Origin: Escherichia phage vB_EcoS_AHP42 | Reading direction: 5' to 3' (one strand) | DNA: 46,847 bases | Sequence record: NC_024793.1 | Shown here: in pieces, positions 1-46,847 of the stretch | Position numbering within the stretch: position 1 is the first letter of the stretch | How the letters are laid out: every line of letters begins with the position of its first letter | Made by a program: the position numbers and the translations under genes | The notes under the pieces: generated by a model | What the model saw: only the letters and a program-made list of their open reading frames with translations | Database searches by the model: none | What the model was told of the DNA's origin: nothing

Positions 1-516
1 ATGTCAGAAGAGAAAAAGATTCACCAGAAGATTGGCAACTTCAAGGAGCTATACAATAAGAAGTATGGCGACATTGCCAATCTAAAGATTAACCACAGGT
101 ACACTCCTGAGCAGGTATTCGACATGGCCGTAAGGTATTTCAGCTGGGCTGAAGAGCAAGCGATTAAGGCCATTGAAACGGCGAGCTTTCAGGGTGTTGT
201 AACGGAAAACCTTGTTCATAAGCCACGAATATTTACGATAACTGGATTCCAACTTTTCTGCGGCGTTGGTCATAATGCCATCAGTAAATGGCGCTCTTCG
301 CCTGGATTTGATGAGGTGATGGAGTTTGTGGATTCGGTAATCTTTGAGCAGAAGTATCAGCTTGGCGTTAACAACATCGTCAACCCTGGACTGATTGGCA
401 AGGACTTAGGCATCGATAAGCCGCAAGAGGTTAACATCAACAATGCTTCCAATGCAGTAGTGAACGATGAGGAAGCTATGAAGGCTGCGCTTGAATCAAT
501 AGTTGATAAACTTTGA
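1..516 (+). CDS. putative terminase small subunit
   Basis: 171-aa ORF directly upstream of the large terminase; RBS AGGAGG is supplied by the window 3' end if the genome is circular. Function is from position and size only. Confidence 0.5.
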   Translation: MSEEKKIHQKIGNFKELYNKKYGDIANLKINHRYTPEQVFDMAVRYFSWAEEQAIKAIETASFQGVVTENLVHKPRIFTITGFQLFCGVGHNAISKWRSSPGFDEVMEFVDSVIFEQKYQLGVNNIVNPGLIGKDLGIDKPQEVNINNASNAVVNDEEAMKAALESIVDKL

Positions 517-531
517 TATGTTGATATAATT

Positions 532-560
532 ACCCCATTCAATAAACGAGTGGGGTTTTT
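532..560 (+). terminator. rho-independent terminator
   Basis: Hairpin ACCCCATTCAATAAACGAGTGGGGT followed by a T-run. Confidence 0.55.
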
Positions 561-561
561 T

Positions 562-1077
562 ATGTTAGATAGAGCGAAGCCTATGCCGCCTCTGGATTTT
601 CTTAGAGGAATTCTGAGTTACAATCCTGAAACGGGAAAGCTAACGTGGACATCAAAAGTAAGTAGCAAAACCATAATCGGATCCGAGGCTGGGACTTTGC
701 ACAAAGCTAGCGGTCGATATCAAGTACAGATACAAGGGAAGATATACAAGAGCTCAAGGATTGCATTTTATTTGTATTATGGCTTTGAGCCAGTTGGCGC
801 GGTTGACCACATAAATCGTGACCCATCAGACGATAGGATTTCTAATCTTAGGGATGCATCGCTTAGCCAAAACGGAATGAATAAGTCTATGATGAGCAAT
901 AATACATCTGGCTACAAAGGTGTTAGCTACTCAAAGAGAAGGAATGAGTATATTGCATATGTGAAAATAAATGGAAAAATGATGTTTGGAGGTTGGTTTA
1001 AGAAAAAAGAAGAAGCAGCAAAGGTGGCGGCATCAATGAGGGAGAGTATACATGGGGAGTTCTGCAATCATGAGTGA
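562..1077 (+). CDS. HNH endonuclease with AP2-like domain
   Basis: HNH motif DHINRDPSDDRISNLRDAS plus AP2-like GYKGVSYSKRRNEYIAYVKINGKMMFGGWF. The track start at 550 is a GTG inside the upstream terminator hairpin, so the ATG at 562 is used. Confidence 0.7.
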   Translation: MLDRAKPMPPLDFLRGILSYNPETGKLTWTSKVSSKTIIGSEAGTLHKASGRYQVQIQGKIYKSSRIAFYLYYGFEPVGAVDHINRDPSDDRISNLRDASLSQNGMNKSMMSNNTSGYKGVSYSKRRNEYIAYVKINGKMMFGGWFKKKEEAAKVAASMRESIHGEFCNHE

Positions 1078-2641
1078 AATAATTGTATGGGAAGACTTAA
1101 CATACCCAGAAAAGCTAGCTATAAAGGCACTATCAACTCATAGCTTCGAGGGTTTCTTAAGGGTGTGGTTTCAAATAAGTCAATCTGAGCGTTATATTCC
1201 TAACTGGCACCATAAGTACCTCTGTAGAATCATCGATGAGGTTATTAGCGGTCAACGCAGAGATACAATCATTAACGTAGCTCCCGGGGCCGGAAAAACC
1301 GAGATTACATCCATTCACTTCCCAGTATACTCAATGCTTAAACTAAAGAAGGTTCGCAATCTTAGCCTGTCATTCTCAGATAGCCTCGTGAAGCGTAACT
1401 CTAAACGGGTTCGTGACCTTATCAAATCGACAGAATTCCAGGAGTTGTGGCCCTGCAAGTTTGGCACATGTAAGGATGATGAGATTCAGGTTCTTGATGA
1501 TTCTGGTAAGGTTAAGTTTGAATCAATATCAAAAGCAATTGGCGGTCAGATTACAGGCGCTCGCGGTGGATATATTACAGATAACTATAGCGGCTGTTTG
1601 ATGCTTGATGATGTAGACAAAGCGGATGATATGTTCAGCAAAGTCAGGCGAGAGGCCGTGCACACTCTTCTCAAAAACACCATTCGCTCACGTAGGGCGA
1701 GTAGCGTTAAAGGTAAAGCTACGCCAATTCTGTCAATTCAGCAAAGGCTTCATACTCAGGATTCAACGTGGTTCATGACTTCTGGTGGTATGGGTATCGA
1801 CTTTGATGTAGTGAAGATACCGGCGCTGGTCACTGAAGAATATGTGAATGAACTCCCTGACTGGATTCGTGAGCAGTTCGAGAAGGACGTGCTTTCATCC
1901 GAGTACGTCGAGCGAGATGGTGTTAAGTATTACAGCTACTTCCCGCAGAAGGAATCTGTGCATGACTTGATGGCAATGTGGGACTCAGATCCGTACACAT
2001 TCCTAAGCCAGTACCAACAATCTCCAGTAGCTCTGGGTGGAAACCTGATCAACGTAGATTGGTTTGCTCGCCTCGATGAGAATAACAGGCCGCCAGTCAA
2101 GTATGACTACCGTTTCATTACGGCTGATACTGCCATGACCACTAAGAGTTATAGCGACTACTCAGTATTCCAGCTATGGGGGCGCAAAGATAACAGGCTT
2201 TATCTTCTGGATATGGTAAGGGGTAAATGGGAAGCACCTGAACTTGAGCAAACTCTTCTGGACTTTGAGGGTAAGCATAGAGCAGCTAGTAAGACAGATG
2301 GTATATTGCGCAAGGTTATTATCGAGAAGAAAGCGTCTGGAATAGGACTTATCCAGTCGGCGGGTCGGGTAATGCGAACTCCTATCGAGCCTTTCGTTCC
2401 AGATACAGATAAGTTAACCAGGGTGATGAGCGCACTGCCACAGATTAAAGCTGGTAACGTAGTTCTGCCTGACTCTGCGCCATGGCTTACCTCGCTATTA
2501 ACCGAGTTCTCGGCGTTCACTGCTGACGATTCTCATCCCCATGATGACATTGTGGATACGACAACAATGGCCATCAACTGTGAATTGAACTTGAGTGACG
2601 ATCCGAGAGCCCGCTTAATGAGGCTAGCTGGCGTTAAGTAA
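1052..2641 (+). CDS. terminase large subunit
   Basis: 529 aa with ATPase P-loop-like VAPGAGKTE and a C-terminal nuclease-like region; followed by a terminator. Start may be 1070, where ATGA overlaps the HNH stop. Confidence 0.85.
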   Translation: MGSSAIMSEIIVWEDLTYPEKLAIKALSTHSFEGFLRVWFQISQSERYIPNWHHKYLCRIIDEVISGQRRDTIINVAPGAGKTEITSIHFPVYSMLKLKKVRNLSLSFSDSLVKRNSKRVRDLIKSTEFQELWPCKFGTCKDDEIQVLDDSGKVKFESISKAIGGQITGARGGYITDNYSGCLMLDDVDKADDMFSKVRREAVHTLLKNTIRSRRASSVKGKATPILSIQQRLHTQDSTWFMTSGGMGIDFDVVKIPALVTEEYVNELPDWIREQFEKDVLSSEYVERDGVKYYSYFPQKESVHDLMAMWDSDPYTFLSQYQQSPVALGGNLINVDWFARLDENNRPPVKYDYRFITADTAMTTKSYSDYSVFQLWGRKDNRLYLLDMVRGKWEAPELEQTLLDFEGKHRAASKTDGILRKVIIEKKASGIGLIQSAGRVMRTPIEPFVPDTDKLTRVMSALPQIKAGNVVLPDSAPWLTSLLTEFSAFTADDSHPHDDIVDTTTMAINCELNLSDDPRARLMRLAGVK

Positions 2642-2653
2642 TCATGATAAACT

Positions 2654-2677
2654 GCCCCTTACTCAGGGGCTTTTTTA
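2654..2677 (+). terminator. rho-independent terminator
   Basis: GCCCCTT-ACTC-AGGGGC followed by TTTTTT. Confidence 0.7.
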
Positions 2678-2690
2678 TTGGAGAAATTAC

Positions 2691-3965
2691 ATGGTAAAAG
2701 CAGACAGCTACGCAAACATCTTTCTTAGCGGGAGTGATGGTAGTGAGGTTTACGGAAAGTTTGGCAGCCTTGGCCTAACAGCGCCAGCGCAGCTTGAGCA
2801 ACTTTATGTCAGCAGCGCTCTGGTTCGTCGAATTATTGATATCGTTCCAGAGGTCGCACTTGGCGCAGGCTTTAGTATTGAAGGTATCGACGACGAAGGT
2901 GCTTTCTGGTCGCGATGGGATGATTTAGGCCTTTCAGATAACGTAATCGACGCACTAGCCTGGGCGAGACTATACGGTGGCGCTGCTGTAGTGGCAATTG
3001 TGAAGGATGGAAGGGCGCTAACCAGCCCGGTTCGTGAAGGTGCGGAACTTGAAACAGTTCGCGTATACGACCGTCAGCAAATTAAGGTCCAGACTCGCGA
3101 GGAGAATCCACGTAACGCGCGTTTTGGTAAGCCATTAACTTACCGCATCACGCCAAACGGGTCGGCAACGTTCTACGATGTGCACTATACACGCTGTCAC
3201 ATCATTGATGGCGAGCGAGTACCTAACAACCTACGTCGTAATAACGATGGCTGGGGCGCAAGCGTACTAACTGGTGACTTAATTGACGCGATTGACGACT
3301 ATCAGAACTGTGAGCGACTGGCTACTCAGTTACTTCGTCGTAAACAGCAGGCGGTGTGGAAAGCAAAAGGCCTTGCTGACTTATGTGATGATTCAGATGG
3401 ATTTGGAGCAGCTCGTTTACGTCTGGCTCAGGTGGATAATAACAGTGGCGTTGGTCAGGCTATCGGGATTGACGCGGATAGTGAAGAGTACAACGTTCTC
3501 AACTCAGATATTGGCGGTATTGATACATTTCTGAGTCAGAAGTTCGATCGAATCGTTGCTCTGAGCGGTATTCATGAGATTATCCTTAAGGGTAAGAATG
3601 TTGGTGGTGTGTCAGCAAGCCAGAACACTGCTCTAGAGACTTTCTACGGTTATGTTGACCGTAAGCGCAAGGCTGAATTATTGCCTCTGCTTGAGTTCCT
3701 GCTGCCGTTCATCGTAACCGAGCAAGAGTGGTCAGTAGAATTTAACCCTCTATCGCAGGTTAGTGACAAGGATAAATCTGAGATTCTTGAGAAGAACGTC
3801 AATTCAGTTGCCGCATTGATTGCAGCTGGAATCATTGACGCAGACGAAGCAAGAGATACGTTGCGCGCAATTTCAACTGAGGTTAAGATTGGCGAAGGCT
3901 CAATTCAAACGGAGGTTGTAATTAATGAATCAGAAGACCCGCTGGATGTATCCGCAAATAATTGA
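2691..3965 (+). CDS. portal protein
   Basis: 424 aa directly after the large terminase; size and order are typical of a siphovirus portal. Confidence 0.75.
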   Translation: MVKADSYANIFLSGSDGSEVYGKFGSLGLTAPAQLEQLYVSSALVRRIIDIVPEVALGAGFSIEGIDDEGAFWSRWDDLGLSDNVIDALAWARLYGGAAVVAIVKDGRALTSPVREGAELETVRVYDRQQIKVQTREENPRNARFGKPLTYRITPNGSATFYDVHYTRCHIIDGERVPNNLRRNNDGWGASVLTGDLIDAIDDYQNCERLATQLLRRKQQAVWKAKGLADLCDDSDGFGAARLRLAQVDNNSGVGQAIGIDADSEEYNVLNSDIGGIDTFLSQKFDRIVALSGIHEIILKGKNVGGVSASQNTALETFYGYVDRKRKAELLPLLEFLLPFIVTEQEWSVEFNPLSQVSDKDKSEILEKNVNSVAALIAAGIIDADEARDTLRAISTEVKIGEGSIQTEVVINESEDPLDVSANN

Positions 3966-4689
3966 GAGCCAGATTAACCGCAGCCTTTTGGTTGCGGTAT
4001 CTGAACTTATTGAGCAAATGAAGTTATCTGCAAAGAGGCTAAAAATTGACACAGCGCAGGAGATTGAAGAGGAAGATTCAGACCTTTCAGATGTAATCTC
4101 AGCGCTGCTATCTGGTTTTGTTTCCACTCTGCCTGCGCTGGCACTAGCAATATATCGTTATAACTCGGCGCAATTCCTTAAGGTGGCCAACAACTCCGGA
4201 GGTAAGAATAATCCTGTAGTTCTTGCGCTAGGATTGTATGGTATTAACGCGGATGAACCATGGTGGCTCGACACCAGGAACTCCTGGATTGTTGGCACGC
4301 AGTTAAGTGCATCAAAGCTGCTAAACAACATCAAGGATGATTTCATAAACAACGCCATTACTGCGCAGGCTGGTAACACTGTTGACCTTGATGATAGATA
4401 CCGAATCTACAGAAAGAGAACAGCAAATATCGCTGCTGGAATTACAGGGTCTCTAAACTCAAACCTTATGCGGAGAAGGCTTGAAGATGCCGGTGTATCT
4501 CAGTATGTTTGGCGTGGTAGACTTGACGACAAAGAGCGACCATCTCACGTTCTGCGTGAGGGGGTTAGCTTTAAATCAGATGGTTCGGACGCTGGAAAAC
4601 TTGACGGCCTTGCGATATTCCCCGGTCAGCAATACGGGTGTCGTTGCTGGGCTGTTCCTAAATGGGAGAATTTAATTAATGAAGAGTAA
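3925..4689 (+). CDS. head morphogenesis protein (Mu F / SPP1 gp7-like)
   Basis: Overlaps the portal end; C-terminal GQQYGCRCWAV resembles the Mu-F-like minor head protein signature. Confidence 0.65.
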   Translation: MNQKTRWMYPQIIESQINRSLLVAVSELIEQMKLSAKRLKIDTAQEIEEEDSDLSDVISALLSGFVSTLPALALAIYRYNSAQFLKVANNSGGKNNPVVLALGLYGINADEPWWLDTRNSWIVGTQLSASKLLNNIKDDFINNAITAQAGNTVDLDDRYRIYRKRTANIAAGITGSLNSNLMRRRLEDAGVSQYVWRGRLDDKERPSHVLREGVSFKSDGSDAGKLDGLAIFPGQQYGCRCWAVPKWENLINEE

Positions 4690-5800
4690 AATGCGTTATG
4701 ATAGCGCCAAGGTAAAAGCCCGTTTCGATGAGAACGGTTTTCTCGTGGACACACCAGTGGTTGCTCGCGTAGGTGTACAAACCTACTATATGCCAGATGG
4801 TTCAGAGCGCCGAGAGTTCCGTCCGGCTTCAGAGGTTTTTAAAGCCGATTCGCTGCAAAGTTACCAGGGTAAGCCGCTTACTCTTGGTCACGTGGTTGTA
4901 AACTCTGAAAATGCTAAAGAGGTGGTTGTTGGTTCTGTATCTGGGTCAGCAATGCGTCAGGACTCGGCAGTGATTGTTCCTCTTACCGTTTACGACAAGG
5001 AAGCAATTGAGAAGGCCAAGTCTGGCGTTGCTGGTGAGCTCTCTGTTGGCTACAACACTGTTGACATTGAGTCTCCTGGCTGGGGTAGTAATGAAACGGG
5101 TGAGTACAAGCTTGATGGAGAGTACGCAAGCCAGGATGAGATTCCTGCTGATTGGGTACGCTTTGATGCGCTACAGACGAATATCGTTGTTAATCATATC
5201 GCACTCGTATATAAAGGTCGCGCAGGTATTGCTAAACTCAATCTGGACGCGGAACAGGAAAACCCGTATACTGATACCGTTCAATCAAATAAAGAGGATA
5301 AATTGATGATTAAGATTAAACTCGATGGCGAACAGGAGTTCGAAATCGCCCCGGAAGTTGCTAACCACATCGAAGCTGTTAAGGCAGATGCGGAGCAGGC
5401 TAAAGCCAAAGCTGACACTCTGGAAGCTGAGCGCGATGCACTGAAAGCTAAAGTTGATGGCATTCCTGCCGAAATCGAAGCTGCCGTAGCCAAAGCTAAA
5501 GCTGACGCTGATGAGCTGGCAACTCTGGTTGCAGTTGCCGCAGAAGCTGGCGTTAAATGTGACGGCCTGGATGCTAAAGCAATCAAAGTTGCTTACGTTA
5601 AAGAAGTCTCTGGCCTGGATGTTTCTGAGAAATCTGACGCGTATATTGACGCAGCGTTCGACATTGCCAAAGAATCTGATAAAATGGCTGAAGTTCGTAA
5701 GGCTACCGTAGCCTCTGATAAATCTGACAGCAAAGAAGAGTTGACGCTTATTGATCCGCGCGCTCGAATTGCTAAAGCTAAATCCAATAAGGAGAAATAA
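4679..5800 (+). CDS. putative prohead protease / scaffold protein
   Basis: N-terminal globular half followed by an Ala/Lys/Glu-rich coiled-coil-like half (AKAKADTLEAERDALKAKVD); sits between the portal/head genes and the capsid gene. Confidence 0.5.
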   Translation: MKSKMRYDSAKVKARFDENGFLVDTPVVARVGVQTYYMPDGSERREFRPASEVFKADSLQSYQGKPLTLGHVVVNSENAKEVVVGSVSGSAMRQDSAVIVPLTVYDKEAIEKAKSGVAGELSVGYNTVDIESPGWGSNETGEYKLDGEYASQDEIPADWVRFDALQTNIVVNHIALVYKGRAGIAKLNLDAEQENPYTDTVQSNKEDKLMIKIKLDGEQEFEIAPEVANHIEAVKADAEQAKAKADTLEAERDALKAKVDGIPAEIEAAVAKAKADADELATLVAVAAEAGVKCDGLDAKAIKVAYVKEVSGLDVSEKSDAYIDAAFDIAKESDKMAEVRKATVASDKSDSKEELTLIDPRARIAKAKSNKEK

Positions 5801-5802
5801 TA

Positions 5803-6297
5803 ATGGCATTTCGTCAAGCAGCATTAGCGGGTATGGTATCTGATACCTCTCTTTACAATATCGATGGCGCGTGCGTTCTAGGTGGCACCGATCAGGTGCA
5901 GGTTGGTCAGGCAGTTGGTGTTAGCGAAGTTGAAGTTACTGGAACTAGCTCATCTGGTGCAGGTCATAAAACTGTAGTTGGTTCTGGCATTACGACCGCT
6001 AACGTTTATGGTGTTGCTGTTCGCTCGCATTATGAAGCTGTTGATGGCTTCTATCGACCGCAAGAGGCAATTAACGTAATGACGGCTGGTAGAATCTGGA
6101 TGAAAACCACACTGTCAGCAGCGCCTGCATTCGGAACTGCAATCACTCTTGATGCGACTGGAATTGTTGTTTCTAGCGGCGCTGTTGAGCCAGCTGGTTG
6201 GACTTTCGCAGGTGGCTTCATTGCTGGCACTGCGGTGCAGGGTCAGCCAGAACCTTATGATGGCGCACTGATTGAAGTTCAGGTTAAGCAGAAATAA
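5803..6297 (+). CDS. putative head decoration or capsid-associated protein
   Basis: 164 aa, Gly/Ala/Val/Thr-rich, coupled to the scaffold gene stop and followed by a strong terminator. Confidence 0.4.
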   Translation: MAFRQAALAGMVSDTSLYNIDGACVLGGTDQVQVGQAVGVSEVEVTGTSSSGAGHKTVVGSGITTANVYGVAVRSHYEAVDGFYRPQEAINVMTAGRIWMKTTLSAAPAFGTAITLDATGIVVSSGAVEPAGWTFAGGFIAGTAVQGQPEPYDGALIEVQVKQK

Positions 6298-6313
6298 TTA
6301 ACCGTGTAAATAT

Positions 6314-6336
6314 AACCCGCTTCGGCGGGTTTTTTA
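6314..6336 (+). terminator. rho-independent terminator
   Basis: CCCGC-TTCG-GCGGG tetraloop hairpin followed by TTTTTT. Confidence 0.75.
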
Positions 6337-6391
6337 TTGCCAAAATTCTGTTACAATCATTAAGACTATTAACCGATATGGAGTAAATGAA

Positions 6392-6865
6392 ATGGCTTTA
6401 GAGTTTATGGAAGTTGTAGCTAAGACTTACGGCGACCTGGAGAGGTTAGTAAAGGCAAAAATGCTGGAAGGATGGATGCCATTTGATAGCTTAATTAACA
6501 ATAGATTTACTATCGCAATTGTTATGGTTAAGGGTAGTGATGCGCAGCTTACCGACTTTAGGATTCTCGGTGATAGCACTAGAGTTAAATTAATAAGCAA
6601 GGCTAACAAATTAATTGCTGATGACCCTGAGTGGGAGGTTTTCGGTCACCCTCAAATATTTGGCGCTGACGATTACATAGTTTCATTATCAAAAGGCTTT
6701 AAGGGAACTACTGGTAGGGATGGCATGGCTGGCCCACAAGGACCGCAAGGACCGCGCGGCGAAGTTGGCCCACAAGGTCCGCAGGGTGAAAAAGGAGATA
6801 CTGGACCTCAGGGACTAAAAGGTGATAAAGGTGATAAGGGTGATCCAGGAGCGCTCGTAACATGA
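6392..6865 (+). CDS. collagen-like repeat protein
   Basis: C-terminal run of about 15 G-X-Y triplets ([40 protein letters not shown]). Ends at a TGA that is in frame with the next ORF. Confidence 0.6.
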
Positions 6866-6901
6866 AAAAAATTTAACCTAGTTAACACAGTTGGTTCAGG
6901 G

Positions 6902-7276
6902 GTGGACACTCAATTCCCTGGTATAGCTAACACTTGGTTTAGGGTGCAAGTAACATCATCATCAAGATTTACATTCTTTGCTCTAAAGGAAGGGTCTGGA
7001 ACAACAAGCATTGATGGCGACGTTAAGTACAACGATGAGGATGATACTTATCGCAGGGTTAAGTATTCTGGAGTGTTCACATCGGCATCGAACTACACAT
7101 TTATTAACACAGGATTCGGCGTGACCTCAGCTAGATGTGTAGAGTTTTACACCTATCTAAATGATGGCTCTAGTGGTTATTTTTACAGGGTTGAGGTTTT
7201 CATTGCTGGCAGGCCTGCATTTACCACAATTACACAACCAGACTTCACCGTTAGAATAACAAGACTTGATGCCTAA
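6902..7276 (+). CDS. hypothetical protein, possible readthrough extension of the collagen-like protein
   Basis: Same frame as 6392..6865 with only one TGA between them; GTG start and no clear Shine-Dalgarno; same AGG/AGA-rich codon usage as the upstream ORF. Confidence 0.4.
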   Translation: MDTQFPGIANTWFRVQVTSSSRFTFFALKEGSGTTSIDGDVKYNDEDDTYRRVKYSGVFTSASNYTFINTGFGVTSARCVEFYTYLNDGSSGYFYRVEVFIAGRPAFTTITQPDFTVRITRLDA

Positions 7277-7356
7277 ACTTTATCACCCGCCATTGCGCGG
7301 TCTTAAAACTCGTGTATAATGTCAACGTACACAGTTAACCAAAAGGATAAATAGGA

Positions 7357-8301
7357 ATGACTATTAAGCTAGATGCTTTCGAGCAGAACAAAATCACCGA
7401 ACACCTGCGTAACATGGGTGTTGAAAAAGCTGATGCAGCTGGCATTTGGACCATCAAACAGCTGACTCAGACGCTTAACCGTAACTACGATCGCGAATAT
7501 GCTGAAACGTCTGTAGTTAACCTGTTCCCGGTCACTAACGAAATTGGCGCTTACGCTAAATACTTCGAATACGGCGAAATGGATGGTGTTGGCTTAGCTC
7601 AGATTGTAGCTGATTATTCAGATGATTTGCCGACGGTTGATGCACTGATGCAAGAGAAGCAAGGTAAGGTGTTCCGTTTTGGTAATGCATTCCTGGTTTC
7701 CATCGATGAGATTGCGGCTGGCGCAGCTACTGGTCAATCACTGTCTTCTCGCAAACAGGCTCTTGCATTCGAAGCTCATGACAACCTGCTTGATAAGCTG
7801 GTTTGGAAAGGCTCCGCACCTCACGGCATTAAGTCTGTATTCGATTACGACAACGTAAACCAGGTAGTTCCAAGCGGCGCATGGACTACAGCACAGACTG
7901 CTTACGCTGACGTTAATAGCCTGCTGGATATTATCGAAACAGCAACCCAAGGCATCCATCGAGCTAACAGGCTGCTTCTTCCGGCATCCGCTCGTCGAGT
8001 AATGCAAACTCTGGTCCCGAATACTGGTATTAGCTACTTTGAGTTCTTTGCCCGTAACAACAATGGCGTACAGGTGGAGTTCCTGCAACTCCTTGACAAC
8101 TACGATGGCGCAAACGGCAAGGCTGCAATTGCTTATGAGTACGACCCATTGAACATGAGCATTGAGATTCCAGAAGCTACTCACGTCCTTCCAGCTCAAC
8201 CGAAGGATTTGCACTTCAAGTTTCCTGTAACCTCCAAGTCTACTGGCCTGGTTATCTACCGACCTCTGACCGTTGCAGTAATGAAAGGTATCACCTTCTA
8301 A
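7357..8301 (+). CDS. major capsid protein
   Basis: 314 aa with its own TATAAT-containing upstream region and a strong terminator after it; position is typical of the major capsid gene. Confidence 0.65.
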   Translation: MTIKLDAFEQNKITEHLRNMGVEKADAAGIWTIKQLTQTLNRNYDREYAETSVVNLFPVTNEIGAYAKYFEYGEMDGVGLAQIVADYSDDLPTVDALMQEKQGKVFRFGNAFLVSIDEIAAGAATGQSLSSRKQALAFEAHDNLLDKLVWKGSAPHGIKSVFDYDNVNQVVPSGAWTTAQTAYADVNSLLDIIETATQGIHRANRLLLPASARRVMQTLVPNTGISYFEFFARNNNGVQVEFLQLLDNYDGANGKAAIAYEYDPLNMSIEIPEATHVLPAQPKDLHFKFPVTSKSTGLVIYRPLTVAVMKGITF

Positions 8302-8306
8302 TAAAT

Positions 8307-8331
8307 AGCCCTCTTCGGAGGGCTTTTTTAC
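8307..8331 (+). terminator. rho-independent terminator after the major capsid gene
   Basis: AGCCCTC-TTCG-GAGGGCT followed by TTTTTT. Confidence 0.8.
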
Positions 8332-8391
8332 GTCTGTACTAAATGAATCATAAAGTATATAATTCATTTATAGACTAAACAGGAGGAAAGA

Positions 8392-8640
8392 ATGATTAAG
8401 TTAGAACACGTTGGTGCTTGCCTTATTCGATTTGCTGGAAATGATTACCTGCCAGGACAAGTCATTGAAGTAGAAGAGTTGAATGACGGTTTTAAGCGAT
8501 TGATTGCTGAGGGTCGACTTGAGGTAATGGAAGACCGCAAGGCAACCAAGAAAGTAATTGAAGAAATTGAAAGCAAGAAGGTTAAAAAGAAAGAACCAAA
8601 GACTGTAGACGAAGCTGAAAACGGCGGCGAGTACAAGTAA
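8392..8640 (+). CDS. hypothetical head-associated protein
   Basis: 82 aa with good RBS (AGGAGGAAAGA-ATG) and Lys/Glu-rich C-terminus; bounded by terminators. Confidence 0.5.
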   Translation: MIKLEHVGACLIRFAGNDYLPGQVIEVEELNDGFKRLIAEGRLEVMEDRKATKKVIEEIESKKVKKKEPKTVDEAENGGEYK

Positions 8641-8686
8641 CCAACACGGACGCTTTAGAGCGTCCTTTTTTGTATGGAGATATAAA

Positions 8687-9088
8687 ATGAATGAAGAAGT
8701 AATCGCATATATAAGGCAGCTGTACCCCCCACTTAACAATCAGCCTGATGATGTTCTTAATGCATGGATTGAGGTAGCTAAGCTGTTTATCTGCCTGGAT
8801 AAGTTTGGTGACAAGCAGGTTCAGGCATTAGCTTTCTACACTCTTCACTTGCTTAGTCAGGATATTGCGCTTAAGACTGAGAATGATTCAAGCCAGACAT
8901 CCTCTGACCGGGTTAAGTCCTACTCACTTTCAGGAGAGTACACGATTAGCTATGATACCAGCACTGCTGCCGCGAGCTCATCTAACCTTGAAGCATCCTC
9001 ATGGGGTAAGCTTTACATTGATTTGATGCGTCGCAAGGTTGGCCGCTGGGGTTTGATTACTTCTGGTGGGTCGAGGTGCTGCCGATGA
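8687..9088 (+). CDS. putative head-tail connector (gp6-like)
   Basis: 133 aa, first gene of the neck cluster after the capsid gene. Confidence 0.45.
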   Translation: MNEEVIAYIRQLYPPLNNQPDDVLNAWIEVAKLFICLDKFGDKQVQALAFYTLHLLSQDIALKTENDSSQTSSDRVKSYSLSGEYTISYDTSTAAASSSNLEASSWGKLYIDLMRRKVGRWGLITSGGSRCCR

Positions 9089-9453
9089 ATCATGCATTTT
9101 TGCAGCAGCAAATTAAGGCTGGTATTAATCTCCTGTCAGATGGCGATGGCGTTTTCGAAGCCACGACACAGCCAACCATCTCTATCGTGAATGGCTACGA
9201 AGTGCGCACGCCTGGCACTTCATATACAGTGCGAGGTGTTATACGTGAATTCAAGGCGCGAGACATTGACGGTGACATCATCAAATTCGGTGACCGTCGC
9301 GGAATTTTTACTACTGATTCAGTTGTATCGGAAGGTGACCGCATTTACATTGACCAGGAAGCATACACAGTAATAGACCCGCGACCAGTGAAGCCAACCG
9401 GTACGGTAATCGCCTACAGGCCAGTGCTACGGAGGGCTGCAACTTATGGCTAA
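9076..9453 (+). CDS. putative head-tail joining protein
   Basis: 125 aa, overlaps neighbours on both sides in the neck gene cluster. Confidence 0.4.
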   Translation: MLPMNHAFLQQQIKAGINLLSDGDGVFEATTQPTISIVNGYEVRTPGTSYTVRGVIREFKARDIDGDIIKFGDRRGIFTTDSVVSEGDRIYIDQEAYTVIDPRPVKPTGTVIAYRPVLRRAATYG

Positions 9454-9874
9454 TGATAACCTGCTATTTAAGCTAAAGATTAATGATTGGGCCGATTCAG
9501 TAATGGAGGCGATTCCTGAGATTATTGATGATGCCCTTGATAACGCAGCTAGGGATATCGTTAAGTTGTCTCCTGTTGATACTGGAAGGTTTAGAGGTAA
9601 CTGGCAAGCTACAGGAAACAGGCCATCACTGATTGGTTTGAACAACTATGACAAGGATGGGGCTGATACAATTAAGTCACTAAGAAGGCAAATCCACGCT
9701 CTAGCTAGAGATAAGGCTACGCATACAATCTATATCACCAATGCGCTAACGTATGCGTTACCATTGGAGTTCGGTTATTCTGGTCAGGCACCAAACGGGG
9801 TACTTGGTATCGTCACTAAGAGGCTTGGTTTTTACTTTAATGACGCTATAAGGAAAAAGTCCAATGCACTATGA
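9446..9874 (+). CDS. putative neck/tail component (HK97 gp10-like)
   Basis: 142 aa containing SPVDTGRFRGNW, reminiscent of the HK97 gp10 family. Confidence 0.5.
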   Translation: MANDNLLFKLKINDWADSVMEAIPEIIDDALDNAARDIVKLSPVDTGRFRGNWQATGNRPSLIGLNNYDKDGADTIKSLRRQIHALARDKATHTIYITNALTYALPLEFGYSGQAPNGVLGIVTKRLGFYFNDAIRKKSNAL

Positions 9875-17803: not shown

Positions 17804-20800
17804 ATGGCACAAATGGTTAAACAAACAACGAGGTTATATGATATGGCCGATTTGCCAAAGATTTATGGAAGCAAGGGTGGTAGCAAGAAGCCGCACACGC
17901 CTGTAGAGCAAGAAGATAACCTGATTTCACTTAACAAGATTAAGGTGCTACTGGCTGTAGCTGATGGCGAAGTTGATTCTAGCTTCTCACTTAAGGATGT
18001 TTACCTTGCTGACGTTCCAGTACAGAACCAGGATAACTCATTCAACTATGAAGGTGTGACAGCTGAGTTTCGCGCCGGCACTCAATCCCAAGATTACATC
18101 GCAGGACTAGATGGCGCGGCATCAGAGATTCAGGTTAGTCGTGAAATTAACAACGACACACCTTACATCATCGCAGTTAACAACAGTCAGCTATCAGCAA
18201 TCCGCGTTAAACTGTTCTGGCCTCGGCTCGTTAAGCAAGAAGAGAATGGAGATTTAAATGGAACAACATGTGAATATGCAATCGATTTATCAGTTAATGG
18301 CGCAGCGTACACGGAATATACCAGAGGCGTGGCTAACGGTAAAACTACAACAGGTTACGACCGCAGCATCAGGGTTAACCTACCAGCCGAGTTTAGCAGC
18401 GCTCTTGTTCGTATTAGGAAGTTAACGCCAGACTCAACAAGTAGCACTCTGGTTAACGGAATGCAGATTACAACCTATCAGGAAGTAATCGACGCTAAGT
18501 TCCGCTACCCTCTTACGGCACTTGTTTATGTGGAGTTCAGTTCTGACCTGTTCCCTAATGGCATCCCAACGATAGCCATTAAGAAAAAGTGGAAGCTTAT
18601 CCGTGTGCCGACAAACTACAATCCAGAGACAAGGACTTATAGCGGCACATGGGATGGCACCTTTAAGATGGCATGGTCTGACAATCCTGCCTGGGTTTTA
18701 TATGACCTGGTGGTTAGTCAGCGTTATGGTTTAGATCAGCGTGAACTTGGTGTAGAGATTGATAAGTGGGGTCTGTATGAAGCTGCGCAATTCTGTGACC
18801 AAATGGTGCCAGATGGGAAGGGTGGAATGGAGCCGCGTTACACTTGCAACGTTGTTATACAGCAGAAGGTTGAGGCGTACCAACTGATACGTGATATATG
18901 CTCTATCTTTCGCGGATTGACTTTCTATGACGGCGAGCAAATCGGGATTGTAGTGGACAGGCCACGCCAACCTAGCTACGTATTCACTAATGATAACGTT
19001 GTTAATGGATTGTTTAACAGGACATTCTCTAGTGACAAGAGCCTGTACACGACAGCAAACGTTCAGTTTGATGACGTAGAGAACAACTATCAGCAAGATG
19101 TTGAGCCAGTATTTGACCTTGAGGCAACTCGGCGATTTGGTTACAACCCGGTAGACCTTACTGCAATTGGTTGCGTAAGGCGAAGCGAGGCTAACCGCCG
19201 TGGTCGTTGGTTGCTGAAAACAAACCTTCGAAGTGAAACGGTAACATTCACAACTGGCCTTGAGGGGATGATTCCGATGATTGGTGATGTAATTGCCGTT
19301 AATGACCAGGCTTGGTCAAGCAACTACACATTAAACCTTTCGGGTCGAATTGTTGAAGCTACAGGTTTGCAGGTGTTCGTGCCATTCGCTATTGATGCTG
19401 ACCCTGGCGACAGGATTTTAATCAACAAGCCAGATGGGAGCCCAGAGTACAGGACTATAGCTTCAGTATCTGCCGATAAGTTGACGCTTGAACTGAATAC
19501 AGCATTCAGCTTCACACCTCAGCCGGATACGGTATTTGCAATCGACAAGCAGAATCTGGCGTTGCAGCAATACGTTGTGACAGGAATTCAAAAAGCAAAC
19601 ACGGACGGCGAGGATTCATTCCAGTACAGCATCACTGCGGTGCAGTATGACCCGAACAAGTATGACGAGATTGACTATGGTGTGAATATTGACGACAGGC
19701 CAACAAGTATCGTTGACCCTGACAGGATTTTACCACCTGAAAATATCACCGTTACTAGTTACAGCAAGGTAGTTCAGGGTTTAAGCGTTGAGACGATGGT
19801 TATTGGTTACGACAAGGTGCAGTATGCGAAAACATACAACGTACAATGGCGTAAGAACAATGGTAACTGGATTAACGTACCAGAGACGGCTAACACCGAG
19901 GTTGATATTGAAGGAATTTACGCTGGCATCTACGACGTAAGGGTTCGTGCCGTAACTGACCAGAAATCAGTATCTGCCTGGTCTGATATAACGACAGTTA
20001 GCCTGACCGGCAAGATTGGGGAACCTTCGGCACCGCCTGTAATTACCGCATCTGATGATGAGGTTTTCGGGATTAGGGTTAAGTGGGGTTTTCCTACTGA
20101 TTCAGCTGACACTGCGTACACTGAGCTTCAGCATGTTCCTGATAATGGTGACGGTACATACAATCCAGAGAGCGCATCGCTGCTTACACTGGTTCCGTAT
20201 CCTCAGTACGAATACTGGCACACCACTTTACCAGCAGGTAACGTGAGGTGGTACAGAGCGAGGATTATTGACAGGATAGGTAACGTATCGCCATGGACTG
20301 ATTTTGTAAGGGGCATGGCATCTGACGACGTAAGTGCAATAATTGGTGATATCAAGGTTGATATCGAAAACTCTGATGGTTACAAGTACCTACTTCAGAA
20401 CGCCATTGATGCAAACACGGATATCCAGAATCAGGCTGAGGCAATTATAGAGAACGCCCTGGCAAACGATACTGACGTTCGCGTTATGAAGCGCGAGAAT
20501 GGCGCAAGGAAGGCTGAATATCGTCAGGCTGTAAGTTTGATTGCTGATGAAACTCAGGCACGTGTGGACGCTCTCACGCAGCTTAAAGCGCAGATTGATG
20601 ATGAGATTGTTGGTCAGATTACGACAATTGAAACCGCGCTTGCTACGGAGACCGAAGCCAGGGCTACAGCTGATACTCAATTAAGCGCAAGGCTTGGTGA
20701 TAACGAGGCGGCTTTGAATCAGAAGCTTGACTCTTACGCTACGGTTGAAGGGGTTGGTGTTCAGTACGGCGTTAAGCTTGGCCTGAAGTACAATGGAGTT

Positions 20801-21229
20801 GAGTACGGCGCTGGAATGAGCATGGAGTTAACTGGTAGTGGTGGAAATGTTTGTAGTCAGTTTATTTTTGATGCTAACAGGTTCGCAATCAGTAACGGCA
20901 TTAGTTCTGGTTCCGGTCAGTGGTCGTTACCTTTCGTTGTCGAGAATAACCAAGTATTCATCCAAAGCGCGGTGATTCAGGACGGTTCAATCACTAACGC
21001 GAAGATTGGAAACCGCATTCAATCAAACAACTATGTTCAGGGTAGTCAAGGTTGGGCTATTGATAAGGCAGGGAGCGCAGAACTAAACAACGCGACAGTA
21101 AGGGGGAGCTTGTACGCAAGTAACGGTAACTTCGCCTTTAACGGAACCAACAATACTGTCGTTATAAACAACAACGGAATCACGGTTAACTTGCCAAATG
21201 GAGGTAGGGTAGTGGTTGGAGTATGGTAA
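17804..21229 (+). CDS. central tail fiber / host specificity protein (lambda J-like)
   Basis: 1141 aa, last gene of the tail operon, followed by a bidirectional terminator. Confidence 0.85.
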   Translation: MAQMVKQTTRLYDMADLPKIYGSKGGSKKPHTPVEQEDNLISLNKIKVLLAVADGEVDSSFSLKDVYLADVPVQNQDNSFNYEGVTAEFRAGTQSQDYIAGLDGAASEIQVSREINNDTPYIIAVNNSQLSAIRVKLFWPRLVKQEENGDLNGTTCEYAIDLSVNGAAYTEYTRGVANGKTTTGYDRSIRVNLPAEFSSALVRIRKLTPDSTSSTLVNGMQITTYQEVIDAKFRYPLTALVYVEFSSDLFPNGIPTIAIKKKWKLIRVPTNYNPETRTYSGTWDGTFKMAWSDNPAWVLYDLVVSQRYGLDQRELGVEIDKWGLYEAAQFCDQMVPDGKGGMEPRYTCNVVIQQKVEAYQLIRDICSIFRGLTFYDGEQIGIVVDRPRQPSYVFTNDNVVNGLFNRTFSSDKSLYTTANVQFDDVENNYQQDVEPVFDLEATRRFGYNPVDLTAIGCVRRSEANRRGRWLLKTNLRSETVTFTTGLEGMIPMIGDVIAVNDQAWSSNYTLNLSGRIVEATGLQVFVPFAIDADPGDRILINKPDGSPEYRTIASVSADKLTLELNTAFSFTPQPDTVFAIDKQNLALQQYVVTGIQKANTDGEDSFQYSITAVQYDPNKYDEIDYGVNIDDRPTSIVDPDRILPPENITVTSYSKVVQGLSVETMVIGYDKVQYAKTYNVQWRKNNGNWINVPETANTEVDIEGIYAGIYDVRVRAVTDQKSVSAWSDITTVSLTGKIGEPSAPPVITASDDEVFGIRVKWGFPTDSADTAYTELQHVPDNGDGTYNPESASLLTLVPYPQYEYWHTTLPAGNVRWYRARIIDRIGNVSPWTDFVRGMASDDVSAIIGDIKVDIENSDGYKYLLQNAIDANTDIQNQAEAIIENALANDTDVRVMKRENGARKAEYRQAVSLIADETQARVDALTQLKAQIDDEIVGQITTIETALATETEARATADTQLSARLGDNEAALNQKLDSYATVEGVGVQYGVKLGLKYNGVEYGAGMSMELTGSGGNVCSQFIFDANRFAISNGISSGSGQWSLPFVVENNQVFIQSAVIQDGSITNAKIGNRIQSNNYVQGSQGWAIDKAGSAELNNATVRGSLYASNGNFAFNGTNNTVVINNNGITVNLPNGGRVVVGVW

Positions 21230-21234
21230 ATGAT

Positions 21235-21260
21235 CAAGCCCCTTTCGGGGGCTTTTTCTT
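21235..21260. terminator. bidirectional terminator between convergent J-like and minus-strand genes
   Basis: AGCCCC-TTTCG-GGGGCT flanked by A/T runs on both sides. Confidence 0.75.
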
Positions 21261-22223
21261 TTAGTAGAAGCTAGGAATAAATGGGAGTGCCATTGATATG
21301 TTTGTATCAAATGGGAATTGTGCGCCAGTTTGAGTTGAATAGTTACCTATAACAGTACCAGGAACAGCTCTAACTGAACCGCCAGACATGCAAATACCCT
21401 TGTATCGTAAGTTATTATATCCACCAGTGACTCTAGTTGTCGCTCCACATCTAAGTATTGGGAAGAACCCACCATTCACTGACTGGTAACCATTATTAAT
21501 CTGCATAAATCCACTTAGAACAAATGGCCTCCTGACGCTAGAGAAAACTATCTGCCCAGCGCTGTTTGATATCGTTAAACCCGGACCAGCTACTGGAGGT
21601 GTATTATTGAAAATAACTAACTGAACGTAAGTACTTGCAGCAACATCATCAATCCCATTGTATGTTATATCCCTACACCATATCGTACTACCATCACTTT
21701 CAAGGGATACGTTTGGGTTATCCCATTTACCAAAAGGAATGCCGCCAACTGGCAATGATGCAGAGCCATTAACCTGGATGCCACCAACCCAAGCAGCAGT
21801 CATTAATCTGGAATTGCTTGATATCGCTGTAAAGTCAGTCGAGTTCTCAACAAGGACACCGGGGCTTGATTGTGATGATGCTGGTAAAATCTCAAAGCAC
21901 TGACCGCCAAACTGCAATATGCGACCATTAGCGCCGTTAAAGTTACTTAATGTAATCCTTCCAACCCCATCATTAACCTTCGAGAACCCATTCATGTAAT
22001 AAACTTCTGGTATAACATCATATGCATCAACATAAACAGCCTGAGTTGGCAGGCAGAATGCTGTTGAGCCAGGAGTCATAGTCAGACCGAAATCCCATGA
22101 TGATGCTGGTGAGCTTAACCCGCTAGTGTTTATTGAACCAGTCACGGCTGGAACTCTCAAGCCAGCTGTGATTTCCATTGCTGGCCTTCCGTCATTCAAA
22201 TCTATCAAGATACCTTGAGGCAT
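21261..22223 (-). CDS. hypothetical Ser/Gly/Asn-rich protein (possible receptor-binding or exclusion partner)
   Basis: 320 aa from the ATG at 22223 (AAGGAG RBS); overlaps the upstream lipoprotein stop by 1 nt (TAATG); convergent with the J-like gene. Confidence 0.45.
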   Translation of the reverse strand: MPQGILIDLNDGRPAMEITAGLRVPAVTGSINTSGLSSPASSWDFGLTMTPGSTAFCLPTQAVYVDAYDVIPEVYYMNGFSKVNDGVGRITLSNFNGANGRILQFGGQCFEILPASSQSSPGVLVENSTDFTAISSNSRLMTAAWVGGIQVNGSASLPVGGIPFGKWDNPNVSLESDGSTIWCRDITYNGIDDVAASTYVQLVIFNNTPPVAGPGLTISNSAGQIVFSSVRRPFVLSGFMQINNGYQSVNGGFFPILRCGATTRVTGGYNNLRYKGICMSGGSVRAVPGTVIGNYSTQTGAQFPFDTNISMALPFIPSFY

Positions 22224-22468
22224 TATTTCCACTCCTTTGAGCCGTGATCTGCAACTGAGCCGCCGTAGCCTCCGCCAACCTTTGACTCAATGCCAGCATA
22301 ACGAATATCAACCTCTCCAGCTGCAACAATAACACCACCTTTCCACTTAGCTACGCAAACATCACCCGCCTGAGTCGCACACCATCCGTCAGGGCGCGGA
22401 CCAGAAGAACAACCTACCGTCATGATTACTGCTGCTGCGATGATTGCTGATTTGATGAAGTTAGTCAT
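22223..22468 (-). CDS. small lipoprotein, Cor-like superinfection exclusion candidate
   Basis: 81 aa with lipoprotein signal [22 protein letters not shown]; first gene of a minus-strand unit driven by a palindrome-associated promoter; next to tail-tip genes as cor is in T1/phi80-like phages. Confidence 0.5.
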
Positions 22469-22508
22469 TTTGTATTCCTTAGTAAGTATGTTTCGTTTCG
22501 ATGGAGTA

Positions 22509-22553
22509 ACTATAGCAAAGGCTTCTGCTGGAGTCTTTAGCAAATCGTGCTAT
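22509..22553 (-). promoter_or_regulatory. dyad-associated promoter (minus strand) for the Cor-like operon
   Basis: Minus strand: TAGCAC-gat-TTGCTA, 22 nt, TGcTATAGT, then TCCATCGAAACGAAAC leader. Confidence 0.55.
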
Positions 22554-22650
22554 TTGATATACGCGTAACCGATGTAACTCGATGTATACAATCTCATACG
22601 CGGAAAATTGTATACGCTTTTTACGCGAAGATACGCATTATTTACACTAT

Positions 22651-22730
22651 AGAATCCTTATATAATAAGGGTTTAGAGTAATTATTATTATTACTATATT
22701 TGTTTGTATATAGTGTAACTACTCTCTATA
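22651..22730. repeat. AT-rich repeat block A, homologous to 42346..42440
   Basis: TCCTTATATAATAAGGGTTTAGAGTAATTATTATTATTACTATAT...TGTATATAGTGTA; preceded by four ATACGC repeats at 22558..22636. Confidence 0.6.
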
Positions 22731-23016
22731 GCTATGTTGGTGTGTTTTTCTAAAAGACTATGTTTGATTTCCTGTTAAGGAGGAAATGCATATAGATATA
22801 GATAGGGTGCAAAAGTGGTGGATACATTGGTTACAAGAGTTACACTCAGTATCCATGCGGCGTACAGAGTCGCAAGACGTATTCAGGTGCGTTTTACGTA
22901 GATATACAGATAGCACGAATAATCAAAACTGATGCTTCCTGATTGGTTATAGTGCACTCACCGGCAGCAGTGGTGCTGCTTTTGATGCAAAAAAAACTGC
23001 ACCACAAAATCCGGGA

Positions 23017-23766
23017 GTGAAAATAATTCAACCCCAAAAACTAGAGATGATAGATATGAATCTGATTAATATTGATGAAAACGTAACCATGAGCAGCCTT
23101 GAGATTGCTGAATTGACCGGGAAGCGTCACGATAACGTAGTAAGGGATACTAGAGAAATGCTGAATGATAATGAGATATGCTCAGGATTTAGCCAATCTC
23201 ACTCCTCAAATTTGAGGAGTGAAATTCAAAATGAATCTCGCGGCTCAAATGTGGACCGCCAGATTAAACACCCATTTGAATCTGAGTACAAAAACTCAAG
23301 AGGCCAAACTCAGCCATGCTTCAACTTACCATATCGTGAAACCATGATTTTGATGGTTGGTTACAACAGAAAGGTAGCCGCAAAGATTGTTGACCGCTGG
23401 CTACACCTTGAGCTGGAAAACAAGCTCCTTAAAGAGCACATGAAGAAGATGGTTTCACTTGATGAGGTTAAGGTTTACAAAGTTGAGACGGCATCAGCAA
23501 AGGCTGCACAGCACAGAGCTGAGGATAACTATTACGCAATTGAGAAGTTCATGTTTAAGAACATGGATAAGTGCGAAAATCCTGCAGAACTTGATGAGCA
23601 ATACTTCGATGTTAAATTCGAGTCAAATCGTTACCATGACTCTCAAGAGTTGGTTTACAAGTACCAGGCTCAGCTTGAGGTTGCTTGCGAGAAGTTAAAG
23701 GCTAAAGATGATCTGATTGCCAATCTGGTGCATAAAGGCGAACCGCTTAAGCTTGGTAAAAAGTAA
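23017..23766 (+). CDS. Rha-family phage regulatory protein
   Basis: N-terminal TMSSLEIAELTGKRHDNVVRDTREML and LPYRETMILMVGYNRKVAAKIVDRW resemble the Rha domain. True start may be an internal ATG at 23047 or 23056. Confidence 0.65.
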   Translation: MKIIQPQKLEMIDMNLINIDENVTMSSLEIAELTGKRHDNVVRDTREMLNDNEICSGFSQSHSSNLRSEIQNESRGSNVDRQIKHPFESEYKNSRGQTQPCFNLPYRETMILMVGYNRKVAAKIVDRWLHLELENKLLKEHMKKMVSLDEVKVYKVETASAKAAQHRAEDNYYAIEKFMFKNMDKCENPAELDEQYFDVKFESNRYHDSQELVYKYQAQLEVACEKLKAKDDLIANLVHKGEPLKLGKK

Positions 23767-23918
23767 TCAGTAAACAAAAACGCTTCCAGTACAGGAAACA
23801 AAAATGTTGACTGTACGGTCAATAAAAATGTTGACCGTTAACTAATAGGCAAAACCAATTGGATAAACTTAGCTACGGATGTCATAGTTAAACCACATAA
23901 ACAGAGAGAGATAGAAAA

Positions 23919-24113
23919 ATGGCATACTTCATTATTCAAGAGCGAAATAACCCTATTTTCGGAACATGTTACTACTGTGTAGATGGCTCAGGTTACACAA
24001 GCAATAAATCAGAGGCAGCAAGATTTGAGACAAAGCAGGAAGCTATTGAATACGCCCACGTGACAGATGAGGAGCTTGGTTCAGTAATGAAGATTATTAA
24101 GGTGAAGGAATAA
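23919..24113 (+). CDS. hypothetical protein
   Basis: 64 aa with RBS; stop closely precedes the exonuclease start. Confidence 0.45.
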   Translation: MAYFIIQERNNPIFGTCYYCVDGSGYTSNKSEAARFETKQEAIEYAHVTDEELGSVMKIIKVKE

Positions 24114-24116
24114 ATC

Positions 24117-25085
24117 ATGAGCTTCAAGGTTTACACTAGCGACGAGTTAACCAACGAAGCCTACCACAAGGAGTCAGACCATGTGTCTGGCTCTGGTCTG
24201 GCTCACATCTTCTCAACTTGCCCCGCTGCTTATAAGTTTGCAGAGCATGATGATAGCAATAAGGCGTTAAAGTTCGGTACATTAGCCCACACGGTTATTC
24301 TTGAAAACTATGTATTCGATGCGACTTACTATCGCCAGCCAGCGCAAGAAGAGTTTGAGGATCTGATTACTAGCAAGACTGCTTTGGCAACTCGGTTGAA
24401 GTCGATGGGTATTGCTGGAACATCTGGTAAGGATTATCCAGAATTAATGGAGATTCTGGCGCTGAGCGGTGAATCACTTAACGTATGGTGGGATATTCAG
24501 CGCTCTAGCGAGGTTAAAGCGAACGGTCGCGAGATTGTATCAGCTAAAGACTTTGACACAGTACATGCGATGCGAGAGGTGCTGTGCGGCATTCCTGCAT
24601 ACAATGCGATAGTGAACAGTAAAACCGCTCAGCGAGAGTTATCAATCTTCGGTGAGATTAACGAGTGCGGCGTTAAGGTTCGTCTTGACCATGTCGATGT
24701 CGTTGATGATGTAGTTTATATCCGTGACTACAAGACGACTAGCGACGCATCTCCATCTGGATTTGGGAGATTGGCCTTCAAGCATGGTTACTTGCTAAAA
24801 ATGGCGCTTCAGCATGATTTGTTTGTTCGCGCCTTTAATGAGAAGCGTCGAGTTGTTGTTCAGCTTCTTTGCCAGGAAAAGAAAAGCCCATTCCTTCCAA
24901 TGTGCTACACGATAACAAAAGAGCACTTAAAGGTTGGTAGATTGCAATACATGAGCGCCCTATCCACATACAAGCAATGCAAGAAACTTGATATTTGGCC
25001 TGGTTACGGATTTGGCGAAACAGAGATGGAACTGCAAGTTCCTGAGTATGAGATGAAGAAGTACGAAGATAGCACGAATAGCTAA
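24117..25085 (+). CDS. putative PD-(D/E)XK recombination exonuclease
   Basis: 322 aa with a D...D-x-K-like core (DHVDVVDDVVYIRDYKTT); immediately upstream of the Erf-like and SSB genes. Confidence 0.55.
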   Translation: MSFKVYTSDELTNEAYHKESDHVSGSGLAHIFSTCPAAYKFAEHDDSNKALKFGTLAHTVILENYVFDATYYRQPAQEEFEDLITSKTALATRLKSMGIAGTSGKDYPELMEILALSGESLNVWWDIQRSSEVKANGREIVSAKDFDTVHAMREVLCGIPAYNAIVNSKTAQRELSIFGEINECGVKVRLDHVDVVDDVVYIRDYKTTSDASPSGFGRLAFKHGYLLKMALQHDLFVRAFNEKRRVVVQLLCQEKKSPFLPMCYTITKEHLKVGRLQYMSALSTYKQCKKLDIWPGYGFGETEMELQVPEYEMKKYEDSTNS

Positions 25086-25112
25086 AACGGTATTAAATCG
25101 ATGGGGTATAGT
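25070..25112 (+). promoter_or_regulatory. dyad-associated promoter upstream of the Erf-like gene
   Basis: TAGCAC-gaa-TAGCTA overlapping the exonuclease stop, 22 nt, TATAGT at 25107..25112, then CTCATCGACAACAAAGAGAG. Confidence 0.55.
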
Positions 25113-25141
25113 TACCTCATCGACAACAAAGAGAGATAGAA

Positions 25142-25789
25142 ATGAAGACTTCAGAGAGTAACAAAACAGTTTTACAGGCACTATTTAAAGCTCGCACAGG
25201 ATTTGCGAAGGCAGCAAGAGACAAGCAGAACAGTCACCTAAAGAATAGATACGCAACACTTGATTCCATGCTGGAGGCTGTAATCCCAGCACTTGATGAT
25301 AACGACTTAATGATTATGCAGAGCATGTTAGAAACATCAACTGCTGACAATCTTAACGTAGAGACGACTCTCTATCACGTTTCTGGCGAGTGGGTTAGCT
25401 TCTTCATGATTATGCCAATCGTTAAGAAAGACCCGCAAGGAGTAGGATCTGCATTTACATACGCTCGGCGTTACTCACTAGCGGCGGCTTTGGGAATTAG
25501 TCAGTCTGACGATGATGCGCAGATGGCAGTTAAGAGCGTCAAGGACTGGAAGCGCGATATTGAGAAGGCAGAAACTCGAGAAGAGCTTATCGAAATCTAC
25601 AAATCATGCAAATCACAAGCTGACACGGCAACGTGGGGTATAGTAGAGAAAGCGATAATAGATAAACAAGCAGAGATCAAAATGGCTTCCGCAAGTGGCT
25701 TCAACCCAGCTAAGCCAAAGGAAGTTGCTAAAAAAGTTGCAAACGCAACTAATGAAGTAGTAGAATCACAATCAATCGAGCAGTTCTAA
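25142..25789 (+). CDS. Erf-like single-strand annealing protein
   Basis: 215 aa; N-terminal region (KNRYATLDSMLEAVIPALDDNDL) resembles the ERF family; sits between the exonuclease and SSB. Confidence 0.55.
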   Translation: MKTSESNKTVLQALFKARTGFAKAARDKQNSHLKNRYATLDSMLEAVIPALDDNDLMIMQSMLETSTADNLNVETTLYHVSGEWVSFFMIMPIVKKDPQGVGSAFTYARRYSLAAALGISQSDDDAQMAVKSVKDWKRDIEKAETREELIEIYKSCKSQADTATWGIVEKAIIDKQAEIKMASASGFNPAKPKEVAKKVANATNEVVESQSIEQF

Positions 25790-25836
25790 ACTAAACGGGG
25801 CTTCGGCCCCAAAATCAAACGAGAAGAGAATATAAA

Positions 25837-26259
25837 ATGCATACTTTAACAGGCGTAATTCGTAAGGCTCCTTTCACTAAAGATGGTCAGAACGCCAAGG
25901 GTAACTGGAAGATGTACGCTATCGAAATGAGCGAATCTTATAAAACACGAGATGGAGAGCGTAAGTATAGTAATTATCGAGCTACCTTCTTTGCTAGCGA
26001 GGCGCAAATTAGCTGGTATGACGAAGCATTTCAGGAAGGAAAAGTTATCTCTGTGAGCGGCGATTCATTAGCGGTTAATGAGCGCGAACATAATGGCAAG
26101 ACATATATTACGCTTGAGTTGCAGAATCCTCGATTGATGTTTAGTCAGCGAGGAGGTGAATCAGAACAGCAGCAGCAGCGACAACAAGCTCAACAGCAAC
26201 AGAGACAGCAGCCGCAGCAACAAAGCCGATTTAGTGATGAAGATGATATTCCGTTTTAA
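25837..26259 (+). CDS. ssb: single-stranded DNA-binding protein
   Basis: 140 aa with OB-fold-like N-terminus, Gln-rich linker and the canonical acidic tail DEDDIPF. Confidence 0.85.
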   Translation: MHTLTGVIRKAPFTKDGQNAKGNWKMYAIEMSESYKTRDGERKYSNYRATFFASEAQISWYDEAFQEGKVISVSGDSLAVNEREHNGKTYITLELQNPRLMFSQRGGESEQQQQRQQAQQQQRQQPQQQSRFSDEDDIPF

Positions 26260-26267
26260 TGCAAAAG

Positions 26268-26293
26268 ATAAAGCCCCTTTCGGGGCTTTTTTA
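26268..26293. terminator. bidirectional terminator between SSB and the tailspike gene
   Basis: AAGCCCC-TTTCG-GGGCTTTTTT with an A-run on the other side. Confidence 0.75.
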
Positions 26294-29008
26294 TTGTGAC
26301 GTTACATCACCATTCAAACTCAAAAATACTGATTGTTTTGTCAAATCAACACCACCTTTAAGCGAATAGTATCTTGAAGCGCAATAATCAGACTCATCTG
26401 AATAGCTGCCAACGTAAACACCAAAGCCATATCCAGAGCAAGCTACATCACCAGCGCCTTGACCTGAATACATGGTTACATAGTTACCAGCTGTTGTTAG
26501 TATAGGCCTGACATCAATATCTATATACTGAGAATCAAATGACCTTCTAACTCTAAATCCAGTATTCAGGTTTAAGATGCTCCACCAAACCTTACCAGAT
26601 ACATCAAAACCAAGAGCAATATTGTAAGTACCACCGTTGACCATTCTTGATGAGACTGGCAACACACCTGATAAAACTCTTGTTTCACCTGATGCTGATA
26701 TTAACAATGAGACACTGTGTTCTCCTGATGCCATCACGTTATACTGCAAGTAAAGAGCATTACTATTAACTCCAAAACCAGTCCCTATAGCCATAAGGTT
26801 AAAGTCTTCAGCAACAGTTATGGTCGGCGATATATTGCATGTAGCGGTGAAACCTAGTGACGGGTCAAATCCAGTGCATATAATCTTATCTTTATTTGCC
26901 TGTGAAAGCCTTAGCCAATATTGCTGCCCAACTGATGATGCCGCTGCGGCGAATACTGGTGTATTAGAGACCCCATCAAAAGCTGAAGTGTCGTTTGCTG
27001 GCTTAATTCTTGTCTTCCTTTTGTCTATAAGTCCGTTTATCTTCAGGTTTCCTGAATACTCAGCAACATAGTTAGTGTCCCCTGAGAAATTTGGGCCAAA
27101 GTAACCAGATTCAACAACCCCATCGATCACAACATCAGATCTTGAGTCAAGGAATCTGAAGTTGCCAGCGGAAGTTGGCCTTCCATCGCCATTGTTAGAT
27201 ACATAGTTAAGCCCAACAAAACCATAGATTCTTACAGAGCTATTTGAAAACGAAACGTTATAATCTCTGTAGTTTGAGTTTATGCTGTTCCTGTTACTAT
27301 TTAATCCATTAAATACCACATTTCTAGAGTTTACAATTCTAACACCGTCACCACCGCAATCCTGCGCCTCTATAGCTGACATGGTGATGTTTTGGCAGTT
27401 ATCAATCAGGATGCCATAAGCATCATCAAGCTCATTATAAGCCGACCAACCCGACCAAATAAACTTACCGCCAACAATCCTACAGTTTCCGGCATTCCTA
27501 AGTATTAGACAATTTCTTCCACAGGTGTTTACCTGTATGTTATTCCATGTGAAGTCTGTTGTTTCGTTAATCAATCCGTCTTTTTTTATGTGCTGAATAA
27601 GAACATCATCAAGAACAGGAGAGTAGTTACCAGCAGCAACGAAAATTCCGTAAACATCAAACCCAGCAATGTGAGTGTTTCTTATCGTTAAGTCCCTTCT
27701 AGGGTCAGCACCAGTGTTGAATGGGTAATTGGTTGATAACCCAGTCGGAGTAGGGATGTAAATCCCAGCAGTACCATCAGTAAACGCCGTGTCTTGCTGG
27801 GCTCCAGTGCCGTAAAGAGCAATACCTTCAATATGAATGAGCGAGCAAGAATCAGAAACCTCAATTAAAGAGCCAATTGATGAACTAAGCTGAGTTATTC
27901 TTGACTTGTGCTTGCCAAAACCAATTATAGAGCAAGATTTATTTCTCATTACCAGGTTTGATGCCATGTAGTCGCTATCAAGCTTTAATGCCAGCCCGGA
28001 GTCTAGGATTTGCTGTATCTGTTTCGTTGAGTCTGATGTCGATGACTTAATGGCCCCAAGTTCGCAAGGCGACAGCTCCCCGCTACAGATTCTTTCCCAG
28101 TAATAACCGGTACTTGATTCAAAAACCAATCCTGAAGATAATCCATATGATAAAGATGACTCCGGCTTACAAACAAAGAACCCACCACCATAACCAAGAC
28201 CACCAATGTAAGAATCACAATAGACAACCTCTAAGTCATAAATTCTGGCAGAGTTTGTCATTGCTGATACTGATTCAAACCTTCTTGTGTAATCCTGTTG
28301 AATCCAAAAACCAACTCCAATACCACCTGTAGACTGTGGTGATGAGTTTTGTGGTATGGATTTTGGAACGCTACCAGACCAGTAATAAACCGAAACATGA
28401 TTGTCATTAAAGTAAATTGCAGGCTGAGTTCTTGAGTTTATTTCTCCACCATTTGAGAAATCAACTACAAGAGCAGATGACACAGAAGCCGCAGCAGAGC
28501 TTGCTATTGTAGCTGAAGAGGAAGCCGAGTTAGCGCTACTTTCAGCTAACTGCCTATCAGAAGATACCTGATCTTTGTCAGAAGAAACTTGAGCAGCATC
28601 AACAGCAACTTGCTGAGATTGCATGTTGACATTATTTACGCTTTGCTGGAAAGAATCAGAATCAAATTGATTAAAAGCATCAACTGCCGCTGCAACCTCT
28701 GTTTCACGGGACTGATAATAACGAAGTGTCTCAGCAACGTCCTGAGCAAGACCTTGGACAGTAATTCCGTCATGAGCAAGGATTGAGTACTGAGTCCCAG
28801 CTGGCGCAGTAAAACCTTTATCATTGAATACACGAATCTCTGTATCGCTTAAAATCTCAGCGATAGTAACAATGCTTGTCGGGGTGGTGTTAAAAATCAT
28901 TGTTGCGCCAACTCGGATTAGTGTTAGTGGTTGCCTCCACGTGGTGCCAACACCAGTTACAGTTCCGTCAGCTGCAAGCGATGCAGTTCCAGCGTCATAA
29001 ATTGCCAT
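26291..29008 (-). CDS. tail fiber / tailspike with beta-helix (putative depolymerase) domain
   Basis: 905 aa: tail-fiber-like N-terminus, Ser/Ala/Gln-rich linker, central parallel beta-helix-like repeats (NTHIAGFDVYGIFVAAGN...ILRNAGNCRIVGG...RIVNSRNVVFNG), C-terminal domain; AGGAGA RBS. Confidence 0.7.
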   Translation of the reverse strand: MAIYDAGTASLAADGTVTGVGTTWRQPLTLIRVGATMIFNTTPTSIVTIAEILSDTEIRVFNDKGFTAPAGTQYSILAHDGITVQGLAQDVAETLRYYQSRETEVAAAVDAFNQFDSDSFQQSVNNVNMQSQQVAVDAAQVSSDKDQVSSDRQLAESSANSASSSATIASSAAASVSSALVVDFSNGGEINSRTQPAIYFNDNHVSVYYWSGSVPKSIPQNSSPQSTGGIGVGFWIQQDYTRRFESVSAMTNSARIYDLEVVYCDSYIGGLGYGGGFFVCKPESSLSYGLSSGLVFESSTGYYWERICSGELSPCELGAIKSSTSDSTKQIQQILDSGLALKLDSDYMASNLVMRNKSCSIIGFGKHKSRITQLSSSIGSLIEVSDSCSLIHIEGIALYGTGAQQDTAFTDGTAGIYIPTPTGLSTNYPFNTGADPRRDLTIRNTHIAGFDVYGIFVAAGNYSPVLDDVLIQHIKKDGLINETTDFTWNNIQVNTCGRNCLILRNAGNCRIVGGKFIWSGWSAYNELDDAYGILIDNCQNITMSAIEAQDCGGDGVRIVNSRNVVFNGLNSNRNSINSNYRDYNVSFSNSSVRIYGFVGLNYVSNNGDGRPTSAGNFRFLDSRSDVVIDGVVESGYFGPNFSGDTNYVAEYSGNLKINGLIDKRKTRIKPANDTSAFDGVSNTPVFAAAASSVGQQYWLRLSQANKDKIICTGFDPSLGFTATCNISPTITVAEDFNLMAIGTGFGVNSNALYLQYNVMASGEHSVSLLISASGETRVLSGVLPVSSRMVNGGTYNIALGFDVSGKVWWSILNLNTGFRVRRSFDSQYIDIDVRPILTTAGNYVTMYSGQGAGDVACSGYGFGVYVGSYSDESDYCASRYYSLKGGVDLTKQSVFLSLNGDVTSQ

Positions 29009-29060
29009 GTTATTTCTCCTATTTGATAGATGAAACCTATTGTATCAGATTAAATGCAAT

Positions 29061-29081
29061 AAAAAACCCTCCGAAGAGGGT
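29061..29081 (-). terminator. rho-independent terminator (minus strand) after the primase gene
   Basis: Minus strand reads ACCCTC-TTCG-GAGGGTTTTTT. Confidence 0.7.
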
Positions 29082-29086
29082 GATTG

Positions 29087-30010
29087 CTATGAATGCTTAT
29101 CTATCAGATCTTGCGGGTTATATAACCTTCTTTCAAGCCCCATCTTGAAATTGCCACCTTTAGGTATTACGACTTTTAGACCTCTATCATCAGCAACATA
29201 AAGCGACTCCTTTTCATCAGCTAAGCAAGCTATCCTGCACTCTTTATTCCTGAGTTCATAAGCAACCATTTCTAAGTTGTGGTGAGTTAGGCAGTCGTAA
29301 GTTGTCCTTTTTGTGCATGCCGATACATGTAGTGCGTTAATCCAGCCAACAGTGAGGTAGATAGCTCCATCACTACATTTACTTACCGGAACAACCGAGC
29401 CGCGAGTGTAGTCTTTTGCGAGATATGACTCATTACCCTCTTCATCTATAAACTTTACGTTACAAGGCTCATCTGATAAACCATCCTCGTAAACCATAAA
29501 GCATTGCTCGGCTATAATTTCTTCTCCAGACCCCTTTATTCCTATTTTGTATTCCCGTTCAGTAATAATTGCTTCAAATCTCGTAAGCTGTGTCATTTCT
29601 ACAGACTTGGTGCGAGATATTACCTTCTCGATTGATTCAATGGATGCCTGAGCGCCAAAGTTATATCTCTGAACTCGGCTCGCTGCTTTGTTTGCCTTCA
29701 CTATGATTTCGACGGGAGTCAAATTAAGCCAGTCGCCAAGTAAATTTATAGCTTCCGCAAATCTAAGGCCGGAACATTTCATAACCCATCCTATTCCTGA
29801 GTCACTGCCGCACTTAGAGCAAACTGCGGCCCCATTACCTTTTTCGCTTCCTATTTCGTCTGTAAACCTGAATCTGTCAGTACCAAAGCAATAAGGGCAC
29901 GGCCCGTGCTTCTTGCTAAGGTGTCTATCATTCCAACCAAGCTCCTTTGCATAAAATGATTTCCACAATCCAGCCATTTTAGGTATTACTTCATTCTTGT
30001 CGTAATTCAT
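29087..30010 (-). CDS. putative DNA primase (zinc ribbon + TOPRIM-like)
   Basis: Zinc ribbon CPYCFG...CSKCG near the N-terminus and an acidic TOPRIM-like region; followed by a minus-strand terminator. Confidence 0.5.
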   Translation of the reverse strand: MNYDKNEVIPKMAGLWKSFYAKELGWNDRHLSKKHGPCPYCFGTDRFRFTDEIGSEKGNGAAVCSKCGSDSGIGWVMKCSGLRFAEAINLLGDWLNLTPVEIIVKANKAASRVQRYNFGAQASIESIEKVISRTKSVEMTQLTRFEAIITEREYKIGIKGSGEEIIAEQCFMVYEDGLSDEPCNVKFIDEEGNESYLAKDYTRGSVVPVSKCSDGAIYLTVGWINALHVSACTKRTTYDCLTHHNLEMVAYELRNKECRIACLADEKESLYVADDRGLKVVIPKGGNFKMGLERRLYNPQDLIDKHS

Positions 30011-30062
30011 TTTTATTTAATCCAATAAAAAGGTTGTACCGATTATGGCACAACCTTAATTT

Positions 30063-30536
30063 TTACTCTTTAGCTTTTCGTGCTTCTTCTCTTTCTTTCT
30101 TAACCTTTCGCCATGATTTACGCTGCGGCTTGGTTGCTAACTCAGCTTCTGTAACAACTCGAAGCATCTGACGCTTCTTGCATCGCAGTGTTAGAGGCTT
30201 GCCGTTACCGTCGAACTGTAAATCAGGTCGGCAGAATGTAGCCCTGAACCCCTCGCCAGTTCGCTTATATCGATTATGCGCAAGCTGTGCGCCGCGAGCT
30301 GAAATCATTCCCCGCTTACACCATTCTTCTACAGCCTGGCGCGTAACCTTTAGCTGCTTAGCTAGATTGGCCTTGCTGCCGTAGAAGTCCAATACAATCT
30401 CAAGGCGCGCCCTTAATCCTGCTCTCACTTCATCCTTTAGTACATAGTAACCTGATGGACGCTTACGCGGCTTCTTGTCTTCTGTGCGAATTGTTCCGTT
30501 GTTACCATTAAGAGTACGCTTGTCAATTGAATCCAT
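30063..30536 (-). CDS. basic HTH DNA-binding protein (candidate transcription regulator)
   Basis: 157 aa, very basic, with HTH-like SKANLAKQLKVTRQAVEEWCKRGMIS; divergent from the helicase gene, with the dyad element between the two starts. Confidence 0.5.
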   Translation of the reverse strand: MDSIDKRTLNGNNGTIRTEDKKPRKRPSGYYVLKDEVRAGLRARLEIVLDFYGSKANLAKQLKVTRQAVEEWCKRGMISARGAQLAHNRYKRTGEGFRATFCRPDLQFDGNGKPLTLRCKKRQMLRVVTEAELATKPQRKSWRKVKKEREEARKAKE

Positions 30537-30549
30537 TTTCTCACCTCAA

Positions 30550-30591
30550 TAGCACTTTTTGTTAAACATTGGTTTAGATGGCTGTTATTAT
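30550..30591 (+). promoter_or_regulatory. dyad-associated promoter upstream of the helicase gene
   Basis: TAGCAC-ttt-TTGTTA, 21 nt, TATTAT, then CAATCGAACGAAC; overlaps the divergent HTH gene upstream region. Confidence 0.55.
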
Positions 30592-30628
30592 ATCGTCAAT
30601 CGAACGAACATTAAAGGCATTTGATATT

Positions 30629-32572
30629 ATGGAAAACCGATTGAAAACAATACAAAAACAGATTGAAGAATTGGGCGAAGATAAGATTAAAGAGATTCAA
30701 ACTAAATTCACCTCTTCTAACGGCATGGTTCCGTATAGCTATCAGTGTGTTATGTACAATGAGATTGCAAAGCGCATTAGTCGCTATGAGCATCCATTTA
30801 TCGCAATGGCTTCAGTTTCTGCTGGTAAGACTCTGGTTTTTGGTATGGTTGCTAAGCGTTGCTCTGAGCTTGGCTTGCCTATGCTTGTTCTTGCTCGTCA
30901 GGCAGAGCTGGTTAGCCAGAATGCTTCTGAGATTTCTGATTACGGGGTTCCTAACTCCATTTATTGCTCTGGGCTTGGAATAAAATCATCTTATTTCCCT
31001 GTGGTGGTTGGCTCTGAGGGCACAGTAGTTGGCGGGCTTAAGAAGTCACTTGGCGATTTCTGTCCTGCGGTAGTTGCTATTGATGAGTGTCACCATATTG
31101 ATGACCAGGACATAGCGGAGGCAATTGATAACAATGAGACTGCGCAACAGGCATCAGATAAGGGGCGTAGCCAGTATACGGTCATCATCCTGACTTTAAT
31201 GGAGCGCTGCCGTGCTAAGTATGGCAAGAATCTTCGTATCTTTGGACTGACTGGTTCTCCTTTCCGTGGAACTACGCCAATAGTTGTTGAAAACAAAAAG
31301 GAGTTGGGATTTTGGCGTGAGACGGTCACAAATATCGATACAAACTACCTGGTCGAGTTCGGTTCCGTGGTTCCGACAAACTTTGGTGCTACTGATGGCG
31401 TTGGTTACGACCTGTCAGAGTTTGATGCATCATCTGAAGATGGTGTTCAGGATTACACTAAAGCCCAGCTTGAAGCCATGGATAAAAAGATTCAGGCATC
31501 TGGAACAATGACAGCGGAGATAATGAAGAAAGTATGGCTTGCCGCGAAAAACAGGAATGGAGTTCTGGTAACATGCGCAGGTGAGCGCCATTGCCACGAA
31601 GCCGCAAGTTACCTTCCTGAAGGTGAAAAGTTCTGCATTATAACTGGAAAGACTGGCGAGAAGCAGCGCAAGGAGTTGCTTGATAAGTGCTTTAGCGGGG
31701 AGATTAAATATTGCTTTCAGGTTCAGGCGCTAACCACTGGCGTAAATGTGCCTACATGGGATACAAGCGTTATTCTGCGTAAGATTGGTAGCCTTACGCT
31801 CCTGGTTCAGCTACTTGGTCGAGGAATGCGTAAGCTTAAGAAGCTCCATGAAGATAAAGGAATGGTCAAGAATGACCATTTGGTACTGGACTTCGCAGGA
31901 ACGATGGACTCTATGGCATCATTGTACTTCAATCCAATTCTTGAGCAGGCTCAATATCAGCTACGAAAGAGTAATGGCAAGGAGACTAAGCAGTGTCCAG
32001 TATGCGGAACAGAGAACAGCTTCTTTGCTCGACGTTGCATGCATATTGATGAGAATAATAATCGCTGCGAATATTTCTGGGTTAGTCGCACATGTGAAGA
32101 CCAGAAAGACCCACGAACCGGAAAGGTTATCGTTAAAGGCTGCGGAGTTCAGAATGACGTTGCAGCTAAGATTTGTAGGGGTTGCGATTGCACTTTGCTT
32201 GATCCAAATCTCAACTTAAGCGGCAAACATTACCGCAAGAACGACTGGTTTGATGTTGTTGACTTTAAGGTTGGGCTAACAAAGAACCAATCAGGAATCA
32301 TCTACAACTACATCCTTGATGATGGCATGGGTGGGACATTCAAAGCTCATGAGGTTTTCTTTGTAGAGTCTGACCATCGAGTATGTAAAACGCTCTGGTT
32401 GAACAATGGAATTAAAGGTCACGTAGTCGACATGAACGCTAAGCGATATATGGCTGCATATCGCAATGCTCGCAAGATTATGGAGTATGCGCAGTACATC
32501 CATGCCCCTAAGAGGGTAACTCACCGCAAGACCGCTAAAGGTGGCGATAATATTGCTAATAAGGAGTTCTAA
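30629..32572 (+). CDS. SF2 helicase (DEAH-type) with C-terminal zinc ribbons
   Basis: Walker A SAGKT, DECH box (VAIDECHH) and C-terminal Cys clusters. The track start at 30578 lies inside the conserved promoter/leader, so the ATG at 30629 is used. Confidence 0.75.
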   Translation: MENRLKTIQKQIEELGEDKIKEIQTKFTSSNGMVPYSYQCVMYNEIAKRISRYEHPFIAMASVSAGKTLVFGMVAKRCSELGLPMLVLARQAELVSQNASEISDYGVPNSIYCSGLGIKSSYFPVVVGSEGTVVGGLKKSLGDFCPAVVAIDECHHIDDQDIAEAIDNNETAQQASDKGRSQYTVIILTLMERCRAKYGKNLRIFGLTGSPFRGTTPIVVENKKELGFWRETVTNIDTNYLVEFGSVVPTNFGATDGVGYDLSEFDASSEDGVQDYTKAQLEAMDKKIQASGTMTAEIMKKVWLAAKNRNGVLVTCAGERHCHEAASYLPEGEKFCIITGKTGEKQRKELLDKCFSGEIKYCFQVQALTTGVNVPTWDTSVILRKIGSLTLLVQLLGRGMRKLKKLHEDKGMVKNDHLVLDFAGTMDSMASLYFNPILEQAQYQLRKSNGKETKQCPVCGTENSFFARRCMHIDENNNRCEYFWVSRTCEDQKDPRTGKVIVKGCGVQNDVAAKICRGCDCTLLDPNLNLSGKHYRKNDWFDVVDFKVGLTKNQSGIIYNYILDDGMGGTFKAHEVFFVESDHRVCKTLWLNNGIKGHVVDMNAKRYMAAYRNARKIMEYAQYIHAPKRVTHRKTAKGGDNIANKEF

Positions 32573-32961
32573 TGGTTAAGGTTTTTCACGACAAAACAAG
32601 CACGGACAAGGCTAAAGAGGTTGTTCACCAAATAAATTCAATAGCTTGGGTTCGCCACAACCATCCAGAGATATTTGCTTTTCACGTGAAGAATGAAGGT
32701 CTCAAGTCTATCGGCACAGCAATGAAGGACAAGCAGGAGGGAGTAATTAAGGGTGTATCAGATATTCTACTGATTGGACCAAATGGCTTTGCCGCAATAG
32801 AGCTTAAGCGAGCAATAAAATCAGATAGCAAGGTTTCAAAGGAGCAAAAGGAGTTCCTGGAAAAGGTATCAGAAACAGGAGGTTACGCGGCAATCTGTTA
32901 TGGGTTTGAAATGTTTAAGTTGGCAATTACAGATTATCTATCAAATGGCACGAATTGCTAA
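32572..32961 (+). CDS. putative VRR-NUC nuclease
   Basis: 129 aa with GVSDILLIGPNGFAAIELKRA...SKEQKEFLEKVSETGGYAAICYG, resembling the VRR-NUC D-E-K core; ATGG overlap with the helicase stop. Confidence 0.55.
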   Translation: MVKVFHDKTSTDKAKEVVHQINSIAWVRHNHPEIFAFHVKNEGLKSIGTAMKDKQEGVIKGVSDILLIGPNGFAAIELKRAIKSDSKVSKEQKEFLEKVSETGGYAAICYGFEMFKLAITDYLSNGTNC

Positions 32962-32988
32962 AGAGATTTCGCAAGGATGCGATATAGT
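32946..32988 (+). promoter_or_regulatory. dyad-associated promoter
   Basis: TGGCAC-gaa-TTGCTA overlapping the VRR-NUC stop, 22 nt, TATAGT, then TTCATCGAAACGAAGAGAG. Confidence 0.55.
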
Positions 32989-33019
32989 TACTTCATCGAA
33001 ACGAAGAGAGAGAAACAAA

Positions 33020-33214
33020 ATGACTACTACCTACACTGAAAAGCTGTACAAGTCACGCAAAACTGGTTATGAATATGAATTAGCAATCACCCCTGAGGGT
33101 TATATTCTTGATGATGGAGACGGTTACTCATTCGAAGTTAGCCCAACATACAAAGATGATTTAGAGACTGTTAAAAACGCATTCGGCGAAAAATTTGATG
33201 AGGTGTCAGAATAA
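33020..33214 (+). CDS. hypothetical protein
   Basis: 64 aa from the ATG at 33020, downstream of a palindrome-associated promoter and RBS; the track start at 32900 overlaps the promoter. Confidence 0.5.
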   Translation: MTTTYTEKLYKSRKTGYEYELAITPEGYILDDGDGYSFEVSPTYKDDLETVKNAFGEKFDEVSE

Positions 33215-33432
33215 TGAAATTAACCTTTGATAAGCAATGGGAACTCTTTCAGGCAATGGTGGCGCAGGAGTTGAGTAAAGCTGGATATAAAAATGATGTT
33301 TGGGATTTAGCTTGGTGTCTTGATTATAGTTTCGAAGAGGATTATCTGAACACTGATATCGAAACATGGCGCGACCGAATGATTGCTGATATCGAAGAAA
33401 TGAAGAAAGATTGCCCGGAGGATTTTTCATGA
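33214..33432 (+). CDS. hypothetical protein
   Basis: 72 aa, start overlaps the upstream stop. Confidence 0.45.
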   Translation: MKLTFDKQWELFQAMVAQELSKAGYKNDVWDLAWCLDYSFEEDYLNTDIETWRDRMIADIEEMKKDCPEDFS

Positions 33433-33629
33433 TTACTGCGACTTGCGTAATGACGAACGGCTCATTCACCCTGCTCAATGAGTATGAATTCAAACTTGAC
33501 CCGATTAATGACCAGGTTGAAATAGTTAGCGATGACGGATTTGCATGGAAGTTACATAATGAATTTGATGGGTACTACGGGTGTAATGATGCGAAAGGTA
33601 AGCATGTAAGTTTTCTTGTTTATGAGTAA
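33411..33629 (+). CDS. hypothetical protein
   Basis: 72 aa overlapping the upstream gene by 22 nt. Confidence 0.4.
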   Translation: MPGGFFMITATCVMTNGSFTLLNEYEFKLDPINDQVEIVSDDGFAWKLHNEFDGYYGCNDAKGKHVSFLVYE

Positions 33630-33630
33630 A

Positions 33631-33673
33631 TAGCACTTTTTGTTAAAACTAAAATACAAGGATGGATTATATT
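33631..33673 (+). promoter_or_regulatory. dyad-associated promoter
   Basis: TAGCAC-ttt-TTGTTA, 22 nt, TATATT. Confidence 0.5.
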
Positions 33674-33703
33674 AATTACATCAGCAAATGAGAGGGTTAA
33701 GAG

Positions 33704-33829
33704 ATGAAAATTGTAGACAAAGAGATGTTCGAGATTGCGCAGTCTTTCGCAAATGACGCAGTTAAGACTGGATCTGAATATTGCTGGATGTGCGCTCGAG
33801 AATATTTAAAAATGGCTTACGGCCTATGA
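33704..33829 (+). CDS. hypothetical small protein (41 aa)
   Basis: Not in the track (under 60 aa); good RBS GAGAGGGTTAAGAG-ATG after a palindrome-associated promoter; stop overlaps the next ATG as ATGA. Confidence 0.45.
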   Translation: MKIVDKEMFEIAQSFANDAVKTGSEYCWMCAREYLKMAYGL

Positions 33830-34065
33830 TAGTTGAAAGCGGACGCGCCGCTGTATGGGCGCATTGTGGAGAGGCGGGATTGCAGGATGACATCAAGATG
33901 ATAGGTAAATACTTTGATATTGATGACATATCTGTAGTTTTCAATGGGAAGTTTAGTTATATGAACCAGCGGCCACGCAAGTATGTAAGAGTTCCAGCAA
34001 CGCCTAGCCTCGCAATGTATCGCGAGGAAGGTAAGAAGATATTTAAGAAAGGTGCGAAGAAATGA
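33826..34065 (+). CDS. hypothetical protein
   Basis: ATG at 33826 is coupled to the upstream small ORF; the track start at 33781 is a TTG with no RBS. Confidence 0.45.
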   Translation: MIVESGRAAVWAHCGEAGLQDDIKMIGKYFDIDDISVVFNGKFSYMNQRPRKYVRVPATPSLAMYREEGKKIFKKGAKK

Positions 34066-34319
34066 ATTTACCTGGTCTAGATTTTGCTGAGAGTAAGTAT
34101 CAGGTTGTGTTTTTTGGTGAGAAGCCTTATCGGAAGATTCCTTTCTCTGAGTGGATTCCTCCGGACTACCTCGATGTACTGGTGCAAATTGAGATTGGTA
34201 AAGCTGAGTTGATGTACTATTCGCCAGGTTGCAATATGATGATGCCTAGTGAGTATTCACCAGCAATTTCTGCTCTAGAAACTGAGTTTCTTGATTACTG
34301 GCTAAAAGAAGTAAAATAG
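34062..34319 (+). CDS. hypothetical protein
   Basis: 85 aa, ATGA overlap with the upstream gene; its TAG stop lies inside the next dyad element. Confidence 0.45.
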   Translation: MNLPGLDFAESKYQVVFFGEKPYRKIPFSEWIPPDYLDVLVQIEIGKAELMYYSPGCNMMMPSEYSPAISALETEFLDYWLKEVK

Positions 34320-34358
34320 CACTTTTTGTTAAAAACATCGCCACGGATGGCGTATAGT
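34317..34358 (+). promoter_or_regulatory. dyad-associated promoter upstream of the phosphoesterase unit
   Basis: TAGCAC-ttt-TTGTTA, 21 nt, TATAGT, then TTCATCGAAACGAGAG. Confidence 0.55.
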
Positions 34359-34386
34359 GTGTTCATCGAAACGAGAGACGCTTCAG

Positions 34387-34455
34387 ATGAAAACATTACT
34401 ACCGTTGCTGGCGGTACCAGTAACCTTTATAATCATGTACTTCATAATCTGCTAA
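34387..34455 (+). CDS. hydrophobic mini-ORF (22 aa, MKTLLPLLAVPVTFIIMYFIIC)
   Basis: Sits between a palindrome-associated promoter and the metallophosphoesterase gene; RBS-like GAGAG upstream. Confidence 0.3.
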   Translation: MKTLLPLLAVPVTFIIMYFIIC

Positions 34456-34469
34456 TAGGAAATTAAATA

Positions 34470-35606
34470 ATGGCTATCGCTAAAATCACCAACGAAGAGT
34501 TAAAGCAAGAACTGGCTAACGGTATGACTAACAAGGCAATCGCAGAGAAGTACGGTATGAATATTCGTAACGTAGAGCTGCGTCGCAGCAAGCTGGCTAA
34601 GGCTGGGGATGGTCACGGTCGCGATGTGAGTAACCTAATTCCTCAGGGCTACATGGTTAAAGGTGTATCTAGCCTTGTTGATAATGATGGCAATGTGAAG
34701 TTGCAATGGGTTAAGTCCTCTATTGATGCAGAGAAGCTTGAGGAGATGATGAATCAAGCGCGAGAGGCATTCTCTAGCGAGCTACCAAAAGAAAAAGCAG
34801 TTAAATCTGAAGGTCTGAATTTTGATGAAGATACTTTAGCTATGTATCCAGTATTTGACCTTCACATTGGCGCAATGGCCCACAAGCATGAGTGCGGAGA
34901 AAACTACGACACAGCAACGGCAGAGAAAGTAATGAACGATTATTTTGACTACGCCGTACAGAAATCTCCAAATTCAAAGAATGCTGTACTAGTGCTAGGA
35001 GGTGATCTGCTTCATTATGATTCCTTGGAAGCCAAAACTCCAGCCAGTGGTCACATCCTGGACAGTGACAGTCGCTACGCCAAGATTGTTTATGTTTGCA
35101 TTCGAGCGGTTCGCCGCGCAATTCGAAACATGCTTAGCAAACATGAAAACGTAGAGGTTAAAGTTATATCTGGTAATCATGATGAAAGTGGTATGGTTTG
35201 GTTGCGGGCTGCGCTTGCTGCATTTTATGAGGAAGAGCCACGCGTTAGTATTGATGTTAGTCCCGCGGCAATGATGGTAACTAAGTTTGGTTCTACAATG
35301 CTTGGTTTCACTCACGGGCATCAAATGCGTAAAGCTGATACTCGCCTTTCGGTTATGGCTACTGACTGGCGACGTGACTTTGGTTTAAGTGATTATGTAT
35401 ACACCCACTCAGGCCACTGGCATTCACAGAAGATTACAGAGACAAATCTTGGTATTGATGAGGTTCATGGTCAGCTTGGTTCACCAGATGCATATAGTGC
35501 GAATGGCGGGTGGCGCTCACAAAGGCAGGCTGCGGTAATCATATATCATAAAGAGTTTGGTGAGGTTGGTCGTTTTATCTGTCGCCCAGAAATGTTTAAT
35601 AAATAG
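34470..35606 (+). CDS. HTH-domain metallophosphoesterase (calcineurin-like, Mre11/SbcD-type motif order)
   Basis: N-terminal HTH-like MTNKAIAEKYGMNIRNVELRR, then DLHIG, GGDLLHYD, GNHDE and GHWH in the canonical metallophosphoesterase order. Confidence 0.6.
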   Translation: MAIAKITNEELKQELANGMTNKAIAEKYGMNIRNVELRRSKLAKAGDGHGRDVSNLIPQGYMVKGVSSLVDNDGNVKLQWVKSSIDAEKLEEMMNQAREAFSSELPKEKAVKSEGLNFDEDTLAMYPVFDLHIGAMAHKHECGENYDTATAEKVMNDYFDYAVQKSPNSKNAVLVLGGDLLHYDSLEAKTPASGHILDSDSRYAKIVYVCIRAVRRAIRNMLSKHENVEVKVISGNHDESGMVWLRAALAAFYEEEPRVSIDVSPAAMMVTKFGSTMLGFTHGHQMRKADTRLSVMATDWRRDFGLSDYVYTHSGHWHSQKITETNLGIDEVHGQLGSPDAYSANGGWRSQRQAAVIIYHKEFGEVGRFICRPEMFNK

Positions 35607-35671
35607 CACAAATAGTCAAGAAACTACCCGCGAAAGCGGGTATTTTTGTTTCACACAACTGAGGAGGTAAT

Positions 35672-36163
35672 ATGAATTGGAATGATTTTCTCGAATATAG
35701 AGATGGAAAGCTTTACTGGACAGATCCACACTCAACAAAATTTAAGCCAGGGGATGAGGCTGGATGTAGGCATCATAGGGGTTATCATTATATAAGGAGA
35801 TATAACACCGCGATGTCAAGGCATAGGATAGTATTGACAATGTTTAATGGAGAGATACCGGAAGGCATGGAGATTGATCACATAGACCATGACGTTGATA
35901 ATGATCGGATTGAAAACCTAAGAATGGTTACAAGGAGGCAGAACAATCAAAACAAAAAGCTAGATGAAAGAAATACTAGCGGACATGTTGGGGTTAGTTG
36001 GAACAAGAAGACAAACAAATGGAGAGCAATGATAGGTATAAAGGATAATGACGGGAAGCGGAAAACGGTATATGTTTATTATGGTGACTCTTTCGACGAC
36101 GCGGTATTGGCAAGGAAGAAAGCTGAAGCTGAATACTCATTTCATGAAAATCACGGAAAATAG
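35672..36163 (+). CDS. HNH homing endonuclease (AP2-type), paralog of 15979..16467
   Basis: MNWNDFLEYRDGKLYW N-terminus plus HNH core; strong GAGGAGG RBS; AGG/AGA-rich codon usage. Confidence 0.75.
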   Translation: MNWNDFLEYRDGKLYWTDPHSTKFKPGDEAGCRHHRGYHYIRRYNTAMSRHRIVLTMFNGEIPEGMEIDHIDHDVDNDRIENLRMVTRRQNNQNKKLDERNTSGHVGVSWNKKTNKWRAMIGIKDNDGKRKTVYVYYGDSFDDAVLARKKAEAEYSFHENHGK

Positions 36164-36203
36164 CACTAATTGCTAAAACACAAATCAAAAGATGGGGTAT
36201 ATT
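36161..36203 (+). promoter_or_regulatory. dyad-associated promoter
   Basis: TAGCAC-taa-TTGCTA overlapping the HNH stop, 22 nt, TATATT, then CTCCATCAAAACAAAACGAGAGG. Confidence 0.55.
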
Positions 36204-36236
36204 TACTCCATCAAAACAAAACGAGAGGATACAAAG

Positions 36237-36422
36237 ATGCCTAAGTTCACACAATCAGATGCACAGATTGAAGTTAAAGATGTTGGTTTTGGTAAGACGT
36301 TTCGCATTGCACAAGCTTATGGCTCTAGCGAAGAAGATGTAAAAGTTGACACTATCAATCTTACTGCTAAGAATGCTCGTGAAATTGCCTACGCAATCCT
36401 AGCGGCACTTGGAGAGCGCTAA
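36237..36422 (+). CDS. hypothetical protein
   Basis: 61 aa from the ATG at 36237 (RBS GAGAGG), downstream of a palindrome-associated promoter; the track start at 36192 overlaps the -10 element. Confidence 0.45.
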   Translation: MPKFTQSDAQIEVKDVGFGKTFRIAQAYGSSEEDVKVDTINLTAKNAREIAYAILAALGER

Positions 36423-36610
36423 TGCTTCAAACAATTAAAGCCGACATGGTTAAGGTGGGTGATGAAGTTTTGTTCTTAAACTGCCCACCGCAGGTAGTTA
36501 AGGCTACAAGCCTTGAGTATTACCCTGGCTGTACGTTCGTAATGATTAAGACCATGGGCGGTAACTGCTTCCCAATTAATGTAAACACACTTATTTGCGT
36601 AAACCGTTAA
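36422..36610 (+). CDS. hypothetical protein
   Basis: 62 aa, start overlaps the upstream stop. Confidence 0.4.
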   Translation: MLQTIKADMVKVGDEVLFLNCPPQVVKATSLEYYPGCTFVMIKTMGGNCFPINVNTLICVNR

Positions 36611-36622
36611 GAGATTATCAAA

Positions 36623-36796
36623 ATGACTAAATTATTCTGCGTTAGCAACAAATCAAAATCACTGCCTTTCACTGTAAACAACCCTTATAGTGGTGAGTAC
36701 CAGGGGGATGGTAATTACAAGATTTATGGAGATGACATGACTTGGATCTTCGCCCCGATTGATGGAGAATTGGTGGAATTCATTATCGCAGACTAA
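36623..36796 (+). CDS. hypothetical small protein (57 aa)
   Basis: Not in the track; RBS AAGAG upstream; followed by a terminator at 36822..36850. Confidence 0.35.
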   Translation: MTKLFCVSNKSKSLPFTVNNPYSGEYQGDGNYKIYGDDMTWIFAPIDGELVEFIIAD

Positions 36797-36911
36797 CTTA
36801 TAAGAAACATCAACTTGAAAACAGGCGGCCTTTAAGGCTGCCTTTTTTTCGTTTATGTCAAAGTTTAATATCTGGTATTATTTAATCAAATCAACTTAAA
36901 GAGGCCGCAAC

Positions 36912-37127
36912 ATGAAGCATTTCTATGACGCAGCCGCCTTGTCCGGTAGCGGAGTAGCTATGGGCGGCGGCTTATCTGACAATACAATCATCGGCATTAT
37001 TGGCTTAATCGTAGCCGTGTGCTTTGGTATCTTTGGGGCATGGCTGCGCTGGAGGGACAGTAAGGCGCTACACAAAGCACTTGAGGATGGAGATATCCGT
37101 GAGGCAATGAGAATCAGGAGTAAGTGA
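36912..37127 (+). CDS. putative holin (pinholin-like)
   Basis: 71 aa with a transmembrane segment IIGIIGLIVAVCFGIFGAW and a charged C-terminus; directly upstream of the SAR endolysin. Confidence 0.55.
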   Translation: MKHFYDAAALSGSGVAMGGGLSDNTIIGIIGLIVAVCFGIFGAWLRWRDSKALHKALEDGDIREAMRIRSK

Positions 37128-37609
37128 TGAGTATAAAGAATAAAGTTATTGGCGGGGTCTTAGGCTCCGCTATTGCTATAGCTGTACCATTCCTGAACAA
37201 GCATGAGGGCGTTGAGTATAGTCCATACAAAGATGTAGCTGGGGTGTGGACTATTTGCGCAGGGATTACTGGCCCTGACGTTATTCGTGGCAAGGTTTAC
37301 ACTCAGCGAGATTGCGATGCACTCCTTATGAAGCACCTGTCAATTCATCGCTCCGCTGTTGATAAAGCCCTGAAGGTTGATGTTCCAGTTAGCACCAGGG
37401 CGGCGCTGTACAGTTTTTCATTTAATGTTGGGACCAATGCAATGCGCAACTCAACTGTTATCAGACTCATGAATCGCGGCGATATTCGTGGTGGATGTGA
37501 GGCGCTATCAATGTGGAATAAAATTAGCGTTGGTGGCAAGAAGGTTGTGAGCAAAGGCCTGGTTAACAGGCGAAACGCGGAGATTAGGTTATGCGTGTCG
37601 GAATTATAA
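37124..37609 (+). CDS. SAR endolysin (T4-type lysozyme)
   Basis: N-terminal signal-anchor-release segment VIGGVLGSAIAIAVPFL followed by the canonical E-x8-D-x5-T catalytic triad (HEGVEYSPYKDVAGVWTICAG). Confidence 0.8.
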   Translation: MMSIKNKVIGGVLGSAIAIAVPFLNKHEGVEYSPYKDVAGVWTICAGITGPDVIRGKVYTQRDCDALLMKHLSIHRSAVDKALKVDVPVSTRAALYSFSFNVGTNAMRNSTVIRLMNRGDIRGGCEALSMWNKISVGGKKVVSKGLVNRRNAEIRLCVSEL

Positions 37610-37995
37610 TTATTGCAATCACATTGCTGACCGGCTGCTCTGTTATGTCAGCTATTTCTGATTTATTACCGAGCAAGGATGGCATTGAAGCAACAGCGCA
37701 GGTTGGTGAGTCTAACCAGAAAACTGGCGTTGGATTATCCAACCAGACAGACAAATCTAGCTCAACAGAGAGCGATATGCGCAACTCAACTAACAGAGAT
37801 GTAGATTCATCAAGCCAGAAAAAGACTGCTGCTACGGGTCTCTCAGCTAACACAATAACAGCTGAAAAGATTGAAATTCATAGCACTGAAAACTCTGGGG
37901 TTGACTCATTAGTCTGGGGTGTTTTGGCTGGATTGGTTTCGGGCATGATAACTTACTTCGCTTTAAGATTTGCAAGAAATAAAAAAGGAGCCTAA
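37591..37995 (+). CDS. unimolecular spanin (T1 gp11-like)
   Basis: N-terminal lipobox LLTGC plus a C-terminal transmembrane segment VWGVLAGLVSGMITYFAL; overlaps the endolysin end. Confidence 0.6.
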   Translation: MRVGIIIIAITLLTGCSVMSAISDLLPSKDGIEATAQVGESNQKTGVGLSNQTDKSSSTESDMRNSTNRDVDSSSQKKTAATGLSANTITAEKIEIHSTENSGVDSLVWGVLAGLVSGMITYFALRFARNKKGA

Positions 37996-38010
37996 TGGCT
38001 CCTTTCTTTT
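37981..38010. terminator. bidirectional terminator at the end of the lysis cassette
   Basis: AGGAGCC-TAAT-GGCTCCT flanked by A-run and T-run; convergent genes on both sides. Confidence 0.7.
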
Positions 38011-38344
38011 ATGCGAACAATTGGTCGTCCGTCATTTCTTTTATGGTCATCATCTCATTAGTGTACTTATCGCTCTCACCCCCAAGGCATCTGAAGCTAA
38101 ATTCGAAAGGTCGCTTCGTGCTTCCTTTGCTCCAGTAACTGCCATTAACTCCATCGATGTAACCTTCAGTCATGCATCTTGCCAGAAACTCCTTTGACGC
38201 AGATGATGCAAAGTAACGCGCATTAACTCCAGCTGCCTTAGCCATTCTTTCACATTCTTTGTGGCGGTAAATGAATACCGCCAGGTGCTGCCTGTTAAAC
38301 TTTTCGTAGCTCTCGCAGAACTTGAACACATCAAGGATGAACAT
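38009..38344 (-). CDS. hypothetical protein
   Basis: 111 aa, last gene of a minus-strand unit, coupled to the 529-aa gene upstream. Confidence 0.45.
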   Translation of the reverse strand: MFILDVFKFCESYEKFNRQHLAVFIYRHKECERMAKAAGVNARYFASSASKEFLARCMTEGYIDGVNGSYWSKGSTKRPFEFSFRCLGGESDKYTNEMMTIKEMTDDQLFA

Positions 38345-38348
38345 TTAA

Positions 38349-39938
38349 TTACCCCAACAGCCGTGGATTGATATATACCTTGTCACCAATCAGGCAGGTA
38401 TAGTTTTTATCATCAAGCATCGGCAATAAGTGGTCTTTAATTTTAGCCATAACACCAGCCTGTGACTCGAAAGGTCGAACCTTACGCGCAGCTTCATAAA
38501 GTGAACGCAAACCCACAACTCCTTTACTGTTCTTGCCTTGCTTGATAAGGATATCAATTAACTTGTTCATCTCAGCGTTATCGCCAGCATGACCAGCTGC
38601 GTTAGCTGAGGATAAGTAAGTCTTACTAAGTTCTCCAAACATCAACAAAGCCTCTTGCATGGTTTCCAGTTCAATCTCCCTGGACTTCTGCGGACTACCG
38701 CCATTTGGGTTAAACCAGTTACGGATAGTGTGAAGAACTGCAGCAATGCGAATTACCTGTTTATCCATTTTACCTAACGCGCCGCGCAGCATTGTGTGTG
38801 AATACTTACCGCCATCTGCAAGGTGTGGCTCCATTTCCTGTCGAGCACGGTTAAGGTGCTTCATTGCTGAGTTACTAATAGTCAACTTAACATCTTGCTC
38901 ACTCATAATTTCATGAACAAGACGGAAGTAATCAGCCTTCAACGCTCCGTCAATCGGCTCATATGTTGACTCGCCATTATCATCGACGAAAACACGCTCA
39001 CCAAGGAATGACTTTTCACGCACAAGCAAGAAACGTTCGGATACACCAATACCGCGAGCACCAGCATTCATGATTGCGACTATTGTTTCATCCTGCGCAA
39101 TTACAGAAATACACCCCATAGCAATAAAGCTCATGTTGTTCTCTGCGTTCGCACGCGCGATAGATACGTTACCAGCATCCCAGGCCTTAAGCACCAGTTC
39201 GCTGTTTGTTTTCTTTGTTCCATCACCATAGGTCATGCCCAGCAGTGAGTTGACGCTCGTCGCCTCATCCGAGATGACAGCGAAGCTACCCTGACGATGG
39301 TTAATGCGTGCCAGACCTTCGGGAGTAGTATCAGATACAGGGAATACGATGTCGCAAAGTTTCTCGAGCTTATCTTCCAGCTCCTCCTTCTCCTCAAACA
39401 AACCAGCCATCTCAGAAGGCGACTTCTCCTGCTTCATTTCTTTAGCCAGAGCCGACAGCTTGGCCATAATCTTTTTACGGTCACGCTTACGGAGCTCGTT
39501 TAGTCGCTCAGTCTCTGCAATCATTGGAGCCAGAGACAGCGAGTTAATGGCAGATTTACCAGTTGATGGAGGCTGGCTGGTCACTACATACAGTGATGTT
39601 GGTTGTTGAGTTCCGTGATACTCAACCGTAAAGCGACCTAACATAGCTGCCGAGATGCAACCAAGGAAGTGCATATAAGCAGATGATTCAGGAAACTGAA
39701 CAGAACGAGCAATGTTGCTTGATAGTTTGCCAACTACATCATAGTCGTTACCAAGCGAGATAACAGGATACTTGTCGCCAGTAGAATCAATCTCAACCGG
39801 AGCTTTCCAGAATGATGCGCTCTGGCGATAACCGTTCGCATTAATAGCAACACGTAAAGGAGGTAATCCATCCTGAGCGGCAACAGCCATTACTTGTTCA
39901 ACAGTCAATTTGTCATCATTAAAATCAAACATTATCAT
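38349..39938 (-). CDS. large conserved hypothetical protein (possible replication-associated; full-length paralog of 43251..43811)
   Basis: 529 aa; its N-terminal about 40 aa and C-terminal about 55 aa are paralogous to the 186-aa protein at 43251..43811. Confidence 0.55.
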   Translation of the reverse strand: MIMFDFNDDKLTVEQVMAVAAQDGLPPLRVAINANGYRQSASFWKAPVEIDSTGDKYPVISLGNDYDVVGKLSSNIARSVQFPESSAYMHFLGCISAAMLGRFTVEYHGTQQPTSLYVVTSQPPSTGKSAINSLSLAPMIAETERLNELRKRDRKKIMAKLSALAKEMKQEKSPSEMAGLFEEKEELEDKLEKLCDIVFPVSDTTPEGLARINHRQGSFAVISDEATSVNSLLGMTYGDGTKKTNSELVLKAWDAGNVSIARANAENNMSFIAMGCISVIAQDETIVAIMNAGARGIGVSERFLLVREKSFLGERVFVDDNGESTYEPIDGALKADYFRLVHEIMSEQDVKLTISNSAMKHLNRARQEMEPHLADGGKYSHTMLRGALGKMDKQVIRIAAVLHTIRNWFNPNGGSPQKSREIELETMQEALLMFGELSKTYLSSANAAGHAGDNAEMNKLIDILIKQGKNSKGVVGLRSLYEAARKVRPFESQAGVMAKIKDHLLPMLDDKNYTCLIGDKVYINPRLLG

Positions 39939-39972
39939 CTCTCTCTAAATGCCCCCGAAGGGGCTTGATTAT

Positions 39973-40152
39973 TTACTTGATACGAACTTCAATCATCTGA
40001 CCTTTATGAGGAAGATACAGCTTTGCGCGACCTCTAATCATTACGGTGATGATATTCTCCTTAAGGTCAACGTGAAGTACTTTGCGGAACAGAGGCCCCA
40101 TTTTTACCATCATGCCAGGTTTGATGTTTTCGATAGTAGTCATGATATCCAT
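39973..40152 (-). CDS. hypothetical small protein (59 aa)
   Basis: Not in the track; first ORF after a palindrome-associated promoter, with RBS AAGGG; followed by a UUCG hairpin before the 529-aa gene. Confidence 0.4.
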   Translation of the reverse strand: MDIMTTIENIKPGMMVKMGPLFRKVLHVDLKENIITVMIRGRAKLYLPHKGQMIEVRIK

Positions 40153-40190
40153 TTTTTAGCCCTTTTAATTTATTTCGTTTCGATGAAGAG

Positions 40191-40235
40191 AATATATCAA
40201 TTTTTGTTGTTAAGTTCTTTAGCAAAAAGTGCTAT
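40191..40235 (-). promoter_or_regulatory. dyad-associated promoter (minus strand)
   Basis: Minus strand: TAGCAC-ttt-TTGCTA, 22 nt, TATATT, then TCTTCATCGAAACGAAA; drives 39973..40152 and downstream genes. Confidence 0.55.
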
Positions 40236-40351
40236 TAAAGACCAACCAGACATTTGCCAACTACAACAGCGATTGCGCCCATGAAGCCAAAGAAACCAAA
40301 CTTAATTACTTGTTCCATTACCGCATCAACTGCTTTAGAGATGTTTTTCAT
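40235..40351 (-). CDS. small membrane protein (38 aa)
   Basis: From the internal ATG at 40351 with RBS AAGGTG; C-terminal hydrophobic segment FGFFGFMGAIAVVVGKCLVGL; the longer track ORF lacks an RBS. Confidence 0.4.
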   Translation of the reverse strand: MKNISKAVDAVMEQVIKFGFFGFMGAIAVVVGKCLVGL

Positions 40352-40388
40352 TTTGTTCACCTTAGTTTTTGTCTTCTTGATGGAAACA

Positions 40389-40434
40389 AATATACCCGCC
40401 GAAGCGGGTACTGTCATTAGCAAAAAGTGCTATT
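40389..40434 (-). promoter_or_regulatory. dyad-associated promoter (minus strand) with embedded UUCG hairpin
   Basis: Minus strand: TAGCAC-ttt-TTGCTA, a spacer containing hairpin ACCCGC-TTCG-GCGGGT, then TATATT and TTCCATCAAG. Confidence 0.5.
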
Positions 40435-40639
40435 TTTTTAAGTGCCCTGGCGCATAGCATTTTCCATCCTTCTTATGCAAAACCCACCCAGCATATTTAA
40501 GTTGCCTTGCACAATCAGAAAAGTTCTCGCCCGCAGCGTCCGTATAGTGTGGCATAAAATAAGAACCATCATCATTTGACTCAGTTGAGCACTTCTTACA
40601 GTCGCAATAAACAGCGATGGAATAACCTGAAACAATCAT
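40430..40639 (-). CDS. small cysteine-rich protein
   Basis: 69 aa with a CDCKKC cluster plus further Cys/His residues, a possible zinc-binding protein. Confidence 0.45.
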   Translation of the reverse strand: MIVSGYSIAVYCDCKKCSTESNDDGSYFMPHYTDAAGENFSDCARQLKYAGWVLHKKDGKCYAPGHLKK

Positions 40640-40989
40640 TTGTAAGCCGCCTCAAACTTATACATCCCATAACCCACATCAAAGCCAACTTCTTCATCAC
40701 GCGTCAACTGCCAGCCCTCGCCGTCTTCATCATAAATATACCCAGCGTTACGACCAAGTGATGAAGTCATTGATACCTGGTAACGCTTACCCTTACTGAA
40801 ACTCTTCTTGAGTGGTGACTTGTGGTTCACGAAAGTGCAAAGCAAAGTCTTGGTCTTGACGTAACGACCCCGGCCAGTGAGATTTTGCCATTTACCATGA
40901 ATCTTGATTTGCTCAATACCATCTTTAACGCGAGCTTTAAACATATTGTTATCTGAGCTGATCCAGTTTTTAGTGATAGTGGTAGCCAT
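40636..40989 (-). CDS. hypothetical protein
   Basis: 117 aa, coupled to the downstream Cys-rich gene by overlap. Confidence 0.45.
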   Translation of the reverse strand: MATTITKNWISSDNNMFKARVKDGIEQIKIHGKWQNLTGRGRYVKTKTLLCTFVNHKSPLKKSFSKGKRYQVSMTSSLGRNAGYIYDEDGEGWQLTRDEEVGFDVGYGMYKFEAAYK

Positions 40990-41014
40990 TACTATTTTCC
41001 TTTTTGGTTTGTTA

Positions 41015-41317
41015 TTAGTTAGCGTTATGACGTTCGATATAGTCGCGGATTGTTTCGCCTACGCTTTTAGCGGCACCAAAAGTGCCCTTTGCGTGGCGTG
41101 AATCGCGGTACGTCTGGAAGAATTTACGAGCGATGTTTGCGAACATTGAACCAGTCACGCGAGCATCACCGAAATTTGTTTCGATAGCGTTGCTAATGCC
41201 ATCCTTGAACTCATTTTCAGTCATGAACATCTCTGCCATGCCAGCAGTCTCGAAAAGGTTAGCTAATTCATTCATGTTGTTATGGTCTTCGGCTGTAAAC
41301 AGGTTCATGTTAATCAT
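41015..41317 (-). CDS. hypothetical protein
   Basis: 100 aa downstream of a minus-strand palindrome-associated promoter. Confidence 0.45.
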   Translation of the reverse strand: MINMNLFTAEDHNNMNELANLFETAGMAEMFMTENEFKDGISNAIETNFGDARVTGSMFANIARKFFQTYRDSRHAKGTFGAAKSVGETIRDYIERHNAN

Positions 41318-41351
41318 CTTCGTGATTCCTTAGTTTCGTTTCGATGAGATG

Positions 41352-41395
41352 AATATACAATAAAAGCCCCGAAGGGCTTTAGCAATTCGTGCTAT
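41352..41395 (-). promoter_or_regulatory. dyad-associated promoter (minus strand) with embedded hairpin
   Basis: Minus strand: TAGCAC-gaa-TTGCTA, a spacer containing AGCCC-TTCG-GGGCT, then TGtATATT and CATCTCATCGAAACGAAAC. Confidence 0.5.
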
Positions 41396-41544
41396 TTCTT
41401 TGCTGCTTTTGCAATTGCCTTCTGGACGATGTTGAAGCTCTCAATCAAATCTTCTTTGAAGTAGTCACCAACAGGCCAACCCTTACCGCTGTACTTGGCT
41501 ATGGTTTCTAGATCGTAATAGTTCAAGTCAGATGGCTTTAGCAT
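41392..41544 (-). CDS. hypothetical small protein (50 aa)
   Basis: Not in the track; RBS GAGGT; start abuts the upstream gene stop (TAAATG). Confidence 0.35.
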   Translation of the reverse strand: MLKPSDLNYYDLETIAKYSGKGWPVGDYFKEDLIESFNIVQKAIAKAAKK

Positions 41545-41784
41545 TTACTTAACCTCATCAAAAGTTGCAACACCAGGGATAAACATTCCAACCTTCCAGC
41601 CAGAGATAGCAATCCATCCAGAATCGTGCTTGTGCGGTCGCTCAGAGCCATTAATCACCCACTCATTCGGGATTGTTTTACCATTAATGATTAGAGGCTC
41701 AGCGTCGTATACGGAGCCTTTTATGAATGGTGTTAATACATTCTTATCCGTGCTTTGGATAACGTTGGTGCAGCGAATCTTCAT
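41545..41784 (-). CDS. hypothetical protein
   Basis: 79 aa, overlaps the upstream gene by 4 nt. Confidence 0.45.
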   Translation of the reverse strand: MKIRCTNVIQSTDKNVLTPFIKGSVYDAEPLIINGKTIPNEWVINGSERPHKHDSGWIAISGWKVGMFIPGVATFDEVK

Positions 41785-41999
41785 GCTACCACCTCAATTT
41801 CTTCATTACTAACAACAAACTTTTCACCTTGAAAGATTGCAAGAGTACCATCAACATATACATGATCCTTTAAACTCATCATGTAGAAGCCTTCAATCTC
41901 GTAAACTTCCACCTCCTCACCAATCTGATAGCCAAGTTCGGCAAGGCTCATTGAATCTTCGTCGTACCTAATTTCGTTGTTGATAATAATCGCTTTCAT
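41781..41999 (-). CDS. hypothetical protein
   Basis: 72 aa, first gene after the minus-strand promoter at 42028..42072; RBS GAGGAG. Confidence 0.45.
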   Translation of the reverse strand: MKAIIINNEIRYDEDSMSLAELGYQIGEEVEVYEIEGFYMMSLKDHVYVDGTLAIFQGEKFVVSNEEIEVVA

Positions 42000-42027
42000 G
42001 TTTCTTCTCCTCTCTGTTGATTAGCAA

Positions 42028-42072
42028 ACTATAGCCAGTCATGGTGGATTTGTCTTTAGCAAAAAGTGCTAT
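42028..42072 (-). promoter_or_regulatory. dyad-associated promoter (minus strand)
   Basis: Minus strand: TAGCAC-ttt-TTGCTA, 22 nt, TATAGT, then RBS GAGGAG for 41781..41999. Confidence 0.55.
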
Positions 42073-42345
42073 TCGTCAGATTTATGGATTGTTGCAGGCA
42101 TTGCGATGATTAGCATGACTATTACACATAAAGCAATATTTCATCGAGTGCAACAGGTTTATTGATTGTTGCCAGTTTGGCAATGATGGATGGATGGATT
42201 GAATGAAAGGAGGTCTGGATCAAATAGTTGGTTGGTTTTATCGCTCGCGGAGAGACTTCTTTTATATACGCGTAGTCCGCTGTCTACCGATTGTCGACCG
42301 TATCCACATTTACAATTTATACGCCTTGATATAATCCATATACAC

Positions 42346-42440
42346 TAAAATATCCTTATATATAAAGGACTTAGACTATTATTATTATTATATATAGTAT
42401 TATGTATATATAGCGTATCATCTGTACGCCACTATATAGG
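42346..42440. repeat. AT-rich repeat block B, homologous to 22651..22730
   Basis: TCCTTATATATAAAGGACTTAGACTATTATTATTATTATATAT...TGTATATATAGCGTA; flanked by TATACGC repeats, a (GATG)x3 run and the palindrome TTCCTACAcTGTAGGAA. Confidence 0.6.
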
Positions 42441-42630
42441 TTGGTTTGCTTAAATTTCTATTTTTATTCCTACACTGTAGGAATTGTACTACCTTGTAGG
42501 AAAATATAGGAGGATATAGCTAGAACCACCTCATCTATATGTAGACGCACGTAGACGCCTGTACACACCCAGCAACGATGCGGCATGCAGGGCAAAAAGC
42601 GTATCAATTTTAAAATAAACAAAAAATACA

Positions 42631-42659
42631 TTTATATACACGTAAATCTTTGCTATAGT
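42631..42659 (+). promoter_or_regulatory. putative early promoter without dyad (extended -10 TGcTATAGT, AT-rich UP-like region)
   Basis: TTTATA, 17 bp, TGC-TATAGT, followed by the conserved TTTCATCGAAACGAGG leader; AT-rich upstream; first promoter after the long noncoding region. Confidence 0.45.
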
Positions 42660-42708
42660 CATTTCATCGAAACGAGGCAACAAACAACAATCAACGAGAG
42701 GAATTATC

Positions 42709-43251
42709 ATGAGCAAAACGACCTTAGGTGAAGTAATTCGATTCATGGCTAAAAAGGCACTCCAGTCAGAAGATAAGGAGTTCAAGGTTCCAGTTCGAGA
42801 TATTTACCGACAAATTAGAGGTCATGATTACCCGGAAATGGAGACTGATGATAAAACCGGGGATATTATCAACCTTGGAGAGCGGAAGTTGAGTGAGTTA
42901 AAGAACTCATACATTCATAATACATTGTCACGAATGAGAGAGTTGCGTGAGGCTAAGTATATCGCCCGTTATCAATTCATCTGGATTGATGCGGATGGTG
43001 AAGATACCACGCCCCGCCAGTATGATGGCGATGGTGCTGATAAATACCTGCTAATCCATCTCACCGAGGGGGTTAAGGAGCCAAAAGCAAAACAAAGAGA
43101 GAAAGAAGAAAAGGAGCGGGCTGTTATTGAGAAGTTCAAATCTCGCTTGCTTAAGTTATCACCTAACGTACTGGATTTTGAAGGTGATGAGCTGACTGGC
43201 GCAGTTAAGGCTATCCGCATGTATCAAGAGATGATCAAGGAGTTTAACTAA
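42709..43251 (+). CDS. hypothetical early protein
   Basis: 180 aa, first gene after a long AT-rich regulatory region; promoter is extended -10 TGcTATAGT without the dyad. Confidence 0.5.
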   Translation: MSKTTLGEVIRFMAKKALQSEDKEFKVPVRDIYRQIRGHDYPEMETDDKTGDIINLGERKLSELKNSYIHNTLSRMRELREAKYIARYQFIWIDADGEDTTPRQYDGDGADKYLLIHLTEGVKEPKAKQREKEEKERAVIEKFKSRLLKLSPNVLDFEGDELTGAVKAIRMYQEMIKEFN

Positions 43252-43811
43252 TGTTTGATTTCGACGAAGATAAGTTAACTGATGACCAGGTGATGGAAGT
43301 CGCCAGGCAAGATAACCTGCCGCCACTTCGTGTGGCAATCAATACTAATGGATACCGCCAATCATTCAATTTCTGGCCCAGCGCCGAAGAGATGCTGTGC
43401 GTCAAGTTGAGCTACAAATACGGCGTAGTAGTGAGCAGGATTAGCCGCCAGGGCTGGAATGGAGTGGTTGGCATTCGATCTCTATACGAGGCAATCCGAA
43501 AGGTCCAGCCATTCGTCGGGCGCGAAGGGATTATGCATGACCTGACAAATAACATCATCCCAGAACTACAGGAGGCGGGAATTGTTTGCCTCATTGGCGA
43601 TAAGATTTATGTTCATCCGGCCCTGGTTGGGATGGATAAGGACGACGTGCAAAACTGGTGCAGCCAGTACCGATCCGACGCGCCACGCTCACACTACGTG
43701 CCACCGCAAACAACAATCCATGGCTATGATGCCGATGAGGTGGAGAAGGCCATACAGTTCTACCGGAAAGCGAAAGCTCTCCTGAATGGTGAATATAGCA
43801 CAAATTGCTAA
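43251..43811 (+). CDS. hypothetical protein, minimised paralog of the 529-aa protein
   Basis: N-terminus MFDFDEDKLTDDQVMEVARQDNLPPLRVAINTNGYRQS and C-terminal block GVVGIRSLYEAIRKVQPF...CLIGDKIYVHPALVG match the termini of 38349..39938; the central domain is absent. Confidence 0.55.
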   Translation: MFDFDEDKLTDDQVMEVARQDNLPPLRVAINTNGYRQSFNFWPSAEEMLCVKLSYKYGVVVSRISRQGWNGVVGIRSLYEAIRKVQPFVGREGIMHDLTNNIIPELQEAGIVCLIGDKIYVHPALVGMDKDDVQNWCSQYRSDAPRSHYVPPQTTIHGYDADEVEKAIQFYRKAKALLNGEYSTNC

Positions 43812-43838
43812 ACAATAAATTGGGTAGTCAGCTATGAT
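43796..43838 (+). promoter_or_regulatory. dyad-associated promoter
   Basis: TAGCAC-aaa-TTGCTA (codes the C-terminus of the upstream protein), 22 nt, TATGAT. Confidence 0.5.
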
Positions 43839-43868
43839 TACCCTATCAACAACAAAGAGGAAATAACC

Positions 43869-44099
43869 ATGAAAGCTGTAATTATTGAAGATTTCGCAGG
43901 CGCTCGCACAGAGGTGTCAACCTCAGTACATTACGAAGGCATCGTTAGTATTGATATCAACTTCGGTAACCATGGCGACGGATGTGCGCTTGCTCACTAT
44001 ACTGCCTACCAAGCGCGCAAACTGGCGGCGGCGCTTATTCAGGCGGCTGAGGGGATTGAGAATGGTAAGGGTTACACTGGTCGGCGTAGGAGCGAGTAA
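43869..44099 (+). CDS. hypothetical protein
   Basis: 76 aa with RBS AAGAGGAAATAACC-ATG, downstream of a palindrome-associated promoter. Confidence 0.45.
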   Translation: MKAVIIEDFAGARTEVSTSVHYEGIVSIDINFGNHGDGCALAHYTAYQARKLAAALIQAAEGIENGKGYTGRRRSE

Positions 44100-44149
44100 A
44101 TTCAGTATCATAATTGAAGCAAATGACAACTAAACGATAGGAAGCTAAC

Positions 44150-44383
44150 ATGATTACCATTAACCTTTCAGAAGAGCATGCTGCCGAGATTAGGGCTATA
44201 CTAATGCATTGCCTTAGCCGCAAGATGTTTAGCGCGTCAGAATCGCTTACAGAGGTTGTAAATCAGATTCGAAATCAGGAGTTTGAAGATATACTGCCGT
44301 GGGAAGAGGACTTGGCCTGGCTTGAGTACGAGCAGATTTGCACGGCACTATCAGGCTGCCAACTGGCTAGCCAATACAAGTGA
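44150..44383 (+). CDS. hypothetical protein
   Basis: 77 aa with RBS TAGGAAG. Confidence 0.45.
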   Translation: MITINLSEEHAAEIRAILMHCLSRKMFSASESLTEVVNQIRNQEFEDILPWEEDLAWLEYEQICTALSGCQLASQYK

Positions 44384-44621
44384 CAATCTACGAACACACA
44401 TTCAGCAGCAGGGGTATCGATATGCTCCTGCATTACGTAGACGAACAATACGCCATGTTGATGCAGAGGACGCACGGCGGCACTATAACGAGGATTGAGA
44501 TATGTACTACTATATGATTCCTATTGAAGATTTAATGCTTGATTACAGTCATGGCTACATTGCGGTATGCGACGCTGATACAATGACTGCATATGTTGAC
44601 TTTGAATTTGAGGATTGAGAT

Positions 44622-44921
44622 ATGAGTAAGTACGAAAAAGAGATTATTGGCCTGGACGGCACCAAGACTACGGTTGATGTATATCGCGTCATCGCAGCAT
44701 TTGGCGTAACGGACCCGGCACTACAGCATGCCATCAAAAAGGTACTGTGCAGCGGCATTCGAACACGACATAAGGATTACCCTACCGACATCAATGAGGC
44801 CATTGTATCGCTTCAGAAGGCCATAGAATTCCATGATCAAAGGGGTGCACATGTCCAGGAACTTATAGACAAGTATCGCAACGGACCTAAACATTATCTT
44901 GATAGCTGGAGCAACAAATAG
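44622..44921 (+). CDS. hypothetical protein
   Basis: 99 aa with RBS GAGGATTGAGAT-ATG; its TAG stop lies in the next dyad element. Confidence 0.45.
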   Translation: MSKYEKEIIGLDGTKTTVDVYRVIAAFGVTDPALQHAIKKVLCSGIRTRHKDYPTDINEAIVSLQKAIEFHDQRGAHVQELIDKYRNGPKHYLDSWSNK

Positions 44922-44961
44922 CACAAATTGCTAAACATCCATCGCAAGGATGCGTTACCAT
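44919..44961 (+). promoter_or_regulatory. dyad-associated promoter
   Basis: TAGCAC-aaa-TTGCTA overlapping the upstream stop, 22 nt, TACCAT, then TTTATCGAAATGAGACGAGG. Confidence 0.45.
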
Positions 44962-44993
44962 TACTTTATCGAAATGAGACGAGGAAAGATTAA

Positions 44994-45122
44994 ATGTGTG
45001 GATATGATGAGTTGCCAAGTGAATGGTGTAAAAAGATGATGGATGAGGCTAAAGATGGGGATGAAGTAATGGCGTACTTTGAGTTGATGAACATGTGGCA
45101 TGAGCGCGAGGAGAAGAAATGA
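44994..45122 (+). CDS. hypothetical small protein (42 aa)
   Basis: Not in the track; RBS GAGGAAAG; stop overlaps the next start as ATGA. Confidence 0.35.
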   Translation: MCGYDELPSEWCKKMMDEAKDGDEVMAYFELMNMWHEREEKK

Positions 45123-45412
45123 AGATTTACGTATTCACTGGCAACTTATTGGCAGCCAACGATTCTGAGGGTGGAGACGGCAAGCGAGCAATTCATATGG
45201 GGAGTAAGAAACAAACAATGAGGCGCATATCTATTGATGAAGCAATTAAAATTGGTAGCTTCGTTTGCTTGTGGGTATGTGATGGTGAGCTTCAAGCGGA
45301 ACAGGTTAGGAATGGTTACGTATATACTGGATATGATGAATATGACGATGATAGAGAGTTGTTTCAGCCTGCATTTTATCTCGACGCTGAATTTTACATC
45401 GCTGGAGAATAA
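45119..45412 (+). CDS. hypothetical protein
   Basis: 97 aa, coupled to the upstream small ORF. Confidence 0.45.
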   Translation: MKIYVFTGNLLAANDSEGGDGKRAIHMGSKKQTMRRISIDEAIKIGSFVCLWVCDGELQAEQVRNGYVYTGYDEYDDDRELFQPAFYLDAEFYIAGE

Positions 45413-45415
45413 CCC

Positions 45416-45550
45416 ATGATATGGATTCACACGTACTACACTGGCAAGTTCAATAGCGTAATGCACAAACGAATGTATGACAGCTATGAATCAGCAAAGG
45501 CACAGCAGGCAGTCCTAGGTGGCGATATTCAATCTTACAAGAAGGCTTAA
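45416..45550 (+). CDS. hypothetical small protein (44 aa)
   Basis: Not in the track; fills the gap between neighbouring genes; weak RBS. Confidence 0.3.
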   Translation: MIWIHTYYTGKFNSVMHKRMYDSYESAKAQQAVLGGDIQSYKKA

Positions 45551-45552
45551 TC

Positions 45553-45792
45553 ATGTTCGGACTTACTCAACCACAATTTAATGCAGTTCGCGCCCAAGCT
45601 AAGAAACTTAACGAGGCGGTGGATAAGCTGACAAGCAAGCAGAAGCAGGATAATGACATCATGAAGGCGATTATCTGTGAGTTTCATAGCCCAGTCAGTA
45701 CAATCATCGAGAAGATGAAGTTTGTTTGGGTTGCAGGCTATCTTGCTGGTCGCGTAGGTAAGCGTGAAGATGGGGAGCAGATTTATGACTAA
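45553..45792 (+). CDS. hypothetical protein
   Basis: 79 aa, starts 2 nt after the upstream stop. Confidence 0.45.
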   Translation: MFGLTQPQFNAVRAQAKKLNEAVDKLTSKQKQDNDIMKAIICEFHSPVSTIIEKMKFVWVAGYLAGRVGKREDGEQIYD

Positions 45793-45979
45793 ATCACTAG
45801 GGAAAGTCAGATGTGTTGGGTCTTACAATGATAAGAAGTTCAAAACTGGTAAATCTTACAGCATTTTGTCATCACCCGCATATGGTTGGGTTAAATGTGA
45901 GTCAGAAGATGGGTGTATAGAGATGGTTAAAGATGGCAATGACATTGAGTTTGGTTACTTTGAGGTATTTTATGACTGA
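45785..45979 (+). CDS. hypothetical protein
   Basis: ATG at 45785 with upstream GGGGAG overlaps the upstream stop; the track GTG start at 45764 is less likely. Confidence 0.4.
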   Translation: MTKSLGKVRCVGSYNDKKFKTGKSYSILSSPAYGWVKCESEDGCIEMVKDGNDIEFGYFEVFYD

Positions 45980-46265
45980 GCTATCAATCTGGTTCCTGGC
46001 TGGCATGTTGACGTGGATTTATTTCGTCGTCATGGCTTGACGAAAATGTTAAAAGTGGTTAGTATTAACCACGTAGACGGCAATGACCGTAACGCTCATC
46101 GCGGAGATGCAAGCCGATAGCCGGGCTGGATAAAGATACGAGGCAAATAAAACCGCAGTTAGACATTGAGTGCTTAGCATAGCGCACGCCTTAATGCAGT
46201 AAGTCGGACTTGACCTTCCGAGGATTGTGAAACCTCCCCGCATTCGGTAAGCGGGACTCATTCTA

Positions 46266-46341
46266 GTTCTGCTGGCGTAACAGGATAACGCAGAGACCTC
46301 CTAAGTCTCAGTTGCTGGTTCGAGTCCAGCGCAGAACGCCA
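46266..46341 (+). tRNA. tRNA-Arg (anticodon CCT, reads AGG)
   Basis: Hand-folded 76-nt cloverleaf: 7-bp acceptor stem GTTCTGC/GCAGAAC, U8, D-stem GCGT/ACGC with GG in the D-loop, anticodon stem GAGAC/GTCTC, loop CTCCTAA, T-stem GCTGG/CCAGC, T-loop TTCGAGT, discriminator G and encoded CCA. Confidence 0.85.
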
Positions 46342-46354
46342 ATCAACCAGCACC

Positions 46355-46570
46355 ATGTGCATTGAGGTAAATATGAAAATTGTAACCATCATCGTTAAAG
46401 ACACAAATACAGGCAGCATCGCTAAGTACAATATCAAACTTAAAGAAGGTGAAAAGAGAGAGCACCTTGGTTTAATGAATGGTGTTTACACATGCATTAA
46501 TCTTGAACATGACAAATCGCTTGATAAGCATGTATTTGACAAGATGCTAGAGAGCGCAATGGATGAATAA
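46355..46570 (+). CDS. hypothetical protein
   Basis: 71 aa starting 14 nt after the tRNA. Confidence 0.45.
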   Translation: MCIEVNMKIVTIIVKDTNTGSIAKYNIKLKEGEKREHLGLMNGVYTCINLEHDKSLDKHVFDKMLESAMDE

Positions 46571-46748
46571 CTACGAAGTCCGTTTAACTTCCCGCCTAAT
46601 GGGCAGGCAATGCAAATCTTGCCAGCAATCCTACGAAGGTAGGTTTCTTGCTAACGGCCCTGAAGAAGCAGTTGCAGCCGCAAAGGCAGCATTTAAGATT
46701 GACCTGACAGTTCACAAAGTCAGCGTTGATAAAGTATCCCTCGTTTGA
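46563..46748 (+). CDS. hypothetical protein
   Basis: 61 aa overlapping the upstream gene by 8 nt; followed by a strong terminator. Confidence 0.45.
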   Translation: MNNYEVRLTSRLMGRQCKSCQQSYEGRFLANGPEEAVAAAKAAFKIDLTVHKVSVDKVSLV

Positions 46749-46775
46749 GATTGGTCATCTCGCAATGCAGTACTT

Positions 46776-46800
46776 CGCCCTCCTTGTGAGGGCTTTTTTT
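46776..46800 (+). terminator. rho-independent terminator
   Basis: GCCCTC-CTTGT-GAGGGC followed by seven T. Confidence 0.75.
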
Positions 46801-46847
46801 CGTCCATAGTCATGGTACAATGACTTTTAAAACAGGAGGAATATCAA

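What the first reader, a model, noticed from the sequence alone, without database searches (positions are those of the whole stretch)
6392..7276. Collagen-like ORF and the next ORF are one frame separated by a single TGA: possible programmed readthrough
ORF 6392..6865 ends in about 15 G-X-Y collagen triplets and stops at TGA 6863..6865, followed by an A7 run. The next ORF, 6902..7276, is in the same frame with no other stop between, has a GTG start and no convincing Shine-Dalgarno. Both halves share AGG/AGA-rich codon usage. Low-level readthrough or a sequencing error would give a roughly 295-aa collagen-stalk protein with a globular C-terminal domain, perhaps a capsid or tail decoration fibre.
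Basis: seen in the sequence. Interest (0 to 1): 0.6.

Follow-up and report, generated by a model that had tools for sequence, protein, structure and literature searches.

The report
Collagen-like phage fibre gene, point-broken
The two ORFs are one gene for a collagen-stalked phage fibre that, in this isolate alone, carries a TGG-to-TGA change (a real null or leaky mutation, or a base-call error), so this is an ordinary broken gene and not programmed readthrough.

Summary
ORF 6392-6865 (157 aa, about 18 G-X-Y triplets) and ORF 6902-7276 share a frame and are separated only by TGA 6863-6865. The window is E. coli O157 phage vB_EcoS_AHP42 (Rogunavirus, 46,847 bp).

The stop is not conserved. In AHP24, AKS96, BECP10 and AHS24, and in a contig only 83% identical in the C-terminal domain, the codon is TGG (Trp). 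A 512-aa homolog also has Trp there. AHP24, AKS96 and BECP10 are annotated as one ORF of 294 or 282 aa. TGA is an ordinary stop elsewhere in the phage, no RNA structure follows it, and no other frame bypasses it.

Programmed readthrough is therefore not supported. The TGA is a derived G-to-A change at the edge of an A-run. It is either a real opal allele of a dispensable gene or an error in a 23x 454 assembly. If real, passive Trp-tRNA misreading (about 2% in K-12) would restore the wild-type protein at trace level.

The gene is broken in other ways in two further records: a +1 G in AHS24 and an in-frame TAA in contig L007. The phiJLA23 copy is unreadable because of Ns.

The protein has a conserved N-domain that tracks the capsid gene, a collagen stalk and a swappable beta-sandwich head. 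Its function is untested. It most likely forms a non-essential trimeric head fibre, analogous to SPP1 gp12.

The parts
6314..6338 (+). Rho-independent terminator closing the upstream head operon (after the cement-protein gene 5803-6297)
   Evidence: Hairpin AACCCGCTTCGGCGGGTT followed by a T-run found by the scan; annotated as a terminator in the AHP24, AHS24 and AKS96 records; the hairpin is conserved upstream of the homologous gene in L007, phiJLA23, MM01 and AN_ECEAS.
6349..6357 (+). Extended -10-like element TGtTACAAT; putative own promoter of the collagen-like gene (inferred)
   Evidence: Read from the sequence. The TGnTAnAnT block is kept at the same place in MM01 (TGaTACAAT), AN_ECEAS (TGaTAGAAT), L007 and phiJLA23 (TGtTAGACT). 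It was not found by the two-hexamer scan because no -35 element lies at a proper spacing. Function not tested.
6380..6383 (+). Shine-Dalgarno GGAG, 8 nt before the ATG at 6392
   Evidence: Sequence; GGAG is conserved in all five aligned upstream regions.
6392..7276 (+). The whole gene: collagen-like fibre protein, 294 codons plus stop, interrupted here by one opal codon
   Evidence: Identical DNA apart from one base is annotated as a single CDS 6392..7276 in AHP24 and AKS96. The exact look-up shows that the window's two pieces are AHP42 AHI60554.1 and AHI60555.1, and that the full-length form P0006 is in the same 90% cluster.
6392..6706 (+). N-terminal domain (residues 1-105): two tandem beta-alpha-beta-beta units; inferred virion-attachment domain
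6695..6856 (+). Collagen-like G-X-Y region (residues 102-155, about 18 triplets, KGD-rich at its C-terminal end)
   Evidence: Pfam PF01391 E = 1.3e-9; G-X-Y run 102-155. Its length varies among relatives: BECP10 lacks 4 triplets, and UDF157lw, MM01 and P0005 have more than 70 triplets in two blocks.
6863..6865 (+). In-frame TGA; TGG (Trp158, first residue of the C-terminal domain) in every relative; G-to-A at 6865 extends A6 to A7
   Evidence: Alignment of the window with AHP24, AHS24 and BECP10; AKS96 differs from the window at one base in 1051 and carries one CDS. Trp is also present in L007 (...SIVKWKKFNLVN) and in P0005 (...GALVTWKKFNLVN). It is one of only 4 substitutions between the window and AHP24 in the first 13.6 kb.
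6866..7273 (+). C-terminal domain (136 aa): all-beta sandwich; inferred distal, exchangeable ligand-binding head
7313..7320 (+). TGTATAAT extended -10 element ahead of the major capsid gene (7357-8301); marks the downstream end of the collagen-gene unit
   Evidence: Sequence. A promoter is annotated over 7280-7320 in AKS96 and at the equivalent 7281-7321 in AHS24. Capsid protein PF09950 E = 3.5e-40.

Best explanation
Region 6392-7276 is a single gene for a trimeric collagen-stalked fibre. It has an N-terminal attachment domain, about 18 G-X-Y triplets and a C-terminal beta-sandwich head. It lies between the capsid cement gene and the major capsid gene of E. coli O157 phage AHP42. In this isolate only, the Trp158 codon TGG has become TGA through a G-to-A change at the edge of an A-run. 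I take this most likely to be a real spontaneous nonsense allele in a dispensable accessory gene. Translation then mostly ends after the collagen stalk and gives a headless 157-aa product. The downstream 124-codon ORF is not a separately initiated gene. At most a trace of full-length, wild-type protein arises by passive misreading of UGA by Trp-tRNA. Nothing is programmed. Shown: one gene, a derived and non-conserved stop, and no recoding signals. Inferred: that the change is real rather than a base-call error, that the gene is dispensable, that the protein forms trimers, and that it attaches to the capsid.
For: One gene: AHP24 and AKS96 carry the same 1051 bases with one mismatch and annotate one CDS of 294 aa; BECP10 annotates 282 aa. 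Derived stop: TGG in AHP24, AHS24 and BECP10 and in L007, whose C-terminal domain is 83% identical; Trp in the 512-aa P0005. No recoding apparatus: the downstream fold is no better than shuffles (z = -0.22); there is no Rfam hit near the stop; TGA ends 9 of the 46 largest ORFs. By my reading of the sequence, both other frames hit TAA within a few codons. No independent start: GTG 6902 lacks a spaced Shine-Dalgarno sequence, and no other start codon lies between 6866 and 6902. Dispensability: all four sister phages, two with an intact gene and two with a split gene, are highly lytic; AHP24 and AHS24 have identical host-range rows; virion SDS-PAGE patterns are identical. The gene is independently broken by a +1 G in AHS24 and by an in-frame TAA in L007, where AugustePiccard has Glu. 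Real rather than artefact: 454 errors are mainly homopolymer indels (my own knowledge), and this is a length-preserving substitution that would need a G2 undercall and an A6 overcall together in the consensus. A base next to a run changing into the run's base is the classic misalignment ('dislocation') mutation (my own knowledge). Leak: UGA readthrough by Trp-tRNA competing with RF2 is about 2% at 37 C and 4% at 25 C in E. coli K-12 (PMC10570021). The inserted residue would be the wild-type Trp.
Against: The record comes from 454 GS-FLX+ reads at only 23.4x, the lowest coverage of the four phages, and the changed base sits at a G2/A6 homopolymer junction. AHS24, sequenced in the same pooled library, has a typical homopolymer-type +1 G in the same gene, and phiJLA23 has Ns there, so the region is error-prone. 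The identical SDS-PAGE patterns are equally expected if all four phages really have an intact gene. No reads are available to decide. Dispensability, trimerisation and capsid attachment are inferred from analogy and comparative patterns, not measured.
Confidence: 0.55

Rival explanations
1. Base-call or assembly artefact. The AHP42 phage really has TGGAAAAAA like its sisters, and the deposited TGAAAAAAA is a consensus error of the low-coverage 454/Newbler assembly. The gene is then intact, and no biology attaches to the stop.
For: 454 GS-FLX+ Titanium with Newbler 2.5.3 at 23.4x coverage, the lowest of the four phages. The change lies at the junction of a G2 and an A6 homopolymer. AHS24 from the same pooled run has a +1 G in a G-run 20 nt upstream. 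The only indel between the window and AHP24 in 13.6 kb is also in a G-run, at 11648. SDS-PAGE banding is identical in all four phages.
Against: It is a substitution that keeps the length, so two opposite homopolymer miscalls would have to dominate the consensus together (inference from how pyrosequencing errs, my own knowledge). An independent nonsense codon (TAA replacing GAA) in the homologous gene of contig L007 shows that broken alleles do occur in other data.
Confidence: 0.35
2. Programmed or selected readthrough. The UGA-A context is maintained to make mostly a 157-aa stalk protein and a minor fraction of full-length fibre, as Q-beta does for its A1 protein.
For: UGA is the leakiest stop in E. 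coli and is read by Trp-tRNA. From my own knowledge (Engelberg-Kulka 1981, not retrievable here), an A after UGA is a classical leaky context. The two ORFs are in frame with no second stop.
Against: The stop is absent from every relative, even those differing at 1 base in 1051, so there is no conservation, which is the hallmark of programmed recoding. No downstream structure. No Rfam element. The other disruptions of the gene are of different kinds and at different places: a frameshift in AHS24 and a TAA in L007. That is not what a tuned readthrough site would look like.
Confidence: 0.03
3. Two real, separately expressed genes: a 157-aa collagen protein and a 124-aa protein started at GTG 6902.
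For: GenBank annotates AHP42 this way (AHI60554.1 and AHI60555.1). PHROGs holds separate families for the two pieces (phrog_22681 and phrog_31616).
Against: Those PHROG families match the split fragments end to end (profile lengths 157 and 148), and the intact 294-aa protein matches both as well as the full-length family phrog_5073. There is no spaced Shine-Dalgarno sequence before the GTG. The C-terminal domain is fused to a collagen stalk wherever an intact copy is known. The reading frame is continuous in sister phages.
Confidence: 0.02

Closest known systems
Intact alleles of the same gene: AHP24_08 / AKS96_08 (AHI60476.1 / AHI60711.1, 294 aa) and the BECP10 'collagen-like protein' (QQM15547.1, 282 aa)
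   Same: The same locus, with DNA 99.5-99.9% identical over 6300-7350 and the same N-domain, stalk and C-domain.
   Different: They have TGG where the window has TGA. BECP10 also lacks four G-X-Y triplets. None has been characterised experimentally: they are labelled 'hypothetical protein', or 'tail fiber' in UniRef.
Longer Drexlerviridae collagen-repeat proteins in the same slot: UDF157lw (514 aa), MM01 and Phagiculus (513 aa), e4/1c (505 aa), AN_ECEAS (486 aa), AugustePiccard Bas01 (477 aa); PHROG 5073 'tail fiber protein'
   Same: The same position between the cement protein and the capsid protein, a homologous N-domain (29-99% identity), collagen repeats, and a C-terminal beta-rich domain that aligns loosely. 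phrog_5073 matches at E = 3.8e-63.
   Different: They carry two long collagen blocks separated by a CBM_5_12-like insert (Pfam E = 3.4e-4, below the curated cut-off) and mostly have other C-domain types. The 'tail fiber' label is annotation by collagen similarity, not a tested function.
Bacillus phage SPP1 gp12, a collagen-like capsid accessory protein
   Same: A collagen-like, trimeric, non-essential protein encoded immediately upstream of the major capsid gene in a siphophage head module (gene order 11 scaffold, 12, 13 capsid). It binds expanded capsids (PMC6316719; PMC7602432). It fits the position of the gene here and its apparent dispensability.
   Different: gp12 has only 64 aa and no globular N- or C-domains. 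No sequence comparison could be run here. Capsid binding of the AHP42 protein is inferred, not shown.
EHEC prophage collagen-like side-tail-fibre proteins (EPclA/EPclB: PfN-PCoil-Col-PfC)
   Same: A phage-encoded dumbbell: an N-terminal attachment domain, a collagen triple helix and a C-terminal trimerising, cell-binding domain, with modules shuffled among phages. The C-terminal domain nucleates refolding of the helix (PMC3368898).
   Different: No PfN (PF08400), PfC (PF06820) or Pf2 domain is detected here; Pfam finds only Collagen. The gene sits in the head module, not the tail module.
Q-beta coat/A1 and other programmed UGA readthrough
   Same: An in-frame UGA followed by A, readable by Trp-tRNA (from my own knowledge; the Trp-tRNA versus RF2 competition is).
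   Different: Programmed sites are conserved and the extension is functionally required. Here the stop is a singleton among near-identical genomes.

Membership tests
Programmed stop-codon readthrough (recoding) site | The stop codon is conserved at the same position in related genomes | tested here: not met
   TGG in AHP24, AHS24 and BECP10; AKS96 carries one CDS; TGG in L007; Trp in P0005. An exact-pattern scan allowing TGA or TGG found only AHS24 in IMG/VR and nothing in JGI metagenomes.
Programmed stop-codon readthrough (recoding) site | A stimulatory context or RNA structure 3' of the stop | tested here: not met
   Fold of 6855-6975: -21.2 kcal/mol against a shuffle mean of -20.6, z = -0.22. 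No Rfam match near 6863. Only the generic UGA-A context is present.
Programmed stop-codon readthrough (recoding) site | A measured readthrough product at a defined ratio | not testable with these tools
   The published proteomics of the four phages identified seven proteins from gel bands, none of them ORF08 or ORF09.
Alternative genetic code (TGA as a sense codon) | TGA is avoided as a terminator and found in frame in conserved genes | tested here: not met
   9 of the 46 largest ORFs end in TGA, including terminase small subunit and portal. The only tRNA is Arg(CCT).
Collagen triple-helix repeat proteins (Pfam PF01391) | An uninterrupted run of Gly-X-Y triplets scoring above the Pfam gathering threshold | tested here: met
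   38.1 bits against a cut-off of 27.2, E = 1.3e-9, residues 102-153; 18 consecutive triplets.
Collagen triple-helix repeat proteins (Pfam PF01391) | Formation of a trimeric triple helix | not testable with these tools
   Inferred from EPclA and SPP1 gp12, which are trimers.
Drexlerviridae head-module collagen-repeat protein (PHROG 5073) | A homologous N-terminal domain followed by collagen repeats and a C-terminal beta domain | tested here: met
   phrog_5073 E = 3.8e-63 for the intact form. The N-domain is 29-99% identical to members. Multiple alignment A2.
Drexlerviridae head-module collagen-repeat protein (PHROG 5073) | Position between the cement-protein gene and the major capsid gene | tested here: met
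   Window: cement PF22758 at 5803-6297 and capsid PF09950 at 7357-8301. The same order holds in UDF157lw, MM01, e4/1c, AN_ECEAS, Phagiculus, AugustePiccard and L007.
SPP1 gp12-type capsid decoration protein | Binds the surface of expanded capsids as a trimer | not testable with these tools
   Only indirect support: synteny with the SPP1 gene order 11-12-13 and co-segregation of the N-domain with the capsid gene.
SPP1 gp12-type capsid decoration protein | Sequence homology to gp12 | not tested
EHEC prophage collagen-like tail-fibre proteins (EPclA type) | Presence of PfN (PF08400) and PfC (PF06820) or Pf2 (PF03406) domains | tested here: not met
   The Pfam scan of the intact 294-aa protein at E <= 0.1 returns only Collagen.

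The most novel reading that the evidence does not exclude
The TGA is real and is not simply a dead allele. Because UGA followed by A is misread by Trp-tRNA, and Trp is the ancestral residue, AHP42 would make trace amounts of perfectly wild-type fibre. The three independent lesions in this gene (opal in AHP42, +1 G in AHS24, ochre in contig L007) would then reflect recurrent selection to switch the head fibre down or off during growth on particular hosts. That would be a crude, mutation-based on/off or dosage control of a capsid adhesin.
Probability: 0.07. Interest if true: 0.45.

Novelty: already known. Interest (0 to 1): 0.12.

Why it matters
The main value is for curation. The AHP42 record (AHI60554.1 and AHI60555.1) splits one gene into two. 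RefSeq names the first piece 'DNA polymerase', and two PHROG families (22681 'DNA polymerase' and 31616) are built from such fragments, so the error spreads to new annotations.

Rogunaviruses and related Drexlerviridae carry an uncharacterised fibre gene between the cement gene and the capsid gene. It has its own terminator and promoter-like signals, its anchor domain tracks the capsid gene, and its distal domain is swapped like a cassette. It appears dispensable in culture. If it is a head fibre with an exchangeable glycan-binding tip, it could affect adsorption, behaviour in mucus or the gut, or the use of these O157 biocontrol phages. That remains to be tested.

Tried and rejected
1. Genetic-code reassignment was rejected: TGA is a normal terminator here.

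2. Frameshifting or transcriptional slippage at the A-run was rejected. The run begins with the A of TGA, so slippage leaves the stop in place, and both other frames hit TAA within a few codons (my reading of the sequence).

3. Readthrough-stimulating RNA structure: none found. The sub-threshold Rfam hits at 6216-6380 are all driven by the upstream terminator hairpin.

6. The word-indexed protein search with the N-domain returned nothing. The exhaustive HMMER search found only 9 representatives, several of them cut at contig ends, so they could not be used to estimate how often the gene is truncated.

The domains were modelled separately.

8. Pattern scans of IMG/VR and JGI metagenomes for the junction, allowing TGA or TGG, found only AHS24 itself.

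9. Literature: no paper links collagen-like proteins with Drexlerviridae. The BECP10 paper does not discuss the gene. The SPP1 gp12 primary paper is not held.

10. NCBIfam gives only sub-threshold collagen-adhesin hits through the repeats.

Full report
**Identity of the window.** The window is the complete genome of Escherichia phage vB_EcoS_AHP42 (Drexlerviridae, Rogunavirus). Its two ORFs match AHP42 proteins AHI60554.1 (157 aa) and AHI60555.1 (124 aa) exactly, on a 46,847-bp contig. The published genome size is 46,847 bp (Niu et al. 2014, PMC4070988). The genome was sequenced with Roche 454 GS-FLX+ Titanium and assembled with Newbler at 23.4x, the lowest coverage of four sister phages.

**Check of the observation.**
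- ORF 6392-6865 encodes 157 aa, and residues 102-155 form 18 consecutive G-X-Y triplets (Pfam Collagen, E = 1.3e-9).
- It stops at TGA 6863-6865.
- ORF 6902-7276 is in the same frame, and the 12 codons between them contain no stop.
- The A-run is A7 only if the A of TGA is counted.
- GTG 6902 has no properly spaced Shine-Dalgarno sequence, whereas ATG 6392 has GGAG 8 nt upstream.
- The codon remark also holds: 13 of 15 Arg codons in the two halves are AGA or AGG, against 41 of 138 in 11 neighbouring structural genes (Fisher p = 2.6e-5). The phage encodes tRNA-Arg(CCT).

**What the stop codon is.** A megablast of 6300-7350 finds four close relatives.
- AHP24 and AKS96 are 99.9% identical over the stretch, that is, one mismatch in 1051 bases.
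- AHS24 is 99.8% identical and BECP10 is 99.5% identical.
- AHP24 and AKS96 annotate 6392..7276 as one CDS of 294 aa; BECP10 annotates one 'collagen-like protein' of 282 aa.
- The alignment shows that the single mismatch is the stop itself. The window reads ACA TGA AAA where AHP24, AHS24 and BECP10 read ACA TGG AAA.
- The Trp is also present in a Logan contig (L007) whose C-terminal domain is only 83% identical (...SIVKWKKFNLVN).
- It is present again in a 512-aa homolog with a different N-domain and a much longer stalk (...GALVTWKKFNLVN).
- Over the first 13.6 kb, the window and AHP24 differ by only four substitutions and one G-run indel. The nonsense change is one of the four.

The TGA is therefore a derived singleton in a nearly clonal group, not a conserved feature.

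**Tests for recoding.** All four tests were negative.
- TGA ends 9 of the 46 largest ORFs, including terminase small subunit and portal, so the genetic code is standard.
- The 121 nt around and after the stop fold no better than shuffled sequence (z = -0.22).
- Rfam finds nothing there. Its only sub-threshold hits lie on the upstream terminator.
- Slippage on the A-run cannot remove the stop, because the run begins with the stop's own A. Both other frames meet TAA within a few codons (my reading of the sequence).

Only stop-codon misreading could give full-length protein. UGA misreading by Trp-tRNA in competition with RF2 runs at about 2% (37 C) to 4% (25 C) in E. coli K-12 (PMC10570021). The residue inserted would be the ancestral Trp, so any leak would yield wild-type protein, but at trace level. 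From my own knowledge, non-K-12 strains such as O157 have a more active RF2, so the leak should be smaller in the natural host.

**Real mutation or artefact.** This cannot be settled without reads.
- For an artefact: the assembly is low-coverage 454 data and the changed base lies at a G2/A6 homopolymer junction. AHS24 from the same pooled run has a +1 G in a G-run 20 nt upstream that splits the gene differently. The phiJLA23 record has Ns and a frame break in its collagen stretch. SDS-PAGE patterns of the four phages are identical.
- For a real mutation: the change preserves length. A pyrosequencing error would need an undercall of G2 and an overcall of A6 together in the consensus, whereas one G-to-A transition that extends a run is a classic misalignment-type mutation (both points from my own knowledge).
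- Also for a real mutation: an independent nonsense codon occurs in the homologous gene of contig L007. There a TAA occupies the X position of a G-X-Y triplet, where phage AugustePiccard has Glu (GGGGEPGPIGPKG against GGVG*PGPIGPKG), and the frame continues to the normal end.

I put a real allele at roughly 0.55-0.6 and an artefact at roughly 0.35. In either case the two ORFs are one gene and nothing is programmed.

**What the gene is.** It is a self-contained unit.
- Upstream lie a conserved rho-independent terminator (6314-6338), an extended -10-like TGtTACAAT (6349-6357) and GGAG (6380-6383). These are kept in L007, phiJLA23, MM01 and AN_ECEAS.
- Downstream, the capsid gene has its own TGTATAAT (7313-7320).
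- The gene lies between a capsid cement protein (PF22758, E = 2e-21) and the major capsid protein (PF09950, E = 3.5e-40).
- The same slot holds a 477-514-aa collagen-repeat protein in UDF157lw, MM01, Phagiculus, e4/1c, AN_ECEAS and AugustePiccard.
- In AugustePiccard the slot also holds a 'putative head outer capsid protein'.

The protein has three parts.
- The N-domain (residues 1-105) is modelled with high confidence (pLDDT 92.7) as two tandem beta-alpha-beta-beta units. It has no informative PDB neighbour. The same fold occurs at the N-terminus of the JK06, Rogue1 and phiJLA23 proteins. The family is tiny, with 9 representatives among 1.84 billion proteins.
- The collagen stalk varies in length among relatives.

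**Module pattern.** Identity of the N-domain follows identity of the capsid protein:
- AHP42 and UDF157lw: 99% (N-domain) and 99% (capsid).
- MM01 and e4/1c: 95% and 97%.
- AugustePiccard and L007: 94% and 93%.

The C-domain pairs differently:
- AHP42 and L007: 83%.
- UDF157lw and MM01: 92%.
- e4/1c and AugustePiccard: 96%.

This holds even though the C-domain coding region is the part next to the capsid gene. It is the pattern expected for a fibre whose N-terminus docks on the particle and whose distal tip is exchanged as a cassette, with recombination in the collagen repeats.

**Mechanism proposed (inferred).** I propose a trimeric collagen-stalk fibre, anchored by the N-domain and most likely sitting on the capsid, that presents a beta-sandwich tip, possibly glycan-binding.
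- The closest functional analogue is SPP1 gp12. It is a non-essential collagen-like trimer that binds expanded capsids, and it is encoded between the scaffold gene and the capsid gene (PMC6316719; PMC7602432).
- The architecture resembles the EHEC prophage collagen-like fibre EPclA. In EPclA the C-terminal domain trimerises and nucleates the helix (PMC3368898). None of its Pfam domains is present here.
- If the C-domain has the same nucleating role here, the 157-aa product of AHP42 would fail to trimerise and the allele would be effectively null.
- Dispensability fits the data. AHP24 (intact) and AHS24 (frameshifted) have identical host-range rows, and all four phages are highly lytic.
- The proteomics of that paper did not detect the protein in any of the four phages, but only seven Coomassie bands were analysed.

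**Verdict.** The reading that the two ORFs are one collagen-stalk protein with a globular C-terminal domain is supported. The reading that the stop is a programmed readthrough site is not supported. This is an ordinary point-disrupted gene, or a record error, in a published genome whose sister records already show the intact ORF. Interest is low.

The side results worth keeping are the propagated mis-annotation ('DNA polymerase' in RefSeq and in PHROG 22681) and the modular anatomy of an uncharacterised, probably head-associated, fibre family in Drexlerviridae.

Noticed in passing
window 6392-6865; AHS24 6392-6844; phiJLA23 KC333879 15326-15823 (-): The truncated N-terminal fragments of this gene are named 'DNA polymerase' (RefSeq YP_009056524.1 and AHS24_08) or 'putative DNA polymerase I' (phiJLA23 JLA_18). 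PHROG 22681 ('DNA polymerase', 157 positions) and PHROG 31616 (148 positions) match the split fragments end to end. This is an annotation error that is being propagated.
   Followed up: partly
window 6841-6843 (GGG); L002 (AHS24), about 3042-3045: AHS24 keeps the TGG but has GGGG instead of GGG in ...GATAAGGGTGAT..., so the same gene is split by a +1 frameshift into 150-aa and 148-aa ORFs. This could be a typical 454 homopolymer miscall or a second independent lesion.
   Followed up: partly
L007 1127-1129 (Logan SRR22535154 contig, 24,291 bp): The homologous gene has an in-frame TAA in the X position of a G-X-Y triplet, where AugustePiccard has GAA (Glu). The frame continues without a break to the normal stop at 1732. 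This is an independent nonsense lesion in the same gene family.
   Followed up: partly
L012 (phiJLA23 KC333879) 15320-15500, minus strand: The collagen-repeat stretch of the deposited phiJLA23 genome contains many N bases and is out of frame, leaving 400 nt unannotated before the capsid gene. The downstream frame encodes a C-domain ending ...IEVVRLDA, similar to the window's ...RITRLDA.
   Followed up: yes
window 6392-6706 versus 6866-7273 versus 7357-8301, with loci L003, L007, L008, L009, L010 and L014: Cassette shuffling: N-domain identity tracks capsid-protein identity (99/99, 95/97, 94/93%), whereas the C-domain groups the phages differently (83, 92, 96%). P0005 joins an MM01-type N-domain and long stalk to the window-type C-domain.
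   Followed up: yes
window 6392-7276 and 46266-46341: 13 of 15 Arg codons in the gene are AGA or AGG, against 30% in neighbouring structural genes (p = 2.6e-5). The N- and C-domain coding parts are also AT-richer (40-41% GC) than the genome (44%). The phage's single tRNA is Arg(CCT), which reads AGG. ORF 9446-9874 is likewise 9/9 AGR.
   Followed up: partly
window 6298-6394 and 7277-7359: The collagen-like gene and the capsid gene are each preceded by a hairpin and an extended -10-like TGnTAnAAT element (6349-6357 and 7313-7320). The block upstream of the collagen gene (terminator, TGnTAnAnT, ATTAACC, GGAG) is conserved across phages whose coding sequences are only 30-40% identical.
   Followed up: partly
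L014 (AugustePiccard MZ501051) 315-1604; L008 (MM01) 1857-2417; L009 (e4/1c) 1838-2419: The slot between the cement gene and the collagen-like gene holds extra, variable ORFs in other Drexlerviridae, including a 429-aa 'putative head outer capsid protein' in AugustePiccard. This suggests a hot spot for capsid accessory genes.
   Followed up: no
window 1-13983 versus AHP24 (L006): There are only four substitutions and one G-run indel (11648) in the first 13.6 kb. An abrupt mosaic boundary then begins at about 13,630 inside the tape-measure gene, with 44 differences in 350 bp.
   Followed up: no
L001 (BECP10), about 2930-2960, corresponding to window 6746-6781: BECP10 lacks 36 nt, which is four G-X-Y triplets ([12 protein letters not shown]), between direct GPQGPQG repeats. 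This shows repeat-mediated length change of the stalk.
   Followed up: partly
L003 (UDF157lw) residues 213-249 of the 514-aa protein; also MM01, e4/1c, AN_ECEAS and AugustePiccard: The long versions carry a small insert between two collagen blocks (GLTFRGQW...YFAV...WVVLAAQG) with a sub-threshold match to carbohydrate-binding module CBM_5_12 (E = 3.4e-4, 21 bits against a cut-off of 26.2). The insert is absent from the short AHP42-type protein.
   Followed up: no

Follow-up and report, generated by a model that had tools for sequence, protein, structure and literature searches.

Introduction

SaPI origins consist of 6–12 penta- or hexanucleotide iterons placed on both sides of an AT-rich centre. 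These iterons are recognized by a Rep helicase through its winged helix, and this helicase loads itself and works together with a primase (PMC9371898). In SCCmec, Cch2 binds 5-nt iterons (PMC7581432). [quoted passage not shown] In P4, 8-bp iterons with a spacing of 9–11 bp are found at two loci, ori and crr.

T1 belongs to the classic set of seven T phages, and its relatives, the Drexlerviridae, are frequent laboratory contaminants as well as phage-therapy candidates. In T1-like phages an origin has not been located, two genome papers having found neither an origin nor origin-like repeats (PMC11447400, PMC7718038). For the Drexlerviridae, the literature yielded neither transcript starts nor marker-frequency profiles; the AT-rich regions that are discussed below may be mentioned in the 2004 T1 genome paper.

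Here we analyzed an intergenic region of a Rogue1/AKS96-like T1-family coliphage (the window, which is the whole stretch of 46,847 nucleotides that was analyzed). We suggest that a conserved non-coding module in this region, block A (22554–22731, + strand), and its paralogue, block B (42262–42430, + strand), are candidate origins of the iteron and unwinding-element type, and we give this reading a probability of roughly 55%. As a conserved combination of repeats and AT-rich DNA that is found twice per genome and family-wide, the module is a candidate, and the best one yet, for the unmapped T1 origin.

Comparison with described origins

Block A resembles the SaPI/PICI and SCCmec Cch/Cch2 origins in that penta- to hexanucleotide iterons, some of them in the opposite orientation and with a lineage-specific sequence, are grouped around an AT-rich centre (clearly on both sides in KP36 block A, less clearly so in the window), and in that a primase and an AAA+ helicase with a (here modelled) C-terminal winged helix are encoded (PMC9371898; PMC7581432). 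The SaPI origin, however, is located directly downstream of the initiator-helicase gene, whereas here the helicase gene is at 38349–39938 (− strand) and the blocks are at 22.6 and 42.3 kb. The phage also differs from SaPI and SCCmec by having two modules per genome and a helicase fold that appears closer to MCM than to Rep, and by being a virulent enterobacterial siphovirus, in which the origin function is that of a candidate.

SPP1 oriL and oriR are similar in being two origin-like sites kilobases apart, with direct repeats beside an AT-rich unwinding element and one site intergenic, and in belonging to a virulent pac-type siphovirus with an exonuclease, annealase and SSB recombination set (PMC6316719). 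In contrast, SPP1 uses the origin-binding protein gp38, a loader and a DnaB-type helicase, which have no relatives among the window proteins scanned, and its repeat units differ from those of the window. The likeness to P4 ori and crr lies in the short iterons, in the two separate loci and in the window primase, which is homologous to residues 28–264 of the P4 alpha protein. The repeats of the relative TLS and the P4 iteron GGTGAACA have the core GTGAACA in common, but only TLS has this core, and the P4 type 1 iteron TGTTCACC is unrelated to the TACGC and GTAAC units of the window. The lambda type of origin, with four iterons of ~19 bp within the initiator gene, is not what is seen here, as the blocks are intergenic and their units are 5–7 bp long.

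Organization of the region

The region is bordered on its left by the leftward cor lipoprotein operon and on its right by the rightward Rha gene. Its left boundary is the cor-type phage lipoprotein gene (22223–22468, − strand; Pfam Phage_lipoprotein, E = 7.7e-38; putative lipoprotein in AKS96), which is the first gene of its operon. On the right is the Rha or anti-repressor-like gene (23056–23766, + strand; Pfam Phage_pRha, E = 8e-18; PHROG 8235; AKS96_27), whose mechanical ORF begins with GTG at 23017 and which has an ATG start in relatives. The strand switch that the first-pass annotation had seen here is thus present, between cor and a Rha gene that starts at 23017 or 23056, and so is the AT-richness, with a GC content of 36.8% in the region vs. 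44.0% in the whole window. GC skew merely mirrors gene orientation and carries no independent signal.

The same annotation had proposed an origin or a dense regulatory region, and each half of this proposal is supported in part. The 470-bp region is best explained as a composite of two promoter-like edges and the central block A. What stands of the regulatory half is that both edges are copies of a promoter-like element with the 21-nt repeat of the T1 family. What stands of the origin half is that phased short repeats lie beside the least stable DNA of the genome, in an arrangement that is duplicated 20 kb away and conserved family-wide.

Repeats of block A and block B

The repeat array of block A (22560–22647, + strand) is made of TACGC/TACAC and GTAAC units. 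The four ATACGC repeats noticed earlier are there, all on the + strand, with starts at 22559, 22596, 22612 and 22631. Throughout the genome this hexamer is found 18 times, which is the chance level (shuffle mean 18.2), but its copies are clustered: four fall within 191 nt, where 0.028 are expected (p ~2e-8), and 8 of the 18 are less than 200 nt from the two AT cores (p ~1e-11). ATACGC is nevertheless not the unit that relatives keep. At the equivalent positions Rtp has ATACAC, ATCCGC, ATACGC, TTACGC and TTACGC, and the retained unit is TACGC/TACAC or, more loosely, TAC(G/A)C. In the window TACGC starts at 22560, 22597, 22613, 22622 and 22632 and TACAC at 22643, so that six TAC(G/A)C units are found on one strand within 94 nt, vs. 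0.31 expected on both strands, with steps of 9, 10 and 11 bp between the last four. A pair of GTAAC units is located at 22565 and 22574.

The first-pass annotation had also pointed to a homologous block 20 kb away. blastn finds it with 72% identity over 101 nt (22613–22712 vs. 42311–42410, E = 3.6e-11), and a gapped alignment reaches about 22554–22730 vs. 42262–42430. Block B is located in a second divergent intergenic region and has its own repeats and an AT core (42351–42410). The two blocks are paralogous in every genome compared and, like the two cis sites of P4, they have repeats in common. In an alignment of 27 sequences the A and B copies have a common skeleton, in which the columns of the TAC units are at least 90% conserved.

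To the right of block A is an arm (22732–22907, + strand) with the inverted repeats I8 and I9, which is conserved at the nucleotide level only in the Rogunavirinae. It contains a GTTAC pair (22830 and 22839), inverted relative to the GTAAC pair on the left, and a GCGTA at 22860. There are two GTAAC units upstream of the core and two GTTAC units and the GCGTA downstream (+113 to +143); the TACGC array itself is one-sided. With six TAC(G/A)C units and the GTAAC/GTTAC pairs, block A falls in the range of about 6–12 penta- or hexanucleotides. As one of two origin-like modules, it may perhaps extend to about 22860.

The AT-rich cores

The AT-rich core of block A (22658–22717, no strand assigned) is a candidate DNA unwinding element with a TATATA tract and (ATT)4 at 22681–22693. 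The ATTATTATTATTA run reported earlier is found at the latter position, and its sole other copy in the window is at 42378–42390, in block B. Among all 60-bp windows of the genome, the block A core ranks second from the bottom in duplex stability (dG −59.8; mean −80.7, sd 4.7) and the block B core ranks last (dG −56.6). The same holds among relatives: in 7/7 Drexlerviridae genomes from 6 genera (the window, T1, 26174IV, T145P1, TH21, TLS and KP36) the cores of the two blocks are the two least stable 60-bp duplex windows.

A DnaA box was considered in block A and rejected upon reading the sequence; the best candidate, TTATTTACA at 22638–22646, agrees with TTATNCACA in 8/9 positions and is not conserved, with TTGGTTACA in Rtp. 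No clustering of GATC was seen in block A when the sequence was read by eye.

Conservation and lineage-specific repeats

The identity of block A to its relatives is 90–99% in the Rogunavirinae and about 78–80% in the Braunvirinae, where similarity ends at 22731, the edge of the block. Between the subfamilies this non-coding block (about 79%) is as conserved as the neighbouring coding genes. A search for the locus with the single proteins RecE and DUF7174 returned close relatives only.

The short repeats around the cores differ from lineage to lineage; their position and a phasing of ~10 bp are kept and their sequence changes. In the lineage of the window these repeats are TACGC and GTAAC. The KP36 genome has 19 copies of GTAAGAT, of which 13 fall within the blocks, where they occur in both orientations and on both sides of the A core; block A has up to 10 repeat copies, more than block B. 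In TLS, 4/8 copies of GTGAACA are in the blocks, and LF82-10 has ACTACAG at 10-bp spacing. All three copies of GTGTAACAG in T1 flank the A core; the repeats enriched in the two T1 blocks differ, being GTGTAACAG in A and TTACGC and GATTAAC in B, with only GTGTTAC-like words in common. The idea that A and B evolve strictly in step in each genome was rejected, as Sd1 combines a Rogue1-type A core with an Rtp-type B core; this counts against a single lineage-specific reader for both blocks, which is no more than a possibility.

Replication proteins and a possible mechanism

Two replication proteins of the window can be placed beside those of the described systems. The DUF3987 protein, a 'DNA helicase', might be the initiator, a helicase that loads itself and recognizes the repeats; the AF2 model of the family's protein predicts an MCM-like AAA+ fold with a C-terminal winged-helix pattern, and its Foldseek TM-scores are modest (0.31–0.37). 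From this fold similarity only, we infer that the winged helix is a candidate reader. BLASTP of the DUF3987 protein against P4 alpha gave no similarity. The second protein is a primase with a zinc ribbon and a TOPRIM-like region (29087–30010, − strand; Pfam Zn_Ribbon_Prim), which is homologous to the N-terminal part of P4 alpha (BLASTP to residues 28–264, E = 1e-13) and is without the helicase and origin-binding domains of alpha. The genome thus encodes both a primase and an AAA+ helicase with a predicted winged helix. A Cro/YdaS-like HTH protein (30063–30536) is an alternative candidate for binding the repeats; a PDB sequence search with this protein and with the DUF3987 protein gave no match.

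In the mechanism that we propose, a phage initiator, most likely the MCM-like DUF3987 helicase through its C-terminal winged helix, would bind the phased TAC(G/A)C units and the GTAAC/GTTAC pairs that flank the core. The adjacent TATATA/(ATT)n tract, as the most easily melted DNA of the genome, would then open. According to the twin-domain model divergent promoters generate negative supercoiling, and supercoiling from the two divergent promoters of this region may aid the melting. The helicase would load itself, the P4-alpha-like primase would prime and the host DNA polymerase III would elongate.

A more tentative proposal concerns the presence of two blocks. The MCM-like self-loading helicase might read lineage-specific iterons of 5–7 bp in a two-site system, in which one module is the true origin and the other, beside recE-erf-ssb, is either a second origin or a site like SPP1 oriR or P4 crr. 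In the latter variant, the site with bound initiator could stall forks or loop DNA, and so switch replication to a recombination-dependent concatemer mode.

The candidate reading provides two precise, family-wide sites and a candidate initiator for Drexlerviridae replication. If confirmed, it would extend the self-loading-helicase origins of the SaPI/SCCmec type to a large family of virulent enterobacterial phages, and it would offer a handle for engineering or blocking the replication of Drexlerviridae.

Control of transcription as an alternative

Another question is whether the blocks serve transcription, as a transcription factor might just as well use the short repeats as its operators. 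One possible explanation, to which we give less credence than to an origin, is that the blocks are upstream regulatory modules, in which the repeats are operator or activator sites of a phage DNA-binding protein such as the HTH protein, and the core acts as an additional early promoter, an UP-like element or bent DNA. Block A would then control the recE operon and block B the rightward early operon. Each block is indeed upstream of an operon and co-oriented with it. Block A is always upstream of the recE operon, and in KP36, where the module is inverted, it has moved together with recE; such a position and joint movement fit a regulatory role for recE too. Winged-helix transcription activators, too, typically have direct repeats arrayed every 10–11 bp, and the spacing of the repeats here resembles such arrays. 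AT-rich DNA between divergent promoters is common, which counts against an origin. In addition, the annotations of AKS96 and EC3a place predicted promoters here, and both cores contain weak promoter-like matches (TTTAGA-N17-TATATT at 22672–22700, and CTTAGA-N17-TATAGT in B, the latter seen upon reading the sequence).

These matches are, however, no better than 9/12, and the sigma-70 scan of block A finds two sites where 3.3 are expected in shuffled sequence. The number of (TTA)n units in the core differs among relatives, from 4 to ~8, and since this variable tract is located between the −35-like and the −10-like hexamers, the promoter spacing is broken; a good −35/−10 pair at 16–18 bp that is kept in relatives was not found in the AT core. 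Both flanking operons have their own promoter-like elements 150–250 bp away, so that the block is not needed as their promoter. Moreover, the array of KP36 block A, with its up to 10 copies in both orientations and on both sides of the core, exceeds a usual operator.

Promoter-like edges

A 21-nt repeat without assigned function has been reported from TLS, T1, Rtp and Rogue1 (PMC11447400). This intergenic direct repeat of the T1 family (aaATAGCACnnnTTGnTAAAA) has two members in the region, at the left edge (22537–22553, − strand) and, as a degenerate copy, at 22910–22929. It accounts for the edges of the region only and not for the central block. We searched for the pattern ATAGCAC-N4-TTGCTAA with a −10-like hexamer 22–24 nt further, oriented toward the downstream gene.

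The leftward 'DR' promoter-like element (22493–22553, − strand; repeat families D4, D5 and D9) matches the pattern strictly from 22553 down to 22509. It consists of the palindromic 21-nt repeat ATAGCACGATTTGCTAA (22553 down to 22537), TATAGT (22514 down to 22509) and the conserved leader CATCGAAACGA (22503 down to 22493). It belongs to a set of 13 strict copies, 13/13 of which are oriented with transcription, and the centre of the repeat is at −41.5 to −43.5 relative to the inferred start. The rightward element (22910–22952, + strand; repeat family D11), made of ATAGCACGAATAATCAAAAC and TATAGT (22947–22952), also matches, with a degenerate second half-site; it is kept in Sf12, phiEB49, Sd1 and AHS24 despite different downstream genes. 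The leftward element would drive the cor operon and the rightward one the Rha gene. Reading these elements as promoter-like would give a possible role to the 21-nt repeats of T1-family phages, so far unexplained.

Downstream of the rightward element is a 5'-leader stem-loop (22955–23019, + strand) with a fold dG of −28.3 (z = −4.6). It holds a terminator-like hairpin, GCAGCA-GTGG-TGCTGC followed by TTTT (22963–22982), which the terminator scan picks up in the window and which corresponds to a terminator annotation in AKS96, and also a longer alternative helix, which is the minimum-energy fold. Relatives keep the hairpin, but of the T-run there are copies in the window and AKS96 only.

The 48-codon reading frame

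The region contains a mini-ORF of 48 codons (22786–22932, + strand), and the description that it had received, Trp/Arg-rich and right after AAGGAGG, is accurate: it has 3 Trp and 6 Arg, and the Shine-Dalgarno sequence (22777–22783) precedes the ATG. It is not unannotated, as had been stated, since it is AKS96_26 in KF771239 and matches PHROG 30596. It may be a real small gene, whose 48-aa Trp/Arg-rich protein is translated from a short transcript that ends at the 22963–22982 hairpin, a view that we regard as doubtful. It would fit the AAGGAGG at 2 nt before the ATG (AAGGAGG-AA-ATG), which is kept in 5/8 relatives, as well as the terminator-like hairpin downstream and the fact that the ORF was annotated in AKS96 and grouped in a PHROG. 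Yet the length of the frame is not kept among close relatives, where the orthologous ORFs have 48, 48, 34, 42, 57, 45, 34 and 14 codons; the range runs from 14 to 57, and in AHS24 the frame stops at codon 15 and the Shine-Dalgarno sequence has decayed. Variation peaks at codon position 2 and not at position 3 (variable columns at positions 1/2/3, 7/13/7), and there is no synonymous excess in frame, with a synonymous to non-synonymous ratio of 53:186 vs. 67:174 in frame +2. The mini-ORF is absent outside the Rogunavirinae and its 3' third is the next promoter element, which overlaps its end. It has no Pfam match, and PHROG 30596 is without an assigned function.

From these sequence comparisons the mini-ORF is probably not a protein-coding gene, and is most likely a chance reading frame that runs across the conserved right arm of the module and the next promoter-like element. 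A doubtful small gene is thereby removed from consideration.

Packaging and structured RNA

Both blocks could be imagined as recognition sites of the small terminase, either pac or an accessory of pac, a function that we consider very unlikely for them. Block B is about 120 bp from the point at which coordinate 1 of the T1 record (the end with a 2.8-kb terminal repeat) aligns, and many T1-family records were opened within its intergenic region. In P1 pac, short hexamer repeats are found around the cut, and hexamer repeats of this kind are what some pac sites consist of. Against this, block A has the same design and is found at mid-map next to recE, 20 kb from block B, and in KP36 it is block A that is richer in repeats. 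T1-type phages give one pac fragment (according to the description of headful packaging in the TLS paper), and a separately conserved segment at 42075–42210, which aligns with the T1 end, is a better pac candidate.

A structured non-coding RNA from the block or the mini-ORF region is equally improbable. It would fit the folding of 22705–22990 (286 nt), a mild signal that is somewhat better than shuffles (z = −2.2), and that of the leader (22955–23020), which folds well (z = −4.6). Against it, the well-folding leader is confined to the window and AKS96, the core hairpin CCTTAT-ATA-ATAAGG is not retained in the Rtp-type core, and 22400–23100 has no Rfam match at E ≤ 1. In the whole window, the sole match to Rfam 15 at the gathering threshold is a tRNA at 46266–46338.

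The two divergent regions

The window appears to be the complete genome of a siphovirus of the T1 family (Drexlerviridae, Rogunavirus). It shares 98.7% identity with vB_EcoS_AKS96 across the 3 kb around the strand switch at 22544-23016, and Rogue1, JK06, C119 and others are also related. Rfam places a tRNA gene at 46266-46338 (58.8 bits), and relatives described in the literature have a single arginyl-tRNA. The genome has two long intergenic regions between divergent genes, this strand switch and a second one at ~42000-42708. The minus strand to the left of the strand switch carries a DUF6453 gene and then a cor-type lipoprotein gene (22223-22468); on the right, the plus strand carries a Rha/anti-repressor-like gene and, after it, recE, erf and ssb.

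The first-pass annotation described this region as AT-rich, with four ATACGC repeats, a ATTATTATTATTA run and homology to a block 20 kb away, and all of this was borne out. GC content is 36.8% vs 44.0% for the window. The run is present in the window only at 22681-22693 and 42378-42390, and the distant homology (blastn E = 3.6e-11) extends over ~170 nt once gaps are allowed. The four repeats start at 22559, 22596, 22612 and 22631, all on the plus strand. ATACGC as a word is as frequent as in shuffled sequence (18 copies, shuffle mean 18.2), but it is clustered: four copies lie within 191 nt where 0.028 are expected, and 8 of the 18 are at most 200 nt from one of two AT-rich cores (p ~1e-11).

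The block at 22554-22731, here block A, begins with TACGCGTAAC-CGAT-GTAAC. Its TAC(G/A)C units start at 22597, 22613, 22622, 22632 and 22643, the last four at steps of 9, 10 and 11 bp, and 3' of them are a TATATA tract, (ATT)4 and TGTATATAGTGTAAC. Rogunavirinae and Braunvirinae (Rtp, SU57, EC3a, T145P1 and others) share ~78-80% identity in block A, a level equal to that of the adjoining coding genes, and the similarity stops exactly at 22731. Beyond it, the right arm (22732-22907) shows nucleotide-level conservation in Rogunavirinae only; a short reading frame starts in it, and it has a GTTAC pair in inverted orientation.

Blocks A and B across the family

The paralogue, block B, is located at 42262-42430. 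We compared duplex stability in seven genomes of six genera (the window, T1, 26174IV, T145P1, TH21, TLS and KP36), and in 7/7 the cores of the two blocks are the two least stable 60-bp windows genome-wide. In the window the cores (22658-22717 and 42351-42410) have dG of -59.8 and -56.6 vs a genome mean of -80.7 (sd 4.7). In all seven, one block is upstream of recE and one is in the other divergent early region. The rule of the least stable cores still holds in Klebsiella phage KP36 despite an inversion of its recE module, with which block A has moved; there recE-erf-ssb (32253-35008) are on the strand opposite to that in T1, TLS and the window, with block A still upstream of recE.

The two blocks are paralogous in each genome; the TLS pair is 75% identical over ~300 bp and the KP36 cores are nearly identical to each other. 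An alignment of 18 A and 9 B copies gives a common skeleton: TAC units at ~10-bp steps, followed in order by TC..TATATA..AA...TTTA, (ATT)n and TGTATA..GT. The (TTA)n microsatellite of the cores has 4 to ~8 units; its length differs from phage to phage and also within a phage, from one block to the other, as can be seen in the relatives L020 (39671) and L023 (1201). Block A is an element of the whole family, with two copies per genome.

The sequence of the short repeats changes by lineage while their position is maintained. In KP36, 13 of the 19 genome copies of GTAAGAT are within the two blocks, ten of them in block A, in both orientations and on both sides of the core. In T1, all three genome copies of GTGTAACAG flank the block A core, and block B has three copies of TTACGC, two of them beside the core and 10 bp apart. 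TLS has four of its eight GTGAACA copies within the blocks, and LF82-10 block A carries ACTACAG at 10-bp spacing at the place of the window's TACGC. The likeness of one genome's two blocks is usual rather than strict, the exception being Shigella phage Sd1, whose block A core is of the Rogue1 type (CCTTATATAATAAGG...TTTAGAG) and whose block B is of the Rtp/T145P1 type, with nearly identical flanks. This mixture indicates that whole region-B modules are exchanged between subfamilies.

Candidate trans-acting proteins and a possible origin

The family encodes no DNA polymerase (PMC11447400). The window encodes a primase (29087-30010, minus strand) homologous to P4 alpha residues 28-264, an SF2 helicase, a Cro/YdaS-like HTH protein (30063-30536) and a DUF3987 protein (38349-39938, minus strand) that T1-family records name "DNA helicase". 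The latter has no sequence-level match in PDB. Its model, built from a 27-sequence alignment, is confident (pLDDT 87.6, pTM 0.85) and ends in an H-E-H-H-E-E winged-helix pattern, and in a Foldseek search against PDB the top 50 matches are all MCM subunits (best E = 1.4e-6). The protein is therefore predicted, with high confidence, to adopt an AAA+ fold of the MCM type and to have a winged helix at its C-terminus, and the phage would encode an MCM-clade helicase in addition to a separate primase.

Elements in which a self-loading helicase acts on iterons and an unwinding element are already known. In SaPI origins, an AT-rich centre is surrounded by 6-12 penta- or hexanucleotide iterons, which run in opposite directions on its two sides and are read by the Rep winged helix (PMC9371898); SCCmec Cch2 binds 5-nt iterons (PMC7581432). 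The combination in the window matches this design of iterons, AT-rich centre and winged-helix helicase. [quoted passage not shown] Since repeats, AT-rich core, helicase and primase agree with origins of self-loading initiator helicases, we interpret block A, with a probability of about 0.55, as an origin-like module, one of two in the genome. From the observed sequence architecture, conservation and protein folds we infer a mechanism in which an initiator would bind the short repeats and the TATATA/(ATT)n core would then melt, possibly aided by negative supercoiling that the divergent promoters on either side would generate, as in the twin-domain model.

The main rival is that block A is a regulatory module for recE and the early operons. 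That the blocks are always upstream of an operon agrees with this; yet promoter matches within the block are weak, spacing across (TTA)n varies, both flanking operons already have promoter-like elements of their own, and the repeats are many and on both sides of the core. We regard this option as less likely than the origin. A role of the blocks as packaging sites is unlikely because block A, of the same design, is 20 kb from the genome end; moreover, it is another conserved stretch, 42075-42210, that aligns with the T1 left end. A structured RNA element is not supported.

If the origin-like reading is true, blocks A and B would be a new family-wide case of an iteron/unwinding-element origin with a two-site layout. 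The genome papers of TLS (PMC11447400) and SU57 (PMC7718038) found no origin or origin-like repeats, and we found no description of the blocks in the literature searched, the 2004 T1 genome paper being outside that scope.

The TLS repeats cGTGAACAcGTGAACAgcgatGGAACA (411-438) and the P4 type 1 iteron GGTGAACA (9310-9338) have a common 7-nt core, GTGAACA, at similar spacing, which may be a coincidence or a shared specificity.

The non-coding stretch 42075-42210 is rich in GTTGCA/TGCAAC words and, with ~78-80% in many records, is conserved more widely than the rest of the second region; many T1-family records were opened there. Its alignment, with nt 1-50 of the T1 record, is weak, and that record end carries a 2.8-kb terminal repeat. 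The stretch is a candidate pac region.

The short reading frame

The reading frame of 48 codons noted at first pass (22786-22932, plus strand) is present, as is its AAGGAGG (22777-22783). Its orthologues in eight Rogunavirinae have 48, 48, 34, 42, 57, 45, 34 and 14 codons; in AHS24 there is a stop at codon 15 and the Shine-Dalgarno sequence is degraded. Variable columns in the first 34 codons number 7/13/7 at codon positions 1/2/3, and the ratios of synonymous to non-synonymous codon differences in the frame itself and in frames +1 and +2 are 53:186, 28:209 and 67:174, respectively. A protein under selection would show a different pattern. At the DNA level the first 75 nt are very well conserved, and outside Rogunavirinae the frame is absent. 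Its annotation in AKS96 and its place in PHROG 30596 reflect detection by gene callers. The frame is probably not a gene, the chance that it is one being low. The second region shows a parallel to its Shine-Dalgarno sequence, an AGGAGG with no start codon in reach, after two hairpins, a perfect one (TTCCTACA-C-TGTAGGAA) and CTAC..GTAG (42468-42513).

Promoter-like elements and the Rha leader

On the minus strand, 22493-22553 holds a leftward promoter-like element: ATAGCAC-N4-TTGCTAA, 22-24 nt, TATAGT and a conserved leader CATCGAAACGA. It has 13 strict copies in the non-structural half of the genome, all oriented with transcription (starts 22553, 25069, 30549, 32945, 33630, 34316, 36160, 40235, 40433, 41395, 42072, 43795 and 44918). 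Its 21-nt repeat was published for TLS, T1, Rtp and Rogue1 without an assigned function (PMC11447400). This repeat is a palindrome (TAGCA-N5-TGCTA), and in 13/13 copies its centre is 41.5-43.5 nt upstream of the start, as inferred from the -10-like hexamer 22-24 nt downstream of the repeat. Class II activator sites have their centre at such a distance, and the elements may therefore be activator-dependent middle promoters, read by a dimeric HTH protein such as that at 30063-30536.

The rightward element (22910-22952, plus strand) is a degenerate copy of the leftward type and overlaps the 3' end of the short reading frame. It is followed by a leader stem-loop (22955-23019) that includes a terminator-like hairpin, kept in relatives without its T-run. 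This 65-nt Rha leader can form a long helix (dG -28.3, z = -4.6) that competes with the terminator-like hairpin (22963-22978) and pairs the GGGAG just 5' of the GTG at 23017. Its 3' half is found in the window and AKS96 alone. The leader could be an attenuator or a translational switch.

In the second region, 42600-42675 contains a good sigma-70-type promoter (TTTATA, 17 nt, TGcTATAGT with an extended -10). It has an UP-like A/T-rich tract on its 5' side and the family leader TCATCGAAACGA on its 3' side, and it lacks the 21-nt repeat. It is possibly the immediate-early promoter of the rightward operon that starts at 42709.

Follow-up and report, generated by a model that had tools for sequence, protein, structure and literature searches.

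Repeated promoter cassettes of a T1-like phage carry an upstream box that resembles the marbox of host class II promoters

The genome of Escherichia phage vB_EcoS_AHP42 (NC_024793.1; 46,847 nucleotides, analysed over its full length and called the window below) is a complete Rogunavirus (T1-like) genome that contains 16 copies of a promoter-like cassette and one member that lacks the upstream box, every one of them facing the next gene (Table 1). Judged by its sequence, the upstream box is a near-consensus asymmetric marbox, in forward orientation and in the class II position as in the micF promoter. With moderate confidence, it is proposed that the cassettes are sigma70 promoters without a -35 hexamer that would be activated by host Rob, MarA or SoxS.

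The upstream repeat itself is already published: a description of TLS reports 21-nt direct repeats (aaATAGCACnnnTTGnTAAAA), mentions them also in T1, Rtp and Rogue1, and considers a role as stoperator, enhancer site or UP element (PMC11447400, in its transcription section and supplementary table). As far as these sections go, the TLS repeats are the same element, i.e., they agree in consensus, in the T, G and A subtypes of the central triplet and in the orientation with transcription, and they lie 'approximately 76' nt from the start codon versus about 73-77 nt in the window. The same sections, and a term search of that paper, gave no mention of a -10 at 22 bp, of a +1 or leader, of asymmetry or of a link to MarA/SoxS/Rob. 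The marbox match and the micF geometry are new here, as is the promoter anatomy, i.e., a fixed -10, G at -14, A at +1 and the leader ATCGAAACGA.

Census and anatomy of the cassettes

The original prediction had listed 13 copies of the element, and every one is present in the window; allowing up to two mismatches, TAGCAC-N3-TTGCTA gives 24 strand-matches versus 4.8 expected, a number reached in none of 100 shuffles. The sites exist, but the positions given for five minus-strand copies (22509, 40191, 40389, 41352 and 42028) mark where the -10 hexamer has its lowest coordinate, and the corresponding dyads are at 22538, 40220, 40418, 41380 and 42057. The copies described as degenerate, at 15909 and 35603, are real but weak, and each precedes an HNH endonuclease gene; the list missed the copy at 22910-22960, ahead of a Rha-family gene, and the box-less member at 42651-42712.

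In 395 elements pooled from relatives, the gap between the 15-mer and the TAnnnT hexamer peaks sharply at 22 bp (232 elements, with 25 at 23, 21 at 24 and 10 at 21 bp); in the window it is 21-23 bp. The family profile was built from the 232 elements with the 22-bp gap. In the hexamer, A at position 2 and T at position 6 are invariant; G at -14, an extended -10-like feature, is present in 199/232, and T at -15 in only 47% of elements. The ATCGAAACGA block starts 6 nt past the hexamer, so that its A sits at the expected +1, and A occupies this predicted position in 201 of the 232 elements. It is at the cassettes that transcription is predicted to start, and they would form an early (temporal) class. 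The promoter-like character first ascribed to them, a -10 with no -35 at 17 bp, was borne out, and so was an upstream element centred at about -41/-42, the position of a class II activator; there is no excess of canonical -35/-10 promoters (30 observed versus 42 expected; 20 versus 20).

The conserved leader, which had been considered a possible second signal, is real and separable from the box, given that phage KP15 has copies with the leader and without the box. A terminator hairpin lies between box and -10 in about 23% of 120 elements, and only about half of the T1-type cassettes have a hairpin. Several cassettes in the window have no terminator upstream, which makes read-through likely, and the earlier view that they define the transcription units of the right half holds only approximately.

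Table 1. Cassettes and related features of the window, with predicted promoter elements
Feature	Coordinates	Strand	Upstream box	-10 hexamer	Predicted +1; leader	Start codon	Gene and remarks
Cassette	22468..22553	-	marbox 22553..22535 (ATAGCACGATTTGCTAAAG)	TATAGT 22514..22509, after TGc	A 22502; ATCGAAACGAAAC	ATG 22470..22468	Cor-like lipoprotein gene (AKS96 annotation; Pfam Phage_lipoprotein)
Cassette	22910..22960	+	marbox ATAGCACGAATAATCAAAA	TATAGT 22948..22953 (offset 38 bp)	no ATCGAAACGA leader		Rha-family gene; right 'half-dyad' broken, marbox code intact
Cassette	25069..25144	+	marbox ATAGCACGAATAGCTAAAA	TATAGT 25107..25112	A 25119	ATG 25142	ERF recombinase; 11-bp hairpin over -21..+4
Cassette	30549..30631	+	perfect marbox ATAGCACTTTTTGTTAAAC	TATTAT 30586..30591 (offset 37)		ATG 30629	helicase
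Cassette	32945..33022	+	marbox ATGGCACGAATTGCTAAAG	TATAGT 32983..32988	A 32995	ATG 33020
Cassette	33630..33706	+	marbox ATAGCACTTTTTGTTAAAA	TATATT 33668..33673	A 33680	ATG 33704
Cassette	34316..34389	+	marbox ATAGCACTTTTTGTTAAAA	TATAGT 34353..34358 (offset 37)	CATCGAAACGAGAG		metallophosphoesterase gene
Degenerate cassette	35603..35674	+	ATAGCACAAATAGTCAAGA, micF-like GTCAA B site	TATTTT 35641..35646 (offset 38 from the box's first A, 35603; 37 from 35604)		ATG 35672	HNH endonuclease; terminator-type hairpin in spacer
Cassette	36160..36239	+	marbox ATAGCACTAATTGCTAAAA	TATATT 36198..36203	A 36210	ATG 36237	9-bp hairpin over -10 and +1
Cassette	40150..40235	-	marbox 40235..40217	TATATT 40196..40191	A 40184	ATG 40152
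Cassette	40349..40433	-	marbox 40433..40415 (2 mismatches)	TATATT 40394..40389		ATG 40351	terminator-type hairpin in spacer
Cassette	41315..41395	-	marbox 41395..41377	TATATT 41357..41352	A 41345	ATG 41317	terminator hairpin GCCC-TTCG-GGGC and T-tract in spacer
Cassette	41997..42072	-	marbox 42072..42054	TATAGT 42033..42028	A 42021	ATG 41999	first gene of leftward early arm
Box-less member	42651..42712	+	replaced by AT-rich (UP-like) region	TATAGT 42654..42659, in TGcTATAGT	A 42666; ATCGAAACGAGG	ATG 42709	DUF7174; extended -10 and leader kept; candidate activator-independent promoter of rightward early arm
Cassette	43795..43871	+	perfect marbox ATAGCACAAATTGCTAAAC	TATGAT 43833..43838	A 43845	ATG 43869	hairpin over -10
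Cassette	44918..44996	+	perfect marbox ATAGCACAAATTGCTAAAC	TACCAT 44956..44961	A 44968	ATG 44994
Weak degenerate copy	15909..15981	+	4 marbox mismatches	TATCCT at offset 38; also TATAAT from 15952, 5 bp on			HNH-type endonuclease gene inserted in tail module; family membership doubtful
Cro-like HTH protein	30063..30536	-					T1 gp23 homologue; candidate factor of the original prediction
Perfect TATAAT	30587..30592	-		-10 of the HTH gene's own sigma70-type promoter

The upstream box as an asymmetric marbox

The box had been described as a near-palindromic dyad, a description that does not hold. In 166 copies, G at position 3 is never substituted and its mirror position, C at 13, is substituted 44 times (p = 4e-15), and with mirror positions so unequally constrained, a dyad operator for a symmetric dimer was rejected. 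The left half is invariant and the right half permits C13 -> T; 53/67 of the box substitutions remain inside the marbox code. Copies in which one half is broken (22910 and 35603 in the window; 25021, 31443 and 42510 in T1) still follow this asymmetric code.

The consensus for MarA/SoxS/Rob, AYnGCACnnWnnRYYAAAY (quoted in PMC3709825), is found with at most one mismatch at 15 sites in the window versus 1.0 expected, and at 21 sites in T1 versus 0.96 expected, in both cases with none of 100 shuffles as high. The profile of the 232 elements agrees with 13 of the 14 specified marbox positions, including the flanking A, a position 14 that is Y-only (C in 159, T in 71), W at 10 and AAA at 16-18. In the E. 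coli micF promoter the box (ACAGCACTGAATGTCAAAAC) has GCAC on its distal side and begins 38 bp ahead of the -10 hexamer, and the 232 elements, with their 22-bp gap after the 15-mer, equal it in orientation and in this 38-bp offset; the offset is 37-39 bp across the cassettes of the window, and of 24 elements picked up solely by their leader, 21 show a marbox whose offset is exactly 38 bp. Class II boxes are placed at -41.5 (PMC9638938) or about -41 (PMC8811837). The bases read by Rob in micF, i.e., -47G, -45A, -38G, -37T and the A:T pairs at -35/-34 (PMC9178005), are all conserved in the phage boxes, and the phage T-type box shares 16/20 positions with the mar marbox read as its reverse complement (ATGCCACGTTTTGCTAAATC).

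Against the marbox reading, box position 3 (A) and positions 11-12 (TT) hardly vary, a stricter pattern than the marbox code specifies; this extra conservation could mean that another protein reads the box, instead of or alongside the marbox proteins, or simply that the copies descend from a common ancestor. The final Y of the consensus is mostly A in the phage boxes, which also counts against it, but the same position is A in micF.

A host activator as the putative reader of the box

According to the proposed mechanism, the element would be a sigma70-dependent early phage promoter with no usable -35 hexamer, in which a 20-bp box at about -50 to -31 is followed by a gap of 18-19 bp and by a core made of the -10 TAnnnT, G at -14, a C-rich discriminator and a start at the A of CATCGAAACGA; the transcript would begin with a short A/C-rich leader that continues into the ribosome-binding site. 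The box would be occupied by a monomeric host activator with two HTH motifs, i.e., MarA, SoxS or Rob in E. coli and RamA in Klebsiella, which would replace the contact between sigma region 4 and the -35 by touching sigma region 4 and the alpha-CTD, with the result that host RNA polymerase would be recruited to about 16 phage transcription units. The activator available at the moment of infection is Rob, which bile salts activate; MarA and SoxS would be available under antibiotic or oxidative stress. We infer both the binding of these proteins and the dependence of transcription on them from the DNA. A dedicated factor had been postulated, and a trans-acting factor is indeed implied, but the HTH protein as a candidate for this role was not supported. 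No AraC/HTH_18 domain was detected among the 57 non-structural ORFs, phmmer queries with MarA and SoxS gave no match in 745 six-frame ORFs, and no phage-encoded activator for the cassettes was found.

The abundance of the host protein cuts both ways: Rob is constitutive and present at a high level, in favour of this mechanism, and is largely sequestered and inactive without inducers, which counts against it (PMC9178005). Neither a Vibrio phage nor a phage whose recorded host is Pseudomonas shows any change in the element, which may also count against a host activator. The levels of MarA and SoxS are low in the absence of stress, and yet T1-like phages multiply rapidly on ordinary laboratory cultures, which weighs on the same side. 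To our knowledge, decades of selection for T1-resistant E. coli have given receptor mutants and no rob mutants, which also speaks against it; this lack could be explained by the redundancy of three activators or by basal promoter activity.

Alternative readers and functions

The box could instead be the operator of the phage Cro-like HTH protein (T1 gp23 family), a dimer of which, on TAGCA-N5-TGCTA at -42 with half-sites 10 bp apart, would activate in the manner of lambda cI at PRM or of Mu Mor at Pm, or would act in later shut-off. The gene is core to the family (823 phage records) and has its own near-consensus sigma70 promoter, conserved with a perfect TATAAT in the window, in T1 (TTGAAT-17-TATAAT) and in Klebsiella phage Sweeny (TTGTCA-16-TATAAT); the corresponding TLS promoter is P57 in the supplement of PMC11447400, among only three canonical promoters reported there for the TLS genome. 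Its -10 overlaps that of the helicase cassette, and on the way to the HTH start codon at 30536 the predicted transcript would run across the marbox, a classical autoregulatory layout in which a box-bound protein would repress the HTH promoter. Nevertheless, we regard this protein as unlikely to bind the box: its fold is a single Cro-type HTH, the half-site constraints are strongly unequal and copies with a broken half retain the exact spacing. Moreover, the exposed residues of its recognition helix vary (RQAVEE, HQTIQQ, YGTIRG, VCRLTN) while the DNA element is invariant, even in the Vibrio phage, where the identity of the HTH protein is 48%; and the 113 clusters of HTH homologues that were found are all on contigs of at most 78 kb, yet T4-like phages carry the cassette. 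An UP-like box read by the alpha-CTD of RNA polymerase, giving with G at -14 constitutive strong early promoters free of any activator, would explain good growth without host stress and was among the roles raised in the transcription section of PMC11447400; A-tracts flank the box, its T-type centre TTTTT-GCT-AAAA resembles an UP core, and the box-less member at 42651 has its AT-rich upstream region. We find it quite improbable, however, as the invariant GCAC, the G at box position 13 and the GAA-type centres are unexpected for minor-groove reading of A/T-tracts by the alpha-CTD, the phage A-tract at -35..-32 is outside the UP position, and T at -15 is as infrequent as given above.

Another host reader of 5-5-5 palindromes, notably Lrp (consensus yAGhAwATTwTdCTr, quoted in PMC5554404), appears very improbable, even if the 15-mer meets 11/12 conserved Lrp positions and Lrp is abundant and conserved among hosts. 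It would leave unexplained the invariant C at 6, TT at 10-11, the flanking A, the AAA and the asymmetry of the half-sites, and by our own calculation the chance probability of such a match is about 40 times that of the marbox match. We know of no action of Lrp from a single site at -42, a point that also counts against it. Compatible with the other readings is the idea, to which we give little credence, that the cassettes are mainly portable recombination modules that shuffle small genes, both inside one phage family and from one family to another, like the PeSLs of T4-type phages (PMC2839356, PMC4122927), promoter activity being secondary. Terminator and promoter are often combined in one composite form, unrelated small ORFs adjoin the cassette in Drexlerviridae and in Slopekvirus/Pseudotevenvirus, and the degenerate copies lie ahead of mobile HNH genes; however, the strict 38-bp geometry, the -10 invariants, the gene-ward orientation and the fixed start-codon distance point to selection for transcription, since recombination homology needs none of these.

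Comparable systems

A -10 that lacks a -35 but has an activator site near -42 is also known from Mu Pm with Mor, the Mu late promoters with C, and lambda PRM with cI at OR2. The logic is alike, i.e., a protein beside sigma region 4 makes up for a weak core promoter, but there the activators are dimers that the phage encodes and that bind symmetric sites, whereas the site described here is asymmetric and matches a monomeric host activator. The T4 middle promoters that depend on MotA/AsiA also lack a -35, and TTTGCTAAA bears a superficial likeness to the MotA box; nevertheless, this box, (a/t)(a/t)(a/t)TGCTTtA, is centred at -30 and lies 11-13 bp from the -10, in contrast with the 22 bp of the phage TTGCTA.

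The T1-type cassette is also present, at 4-8 copies per genome, in unrelated T4-like phages of Enterobacteriaceae, among them Slopekvirus/Pseudotevenvirus, and is labelled 'putative middle promoter' in the KP15 record. In the T4-like phages some boxes are farther upstream by one helical turn, at 48-49 bp from the -10, and adjoin a real -35, which resembles the zwf-type forward class I arrangement (PMC9638938). PeSL cassettes of T4-type phages (PMC2839356, PMC4122927) are likewise short repeated modules of promoter and stem-loop by small variable genes; those of RB49/phi1, however, have a sigma70 promoter with -35 and -10 of consensus type, preceded by AT-rich DNA, whereas T1-type cassettes have a marbox and no -35.

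There is a close likeness to the class II promoters of MarA/SoxS/Rob (RamA) in Enterobacteriaceae, with micF as archetype, which share the 20-bp AYnGCACnnWnnRYYAAAY box with GCAC distal and AAA proximal, a box start 38 bp before a sigma70 -10, a centre at about -41, and a box that occupies the -35 region with no good -35 hexamer. The micF class serves host genes, whereas the cassettes serve phage genes, with 16-21 near-consensus copies per 47-kb genome, and the phage boxes vary less than host marboxes do and are accompanied by G at -14 and the initial transcribed sequence ATCGAAACGA. As read from the DNA, these features suggest that the phage may borrow host MarA, SoxS or Rob to switch on its early genes.

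Architecture of the early promoters

The window is very probably the entire phage genome, opening at the small terminase gene; its top relative among Rogunavirus genomes, T1-like members of the Drexlerviridae, is vB_EcoS_AKS96 (99% identity, 92% query cover in a megablast of window 22000-46000). The early, replication, recombination and lysis genes lie in the right half of the window, where the original prediction had recognized a family of intergenic sites with one architecture. This architecture was confirmed, since TAGCAC-N3-TTGCTA with up to two mismatches gives 24 strand-matches versus 4.8 expected, and printing the sites in register agrees. The copies listed at the time all exist; five of them are on the minus strand, and the coordinates given for these five mark the low end of the -10 hexamer. 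A motif model and a scan of related genomes, both suggested as checks, revealed a single sharp spacing peak at 22 bp across 395 distinct elements pooled from the window, T1, Klebsiella phage Sweeny and 120 stretches of viral contigs. In this pool a TAnnnT hexamer follows the 15-mer after 22 bp in 232 elements, and after 21, 23 and 24 bp in 10, 25 and 21, respectively; within the window, the gap between TTGCTA and the -10 is 21-23 bp.

The 232 elements at the peak define a box, aAATAGCAC-kww-TTGYTAAAac, followed by 18 unconstrained bases, a G at -14, a TAtaaT -10 (whose A2 and T6 are invariant through the selection of the peak), a C-rich discriminator, the start point and then tCGAAAC-AA. The predicted +1 is the A of CATCGAAACGA, 7 nt past the hexamer, and an A occupies this position in 201/232 elements. 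A G at -14 is found in 199/232 (86%) and a T at -15 in only 108/232; some copies of the window (22538, 30550, 40220 and 42651) have a complete TGn before the -10. As had been stated, there is no sigma70-like -35 at 17 bp: this position reads AAAACn (A-AAAC-n), and the -10 is of the sigma70 type. TTGCTA is too distant to serve as a -35, at 22 bp from the -10; TGcTAAAAc within the box is ruled out as an extended -10, its hexamer lacking the final T, and a T4 MotA box should be centred at -30, 11-13 bp from the -10, while TTGCTA lies 21-23 bp away. Neither count of canonical -35/-10 pairs in the right half exceeds expectation (30 versus 42 expected, and 20 versus 20 expected); early transcription is therefore not explained by canonical promoters. 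We hold with high confidence that the elements are sigma70 promoters with an upstream factor site at -41. Members absent from the initial list, and the inverted repeats described below, are collected in the table.

Coordinates of additional promoter elements and inverted repeats in the window
Feature	Coordinates	Remarks
Cassette missed previously	22910-22960	Ahead of the Rha-family gene
Box-less member missed previously	42651-42712	TGcTATAGT and leader; an AT-rich upstream region replaces the box
Bracketing inverted repeat	25098-25123	By folding
Bracketing inverted repeat	36191-36212	By folding
Bracketing inverted repeat	43822-43843	By folding

The repeat itself is not new, as it has already been published in relatives. 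The available text on phage TLS describes a 21-nt direct repeat, aaATAGCACnnnTTGnTAAAA, at 21 locations, of which the 18 listed are those not wholly inside genes; the repeats face the direction of transcription about 76 nt ahead of start codons, similar repeats are stated for T1, Rtp and Rogue1, and the functions proposed are stoperator, enhancer-binding site or UP element (PMC11447400, 2024). The element of the window has the same character, being intergenic and oriented with transcription, with aaATAGCACnnnTTGnTAAAA and, in typical copies, 73-77 nt from box to ATG. Searched by term, that article mentions none of MarA, SoxS, marbox and AraC, and the fixed -10, the start with its leader and the identity of the box appear not to be described in the text available (PMC11447400). 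The GenBank record of AKS96 annotates one promoter, as 'TTGACA(N23)TATAAT'. A literature search found no start-site or transcriptome study of Drexlerviridae.

Other features of the genome were recorded along with the promoters. Each border of the early region has a non-coding, AT-rich stretch about 200 bp long (22560-22790 and 42270-42500). The two are related (77% mean column identity), with TATATAGTGTA and a run of TTATTATTATTA, and may act as strong promoter regions, as origins or as sites related to packaging. The window also encodes a tRNA-Arg with a CCU anticodon (46266-46341), located within the rightward early genes, in keeping with reports on this group of phages. The structural genes (1-21229, plus strand) have no good cassette copy and many terminators. 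On the circularly permuted genome they are directly downstream of the rightward early arm, and early promoters may therefore support late expression by read-through or antitermination.

Asymmetry of the box and its resemblance to a marbox

The view of the box as a near-palindromic dyad was not sustained, because mirror positions are unequally constrained. Among 166 dereplicated elements with at most one mismatch over the 12 specified bases, G3 is never substituted and its mirror C13 is substituted in 44, in 41 of these to T (p = 4e-15); likewise, positions 1 and 15 show 8 versus 0 substitutions, and positions 6 and 10 show 6 versus 0. This inequality between half-sites excludes a symmetric dimer operator. 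The same strand is A-rich on either side of the box, a pattern not expected of a palindrome. Some copies have one half destroyed and keep the exact distance to the -10, i.e., ATAGCACGAATAATCAAAA at 22910 and ATAGCACAAATAGTCAAGA at 35603 in the window, and ACGGCATAAATAGCTAAAC, ATAGCACAAAAAGGTAAAC and ATAGCACCTTTTACCTAAC in T1.

The site shared by MarA, SoxS and Rob is degenerate and asymmetric, AYnGCACnnWnnRYYAAAY (PMC3709825). This consensus, taken from the literature and owing nothing to the phage sequences, matches the window 15 times with at most one mismatch versus 1.0 expected, and T1 21 times versus 0.96, counts that no shuffle reached. The phage profile agrees with 13 of the 14 specified positions, including features that a dyad does not explain: the A before the T, a position 14 with pyrimidines only, W at 10 and AAA at 16-18. 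Of 67 observed substitutions, 53 are of kinds permitted by the marbox code, and the phage boxes are stricter than this code at box position 3 (A) and at 11-12 (TT). By a rough estimate, an arbitrary conserved motif would fit the marbox positions with a probability of about 5e-7, which becomes about 3e-3 once several registers, both strands and the few hundred factors known are taken into account. The mar marbox read off the E. coli chromosome on the consensus strand, ATGCCACGTTTTGCTAAATC, is identical at 16/20 positions to the phage box of the T type (a subtype by central triplet), with the 10-mer TTTTGCTAAA in common.

Two marboxes in the window touch annotated genes. A perfect match, ATGGCACAAATGGTTAAAC at 17804-17822, falls on the start codon of the gene for a 1141-aa tail protein and is probably due to chance within coding sequence. 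At 34326-34466 the corresponding CDS of the AKS96 record, AKS96_43, begins within the marbox and thus ahead of the transcription start predicted near 34365; probably the annotated start is wrong or the ORF is not a gene.

The arrangement of the box relative to the promoter can be compared with micF of E. coli, the archetypal class II marbox promoter, in which GCAC is distal and the start of the box ACAGCACTGAATGTCAAAAC is separated by 38 bp from that of the -10 hexamer TAGAAT. The phage cassettes have the same orientation and the same offset: 38 bp from box start to -10 start in the 232 pooled elements, and 37-39 bp in the window. When 24 elements were found through the -10 and leader alone, a marbox was present at exactly 38 bp in 21/24 and at 39 bp in one. 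All copies are in the forward orientation, with GCAC (the A site) distal to the -10, YAAA (the B site) proximal and the gene downstream, as in micF (PMC8811837, PMC9638938), and the box overlaps the -35 region. The class II box is centred at -41.5 (PMC9638938) or about -41 (PMC8811837), and the centre of the phage box, about -41/-41.5 as in micF, bears out the class II activator position originally proposed, near -42. In micF, Rob blocks the access of sigma region 4 to the -35 and reads -47G, -45A, -38G, -37T and the A:T pairs at -35/-34 (PMC9178005); every one of these bases is conserved in the phage boxes. Judged from sequence and spacing, the upstream element is likely a candidate host marbox in micF geometry.

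Hairpins and the conserved leader

Watson-Crick stems of at least 6 bp, with one arm at -25..-17 in the spacer and the other at -8..+1 over discriminator and start, bracket the -10 in 25% of 120 dereplicated elements versus 3.9% in cross-element controls. The arms differ by copy, e.g., GGGGTAA/TTACCCC, AAGGCCA/TGGCCTT, AAGGGCAT/ATGCCCTT and GAGGTCA/TGACCTC; in the window, copies 25070, 36161 and 43796 have stems of 9-11 bp over the -10 and +1 (z of -4.2, -4.6 and -3.0). Only read-through RNA or extruded DNA would allow such stems to fold. Another 23% of the elements have a terminator-type hairpin between box and -10, such as AAACCCGC-tacg-GCGGGTTT, so that about 48% have a hairpin of some kind (30 bracketing and 28 local); in the window, terminator hairpins occur in cassettes 40418 and 41380. 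The PeSLs of T4-type phages are composite terminator-promoter units, and the terminator forms of the cassette make sense in the same way. However, a PeSL combines consensus sigma70 -35 and -10 sequences with a stable stem-loop, whereas T1-type copies lack the -35 and only about 48% have a hairpin; the T1-type cassette is therefore not a PeSL, although some copies in T4-like phages are.

From the predicted +1 the leader reads ATCGAAACGA(A/G) and is A/C-rich up to the ribosome-binding site. Rfam detected only the tRNA and no known RNA family over the leader. Leader and box are separable, as copies in phage KP15 have a normal -35 and the same leader with no box. As a tentative lead, TACCcCATCGAAACGA is similar to the sequence of the T7 early promoters A3 and A1 over the discriminator and the first transcribed bases; by this analogy, the conservation of the leader would reflect selection acting on promoter escape or the core promoter, and not a separate signal.

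The cassette in T4-like phages

The full T1-type cassette, with box, hairpin, -10 and CATCGAAACGAAA leader, is present 4-8 times per genome in myoviruses of the Slopekvirus/Pseudotevenvirus type. These carriers, of about 175-180 kb, include Slopekvirus KP15, Pseudotevenvirus-size (RB16-size) genomes and CfP1 (loci L047, L070, L071, L074 and L125), as well as GAP161. The GenBank record of KP15 labels the element 'putative middle promoter; discovered using MEME', and the KP15/KP27 paper contains MEME predictions only. Some of the T4-like boxes have the 38-bp geometry and no -35; in others the distance to the -10 is 48-49 bp, which moves the box upstream by a helical turn with its orientation unchanged, and a good -35 within a stem-loop is adjacent (e.g., TTGCAA-17-TATATT). 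As we read it, the zwf scaffold (-62 to +13, in the micF orientation; PMC9638938) has the same arrangement as these latter boxes.

In the T4-like genomes the cassettes adjoin small ORFs unrelated to T1-like genes. Gene transfer as the cause of the shared cassette was rejected: when ORFs of the T4-like loci were compared with T1-like genomes by tblastn, the only matches were HNH endonucleases, a kinase and, weakly, a helicase, and none involved the small cassette-adjacent genes. The main protein in common with the T4-like loci is an HNH ORF. The window has three HNH-type endonuclease genes (15859-16467, 35672-36163 and 550-1077), one of them inserted in the tail-gene block, and the degenerate cassettes at 15909 and 35603 are those preceding HNH genes. 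These observations hint at homing endonucleases as possible carriers of the cassette from one phage to another.

Candidates for the factor that binds the box

An invariant element common to unrelated phages of one host group points to a host reader, and on balance Rob, MarA or SoxS of the host seems the somewhat better candidate for the upstream site, going by the motif and its placement. An AraC-family protein of the phage was not detected by phmmer with MarA and SoxS queries among 745 six-frame ORFs, zero matches being obtained, and Pfam found no HTH_18 or HTH_AraC domain in 57 non-structural ORFs. Lrp has a consensus that suits the palindromic core and fails on the asymmetry and the flanks; those of Fis, IHF, CRP, FNR and OxyR, compared by eye, do not fit. 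The Rha-family protein encoded at 23017..23766 is unlikely to be a family-wide factor because the T1 record annotates no Rha-type regulator. Rob is constitutively present at a high level, yet it is sequestered and inactive without inducers (PMC9178005).

The main competitor is the protein named in the original prediction, encoded at 30063..30536 on the minus strand (157 aa; a homologue of T1 gp23), with weak matches to P22_Cro and YdaS; its model (pLDDT 90) matches only Cro-type proteins, such as those of Xfaso 1 and N15, and does so in the central helices. Its gene could be an immediate-early, self-limited regulator acting at the box, a reading that its promoter fits. In the locus 30537-30628 a perfect TATAAT on the minus strand (30592..30587) overlaps the helicase -10, and the predicted transcript crosses a marbox in the leader of the Cro-like gene ahead of the start codon; the layout suggests mutually exclusive divergent promoters. 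The position of this promoter is kept in T1 (TTGAAT-17-TATAAT; L002 36432-36524) and in Sweeny (TTGTCA-16-TATAAT; L003 36967-37057), and TLS has at the same place P57, one of the three canonical promoters reported for that genome (PMC11447400). The near-consensus promoter and the box in the leader thus keep a phage factor in contention; nevertheless, this layout does not demonstrate that the Cro-like protein binds the box. When 35 homologues are aligned, the putative recognition helix ranks with the more variable segments, and the N-terminal arm DKRTxNGNNGTxRG and the C-terminal motif GFRAxFCRPDLxFDxNGK are conserved; in Vibrio phage Vc1 the DNA element is unaltered and the protein 48% identical. 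The homologues found form 113 clusters, none of them on a contig >78 kb, yet the much larger T4-like phages carry the cassette. A variable recognition helix facing an invariant box, together with this size distribution, argues against the Cro-like protein as the box binder.

Other facts count against a host activator, among them the conservation of the boxes beyond the demands of the marbox code. T1-like phages grow fast on unstressed laboratory cells, and the classical T1-resistant mutants are receptor mutants. Speculatively, these facts could be squared with host control if the three activators are redundant, if the G at -14 supports basal activity, or through the box-less promoter at 42651.

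Significance of the proposed host control

Few canonical promoters are detectable in T1-like phages, three being reported for TLS (PMC11447400). The marbox reading offers a role for a conserved 21-nt repeat that so far has had no assigned function, and is directly testable. A possible and still tentative extension, drawn from sequence comparison, is that the lytic Drexlerviridae have placed most of their early transcription under the mar/sox/rob stress regulon of the host through consensus class II marboxes, as have, independently, some T4-like phages infecting Enterobacteriaceae, with stress signals tuning development. The phage genome, through its marboxes, would capture RNA polymerase that already carries Rob, MarA, SoxS or RamA, and bile salts, antibiotics, salicylate and oxidative stress, i.e., the signals for drug tolerance in the host, would tune phage development. 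Separately, the cassettes would offer compact, strong, activator-dependent promoter parts. If the proposal is true, it would account for one cassette in unrelated phages of the same hosts and would bear on gut phage therapy, bile being an activator of Rob there, and on the combination of phages with drugs that induce MarA or SoxS; an activator of the antibiotic and stress response of the host would have been co-opted by the phage for its early programme.

Follow-up and report, generated by a model that had tools for sequence, protein, structure and literature searches.

Several genes of Escherichia phage vB_EcoS_AHP42 that encode unrelated proteins end within copies of one short repeat, which raises the question of what this repeat is for. 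The window analyzed here is the complete genome (46,847 bp) of this T1-like Rogunavirus. The repeat, hereafter called the box, has the consensus (A)ATAGCAC-N4-TGCTAAA. The initial annotation had seen its copies as linkers at cassette boundaries, where modules are exchanged by recombination, and this interpretation is partly supported by our results. To judge from its sequence and position, the box is probably the upstream activator-type box (a marbox, the site of MarA, SoxS or Rob) of a standard promoter of T1-like phages (Drexlerviridae), and the protein tails read from it would result from tight gene packing.

About 15 co-oriented promoter cassettes use the box as their upstream element. Each is composed, in order, of the box, a variable spacer of 19-20 nt, a TATAGT-like -10 hexamer, six nucleotides, a predicted CA start, the leader ATCGAAACGA, a ribosome-binding site and the gene. 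Many spacers form a small hairpin, and those of three copies are complete intrinsic terminators. The features are located as follows.

22502-22553, minus strand: promoter cassette; box 22553-22535, -10 TATAGT 22514-22509, predicted start 22502, first ATG 22468, lipoprotein gene (Pfam Phage_lipoprotein); no convincing upstream gene.
22910-22960, plus strand: promoter cassette in a divergent intergenic region, 5' of a Rha-family gene; box ATAGCACGAATAATCAAAA 22910-22928, -10 TATAGT 22948-22953, predicted start 22960.
25069-25119, plus strand: promoter cassette of the Erf-like gene; box 25069-25087, -10 25107-25112, predicted start 25119.
30068-30086, minus strand: degenerate box copy (G)AAGCACGAAAAGCTAAAG, without a -10 at the correct distance.
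30549-30598, plus strand: promoter cassette of the helicase gene; box 30549-30567 (0 marbox mismatches), -10 TATTAT 30586-30591, predicted start 30598.
32945-32995, plus strand: promoter cassette; box ATGGCACGAATTGCTAAAG 32945-32963, -10 32983-32988, predicted start 32995.
33630-33680, plus strand: promoter cassette; box 33630-33648, -10 TATATT 33668-33673.
34316-34365, plus strand: promoter cassette; box 34316-34334, spacer hairpin CGCCAcggaTGGCG, -10 TATAGT 34353-34358.
35603-35653, plus strand: composite terminator and promoter; box ATAGCACAAATAGTCAAGA 35603-35621, GC hairpin 35625-35642 and then a T-run, TATTTT 35641-35646.
35672-36163, plus strand: optional HNH homing-endonuclease gene (Pfam HNH_3 plus AP2).
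36160-36210, plus strand: promoter cassette; box 36160-36178, -10 TATATT 36198-36203, predicted start 36210, first ATG 36237.
40184-40235, minus strand: promoter cassette; box 40235-40217, -10 TATATT 40196-40191, predicted start 40184.
40382-40433, minus strand: composite terminator and promoter; box 40433-40415, hairpin 40411-40392, -10 TATATT 40394-40389.
41345-41395, minus strand: composite terminator and promoter; box 41395-41377, hairpin 41380-41363, -10 TATATT 41357-41352, predicted start 41345.
42021-42072, minus strand: promoter cassette in a divergent intergenic region; box 42072-42054, -10 TATAGT 42033-42028, predicted start 42021, ATG 41999.
43795-43845, plus strand: promoter cassette; box 43795-43813 (0 marbox mismatches), -10 TATGAT 43833-43838.
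44918-44968, plus strand: promoter cassette; box 44918-44936 (0 mismatches), -10 TACCAT 44956-44961, predicted start 44968.

For the helicase gene, the AKS96 annotation indicates that the true start codon is probably at 30629.

The TAGCAC hexamer alone is not enriched in the genome (24 copies seen, 24.4 expected). The marbox consensus AYnGCACnnWnnRYYAAAY (PMC3709825), searched with at most one mismatch, gave 15 sites for 1.02 +/- 1.04 expected, a number not attained in any of 100 shuffles. A second marbox pattern, GCAHWWWWTGYYAAA (PMC6900184), also gave 15 sites, 8 of them perfect, for 1.9 expected. The phage box agrees with 18 of the 19 positions of the marbox consensus. A logo was then built from 60 distinct cassettes, gathered with the -10 and leader as anchor and not with the box itself. 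All specified marbox positions were kept in this logo except position 19, a Y in the marbox and mostly G or A in phage boxes. A1, C7, T11, A17 and A18 were invariant, so that the dyad symmetry is broken; the phage box is much less degenerate than chromosomal marboxes, with A3, T11 and T12 nearly invariant. The symmetry of the "dyad" first described is limited to a 5+5 bp inverted repeat (TAGCA/TGCTA); the rest of the site is asymmetric and oriented. Sites with at most one mismatch were also counted in other phages: T1 had 21, a Klebsiella Webervirus 14 and a Veterinaerplatzvirus 13, compared with 15 in AHP42 and about 1 in shuffles. A Vibrio phage with a shared helicase had a single site, which is the chance level.

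Nine AHP42 genes end within a box, six on TAG and three on TAA, and two more stop right against it. The near-identical tails reported for three unrelated proteins were all confirmed; their last four codons and TAA correspond to AGC/GGC-ACN-AAT-(T/A)GC-TAA of the box. At the end of the exonuclease gene (24117-25085), PEYEMKKYEDSTNS and a stop, AGC ACG AAT AGC TAA (25071-25085) is read as ..STNS. The VRR-NUC gene (32572-32961, Pfam VRR_NUC) ends in ..DYLSNGTNC through GGC ACG AAT TGC TAA (32947-32961), and the 186-aa ORF at 43251-43811 in ..NGEYSTNC through AGC ACA AAT TGC TAA (43797-43811). This last protein had been called a paralog; it has no detectable kinship to its 180-aa neighbour (BLASTP E = 0.68). 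The use of the TAG of TAGCAC as stop by four other ORFs was likewise found: TAG 34317-34319 ends ORF 34062-34319, TAG 35604-35606 a 378-aa phosphoesterase/exonuclease gene, TAG 36161-36163 the HNH gene and TAG 44919-44921 ORF 44622-44921. Two further cases on the minus strand had been missed, namely TAG 41394-41392, which ends ORF 41392-41544, and TAG 40432-40430, which ends ORF 40430-40639. Box TAGs therefore make up six of the nine TAG stops in the AHP42 gene model. Upstream of box 33630, the ORF stops on a TAA (33627-33629) directly adjoining the box; upstream of box 40235 (minus strand), the TAA stop (40237-40235) shares its last A with it. Among 128 cassettes of nine related genomes, the upstream ORF stops on the TAG in 51, on the TAA in 24 and within 1 nt of the box edge in 24.

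The shared tails are not conserved in orthologs. In the AHP24 sequence examined, the exonuclease reading frame ends in ..YELA, and T1 gp16 ends in ..CRPEMF against the box while its AHP42 ortholog ends in ..CRPEMFNK on the box TAG. Such endings probably result from tight genome packing, in which the box abuts the preceding gene and upstream ORFs run into it and stop. One frame of the box contains TAG (ATAGCAC) and another TAA (GCTAAA), while the A-rich 5' flank has room for a TAA in the third. In the degenerate copy at 30068-30086, the third, stop-free frame is read as ..EEARKAKE, the 3' end of a Cro/YdaS-like regulator gene, and a terminator follows. Because the TAG is kept in boxes without an upstream gene and orthologs end differently relative to the box, the ..K ends and the ..STNC and ..STNS tails appear to be by-products, which would have no function at the protein level.

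The position of the box relative to the -10 was measured in 89 distinct cassettes from 12 genomes. The TAnnnT hexamer began 38 nt downstream of the start of the box in 56 cassettes, 39 nt in 23 and 37 nt in 6. In 107 of 113 cassettes, an A following C or T lies 12 nt past the first base of the hexamer; with this A as the predicted start, the box is centred at about -40 to -41. TTGACA is matched at 2.9 of 6 positions on average, and at 4 of 6 in one third of cassettes; G is found at -14 in 84 of 113, and TG in 30 of 113. Ordinary sigma-70 consensus promoters showed no excess over chance between 30 and 46.8 kb (32 for 35.3 expected). Boxes 22553 (minus strand), 30549 and 42072 (minus strand) lie in divergent intergenic regions without an upstream gene, and the TAG is kept there. 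The strict orientation, the fixed 38-39 nt to the -10 and the boxes in divergent regions indicate that the primary role of the box is transcriptional.

In E. coli, MarA, SoxS and Rob, which are AraC-type activators acting as monomers, bind the asymmetric marbox. Class II promoters carry this site in forward orientation near -41 and have no good -35 (PMC10268841, PMC12052159); the micF marbox is at about -41 (PMC8811837). In the E. coli K-12 sequences, which we read directly, the micF marbox ACAGCACTGAATGTCAAAAC begins 38 nt ahead of its -10 (TAGAAT), as does the inaA site ahead of TATAGT, a distance identical to that in the phage, where the inaA -10 also occurs. The mar marbox is ATGCCACGTTTTGCTAAATC, and the fumC box ATGGCACGAAAGACCAAAC comes after a terminator. 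Phage cassettes thus resemble the class II promoters of the E. coli/Salmonella mar/sox/rob regulon (micF, inaA, fumC) in consensus, forward orientation, poor -35 overlap and centre near -41. They differ in that the phage has about 15 near-consensus copies per 47 kb, whereas host sites are scattered and degenerate, and in that phage boxes carry extra invariant A3, T11 and T12 and are fused to hairpins or terminators and a conserved leader. In this comparison the phage boxes are candidate MarA/SoxS/Rob sites.

Centred 40-41 nt 5' of the predicted start, forward and overlapping or replacing a proper -35, the box has class II marbox geometry. Host Rob, which is constitutively abundant, or MarA or SoxS would then recruit sigma-70 RNA polymerase to the non-structural genes. 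A host activator is suggested because no AraC-type protein was found in the phage: Pfam detected no AraC-type HTH in 49 non-structural ORFs, and tblastn against the phage with approximate MarA and SoxS probes gave nothing significant. We infer where transcription starts, that MarA, SoxS or Rob binds, and that these host factors are required; a literature search on T1-like phages found no transcription-start, binding or genetic data. This marbox reading of the repeat is new and testable. Several points count against it. T1-like phages form plaques readily on unstressed laboratory strains, and no report is known to us of rob, marA or soxS mutants resisting them. Position 19 usually does not match, and the low degeneracy could mean a different, more specific protein. 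The perfect 5+5 bp repeat, whose two halves are separated by one helical turn, would equally fit a dimeric HTH protein. Finally, G at -14, TG and a partial -35 might permit initiation without an activator.

Alternatively, the boxes could be conserved linkers mainly for homologous recombination, with the modules between them swapped and the tails left as scars, as proposed for the promoter-early stem-loops (PeSLs) of T4-like phages. We regard this as unlikely, although part of the linker claim stands: one conserved non-coding element does give stops and tails to unrelated genes, and it edges some variable cassettes. The phage moreover encodes a RecE-like exonuclease, an Erf-family annealing protein and an SSB, and RecE-like and Erf-family systems can use short homologies. 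The clearest replaced segment with a box on both sides is the HNH cassette (35610-36157, box 35603 being the left boundary): Rogue1, AHP24 and JK06 have another small ORF in place of the HNH gene, with breakpoints exactly at boxes 35603 and 36160. AHP24 and Opt-719 carry a paralogous HNH gene inserted directly 5' of box 25069. C119, JK06 and other relatives have different genes upstream of boxes 40433 (minus strand) and 44918; ORF 40430-40639 (minus strand) is replaced in C119, JK06 and phiKP26, and the TAG of box 44918, a stop in AHP42, ends an unrelated gene (..YVYFSK) in C119. Most of the 46 indel or replacement events (27) leave the cassettes untouched, and just 2-3 are flanked by boxes on both sides; start codons or ATGA overlaps form the other ends.

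Between 22.4 and 46.8 kb, 16 of 78 breakpoint clusters lie within 10 nt of a cassette, for 5.4% expected under a uniform null (p = 4e-6), an enrichment that, with the PeSL precedent (PMC2839356, PMC4122927), favours recombination. The remaining 62 lie more than 10 nt from any cassette, which counts against the causal claim of recombination at the element. At the level of junctions, 12 of 16 with a box and 21 of 37 without one had a breakpoint (Fisher p = 0.24), indicating that breakpoints track gene boundaries in general. Since there is no spacer between gene and box, replacement of an upstream gene must break at the box edge; exact coincidence therefore fits both models and does not discriminate between them. 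Finally, a recombination site needs neither strict orientation, nor a fixed distance to the -10, nor copies in invariant divergent regions. Under the marbox reading, boxes would mark the 5' edge of transcription units and so coincide with some mosaic breakpoints, and exchange at boxes would be at most a side effect.

The box might also be the operator of a dimeric HTH protein of the phage, such as the Cro/YdaS-like product of 30063-30536, which would bind TAGCA-N5-TGCTA and activate or shut off transcription, the likeness to the marbox being coincidental. The inverted repeat has no mismatch, and its half-sites lie one helical turn from each other; the box is far more stringent than host marboxes; annotations show the regulator gene to be conserved in the family, up to T1 gp23, and a degenerate box copy lies in its own 3' end. 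AHP42 also encodes a Rha protein besides this regulator. We nevertheless find such an operator improbable, as the invariant A1, C7, T11, A17 and A18 and the strict co-orientation are unexpected for a symmetric site, and as the box matches an unrelated published site at 18 of 19 positions, 38 nt from the -10 as in micF and inaA. Moreover, the same box stands at all non-structural transcription units, with no excess of ordinary promoters to make the first phage activator. Direct reading of the box by host RNA polymerase, without activator, is very doubtful, since a 22-23 nt spacer from TTGCTA as a displaced -35 is beyond the functional range of sigma-70, UP elements are A/T tracts and not GCAC...GCTAAA, and the invariant GCAC is left unexplained, although the AKS96 annotators listed TTGACA(N23)TATAAT at a box, many cassettes have G at -14, and UP-like enhancers, which the A-rich box would represent, were suggested by the authors on phage TLS (PMC11447400).

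The box itself is already known in phage TLS, as a 21-nt direct repeat, aaATAGCACnnnTTGnTAAAA, also found in T1, Rtp and Rogue1 (German et al./Kropinski 2024, PMC11447400). The TLS repeat is intergenic, co-oriented with transcription, and precedes start codons by about 76 nt; the AHP42 box is the same element, with the same consensus, co-orientation and A, T and G spacer subtypes. A stoperator, an enhancer-binding site or a UP-like element were the functions considered for it (PMC11447400); the marbox match, the fixed 38-39 nt to the -10 and the stops and tails supplied to upstream genes are absent from that paper. Like PeSLs (PMC2839356, PMC4122927), AHP42 cassettes are small, dispersed and conserved motifs combining a promoter with a stem-loop or terminator between accessory genes, at which some indels between close relatives end. 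They have no sequence relationship to PeSLs and follow another promoter logic and, in contrast to PeSLs, the boxes show no significant breakpoint excess over other junctions and few two-box indels. The stoperators of mycobacteriophage L5 (cited in PMC11447400) are also many asymmetric sites of one orientation in short intergenic spaces. However, they are repressor sites of a temperate phage without fixed relation to a -10, whereas AHP42 is annotated without integration genes (PMC4070988) and its boxes have a fixed promoter geometry.

Alignment of the copies showed that the dyad forms just the opening of a larger cassette, about 75 nt long. The cassette opens with a box of consensus (A)A-ATAGCAC-(G/T)(A/T)(A/T)T-TGCTAAA, followed by 19-20 variable nt and a -10 hexamer of the form TAnnnT (TATAGT 42 times, TATTAT 22, TATATT 22). 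Six nt after the hexamer comes C-A, the predicted start, whose A is shared by 107 of the 113 distinct cassettes, and the sequence then continues through the leader TCGAAACGA(A/G)A and a purine-rich ribosome-binding site to the start codon. The phage is a T1-like siphophage (genus Rogunavirus, Drexlerviridae) whose structural genes occupy about 1-21 kb of the plus strand, a block in which no full box copy was found. The rest of the window holds recombination, replication and lysis functions and many small genes in alternating orientation. All 15 full copies point along the downstream gene, with GCAC upstream and AAA downstream, and copies are also present in divergent intergenic regions where there is no upstream gene (22553 minus, 30549 and 42072 minus). 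One cassette copy is listed in the AKS96 annotation as 'TTGACA(N23)TATAAT'. A consensus scan of the non-structural region detected no ordinary sigma-70 promoters above chance, so these were rejected as the main early-region promoters.

In three cassettes the spacer forms a GC-rich hairpin, and the T-run of this hairpin passes into the -10 hexamer, giving a composite terminator-promoter. Inverted repeats also flank the -10, with a mean best stem of 5.34 against 4.71 +/- 0.10 when arms from different cassettes were paired as a control. In T1 the arms vary by cassette yet stay complementary (GGGGAAT/ATTCCCC, GGGCATT/AATGCCC, AGGCCA/TGGCCT). This repeat could form a hairpin in read-through RNA or be a feature of the DNA itself.

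Hairpins and inverted repeats in the cassettes
35603, composite terminator-promoter
40433 (minus), composite terminator-promoter
41395 (minus), composite terminator-promoter
25093-25125, 36184-36215 and most other cassettes of the window, inverted repeat around the -10, for example GATGGGGTA-TAG-TTACCTCATC
T1 1469-1500, 4363-4395 and 4883-4915, inverted repeat around the -10

The longest ORFs of several genes start inside the cassette (30578, 36192, 22543 and 40423), each with a further ATG downstream (30629, 36237, 22468 and 40351, respectively). The annotations of close relatives agree with the predicted transcription starts and indicate that the downstream ATGs are the real starts. A boxless promoter resembling the cassettes lies at 42631-42680, ahead of a DUF7174 gene (42709); it consists of TTTATA, 17 nt and (TG)TATAGT, after which comes the usual CATTTCATCGAAACGAGG leader. 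A similar extended -10 (TGATACAAT...CATCTATCAAA) near 29040 precedes a minus-strand tail-fibre gene.

The comparison genomes were AKS96, AHP24, Rogue1, C119, JK06, e4/1c, Opt-719 and T1. Escherichia phage vB_EcoS_AKS96 is 99.7% identical to the window over 24-36 kb, and C119, Rogue1, JK06 and AHP24 are also close relatives. Searching for related loci with the VRR-NUC protein gave seven loci, five of them from known isolates, and scanning IMG/VR with the exact box returned many single chance matches together with multi-copy contigs of about 45-53 kb. T1 has two antisense box copies inside its structural block (18850 and 15086, minus strand), each with a TAnnnT hexamer downstream at differing box-to-hexamer offsets; these may be antisense promoters. 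In the late region of three relatives, an extra box with a small ORF forms a moron-like unit between two minor tail genes. The window itself has only a degenerate box-like sequence at 15910, AAGCACTTTTTGTTAAT.

Extra box with small ORF, absent from the window (15102-15105)
AHP24 15104-15440
Rogue1 19332-19540
C119 11080-11370

The box matches the site bound by the E. coli activators MarA, SoxS and Rob, the marbox, whose consensus is AYnGCACnnWnnRYYAAAY (PMC3709825) or, from ChIP-seq, GCAHWWWWTGYYAAA (PMC6900184). The first pattern, with at most one mismatch allowed, occurs 15 times in the window where 1.0 is expected; the second likewise occurs 15 times (1.9 expected), and 8 of these sites are perfect. 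In a logo of 60 cassettes anchored on the -10 and leader, every specified marbox position is conserved except position 19 (Y), where the phage boxes usually have another base. The archetypal mar marbox, ATGCCACGTTTTGCTAAATC, has CAC-N-TTTTGCTAAA in common with the phage 'T-type' box.

A promoter counts as a class II marbox promoter when it has a forward marbox centred near -41 that overlaps a poor -35 region (PMC12052159, PMC10268841, PMC8811837). The 15 cassettes have the box in this forward orientation, and its centre, counted from the predicted start, lies at -40 to -41, overlapping the -35 region. From box start to -10, 56 of 89 distinct cassettes measure 38 nt and 23 measure 39 nt, so that 79 have one of these two distances. 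In the E. coli K-12 sequence, the marbox of micF starts 38 nt before its -10 and that of inaA 38 nt before TATAGT; fumC was discarded as a third reference, its -10 placement being ambiguous (offset 35-39). On average, 2.9 of 6 positions in the -35 region agree with TTGACA, and the third of cassettes that reach 4 of 6 (xxGACA) do slightly better than Salmonella class II promoters, for which 3 or fewer are reported (PMC10268841).

The large tail-fibre (J-like) gene has a perfect marbox match, ATGGCACAAATGGTTAAAC, across its start codon, and this match lacks a -10 at the distance seen in cassettes. Its counterpart in T1, ATAGCACAAAAAGGTAAAC, is non-coding and precedes the orthologous gene by 22 nt. 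The site seems to be conserved at the DNA level and is possibly a candidate binding site without a promoter.

Marbox match at the tail-fibre gene
window 17804-17822
T1 25021-25039
sequence L139, 23030 (minus strand)

The symmetric operator of a dimeric helix-turn-helix regulator was rejected as the main model for the box: the two-fold symmetry is confined to 5+5 bp (GCA...TGC), which marboxes themselves share, and the invariant positions A1, C7, T11, A17 and A18 have no symmetric partners. The only candidates from Pfam analysis of 49 non-structural ORFs were a Cro/YdaS-like helix-turn-helix protein (30063-30536, minus) and a Rha protein. A MarA-like activator encoded by the phage was likewise set aside. 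No AraC-type domain was found by Pfam in these 49 ORFs, a scan that covered non-structural ORFs of about 35 aa or more, and tblastn with approximate MarA and SoxS probes gave no significant match in the phage. Boxes number 13-21 copies in T1, a Klebsiella Webervirus and a Veterinaerplatzvirus, against about 1 in shuffled sequences, and do not exceed the chance number in a Vibrio phage sharing the helicase (39% identity). This distribution is compatible with a host factor of enterobacteria as well as with a phage factor specific to the family.

The same box precedes all non-structural units, and there is no other set of good promoters; therefore at least some cassettes must fire with host proteins alone. 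Rob is abundant without induction. Host Rob, MarA or SoxS would then act at the cassettes, for which the lack of an AraC-type match among the phage ORFs scanned is indirect support, and activation by host proteins of this type is the reading we favour by a modest margin of confidence.

The overlap between gene ends and box was confirmed as first described, both for the three unrelated proteins with near-identical tails and for the four ORFs stopping on the TAG of TAGCAC, and it extends to further genes.

Gene ends in or against the box
24117-25085, exonuclease, tail ..YEDSTNS*, last four codons and TAA read from the box
32572-32961, VRR-NUC protein, tail ..LSNGTNC*, last four codons and TAA read from the box
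43251-43811, 186-aa ORF, tail ..GEYSTNC*, last four codons and TAA read from the box
ORFs ending at 34319, 35606, 36163 and 44921, stop is the TAG of TAGCAC
41392-41544 and 40430-40639, minus strand, stop is the TAG of the box (additional cases)
genes ending at 33629 and 40235 (minus strand), own TAA directly against the box

For the 186-aa protein, described as a paralog, no paralogy with its neighbour was detectable. In an approximate 78-gene model of the window, stop codons comprise 49 TAA, 20 TGA and 9 TAG, and TAGCAC of the box supplies 6 of the 9 TAG stops. TAGCAC alone is not the signal: it occurs 24 times in the window against 24.4 expected, without the enrichment of the full box. Among 128 cassettes in nine genomes, the upstream ORF ends on the box TAG in 51, on its TAA in 24 and within 1 nt of the box edge in 24, so that the phenomenon is family-wide.

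Within the box, TAG occupies positions 2-4 and TAA positions 15-17, and the 5' flank is A-rich and often preceded by T, which places a TAA of the third frame directly against the box. With no spacer between gene and box, upstream ORFs of any frame thus terminate within about 20 nt. The box TAG is equally conserved where an upstream gene is absent. Moreover, the shared tails are not kept among orthologs, since the same gene can end differently from phage to phage. T1 gp16 ends ..CRPEMF* against the box and its ortholog in the window ..CRPEMFNK* on the TAG, and the AHP24 exonuclease frame ends ..YELA* owing to an HNH gene inserted there. Together, the conserved TAG and the differing ortholog ends argue that the tails arise incidentally, as ORFs read through a signal that acts at the level of DNA. 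The overlap with stop codons follows simply from packing, and we hold with high confidence that the cassettes are promoters and the tails by-products.

The initial annotation had taken the shared tails as the signature of recombination-mediated module exchange. The window was therefore aligned to ten relatives and alignment ends were clustered as breakpoints; as these are BLAST end-points and the comparators are related, the breakpoint statistics are approximate. Of 78 clusters in 22.4-46.8 kb, 16 are no more than 10 nt away from a cassette, where a uniform distribution would give 5.4% (p = 4e-6). However, gene junctions are generally breakpoint-rich, and a breakpoint was found at 12 of 16 box-bearing junctions versus 21 of 37 others (Fisher p = 0.24). 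Nor are indels preferentially bounded by the box: of the 46 indels or replacements, 27 are clear of any cassette and 19 reach a cassette with at least one end, and a box at each end is seen in only 2-3.

The most clear-cut supporting case is the HNH homing-endonuclease gene at 35672-36163, replaced by another small ORF in Rogue1, AHP24 and JK06; homology ends inside box 35603 and resumes 3 nt before box 36160. AHP24 and Opt-719 carry a paralogous HNH gene inserted directly 5' of box 25069. Swaps in relatives also affect the genes that precede boxes 40433 (minus) and 44918, with a start codon or ATGA overlap at the far end of the swap. When a gene adjoins the box without an intervening nucleotide, its replacement must break at the box edge by any mechanism. 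The linker idea has only partial support. We conclude that the boxes mark the edges of transcription units. Given its RecE-like and Erf-like functions, the phage may exchange DNA within boxes, though this is not what the boxes mainly serve.

Free-standing HNH homing-endonuclease genes explain several of the sharpest presence/absence differences among close relatives (516|1109, 25067, 25822 and 35609|36158). The AHP24 and window copies have a common 3' end (..FHENH..), and a box follows each. Recurrent breakpoints at 46343|46564 were also found in the segment with tRNA-Arg (anticodon CCT, 46266-46341), which was the single Rfam match in the window.

Free-standing HNH genes
window 550-1077
window 35672-36163
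AHP24 24663-25136
C119 21437-21931

Taken to the level of the family, we tentatively propose, with slightly more doubt than confidence, that Drexlerviridae, which are virulent enterobacterial phages, drive essentially all their non-structural units from near-consensus class II marbox promoters, using and perhaps sensing the host MarA/SoxS/Rob activators of stress and antibiotic resistance. If so, phage gene expression would respond directly to bile salts, salicylate, oxidants or mar-type resistance mutations, and the built-in stops of the box would let promoter-gene units drop behind any ORF. The marbox reading would tie phage expression to the host regulon of intrinsic antibiotic resistance, which matters for the interplay of phages with antibiotics and for host range within Enterobacterales. 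T1-like phages are notorious for contaminating laboratories and are candidate agents for the biocontrol of E. coli O157:H7; their promoters have hardly been characterised, and the marbox reading offers a concrete, cheaply testable model of their transcription. For annotation, the box accounts for the ..STNC or ..K tails of unrelated proteins, for most amber stops in these genomes being TAGCAC and for several automatically called in-cassette starts lying too far upstream. For phage evolution, a conserved gene-end sequence alone is not evidence of a recombination linker.

The repeat itself is already known. The 2024 re-annotation of phage TLS described aaATAGCACnnnTTGnTAAAA, a direct repeat of 21 nt that occurs at 21 positions, co-oriented with transcription and about 76 nt before start codons; its authors noted it also in T1, Rtp and Rogue1, suggested a stoperator, an enhancer-binding site or an UP-like element as alternatives, and listed only three sigma-70-like promoters (PMC11447400). 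Our literature search found no transcription-start or host-factor data for T1-like phages beyond this paper, and no account of the repeat as a marbox or of Drexlerviridae transcription tied to MarA/SoxS/Rob. What is newly proposed, from sequence comparison, is that these are putative class II marbox promoters borne by phages, a proposal for the function of the T1-family repeat that can be tested directly.

Among known systems, L5-type stoperators and UP elements, the ideas of the TLS authors, fit the fixed promoter geometry and GCAC...AAA content less well. The promoter-early stem-loops of T4-like phages (PMC2839356, PMC4122927) are, like the cassettes, dispersed intergenic motifs combining a promoter with a stem-loop or terminator; in the phages compared here, however, indels are not preferentially bounded by the motif. 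Class II marbox promoters, which the phage cassettes would resemble in function, agree with them in motif, orientation and spacing, the -35 region being borderline.

Follow-up and report, generated by a model that had tools for sequence, protein, structure and literature searches.

The minus-strand gene at 26291..29008 (905 codons plus stop, ATG start) of the window, that is, the whole 46,847-nucleotide stretch of Escherichia phage vB_EcoS_AHP42 (NC_024793.1) that was analysed, encodes the lateral 'tail fiber protein II', or side tailspike, of Rogunavirus phages. Rogunavirus is a genus of O157-specific, T1-like siphophages of the Drexlerviridae. The protein is very probably an anchored homotrimer in which a beta-helix and a beta-sandwich bind and cut the O157 O-antigen, expressed from its own transcription unit and carrying a swappable specificity part; what was observed is the homology, the fold, the conserved residues, the synteny and the boundaries of recombination, and from these we infer the trimeric state, the enzymatic activity, the promoter function and the location in the virion. 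The open reading frame was present as an earlier note, made from the letters alone, had described it. A profile search with PHROG 4818 ('tail fiber protein', 1486 bits) covered the full length of the protein, three residues set it apart from the tail fiber protein annotated in Escherichia phage C119, and at the DNA level the gene was 98.0-99.8% identical to its counterpart in 19 Rogunavirus records, the genomes of which themselves differ by 2-5%. In the record of phage JK06, five deletions were found within a 62-nt stretch of the gene, and these are probably sequencing errors. The earlier finding thus holds but is an ordinary one, its essentials already being in databases and papers.

The protein was resolved into six segments by homologue matches and an AlphaFold monomer model (pLDDT 80-95 over most of residues ~250-600 and 680-870). 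Residues 1-148 (28565..29008, minus strand, as are all segments and codons below) make up the Drexlerviridae tail-anchor module, which also takes in the N-terminal half of the neck helix; this agrees with the tail-fibre-like N-terminus claimed earlier. By tblastn, residues 1-118 were matched in 838 phage records, mostly from T1-like phages of 44-52 kb, and in about 30 homologues with other C-termini the alignment (77-92% identity) ended at residues 145-152. Such a conserved N-terminal module followed by a variable remainder, as known of Drexlerviridae fibres, is typical of an attachment domain. The PDB depolymerases 7VYV and 7LZJ matched residues 1-173 (E = 2e-37); residues 1-89 of the model had a pLDDT of ~30. 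Residues 117-177 (28478..28660) were assigned by DSSP to a long alpha-helix (pLDDT 60-80), presumed to be a trimeric coiled-coil neck. The Ser/Ala/Gln-rich composition noted earlier was evident here (30% S, 19% A and 12% Q in residues 117-180), but the segment is predicted to be a long helical neck, not a flexible linker. Residues 182-237 (28298..28465) form a small 'head' domain matching Pfam Tail_spike_N (PF18668, TSP1/Gp66 N-terminal domain; E = 2.8e-13, 50.2 bits, above the cutoff of 25), and a second cluster of homologue breakpoints, after that at ~148, lay at residues 235-237.

Between neck and beta-helix, residues 240-330 (28019..28291; pLDDT about 75-86) correspond, by alignment start and model, to domain D3' of the CBA120 tailspike TSP2. 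The catalytic domain, a right-handed parallel beta-helix, was assigned to residues 331-660 (27029..28018) from the TSP2 alignment, the model and Foldseek, with pLDDT mostly 84-95 up to residue ~600 and about 40-65 in residues 600-660. The repeated short strands that had suggested a beta-helix in this region were recovered as stacked strands from about residue 340 to 631 of the model, and Pfam Beta_helix matched residues 438-591 with 21.4 bits, under its cutoff of 25.9. The C-terminal beta-sandwich, residues 661-905 (26294..27028; pLDDT about 80-94 for residues 680-870), corresponds to D4 of TSP2 by alignment and model.

The likeness to CBA120 TSP2 (ORF211) carried the functional assignment. 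Residues 242-895 aligned to PDB 5W6P and 6W4Q (E = 5.5e-175, starting at residue 241-242), with a BLASTP identity of 45.7% over 654 residues. The structure prediction that the earlier note had proposed as a check gave a right-handed beta-helix followed by a beta-sandwich, for which 5W6P was the top Foldseek match (target TM 0.84-0.85, rmsd 4.3 A, ~660 columns); the remaining matches were all beta-helix tailspikes or depolymerases. By domain, 20/88 residues were identical in D3' (the least conserved of the common module), 168/330 in the beta-helix and 109/240 in D4. The proposed TSP2 active site consists of D506, E568, D571, R594 and Y623, and the double mutation D506A:D571A abolishes activity (PMC7506556). 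In the alignment these residues corresponded to D485 (27554-27556), E547 (27368-27370), D550 (27359-27361), R573 (27290-27292) and Y602 (27203-27205), with the codons verified over the span 27203..27556, and all five were invariant in 14 of 14 aligned family members. The chloride-binding N565 of TSP2 was replaced by S544. Residues 1-148 were identical to the TSP2 N-terminus at only 17 of 127 positions in a forced alignment, and no docking region of the Ackermannviridae type was found there; since the N-terminus is instead a Drexlerviridae anchor, membership of the TSP2 type, seen in the homology over D3', beta-helix and D4, the fold and the active-site residues, covers the catalytic module and not the whole protein. 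Because identity is about 46%, fine specificity could differ from that of TSP2. The earlier label of a pectate-lyase-fold depolymerase was right in so far as the protein is a right-handed beta-helix tailspike. Membership of the pectate lyases was rejected, the nearest solved relative, CBA120 TSP2, being a glycoside hydrolase; as no pectate-lyase Pfam family matched at E <= 1, we prefer a glycoside hydrolase by homology.

Comparison with the subfamily relative Opt-79 showed DNA similarity ending at nucleotide 413 of the gene (codon 138) and resuming exactly at the stop codon, which indicates a clean module swap; read from the DNA, the exchanged specificity part is codons ~139-905. The domain swapping expected among relatives in the C-terminal two-thirds was indeed seen, with breakpoint clusters at ~148 and ~236, beyond which the enzyme domains are of many kinds. 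A search with the C-terminal module placed the catalytic family among the narrow ones (11 clusters among 5.8 billion proteins, in a thin alignment). The same module occurred in O157 phages of three morphotypes (Rogunavirus, Kuttervirus and phiV10), and phage members with a recorded host came mostly from O157 isolates; the record of phiKP26, which has the tailspike gene, names a Salmonella Oranienburg strain. Citrobacter sedlakii may have an O157-like O-antigen, given serological cross-reaction. A homologue in a prophage of that species (P0008) was considered as a sign of such an antigen and dropped, the paper on this point concerning a different TSP2 and lending it no support.

The gene is flanked, as had been proposed, by an SSB-like gene (25837..26259, plus strand, ending in a typical DDIPF tail) and a primase gene with a Zn-ribbon primase domain (29087..30010, minus strand), and the GpJ-like gene (17804..21229, plus strand) ends 5062 nt from the tailspike stop, in line with the ~5 kb given for a J-like gene on the opposite strand. 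The order helicase, regulator-primase-fibre, SSB-Erf-RecE was kept in six genera and one metagenomic contig. The gene lay at the SSB/recombination junction in the same order in Rogunavirus, Tunavirus, Nouzillyvirus, Veterinaerplatzvirus, Tlsvirus, Opt-79 and the contig (L006), and the fibre gene was placed differently in Webervirus and Sauletekiovirus. In the BASEL collection, the Drexlerviridae lateral fibre locus is described between recombination and primase/helicase genes, with only the far 5' end conserved and the remainder hypervariable (PMC8594841), and the AHP42 gene sits at this junction, after primase, as is usual for the family. The location 'inside the replication module' therefore stands, but it is not peculiar to AHP42, being the conserved lateral fibre position in most Drexlerviridae (PMC8594841, S1C Fig legend). 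An AHP42-specific insertion was rejected because synteny holds family-wide; the gene is the O157 allele of the Drexlerviridae lateral fibre locus.

Terminators on both sides of the gene, also claimed earlier, were located. Upstream, 3' of the primase stop, a terminator-like hairpin of six pairs with a T-run lies at 29060..29081 on the minus strand (ACCCTCTTCGGAGGGT at 29081..29066, tail TTTTTTATT), and counterparts were found in 9/9 lineages compared. Downstream, a bidirectional terminator hairpin (AAAGCCCC-TTTC-GGGGCTTT, 26270..26289) was found on both strands; it is common to the convergent tailspike and SSB genes and is also the 3' limit of the exchangeable segment. Both hairpins carry terminator annotation in phage AHP24, the downstream one on both strands. 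A scan against Rfam matched only a tRNA, with no RNA element at the tailspike locus. Cross-genus motif comparison pointed to a candidate extended -10 promoter, TGATACAAT, at 29039..29047 (minus strand), 39 nt before the ATG; this or a near-identical motif was at the same place in 8/9 lineages, and in the ninth TTGCAT-N17-CATAAT was read by eye instead. TGATAYAAT occurred six times in the window against 1.43 expected, and a general sigma-70 scan listed no promoter before the gene. A Shine-Dalgarno sequence, AGGAG (29016..29020, minus strand), precedes the ATG by 7 nt. The arrangement of a terminator, a promoter-like element, the gene and a bidirectional terminator was seen in 9/9 lineages, two of them with different neighbours. 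Of the self-contained host-range cassette suggested by the earlier note, the gene's own flanking terminators and the exchangeable module were retained, but what is swapped is codons ~139-905 and not the gene in its entirety. That the fibre gene moves through the Drexlerviridae as an autonomous expression cassette (insulating terminator, own extended -10 TGATACAAT, gene, bidirectional terminator), its form kept where neighbours change, we advance tentatively, judging it slightly less probable than the contrary; if true, it would account for how a structural gene comes to be expressed within the replication region and would provide a ready site for engineering host range.

Under the most probable reading, the tailspike would be a homotrimer fixed, by homology, to the tail tip by its first ~148 residues, with the long helical neck and then the small head domain distal to the anchor. 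Residues ~240-905 would bind the O157 O-antigen and hydrolyse it by acid/base chemistry in a predicted cleft between neighbouring subunits, where D485 and D550 would act, with E547, R573 and Y602 nearby. Having cut through the O-antigen layer, the phage would reach the outer membrane, and its terminal receptor would then be engaged by the GpJ tip and the products of a small receptor-binding locus after gpJ. The gene would be its own transcription unit, bounded by the upstream terminator, the promoter-like element and the bidirectional terminator, and codons ~139-905 would pass between phages through recombination, with crossovers in the conserved 5' end on one side and in the conserved terminator/SSB flank on the other.

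Replacement of the C-terminal part of CBA120 TSP2 led to loss of spotting on O157 (PMC9965104), and phage BECP10, with a gene 99.3% identical to that of AHP42, was unable to plate on wzy or rfaJ mutants (PMC8402813). The haloed plaques that phage UDF157lw forms on O157 (PMC10838988) also favour this reading. In the literature searched, no enzymatic or binding test of an AHP42-type siphophage tailspike protein was found, and a search for the Rogunavirus tailspike on O157 gave no match; the Rogunavirus literature has yet to link the gene to TSP2. A tailspike-shaped adhesin that drifted from TSP2, and that binds the O157 O-antigen without cutting it or acts on another glycan, is an improbable alternative. 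Towards it point the identity of about 46%, the weak conservation of D3', the N565 to S544 replacement, the Salmonella host of phiKP26, and phage UDF157lw, the halo activity of which did not strictly track O157 status, no halo being seen on O157 strain ATCC 43888 (PMC10838988). The five active-site residues are nevertheless invariant across a very narrow family, the recorded hosts of its phage members are mostly O157 isolates, and BECP10 requires the O-antigen polymerase, all of which speak against this alternative.

More improbable still is a depolymerase residing in another virion protein, the major tail protein, with the gene analysed here being a dispensable accessory fibre. The halo of UDF157lw was credited by its authors to the major tail protein (PMC10838988), the tailspike gene in that phage's record is split by a 1-nt deletion at codon 547 while halos are still reported, and mass spectrometry of virions of AHP24 and relatives listed seven proteins without the tailspike (PMC4070988). 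However, a test of the isolated major tail protein is not presented in the passages of PMC10838988 covered here, the missing base may be a sequencing artefact, as those in JK06 probably are, and among the part of the window's open reading frames that was scanned the tailspike alone combined the fold of a beta-helix glycosidase with a conserved active site; the gene is also kept at the high identity given above in the 19 records while the genomes diverge. The assignment of depolymerase activity to a different protein in that paper is probably wrong. The absence from the virion list of PMC4070988, together with the position among early and middle genes, could also speak for an enzyme that is soluble and set free at lysis, and not part of the virion. 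This we consider highly improbable, given the N-terminal module conserved in 838 phage records before a varying remainder (compare PMC8594841), the homologous N-termini that head solved depolymerases of Klebsiella T1-like phages, and the star-like fibres at the tail end of UDF157lw virions described in PMC10838988.

For discovery, the assignment of the gene as an O157 lateral tailspike carries little weight, as the hypervariable T1-like fibre locus has been described and a close relative of the enzyme module has had its structure and active site solved. Its value is practical: O157-specific phages of the Rogunavirus group are used in biocontrol, and identifying the protein as an O157 O-antigen hydrolase, together with target residues for mutagenesis and the exact limits of the swap (codon ~139 to stop), is useful for diagnostics and host-range engineering, besides correcting a likely mis-assigned depolymerase activity in one paper.

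Compared with known systems, the AHP42 gene showed no essential difference from the Drexlerviridae lateral tail fibre/tailspike locus of the BASEL collection, occupying the same place with the same conserved 5' end. CBA120 TSP2 (5W6P, 5W6S, 6W4Q), the O157:H7 tailspike glycosidase of a Kuttervirus (Ackermannviridae), is homologous over residues ~240-905 and shares the active-site residues and the host serogroup, but its unrelated N-terminus of ~168 residues docks into a branched four-spike complex of a myovirus, whereas AHP42 has the Drexlerviridae anchor and long helical neck. The tailspike PhiV10p25 of phiV10, a temperate O157-specific Uetakevirus podophage, is 39% identical over 637 residues of the catalytic and C-terminal module and keeps the active-site residues; it differs in an epsilon15-type N-terminus, and its gene adjoins an O-acetyltransferase that modifies the O157 antigen. 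In P0004, a P22-type prophage tailspike, the same catalytic module (48% identity) stands behind a P22 head-binding domain, and the P22 tailspike itself follows the same logic of a beta-helix O-antigen hydrolase as a remote fold relative (E = 7.7e-6, TM ~0.2). DpK2 (7LZJ) and Depo32 (7VYV, 7VZ3), K2 capsule depolymerases of Klebsiella T1-like phages, have a homologous anchor and neck and the same plan of anchor, neck, connector and beta-helix, but their beta-helix shows no sequence relationship to that of AHP42 (10-11% identity when aligned by fold) and targets capsule, whereas the AHP42 one is predicted to target O-antigen.

The tailspike gene of the window, an ATG-initiated ORF of 905 codons (26291..29008, minus strand), lies between a primase gene encoding a zinc-ribbon domain (29087..30010, minus strand) and a convergent gene for an SSB-like protein ending in DDIPF (25837..26259, plus strand), and its stop codon is 5,062 nt from the end of the GpJ-type tail tip gene (17804..21229, plus strand). 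A G+C-rich hairpin with a T-run stands 3' of the primase stop codon (29081..29066, minus strand), and between the tailspike and SSB genes there is a hairpin of perfect symmetry that has a T-run on each side (26270..26289); the annotation of phage AHP24 lists the two hairpins as rho-independent terminators. Every element of the arrangement described in the earlier note (ORF, neighbours, GpJ gene about 5 kb away, flanking terminators) was present. Database entries for the gene use the names tail fiber, tail fiber protein II and tail spike protein. Its product matches PHROG 4818 ('tail fiber protein') over the full length (1486 bits) and differs at three residues (K329T, Q492K and M739I) from the representative of the C119 'tail fiber protein' cluster.

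Coverage by homologues divided the tailspike into three modules. In about 30 proteins the similarity is limited to residues 1-145/152 (77-92% identity), and in about 45 further ones it covers residues 1-235/237 (55-75% identity); beyond these breakpoints the homologues carry unrelated domains, among others pectate-lyase-3, peptidase S74, GDSL lipase, sialidase and phosphodiesterase. Residues ~240-905 were also found behind quite different N-termini. A search with residues 1-118 gave matches in 838 phage records, almost all from phages 44-52 kb in size of Escherichia, Klebsiella, Shigella, Salmonella, Citrobacter and relatives, and capsule depolymerases of known structure from Klebsiella T1-like phages match residues 1-173 (E = 2e-37). 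Pfam assigned residues 182-237 to Tail_spike_N (TSP1/Gp66 N-terminal) above threshold, and residues 438-591 to the generic Beta_helix just below threshold.

An AlphaFold2 model made from 22 sequences had a mean pLDDT of 73, with values of 80-95 across most of residues ~250-600 and 680-870 and no confident model for residues 1-89. Residues 117-177 were modelled as a single long helix, so that the stretch previously described as a Ser/Ala/Gln-rich linker, the composition of which was confirmed (30% Ser, 19% Ala and 12% Gln over residues 117-180), more likely forms a coiled-coil neck. Beyond it the model continues with a small domain of beta structure, a stack of short strands (~340-631) and a C-terminal beta-sandwich. 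Its best structural matches were entries of TSP2, the ORF211 tailspike glycosidase of the E. coli O157:H7 phage CBA120 (target-normalised TM 0.84-0.85, rmsd 4.3 A, ~660 columns), followed exclusively by other beta-helix tailspikes and depolymerases. The predicted structure agrees with the beta-helix part of the proposed pectate-lyase-fold depolymerase; the nearest solved relative is a hydrolase and not a lyase.

Residues 242-895 match TSP2 (PDB 5W6P/5W6S and 6W4Q) with E = 5.5e-175 and a BLASTP identity of 45.7%. The active site of TSP2 lies in a cleft between trimer subunits, with D506 and D571 as acid/base pair, E568 and Y623 as back-up pair and R594 beside Y623, and TSP2 carrying D506A:D571A has no activity (PMC7506556). 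None of the five residues varies among the 14 aligned family members, the tailspike equivalents being D485, E547, D550, R573 and Y602; the chloride-binding N565 of TSP2 is replaced by S544. For the tailspike itself we infer trimerisation, activity and location in the virion. Mass spectrometry of AHP24-type virions reported seven proteins, the tailspike not among them.

The TSP2-type module is rare: a search of 5.8 billion proteins yielded 11 clusters (90% identity). Within the phage collection three settings were found for it, namely Rogunavirus siphophages, Kuttervirus myophages at ~48% identity to the tailspike, CBA120 orf211 among them, and the O157-specific podophage phiV10 (39.5%). The module also follows a P22-type head-binding domain in prophages of E. 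coli (P0004) and occurs in other contexts. Exchange of the C-terminal part of CBA120 TSP2 abolished spotting on O157 (PMC9965104). BECP10, the copy of which is 99.3% identical to the tailspike gene, does not plate on transposon mutants of wzy and rfaJ, and its authors suggested the tail spike protein as responsible (PMC8402813). UDF157lw is reported to form haloed plaques on O157 strains, and the authors attribute the halo to the major tail protein (PMC10838988). Its record (L012:201-2917) has a 1-base deletion at gene nt 1640, in the active-site Glu codon 547 (window 27368-27370), and the tailspike is split into two annotated CDSs. A literature search for a direct assay of the siphophage tailspike found none; the TSP2 exchange, BECP10 plating and UDF157lw halos, taken together, make O157 O-antigen hydrolysis its most likely function. 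In the JK06 record (L013:201-2913) the gene is split into JK_75 and JK_76 by five deletions of one base each, all inside a stretch of 62 nt (gene nt 2198-2260); this record dates from 2005, and the deletions probably stem from sequencing errors. One record carrying the gene, phiKP26, names a Salmonella host.

Rogunavirus belongs to the Drexlerviridae, the T1-like phages. Over 25 kb (20000-44999) the window has 95-98% identity and 89-92% coverage to Rogunavirus AKS96, C119, AHP24 and AHS24, and the tailspike gene is 98.0-99.8% identical in DNA across 19 records; within the genus this host-range gene is more conserved than its surroundings. The RecE-like and Erf genes adjoin at 25086-25141 and are separated by an HNH endonuclease gene in AHP24, a likely homing endonuclease being present there and absent here. 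A tRNA-Arg (anticodon CCT; 46266-46341), detected by ARAGORN and Rfam, fits the single arginyl-tRNA reported for these phages, and a second short minus-strand block includes a 529-aa DUF3987 protein (38349-39938). Directly after gpJ, behind a terminator, minus-strand genes (21261-22543) for a 323-aa DUF6453 protein and a 106-aa phage lipoprotein correspond to the BASEL 'bona fide RBP locus', tied there to terminal receptor choice.

The suggested domain swapping was borne out by the homologue breakpoints and by comparison with Opt-79, a phage that belongs to the same subfamily and carries another spike. At 83%, DNA similarity extends from the primase end through nt 413 of the tailspike gene, is then lost, and restarts (76%) exactly at the stop codon, so that codons ~139-905 constitute the exchanged segment. 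Most of the primase gene (29236-30013) also lacks an Opt-79 DNA match, with ~82% identity on both sides, and is a second mosaic segment adjoining the tailspike.

The position inside the replication module was correctly noted but is not unusual. A gene order of helicase (opposite strand), regulator, primase and fibre, followed by convergent SSB, Erf and RecE, is kept in AHP24, Tunavirus JMPW2, Nouzillyvirus 50EP, Veterinaerplatzvirus 12210I, Tlsvirus Supreme284, Opt-79 and a metagenomic contig. The BASEL study likewise describes a fibre locus flanked by conserved recombination and primase/helicase genes, with conservation of the fibre gene limited to its far 5' end (PMC8594841); this location is therefore the family norm. 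In Webervirus Sanco and Sauletekiovirus AAS23 the neighbours are arranged otherwise, the cassette following SSB on the same strand and gpJ-associated membrane protein genes, respectively. The metagenomic contig encodes P0002, a full-length and uniformly diverged (61%) homologue, which suggests that both proteins descend from one anchor-spike fusion older than the AHS24 species.

Intergenic signals around the fibre gene were compared in nine lineages. A terminator hairpin opens the upstream region and a strong hairpin closes the cassette in all nine. An extended -10 motif, presumably acting as a promoter, lies 15-25 nt past the terminator hairpin in eight. Five of these carry TGATACAAT, and the rest have TGATAGAAT, TGATAAAAT or TGCTATTAT; in the ninth lineage TTGCAT-N17-CATAAT was identified by eye. 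Sanco and AAS23 retain their own terminator and TGNTANNAT motif despite different neighbours (SSB or a membrane protein gene upstream), which argues that these signals travel with the fibre gene. In the window, TGATAYAAT occurs six times (1.43 expected; 0 of 100 shuffles reached six), at 522-530, 9664-9672, 24534-24542 (minus), 29039-29047 (minus), 42327-42335 and 44576-44584, several sites being intergenic, and may represent the usual promoter type of the phage. Related TGTTAYAAT motifs precede structural genes, in the gaps at 6349 and 10960. Fibre 5' leaders of four other lineages (the P0002 contig, L006:~5945-5975, and the corresponding positions in L007, L008 and L004) share a conserved inverted repeat, GCACTTTAGCAATT(C/A)GTGCTA, which is absent from those of the window and Opt-79.

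With minor corrections (a hydrolase in place of a lyase, a helical neck in place of a linker, and a position shared across the family in place of an unusual one), the interpretation in the earlier note was supported. The tailspike is already known in substance: numerous genomes have the gene annotated, loci of this type are on record, and for a homologue both the structure and the active site have been worked out. The present analysis adds modestly to this by linking the Rogunavirus protein explicitly to TSP2, active-site residues included, by setting precise limits to the swapped segment, and by showing that the succession terminator, promoter-like element, gene, terminator is conserved.

What the first reader, a model, noticed from the sequence alone, without database searches (positions are those of the whole stretch)
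34387..35606. HTH-metallophosphoesterase preceded by a 22-aa hydrophobic leader ORF
The 378-aa protein joins an N-terminal HTH-like segment to a calcineurin-like phosphoesterase core whose motif order (D-x-H, GD-x-x-H, GNHD/E, GH-x-H) matches Mre11/SbcD-type nucleases more than PPP-family protein phosphatases (no GDxVDRG). It is separated from its promoter by a tiny ORF encoding MKTLLPLLAVPVTFIIMYFIIC. It could be a DNA-end-processing nuclease, a nucleotide-signal-degrading enzyme or a phosphatase, and I cannot tell which from sequence.
Basis: partly seen in the sequence, partly recalled or inferred. Interest (0 to 1): 0.55.

Follow-up and report, generated by a model that had tools for sequence, protein, structure and literature searches.

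The report
Phage HTH-nuclease-like phosphoesterase with conserved microprotein
A T1-like E. coli phage encodes a DNA-binding-domain-plus-metallophosphoesterase protein of a very common but biochemically uncharacterised phage family, and the tiny hydrophobic ORF just upstream is a conserved, almost never annotated 22-29-residue membrane-type microprotein gene rather than a chance ORF.

The parts
34329..34358 (+). Promoter-like hexamers TTAAAA-18 nt-TATAGT inside a 67-nt spacer specific to the Rogunavirus lineage. Unverified and probably not a conserved feature.
   Evidence: 9 of 12 matches; 5 sites in the region against 7.4 expected from shuffles; the spacer is absent in T1, Braunvirinae and phiEB49-type relatives, where the sORF start overlaps the upstream stop. 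AKS96 annotators marked no promoter here.
34387..34455 (+). Conserved small ORF encoding a 22-aa hydrophobic, single-transmembrane-helix-like microprotein, MKTLLPLLAVPVTFIIMYFIIC. Shared features across lineages: a basic residue at position 2, a central Pro, and a Tyr 5-6 residues from the C-terminus.
   Evidence: 76 of 85 loci, about 30 distinct peptides, 22-29 aa, GRAVY 1.3-2.3, ending 1-14 nt before the MPE start. (pN/pS 0.1-0.5 within alignable groups at pS up to about 0.6). (12 of 13 lineages against 0.039 expected). (duplicated together with the MPE gene in L010). (called as a protein in only 2 public records).
34404..34424 (+). 8-bp hairpin inside the sORF (GTTGCTGG-CGGTA-CCAGTAAC). It is lineage-specific, with one compensatory C-G to A-T change in close relatives. 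There is no evidence that it is regulatory.
   Evidence: The leader RNA as a whole is no more stable than shuffles (z -1.0). No comparable hairpin appears in other subfamilies. No Rfam match.
34457..34460 (+). Shine-Dalgarno (AGGA) of the MPE gene. It lies 1 nt after the sORF stop codon (34453-34455) and 9 nt before the ATG, a layout typical of translational coupling.
   Evidence: Sequence. The same arrangement occurs in relatives, for example T1 TAAGGA overlapping the sORF stop, and Webervirus GGGA inside the last sORF codons with a 3-nt gap.
34470..35606 (+). HTH-metallophosphoesterase gene (378 aa), PHROG 704. Ortholog of T1 ORF ST16 (YP_003929.1) and of Bas01_0050.
34491..34601 (+). N-terminal three-helix HTH (residues 8-44), LuxR/GerE / sigma-70 region 4 type.
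   Evidence: helices 8-16, 21-28, 32-44. (GerE 14 bits, sub-threshold). (SsrB E 0.023; GerE 1fse E 0.01). (HTH_28 in 19, HTH_23 in 17, Sigma70_r4_2 in 12 and GerE in 10 of 56 homologs).
34647..34823 (+). Linker module (residues 60-118): a beta-hairpin and a long helix. G74 and W80 are nearly invariant across the family. Function unknown.
   Evidence: E63-70, E76-83, H85-102; pLDDT 52-68. (G74, W80 at 90% or more). It is retained in Campylobacter and Vibrio phage homologs that lack the HTH.
34824..35579 (+). Binuclear metallophosphoesterase catalytic domain (residues 119-370) with all metal-ligand and catalytic residues intact. No C-terminal capping domain follows.
   Evidence: invariant D130, H132, D179, H182, N236, H237, H282, H318. 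(fold).
35625..35652 (+). Intrinsic terminator (7-bp GC-rich stem plus T-tract) that ends the transcription unit right after the MPE gene.
   Evidence: The same feature is annotated in AKS96 and T1.

Best explanation
The locus is a two-gene unit at the 3' end of the DNA-metabolism operon of a T1-like phage. The operon order is helicase, VRR-NUC, small ORFs, sORF, MPE, terminator, followed by a homing HNH gene and the lysis cassette. Gene 1 (34387-34455) is a real, translated 22-aa hydrophobic microprotein. Its stop codon abuts the Shine-Dalgarno of gene 2, so ribosomes finishing the sORF probably feed or limit initiation on gene 2. Gene 2 (34470-35606) encodes a metal-dependent phosphodiesterase. 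Its catalytic MPE domain is tethered to nucleic acid by an N-terminal LuxR/sigma70-r4-type HTH. It most likely cuts DNA, either the host chromosome or DNA ends and intermediates. It is an accessory, host-toxic function rather than an essential replication protein. Its activity in the infected cell is what makes T1-like phages visible to the DRT7/UG10 reverse-transcriptase defence. SHOWN here: both ORFs; the fold; an intact active site; the HTH; family breadth; sORF conservation and purifying selection; and the coupling geometry. SHOWN by others for the 65%-identical ortholog family (Bas01_0050): toxicity in E. coli, and missense or frameshift mutations that give viable DRT7 escapers. INFERRED: DNA as substrate; nuclease chemistry; host-DNA attack; translation of the sORF; and sORF-MPE coupling.
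Confidence: 0.55

Rival explanations
1. It is a stand-alone Mre11/SbcD-like recombination or repair nuclease. It would act on the phage's own DNA, processing ends, hairpins or concatemer junctions together with the phage RecE-like exonuclease, Erf, VRR-NUC and helicases, rather than attacking the host.
For: It lies in the same operon as the helicase and VRR-NUC nuclease. The Campylobacter phage homolog sits next to a DNA ligase and a Holliday-junction resolvase. SbcD and Mre11 are among the top structural and sequence matches. The GDxxH and GNHD motifs resemble Mre11 (from memory of Mre11 motifs). Lambda escapes DRT7 via Gam, an end-protection factor, which suggests a DNA-end-related theme.
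Against: It has no capping domain, no Rad50/SbcC-like ATPase anywhere in the genome and no SbcD/Mre11 profile hit. Frameshift escapers are viable. It is toxic when expressed alone. In several phage groups the gene lies outside recombination modules.
Confidence: 0.2
2. It is an anti-defence or metabolic phosphodiesterase acting on small molecules. Candidates are cyclic (oligo)nucleotide immune signals, cAMP, Ap4A, or nucleotides for salvage. It would not act on polymeric DNA.
Against: An HTH fusion conserved through most of a family of 5428 clusters is hard to explain for a small-molecule enzyme. Strong toxicity in a lab E. coli strain is not expected from degrading signal molecules. There is no PADLOC or known anti-defence family match. 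Losing the gene helps the phage against DRT7, which is the opposite of an anti-defence factor for that system.
Confidence: 0.08
3. It is primarily a transcription regulator, as annotated in Dinoroseobacter phage R4C. The HTH would be the effector and the MPE domain a sensor or accessory module.
For: The HTH is sigma70-r4/LuxR-type. The gene sits at the boundary of the operon before the lysis genes in Drexlerviridae and some prophages. The R4C homolog is annotated 'transcriptional regulator'.
Against: All catalytic residues are invariant over deep divergence, which argues for catalysis. Homologs without the HTH exist. No conserved operator-like repeats were looked for or found.
Confidence: 0.07
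4. It is a protein Ser/Thr/Tyr phosphatase of the lambda-PP type.
For: It belongs to the same superfamily and has a GNHD/E-type motif III.
Confidence: 0.03
5. The small ORF is only a regulatory upstream ORF (a coupling or attenuation device) whose peptide has no function of its own, or it is not translated at all.
For: Its stop abuts the MPE Shine-Dalgarno. Most relatives chain it by ATGA overlap to the upstream gene. pN/pS is not very low (0.1-0.5). T-rich sequence easily encodes hydrophobic residues.
Against: The peptide's character is kept across lineages whose DNA is no longer alignable: length 22-29 aa, a basic N-terminus, a central Pro, a Tyr near the C-terminus and GRAVY 1.3-2.3. Only this frame is open. 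No conserved RNA structure or terminator alternative exists. It travels with the MPE gene whatever the upstream gene is, and it was co-duplicated with the MPE gene.
Confidence: 0.2

Closest known systems
PHROG 704 ('DNA repair exonuclease'): T1 ORF ST16 (YP_003929.1) and Bas01_0050 of BASEL phage Bas01/AugustePiccard
   Same: Full-length homology: E 1.7e-155 to the PHROG, 76% identity to T1 and 65% to the Bas01/Bas03 protein. It has the same HTH-linker-MPE architecture, the same operon position and the same upstream sORF.
   Different: Nothing structural differs; it is an ordinary member. The family name is an annotation by similarity, not a tested function. The only experimental data are DRT7 escape mutations and toxicity for Bas01_0050.
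Mre11 / SbcD (and T4 gp47) DNA-end nucleases
   Different: It has no capping domain, no Rad50-binding helices and no Rad50/SbcC/gp46 partner gene. It has an N-terminal HTH instead. No curated SbcD/Mre11 profile matches.
Archaeal PolD small subunit DP1 (3'-5' exonuclease) and eukaryotic polymerase B-subunits
   Different: No OB-fold domain is predicted. This phage encodes no DNA polymerase. Unlike the eukaryotic B-subunits, the active site is intact.
Mycobacteriophage cluster A MPE (A10ZJ24 Gp48; Bxb1 gp47 family, PHROG 221)
   Same: It is a phage-encoded MPE with all five motifs, toxic to the host. It has phosphodiesterase activity and degrades host DNA (PMC12287305). This is the best functional precedent.
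   Different: It belongs to a different family: PHROG 221 rather than 704, and hhalign probability is only 7%, with motifs III-V aligned. It is about 255 aa and has no HTH.
Phage T5 A1 (host DNA degradation, pre-early, highly toxic)
   Same: It is a toxic phage protein needed for host DNA degradation, and it is also a determinant of sensitivity to a reverse-transcriptase-based defence (retron Ec67).
   Different: No detectable homology: PHROG 1745, no Pfam hit, and hhalign probability 16% on a 20-residue 'NHD..WL' stretch. My recollection that A1 is MPE-like could not be confirmed here.
Small hydrophobic bacterial and phage membrane peptides (type I toxins such as Ibs or ShoB, and small regulators such as AcrZ or MgtS), named from memory only
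   Same: The sORF product is similar in size (22-29 aa) and is essentially a single hydrophobic helix with a basic N-terminus.
   Different: No sequence relationship was tested or is claimed. There is no antisense RNA evidence. Here the peptide gene is embedded in a phage operon and coupled to a nuclease-like gene.

Membership tests
Calcineurin-like metallophosphoesterase (MPE) superfamily | Five motifs carrying the metal ligands and the catalytic His: DxH, GD, GNH(D/E), H, GHxH | tested here: met
   D130xH132, G178D179, G235N236H237D238, H282, G315H316xH318. D130, H132, D179, N236, H237, H282 and H318 are invariant in 56 sequences at 28-41% identity.
Calcineurin-like metallophosphoesterase (MPE) superfamily | Alpha/beta-sandwich MPE fold | tested here: met
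Calcineurin-like metallophosphoesterase (MPE) superfamily | Pfam PF00149 Metallophos gathering threshold | tested here: inconclusive
   19.6 bits against a cut-off of 21.5 for this protein. 23 of 56 homologs match at E of 0.1 or better, best 7.2e-6.
PHROG 704 (phage 'DNA repair exonuclease') | Full-length match to the family HMM | tested here: met
   E 1.7e-155, residues 4-376 on profile positions 2-389 of 390.
Mre11 / SbcD nuclease family | MPE nuclease domain with Mre11-type motifs | tested here: met
Mre11 / SbcD nuclease family | C-terminal capping domain and Rad50-binding region | tested here: not met
Mre11 / SbcD nuclease family | Partner Rad50/SbcC/gp46 SMC-like ATPase encoded with it | tested here: not met
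   No such gene is present in the 46.8-kb genome. This rests on the ORF list and the full annotation of the 98.6%-identical phage AKS96.
Mre11 / SbcD nuclease family | Match to curated SbcD/Mre11 sequence models | tested here: not met
   No NCBIfam SbcD/Mre11 model matches at E of 1 or better. PDB sequence matches to SbcD/Mre11 reach only E 0.12-0.3.
PPP-family protein phosphatases (lambda-PP, calcineurin, PP1/PP5) | Signature GDxHG / GDxVDRG / GNHE (signature recalled from established knowledge) | tested here: not met
PdeM / 'Nuclease MPE' (ligase- or Lhr-associated DNA-damage endonuclease, TIGR04123) | Score above the curated NCBIfam cut-off | tested here: not met
   15.4 bits against a cut-off of 150, matching only 27 residues. 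PDB entry 6nvo matches at E 0.21.
PolD DP1 / polymerase B-subunit family | OB-fold domain preceding the MPE domain, and a cognate polymerase catalytic subunit | tested here: not met
   Residues 60-118 are predicted as one beta-hairpin plus a helix, not a five-stranded OB fold (at low confidence). The phage has no DNA polymerase gene.
Cluster A mycobacteriophage MPE (Gp48 / Bxb1 gp47; PHROG 221) | Family-level sequence homology | tested here: not met
   Bxb1 gp47 falls in PHROG 221, not 704. hhalign against the family profile gives 7% probability.
T5 A1 family (PHROG 1745) | Family-level sequence homology | tested here: not met
   hhalign probability 16% over 20 columns, and a different PHROG. 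The comparison used a single A1 sequence, so a very remote relationship is not excluded.
LuxR/GerE - sigma-70 region 4 type HTH | Tri-helical HTH matching curated HTH profiles | tested here: inconclusive
   For this protein GerE scores 14.1 bits against a cut-off of 23.5. Family profiles hit GerE (1fse) at E 0.01 and SsrB at E 0.023. Homologs reach Sigma70_r4_2 at 1.5e-9, GerE at 2.4e-8 and HTH_28 at 1.4e-6. The model shows three helices at residues 8-44. Taken together this is convincing at family level.
Transcription-attenuation or ribosome-arrest leader peptide | Conserved alternative RNA structures or a terminator between the leader ORF and the regulated gene | tested here: not met
   Leader RNA folding gives z -1.0 against shuffles. 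The one hairpin is lineage-specific. There is no Rfam match. Only 1-14 nt separate the sORF stop from the MPE start. Peptide-mediated arrest is not testable with these tools.

The most novel reading that the evidence does not exclude
The 22-29-aa hydrophobic peptide is a dedicated functional partner of the toxic HTH-MPE: a membrane tether, a dosage governor or an immunity/antitoxin-like factor. 'Small membrane protein gene directly upstream of an HTH-MPE gene' would then be a recurrent two-gene module in unrelated phage lineages. Examples seen are Drexlerviridae (22-29 aa), Guernseyvirinae (Imm_superinfect-like, 59-68 aa), Rhodobacterales prophages (65-81 aa with overlapping stop and start) and a cyanobacterial contig (110 aa). 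The nuclease activity of this module would be the infection signal sensed, directly or indirectly, by DRT7/UG10.
Probability: 0.15. Interest if true: 0.65.

Novelty: new member of a known kind. Interest (0 to 1): 0.4.

Why it matters
PHROG 704 is one of the most widespread accessory genes of T1-like, Jersey-like, Dhillon-like and many marine siphophages. It occurs in 2015 of about 50,700 phage records and in more than 5000 clusters at 50% identity. Even so, its label 'DNA repair exonuclease' has never been tested. A 2026 preprint shows that losing the Bas1 ortholog lets the phage escape DRT7/UG10, and that the protein is toxic. Knowing what it cuts would therefore bear directly on how a reverse-transcriptase defence senses infection, and possibly on how T1-type phages attack host DNA. 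The analysis here gives experimenters several concrete things: the catalytic residues to mutate (D130, H132, D179, N236, H237, H282, H318); the domain boundaries; a clear statement that it is not an Mre11/SbcD complex subunit; and the existence of a conserved, essentially unannotated microprotein gene that overlaps the MPE ribosome-binding region. That last point has a practical consequence. Constructs that clone the MPE gene with about 20 bp of upstream sequence, as was done for Bas01_0050, omit the sORF and any coupling or partner effect it may have.

Tried and rejected
1. Direct sequence search of the PDB with the single protein gave only chance hits, ArnD and formyl-THF deformylase. It was rejected in favour of profile and fold searches.
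2. T5 A1 as a homolog (a lead from memory): hhalign 16%, no Pfam hit and a different PHROG. Not supported.
3. The cluster A mycobacteriophage MPE as the same family: hhalign 7% and PHROG 221. It is a superfamily-level relative only and is kept as a functional precedent.
4. The m6-dAMP / PUA-Cal-HAD paper and the Stokar-Avihail escaper screen were checked for this gene. Both are unrelated; the relevant nucleases there are T2 denA and other genes.
5. The leader as a structured RNA, riboswitch or attenuator: no Rfam hit, z -1.0, and the hairpin is not conserved across subfamilies.
6. The 46-aa ORF annotated in AKS96 (gp43, TTG start, other frame; equivalent to 34326..34466): rejected as the coding frame, because only the 22-aa frame is open and conserved across lineages.
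7. The 32-aa GTG-extended version of the sORF (34357): the extension exists only in the Rogunavirus lineage, and the conserved start is the ATG at 34387.
8. The afdb50 fold library was unavailable. A genome-contig scan with the diverse alignment failed for lack of a conserved stretch. A single-protein scan gave only 6 prophage loci.
9. A search for temporal expression data or ribosome-profiling data on T1-like phages found nothing usable. The DRT7 preprint's supplement holds no list of mutations.
10. Classical T1 genetics (host DNA degradation genes) could not be retrieved from the library. Any link to those loci remains my recollection only.
Full report
IDENTITY OF THE WINDOW. The 378-aa product of 34470..35606 is 100% identical to a protein of Escherichia phage vB_EcoS_AHP42, seen on a contig of exactly 46,847 bp. 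The region is 98.6% identical to phage AKS96 and 97.7% identical to C119, both Rogunavirus, Drexlerviridae. The window is therefore a whole T1-like phage genome. Its gene order around the finding is: helicase (30578-32572), VRR-NUC nuclease (32572-32961; Pfam 1.1e-6), several small ORFs, an 85-aa PHROG 4596 protein (34062-34319), the small ORF, the MPE gene, a strong terminator (35625-35642), an HNH-AP2 homing endonuclease (35672-36163), three small ORFs, and then holin, endolysin and spanin.

CHECK OF THE OBSERVATION. Both ORFs are at the stated coordinates. The PPP signature GDxVDRG is absent. The large ORF matches PHROG 704 ('DNA repair exonuclease') over its full length at E 1.7e-155. tblastn finds homologs in 2015 of 50,697 phage records, in Escherichia, Klebsiella, Salmonella, Vibrio, Campylobacter, Rhodobacter and other hosts. 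An exhaustive profile search finds 5428 clusters at 50% identity with E of 1e-3 or better, and 1380 with E of 1e-30 or better. Most are 370-420 aa and match nearly end to end. Pfam alone is weak for this sequence: Metallophos scores 19.6 bits against a cut-off of 21.5, and GerE scores 14.1 bits. That explains why many records call it 'hypothetical'.

THE PROTEIN. In an alignment of 29 relatives of 60-83% identity, all MPE motifs are invariant. In a second alignment of 56 representatives at only 28-41% identity, nine columns are invariant: D130, H132, D179, H182, N236, H237, H282, H318 and G364. Nearly invariant are G178, D184, G235, D238, G283, G315, H316, D340, G74, W80, E141, T190, D198 and R202. 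This is the complete metal-ligand and catalytic set of an active binuclear metallophosphoesterase, so the enzyme is almost certainly catalytically competent.

At sequence-profile level, the only PDB matches in the catalytic half are nucleases, all sub-threshold: T. maritima SbcD/Mre11 at E 0.12-0.3 and P. putida 'Nuclease MPE' at E 0.21. NCBIfam offers only a faint match to the DNA-damage endonuclease PdeM, at 15 bits against a cut-off of 150. PADLOC gives nothing. The fold claim and the 'closer to nucleases and phosphodiesterases than to PPP phosphatases' claim therefore hold. However, the scores do not single out Mre11/SbcD.

THE N-TERMINAL DOMAIN. Family profiles hit LuxR/GerE-type HTH domains: SsrB at E 0.023 and GerE 1fse at E 0.01, plus many NarL/FixJ-class C-terminal domains. 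When the 56 homologs are scanned individually, 19 match HTH_28, 17 match HTH_23, 12 match Sigma70_r4_2 (best 1.5e-9) and 10 match GerE (best 2.4e-8). The HTH is real at family level. It is missing in the Campylobacter phage homologs (317 aa, starting at PHROG 704 profile position 78) and is not aligned in some Vibrio and Ruegeria homologs.

WHAT IT IS NOT. Mre11/SbcD membership fails on three defining features. There is no capping or Rad50-binding region. There is no Rad50/SbcC/gp46-like ATPase in the genome. There is no curated-profile hit. It is not a DP1 or B-subunit: no OB fold is predicted, and the phage has no polymerase gene. It is not in the family of the experimentally studied mycobacteriophage MPE (A10ZJ24 Gp48 / Bxb1 gp47), which is PHROG 221 with hhalign probability 7%. 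It is not detectably related to T5 A1, which is PHROG 1745 with hhalign probability 16% on one short motif.

EXPERIMENTAL EVIDENCE FROM THE LITERATURE. A 2026 preprint on DRT7/UG10 reverse transcriptases (bioRxiv 10.64898/2026.02.16.706125) isolated Bas1 (Bas01, Drexlerviridae) mutants that escape DRT7. [quoted passage not shown] The gene could not be co-expressed with DRT7 because it is toxic in E. coli. Lambda escapes the same system by losing Gam.

I confirmed the orthology. Bas01_0050 (MZ501051 38005-39135) is 96.5% identical to bas03_0050 (P0040), which is 65% identical to the window protein over 99% of its length. It sits in the same operon position. Two things follow. The gene is dispensable for plaque formation. 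Its presence or activity is what DRT7-mediated defence depends on.

A functional precedent, from a different MPE family, is Gp48 of mycobacteriophage A10ZJ24. That protein has phosphodiesterase activity, is toxic and disrupts host genomic DNA (PMC12287305).

From memory only: T1 is known to degrade host DNA, and the responsible gene has, to my knowledge, not been pinned down. I could not retrieve that literature.

CONTEXT. In Webervirus (Drexlerviridae) and in Kagunavirus (Guernseyvirinae), the MPE gene is followed directly by a PNKP-type HAD 3'-phosphatase (HAD_PNKP 2.8e-20) and a dNMP kinase. That trio suggests nucleic-acid breakdown and salvage. Elsewhere the neighbours vary. In SECphi18 the gene lies between the lysis genes and the terminase. 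In Jersey-like phages it lies among tail genes. In a Campylobacter phage it lies next to a ligase and a Holliday-junction resolvase. In Vibrio phages it lies among endolysin and HNH genes. Context is therefore only weak evidence. Fragmented copies in JK06, phiJLA23 and Salmonella phage 36 fit dispensability, or they may be sequencing errors.

THE SMALL ORF. This is the part that goes beyond existing annotation. In 85 Drexlerviridae loci, 76 carry a hydrophobic ORF directly upstream of the MPE gene, ending 1-14 nt before its start. The loci are the window, annotated records and IMG/VR contigs. The subfamilies covered are Rogunavirinae, Tunavirinae including T1 itself, Braunvirinae including Bas01, Tempevirinae and Webervirus. 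At least one of the nine misses is an artefact of start assignment.

There are about 30 distinct peptides of 22-29 aa. Examples:
- MKTLLPLLAVPVTFIIMYFIIC (window)
- MKLYFAVVLTPLISFSVMYFIIM (T1)
- MKSLILVALVPLFSFTILYFIVMN
- MRYIAILFTAILFTIAIINYAIQLG (Webervirus)
- M(RIIIM)WRLLLLPLPVMMAISIVYVVIMR (Tempevirinae)

They share a basic residue after the Met, a hydrophobic run long enough for one transmembrane helix (GRAVY 1.3-2.3), usually a central Pro, and a Tyr 5-6 residues from the end. Across lineages the DNA is too diverged to align, and only this frame stays open.

In a shuffle control on 13 mutually diverged representatives, 12 met the criteria, against a summed expectation of 0.039. The thirteenth has the ORF at GRAVY 1.30, just under the cut-off. 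Within alignable groups, Nei-Gojobori pN/pS is 0.1-0.5 at pS up to about 0.6-0.7. One example pair shows 12 synonymous against 11 non-synonymous changes, giving pN/pS 0.27. That is moderate purifying selection.

The sORF stays with the MPE gene when the upstream gene differs, as in phiEB49-type phages. In a metagenomic contig with a tandem MPE duplication, the sORF was duplicated too. An intact copy (MIRIALFATTPAFAFGIIYALIMNN) lies before copy 1, and a remnant without a start codon lies before copy 2.

In most lineages the sORF ATG overlaps the stop of the upstream gene (ATGA). Its own stop abuts or overlaps the MPE Shine-Dalgarno. In the window the stop is at 34453-34455, the AGGA at 34457-34460 and the ATG at 34470. 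This is the geometry of a translationally coupled chain.

It is unannotated in T1, Bas01, Kpn01BRG, Fulano1 and UDF157lw. AKS96 annotates a 46-aa ORF in another frame. In a collection of 15 billion proteins, only the 28- and 29-aa forms occur, as 'hypothetical protein' in two phage records. The 22-25-aa forms are absent.

There is no sign of an RNA-based leader mechanism. Folding gives z -1.0, Rfam gives no hit, and the one hairpin (34404-34424) is confined to the Rogunavirus lineage despite a compensatory change there.

The 'promoter' (34329-34358) is a weak consensus match in a lineage-specific 67-nt spacer and is no better than chance.

Outside Drexlerviridae the 22-29-aa peptide is not found. 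Curiously, though, a small membrane-protein gene again sits directly upstream of the MPE gene in several other groups:
- Guernseyvirinae: Imm_superinfect-like, 59-68 aa.
- Three Rhodobacterales prophages: 65-81 aa, with overlapping stop and start in two of them.
- A cyanobacterial contig: 110 aa.
It is absent in Dhillonvirus, Vibrio and Campylobacter phages. This could be coincidence.

MECHANISM, WITH LEVELS OF SUPPORT. Shown: an intact binuclear MPE domain of the nuclease/phosphodiesterase branch, fused to a DNA-binding-type HTH, expressed from the last cistron of a DNA-metabolism operon and preceded by a conserved microprotein cistron. Shown by others for the ortholog: toxicity, dispensability and a requirement for DRT7 sensitivity. 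Inferred: the enzyme hydrolyses phosphodiester bonds in DNA, with the HTH supplying affinity. This damages or degrades host DNA, or processes DNA ends. That activity, or the protein itself, is what DRT7 responds to. The sORF is translated, and termination-reinitiation at its stop sets the low level of a dangerous enzyme. The peptide may also act in the membrane on its own. I put about 0.55 on the DNA-directed accessory nuclease reading. I put about 0.2 on a phage-DNA recombination or repair role. The remainder is spread over a small-molecule phosphodiesterase, a regulator or a protein phosphatase.

NOVELTY AND VERDICT. The protein is an ordinary member of a very large phage family that is already catalogued but biochemically uncharacterised. 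The exact sequence is in GenBank as 'DNA repair exonuclease'. The Mre11/SbcD analogy should be limited to 'works like', not 'is a member of'. What is new is the demonstration that the tiny upstream ORF is a conserved, nearly always unannotated microprotein gene physically coupled to the MPE gene across Drexlerviridae. Interest is moderate (0.4). It is of practical value for groups studying DRT7 triggers and T1-like host takeover, but it is not a surprise to specialists.

Noticed in passing
window 35672-36163 (+): An HNH_3 + AP2-domain homing endonuclease lies directly downstream of the MPE terminator (Pfam 9.3e-19 and 3.2e-5). It is present in AHP42, AKS96 and C119 but absent from Rogue1, UDF157lw, AHP24 and AHS24, whose matches cover only 83% of the region in two pieces. 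T1, Bas01 and a Vibrio phage also carry an HNH gene at this position, so the site downstream of the MPE gene looks like a recurrent homing site.
   Followed up: partly
window 34326-34466 (+), equivalent to AKS96 gp43 (L001 3827-3967): The 46-aa TTG-start 'hypothetical protein' annotated in AKS96 is in a different frame from the conserved 22-aa ORF. It is not open in other lineages, so it is probably a mis-annotation.
   Followed up: yes
L010 2640-5128 (IMGVR_UViG_3300036846_000026): There is a tandem duplication of the sORF+MPE unit in a metagenomic Drexlerviridae contig. The upstream MPE copy is split into 221 + 155 aa, probably a pseudogene, and the downstream copy is intact. The sORF before the second copy has lost its start codon.
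   Followed up: partly
L115 5741-5986; L116 5789-5986; L117 3238-3444; L120 5299-5631; L026 2257-2463; L027 2259-2438: A small membrane-protein gene sits immediately upstream of the HTH-MPE gene in lineages far from Drexlerviridae: Rhodobacterales prophages, a cyanobacterial MAG, and Guernseyvirinae (Imm_superinfect-like). It is absent in Dhillonvirus, Vibrio and Campylobacter phages. This may be chance or a recurrent pairing. No background rate was computed.
   Followed up: partly
L024 3660-4720 (Klebsiella phage Kpn01BRG); L026 3628-4667 (Kagunavirus fKuEco01): In two unrelated phage groups the MPE gene is followed by a stand-alone PNKP-type HAD 3'-phosphatase (163 aa, HAD_PNKP 2.8e-20) and a dNMP kinase. 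This suggests a nucleic-acid breakdown and salvage trio. These two genes are absent from the window.
   Followed up: partly
window 34404-34424 (+): The 8-bp hairpin inside the sORF keeps pairing through a double change (C-G in the window, A-T in AHS24/phiKP26-type relatives). The same changes also alter two codons conservatively (L to M, V to L). It is lineage-specific and of unknown significance.
   Followed up: partly
phage records MG065688.1 and PP134917.1: 'Campylobacter phage A110b' (44,238 bp) and 'Pseudomonas phage PsgS01F' (44,679 bp) encode MPE proteins 96.5-96.8% identical to that of the E. coli BASEL phage Bas03. PsgS01F has the same length as an E. coli phage record (PQ314493.1). 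These look like T1-like coliphages with doubtful host labels, or contaminants.
   Followed up: no
phage records DQ121662.1 (JK06), KC333879.1 (phiJLA23), Salmonella phage 36: In these records the MPE gene is annotated as two or three fragments, for example JK_62P/63P/64P and pieces of 103 aa and 112 aa. The cause is either real pseudogenisation of a dispensable gene or frameshift sequencing errors in older assemblies.
   Followed up: no
window 32572-32961 (+): The 129-aa ORF just after the helicase is a VRR-NUC nuclease (Pfam 1.1e-6). It is annotated only as 'hypothetical protein' in AKS96, so the operon contains a second nuclease besides the MPE.
   Followed up: partly
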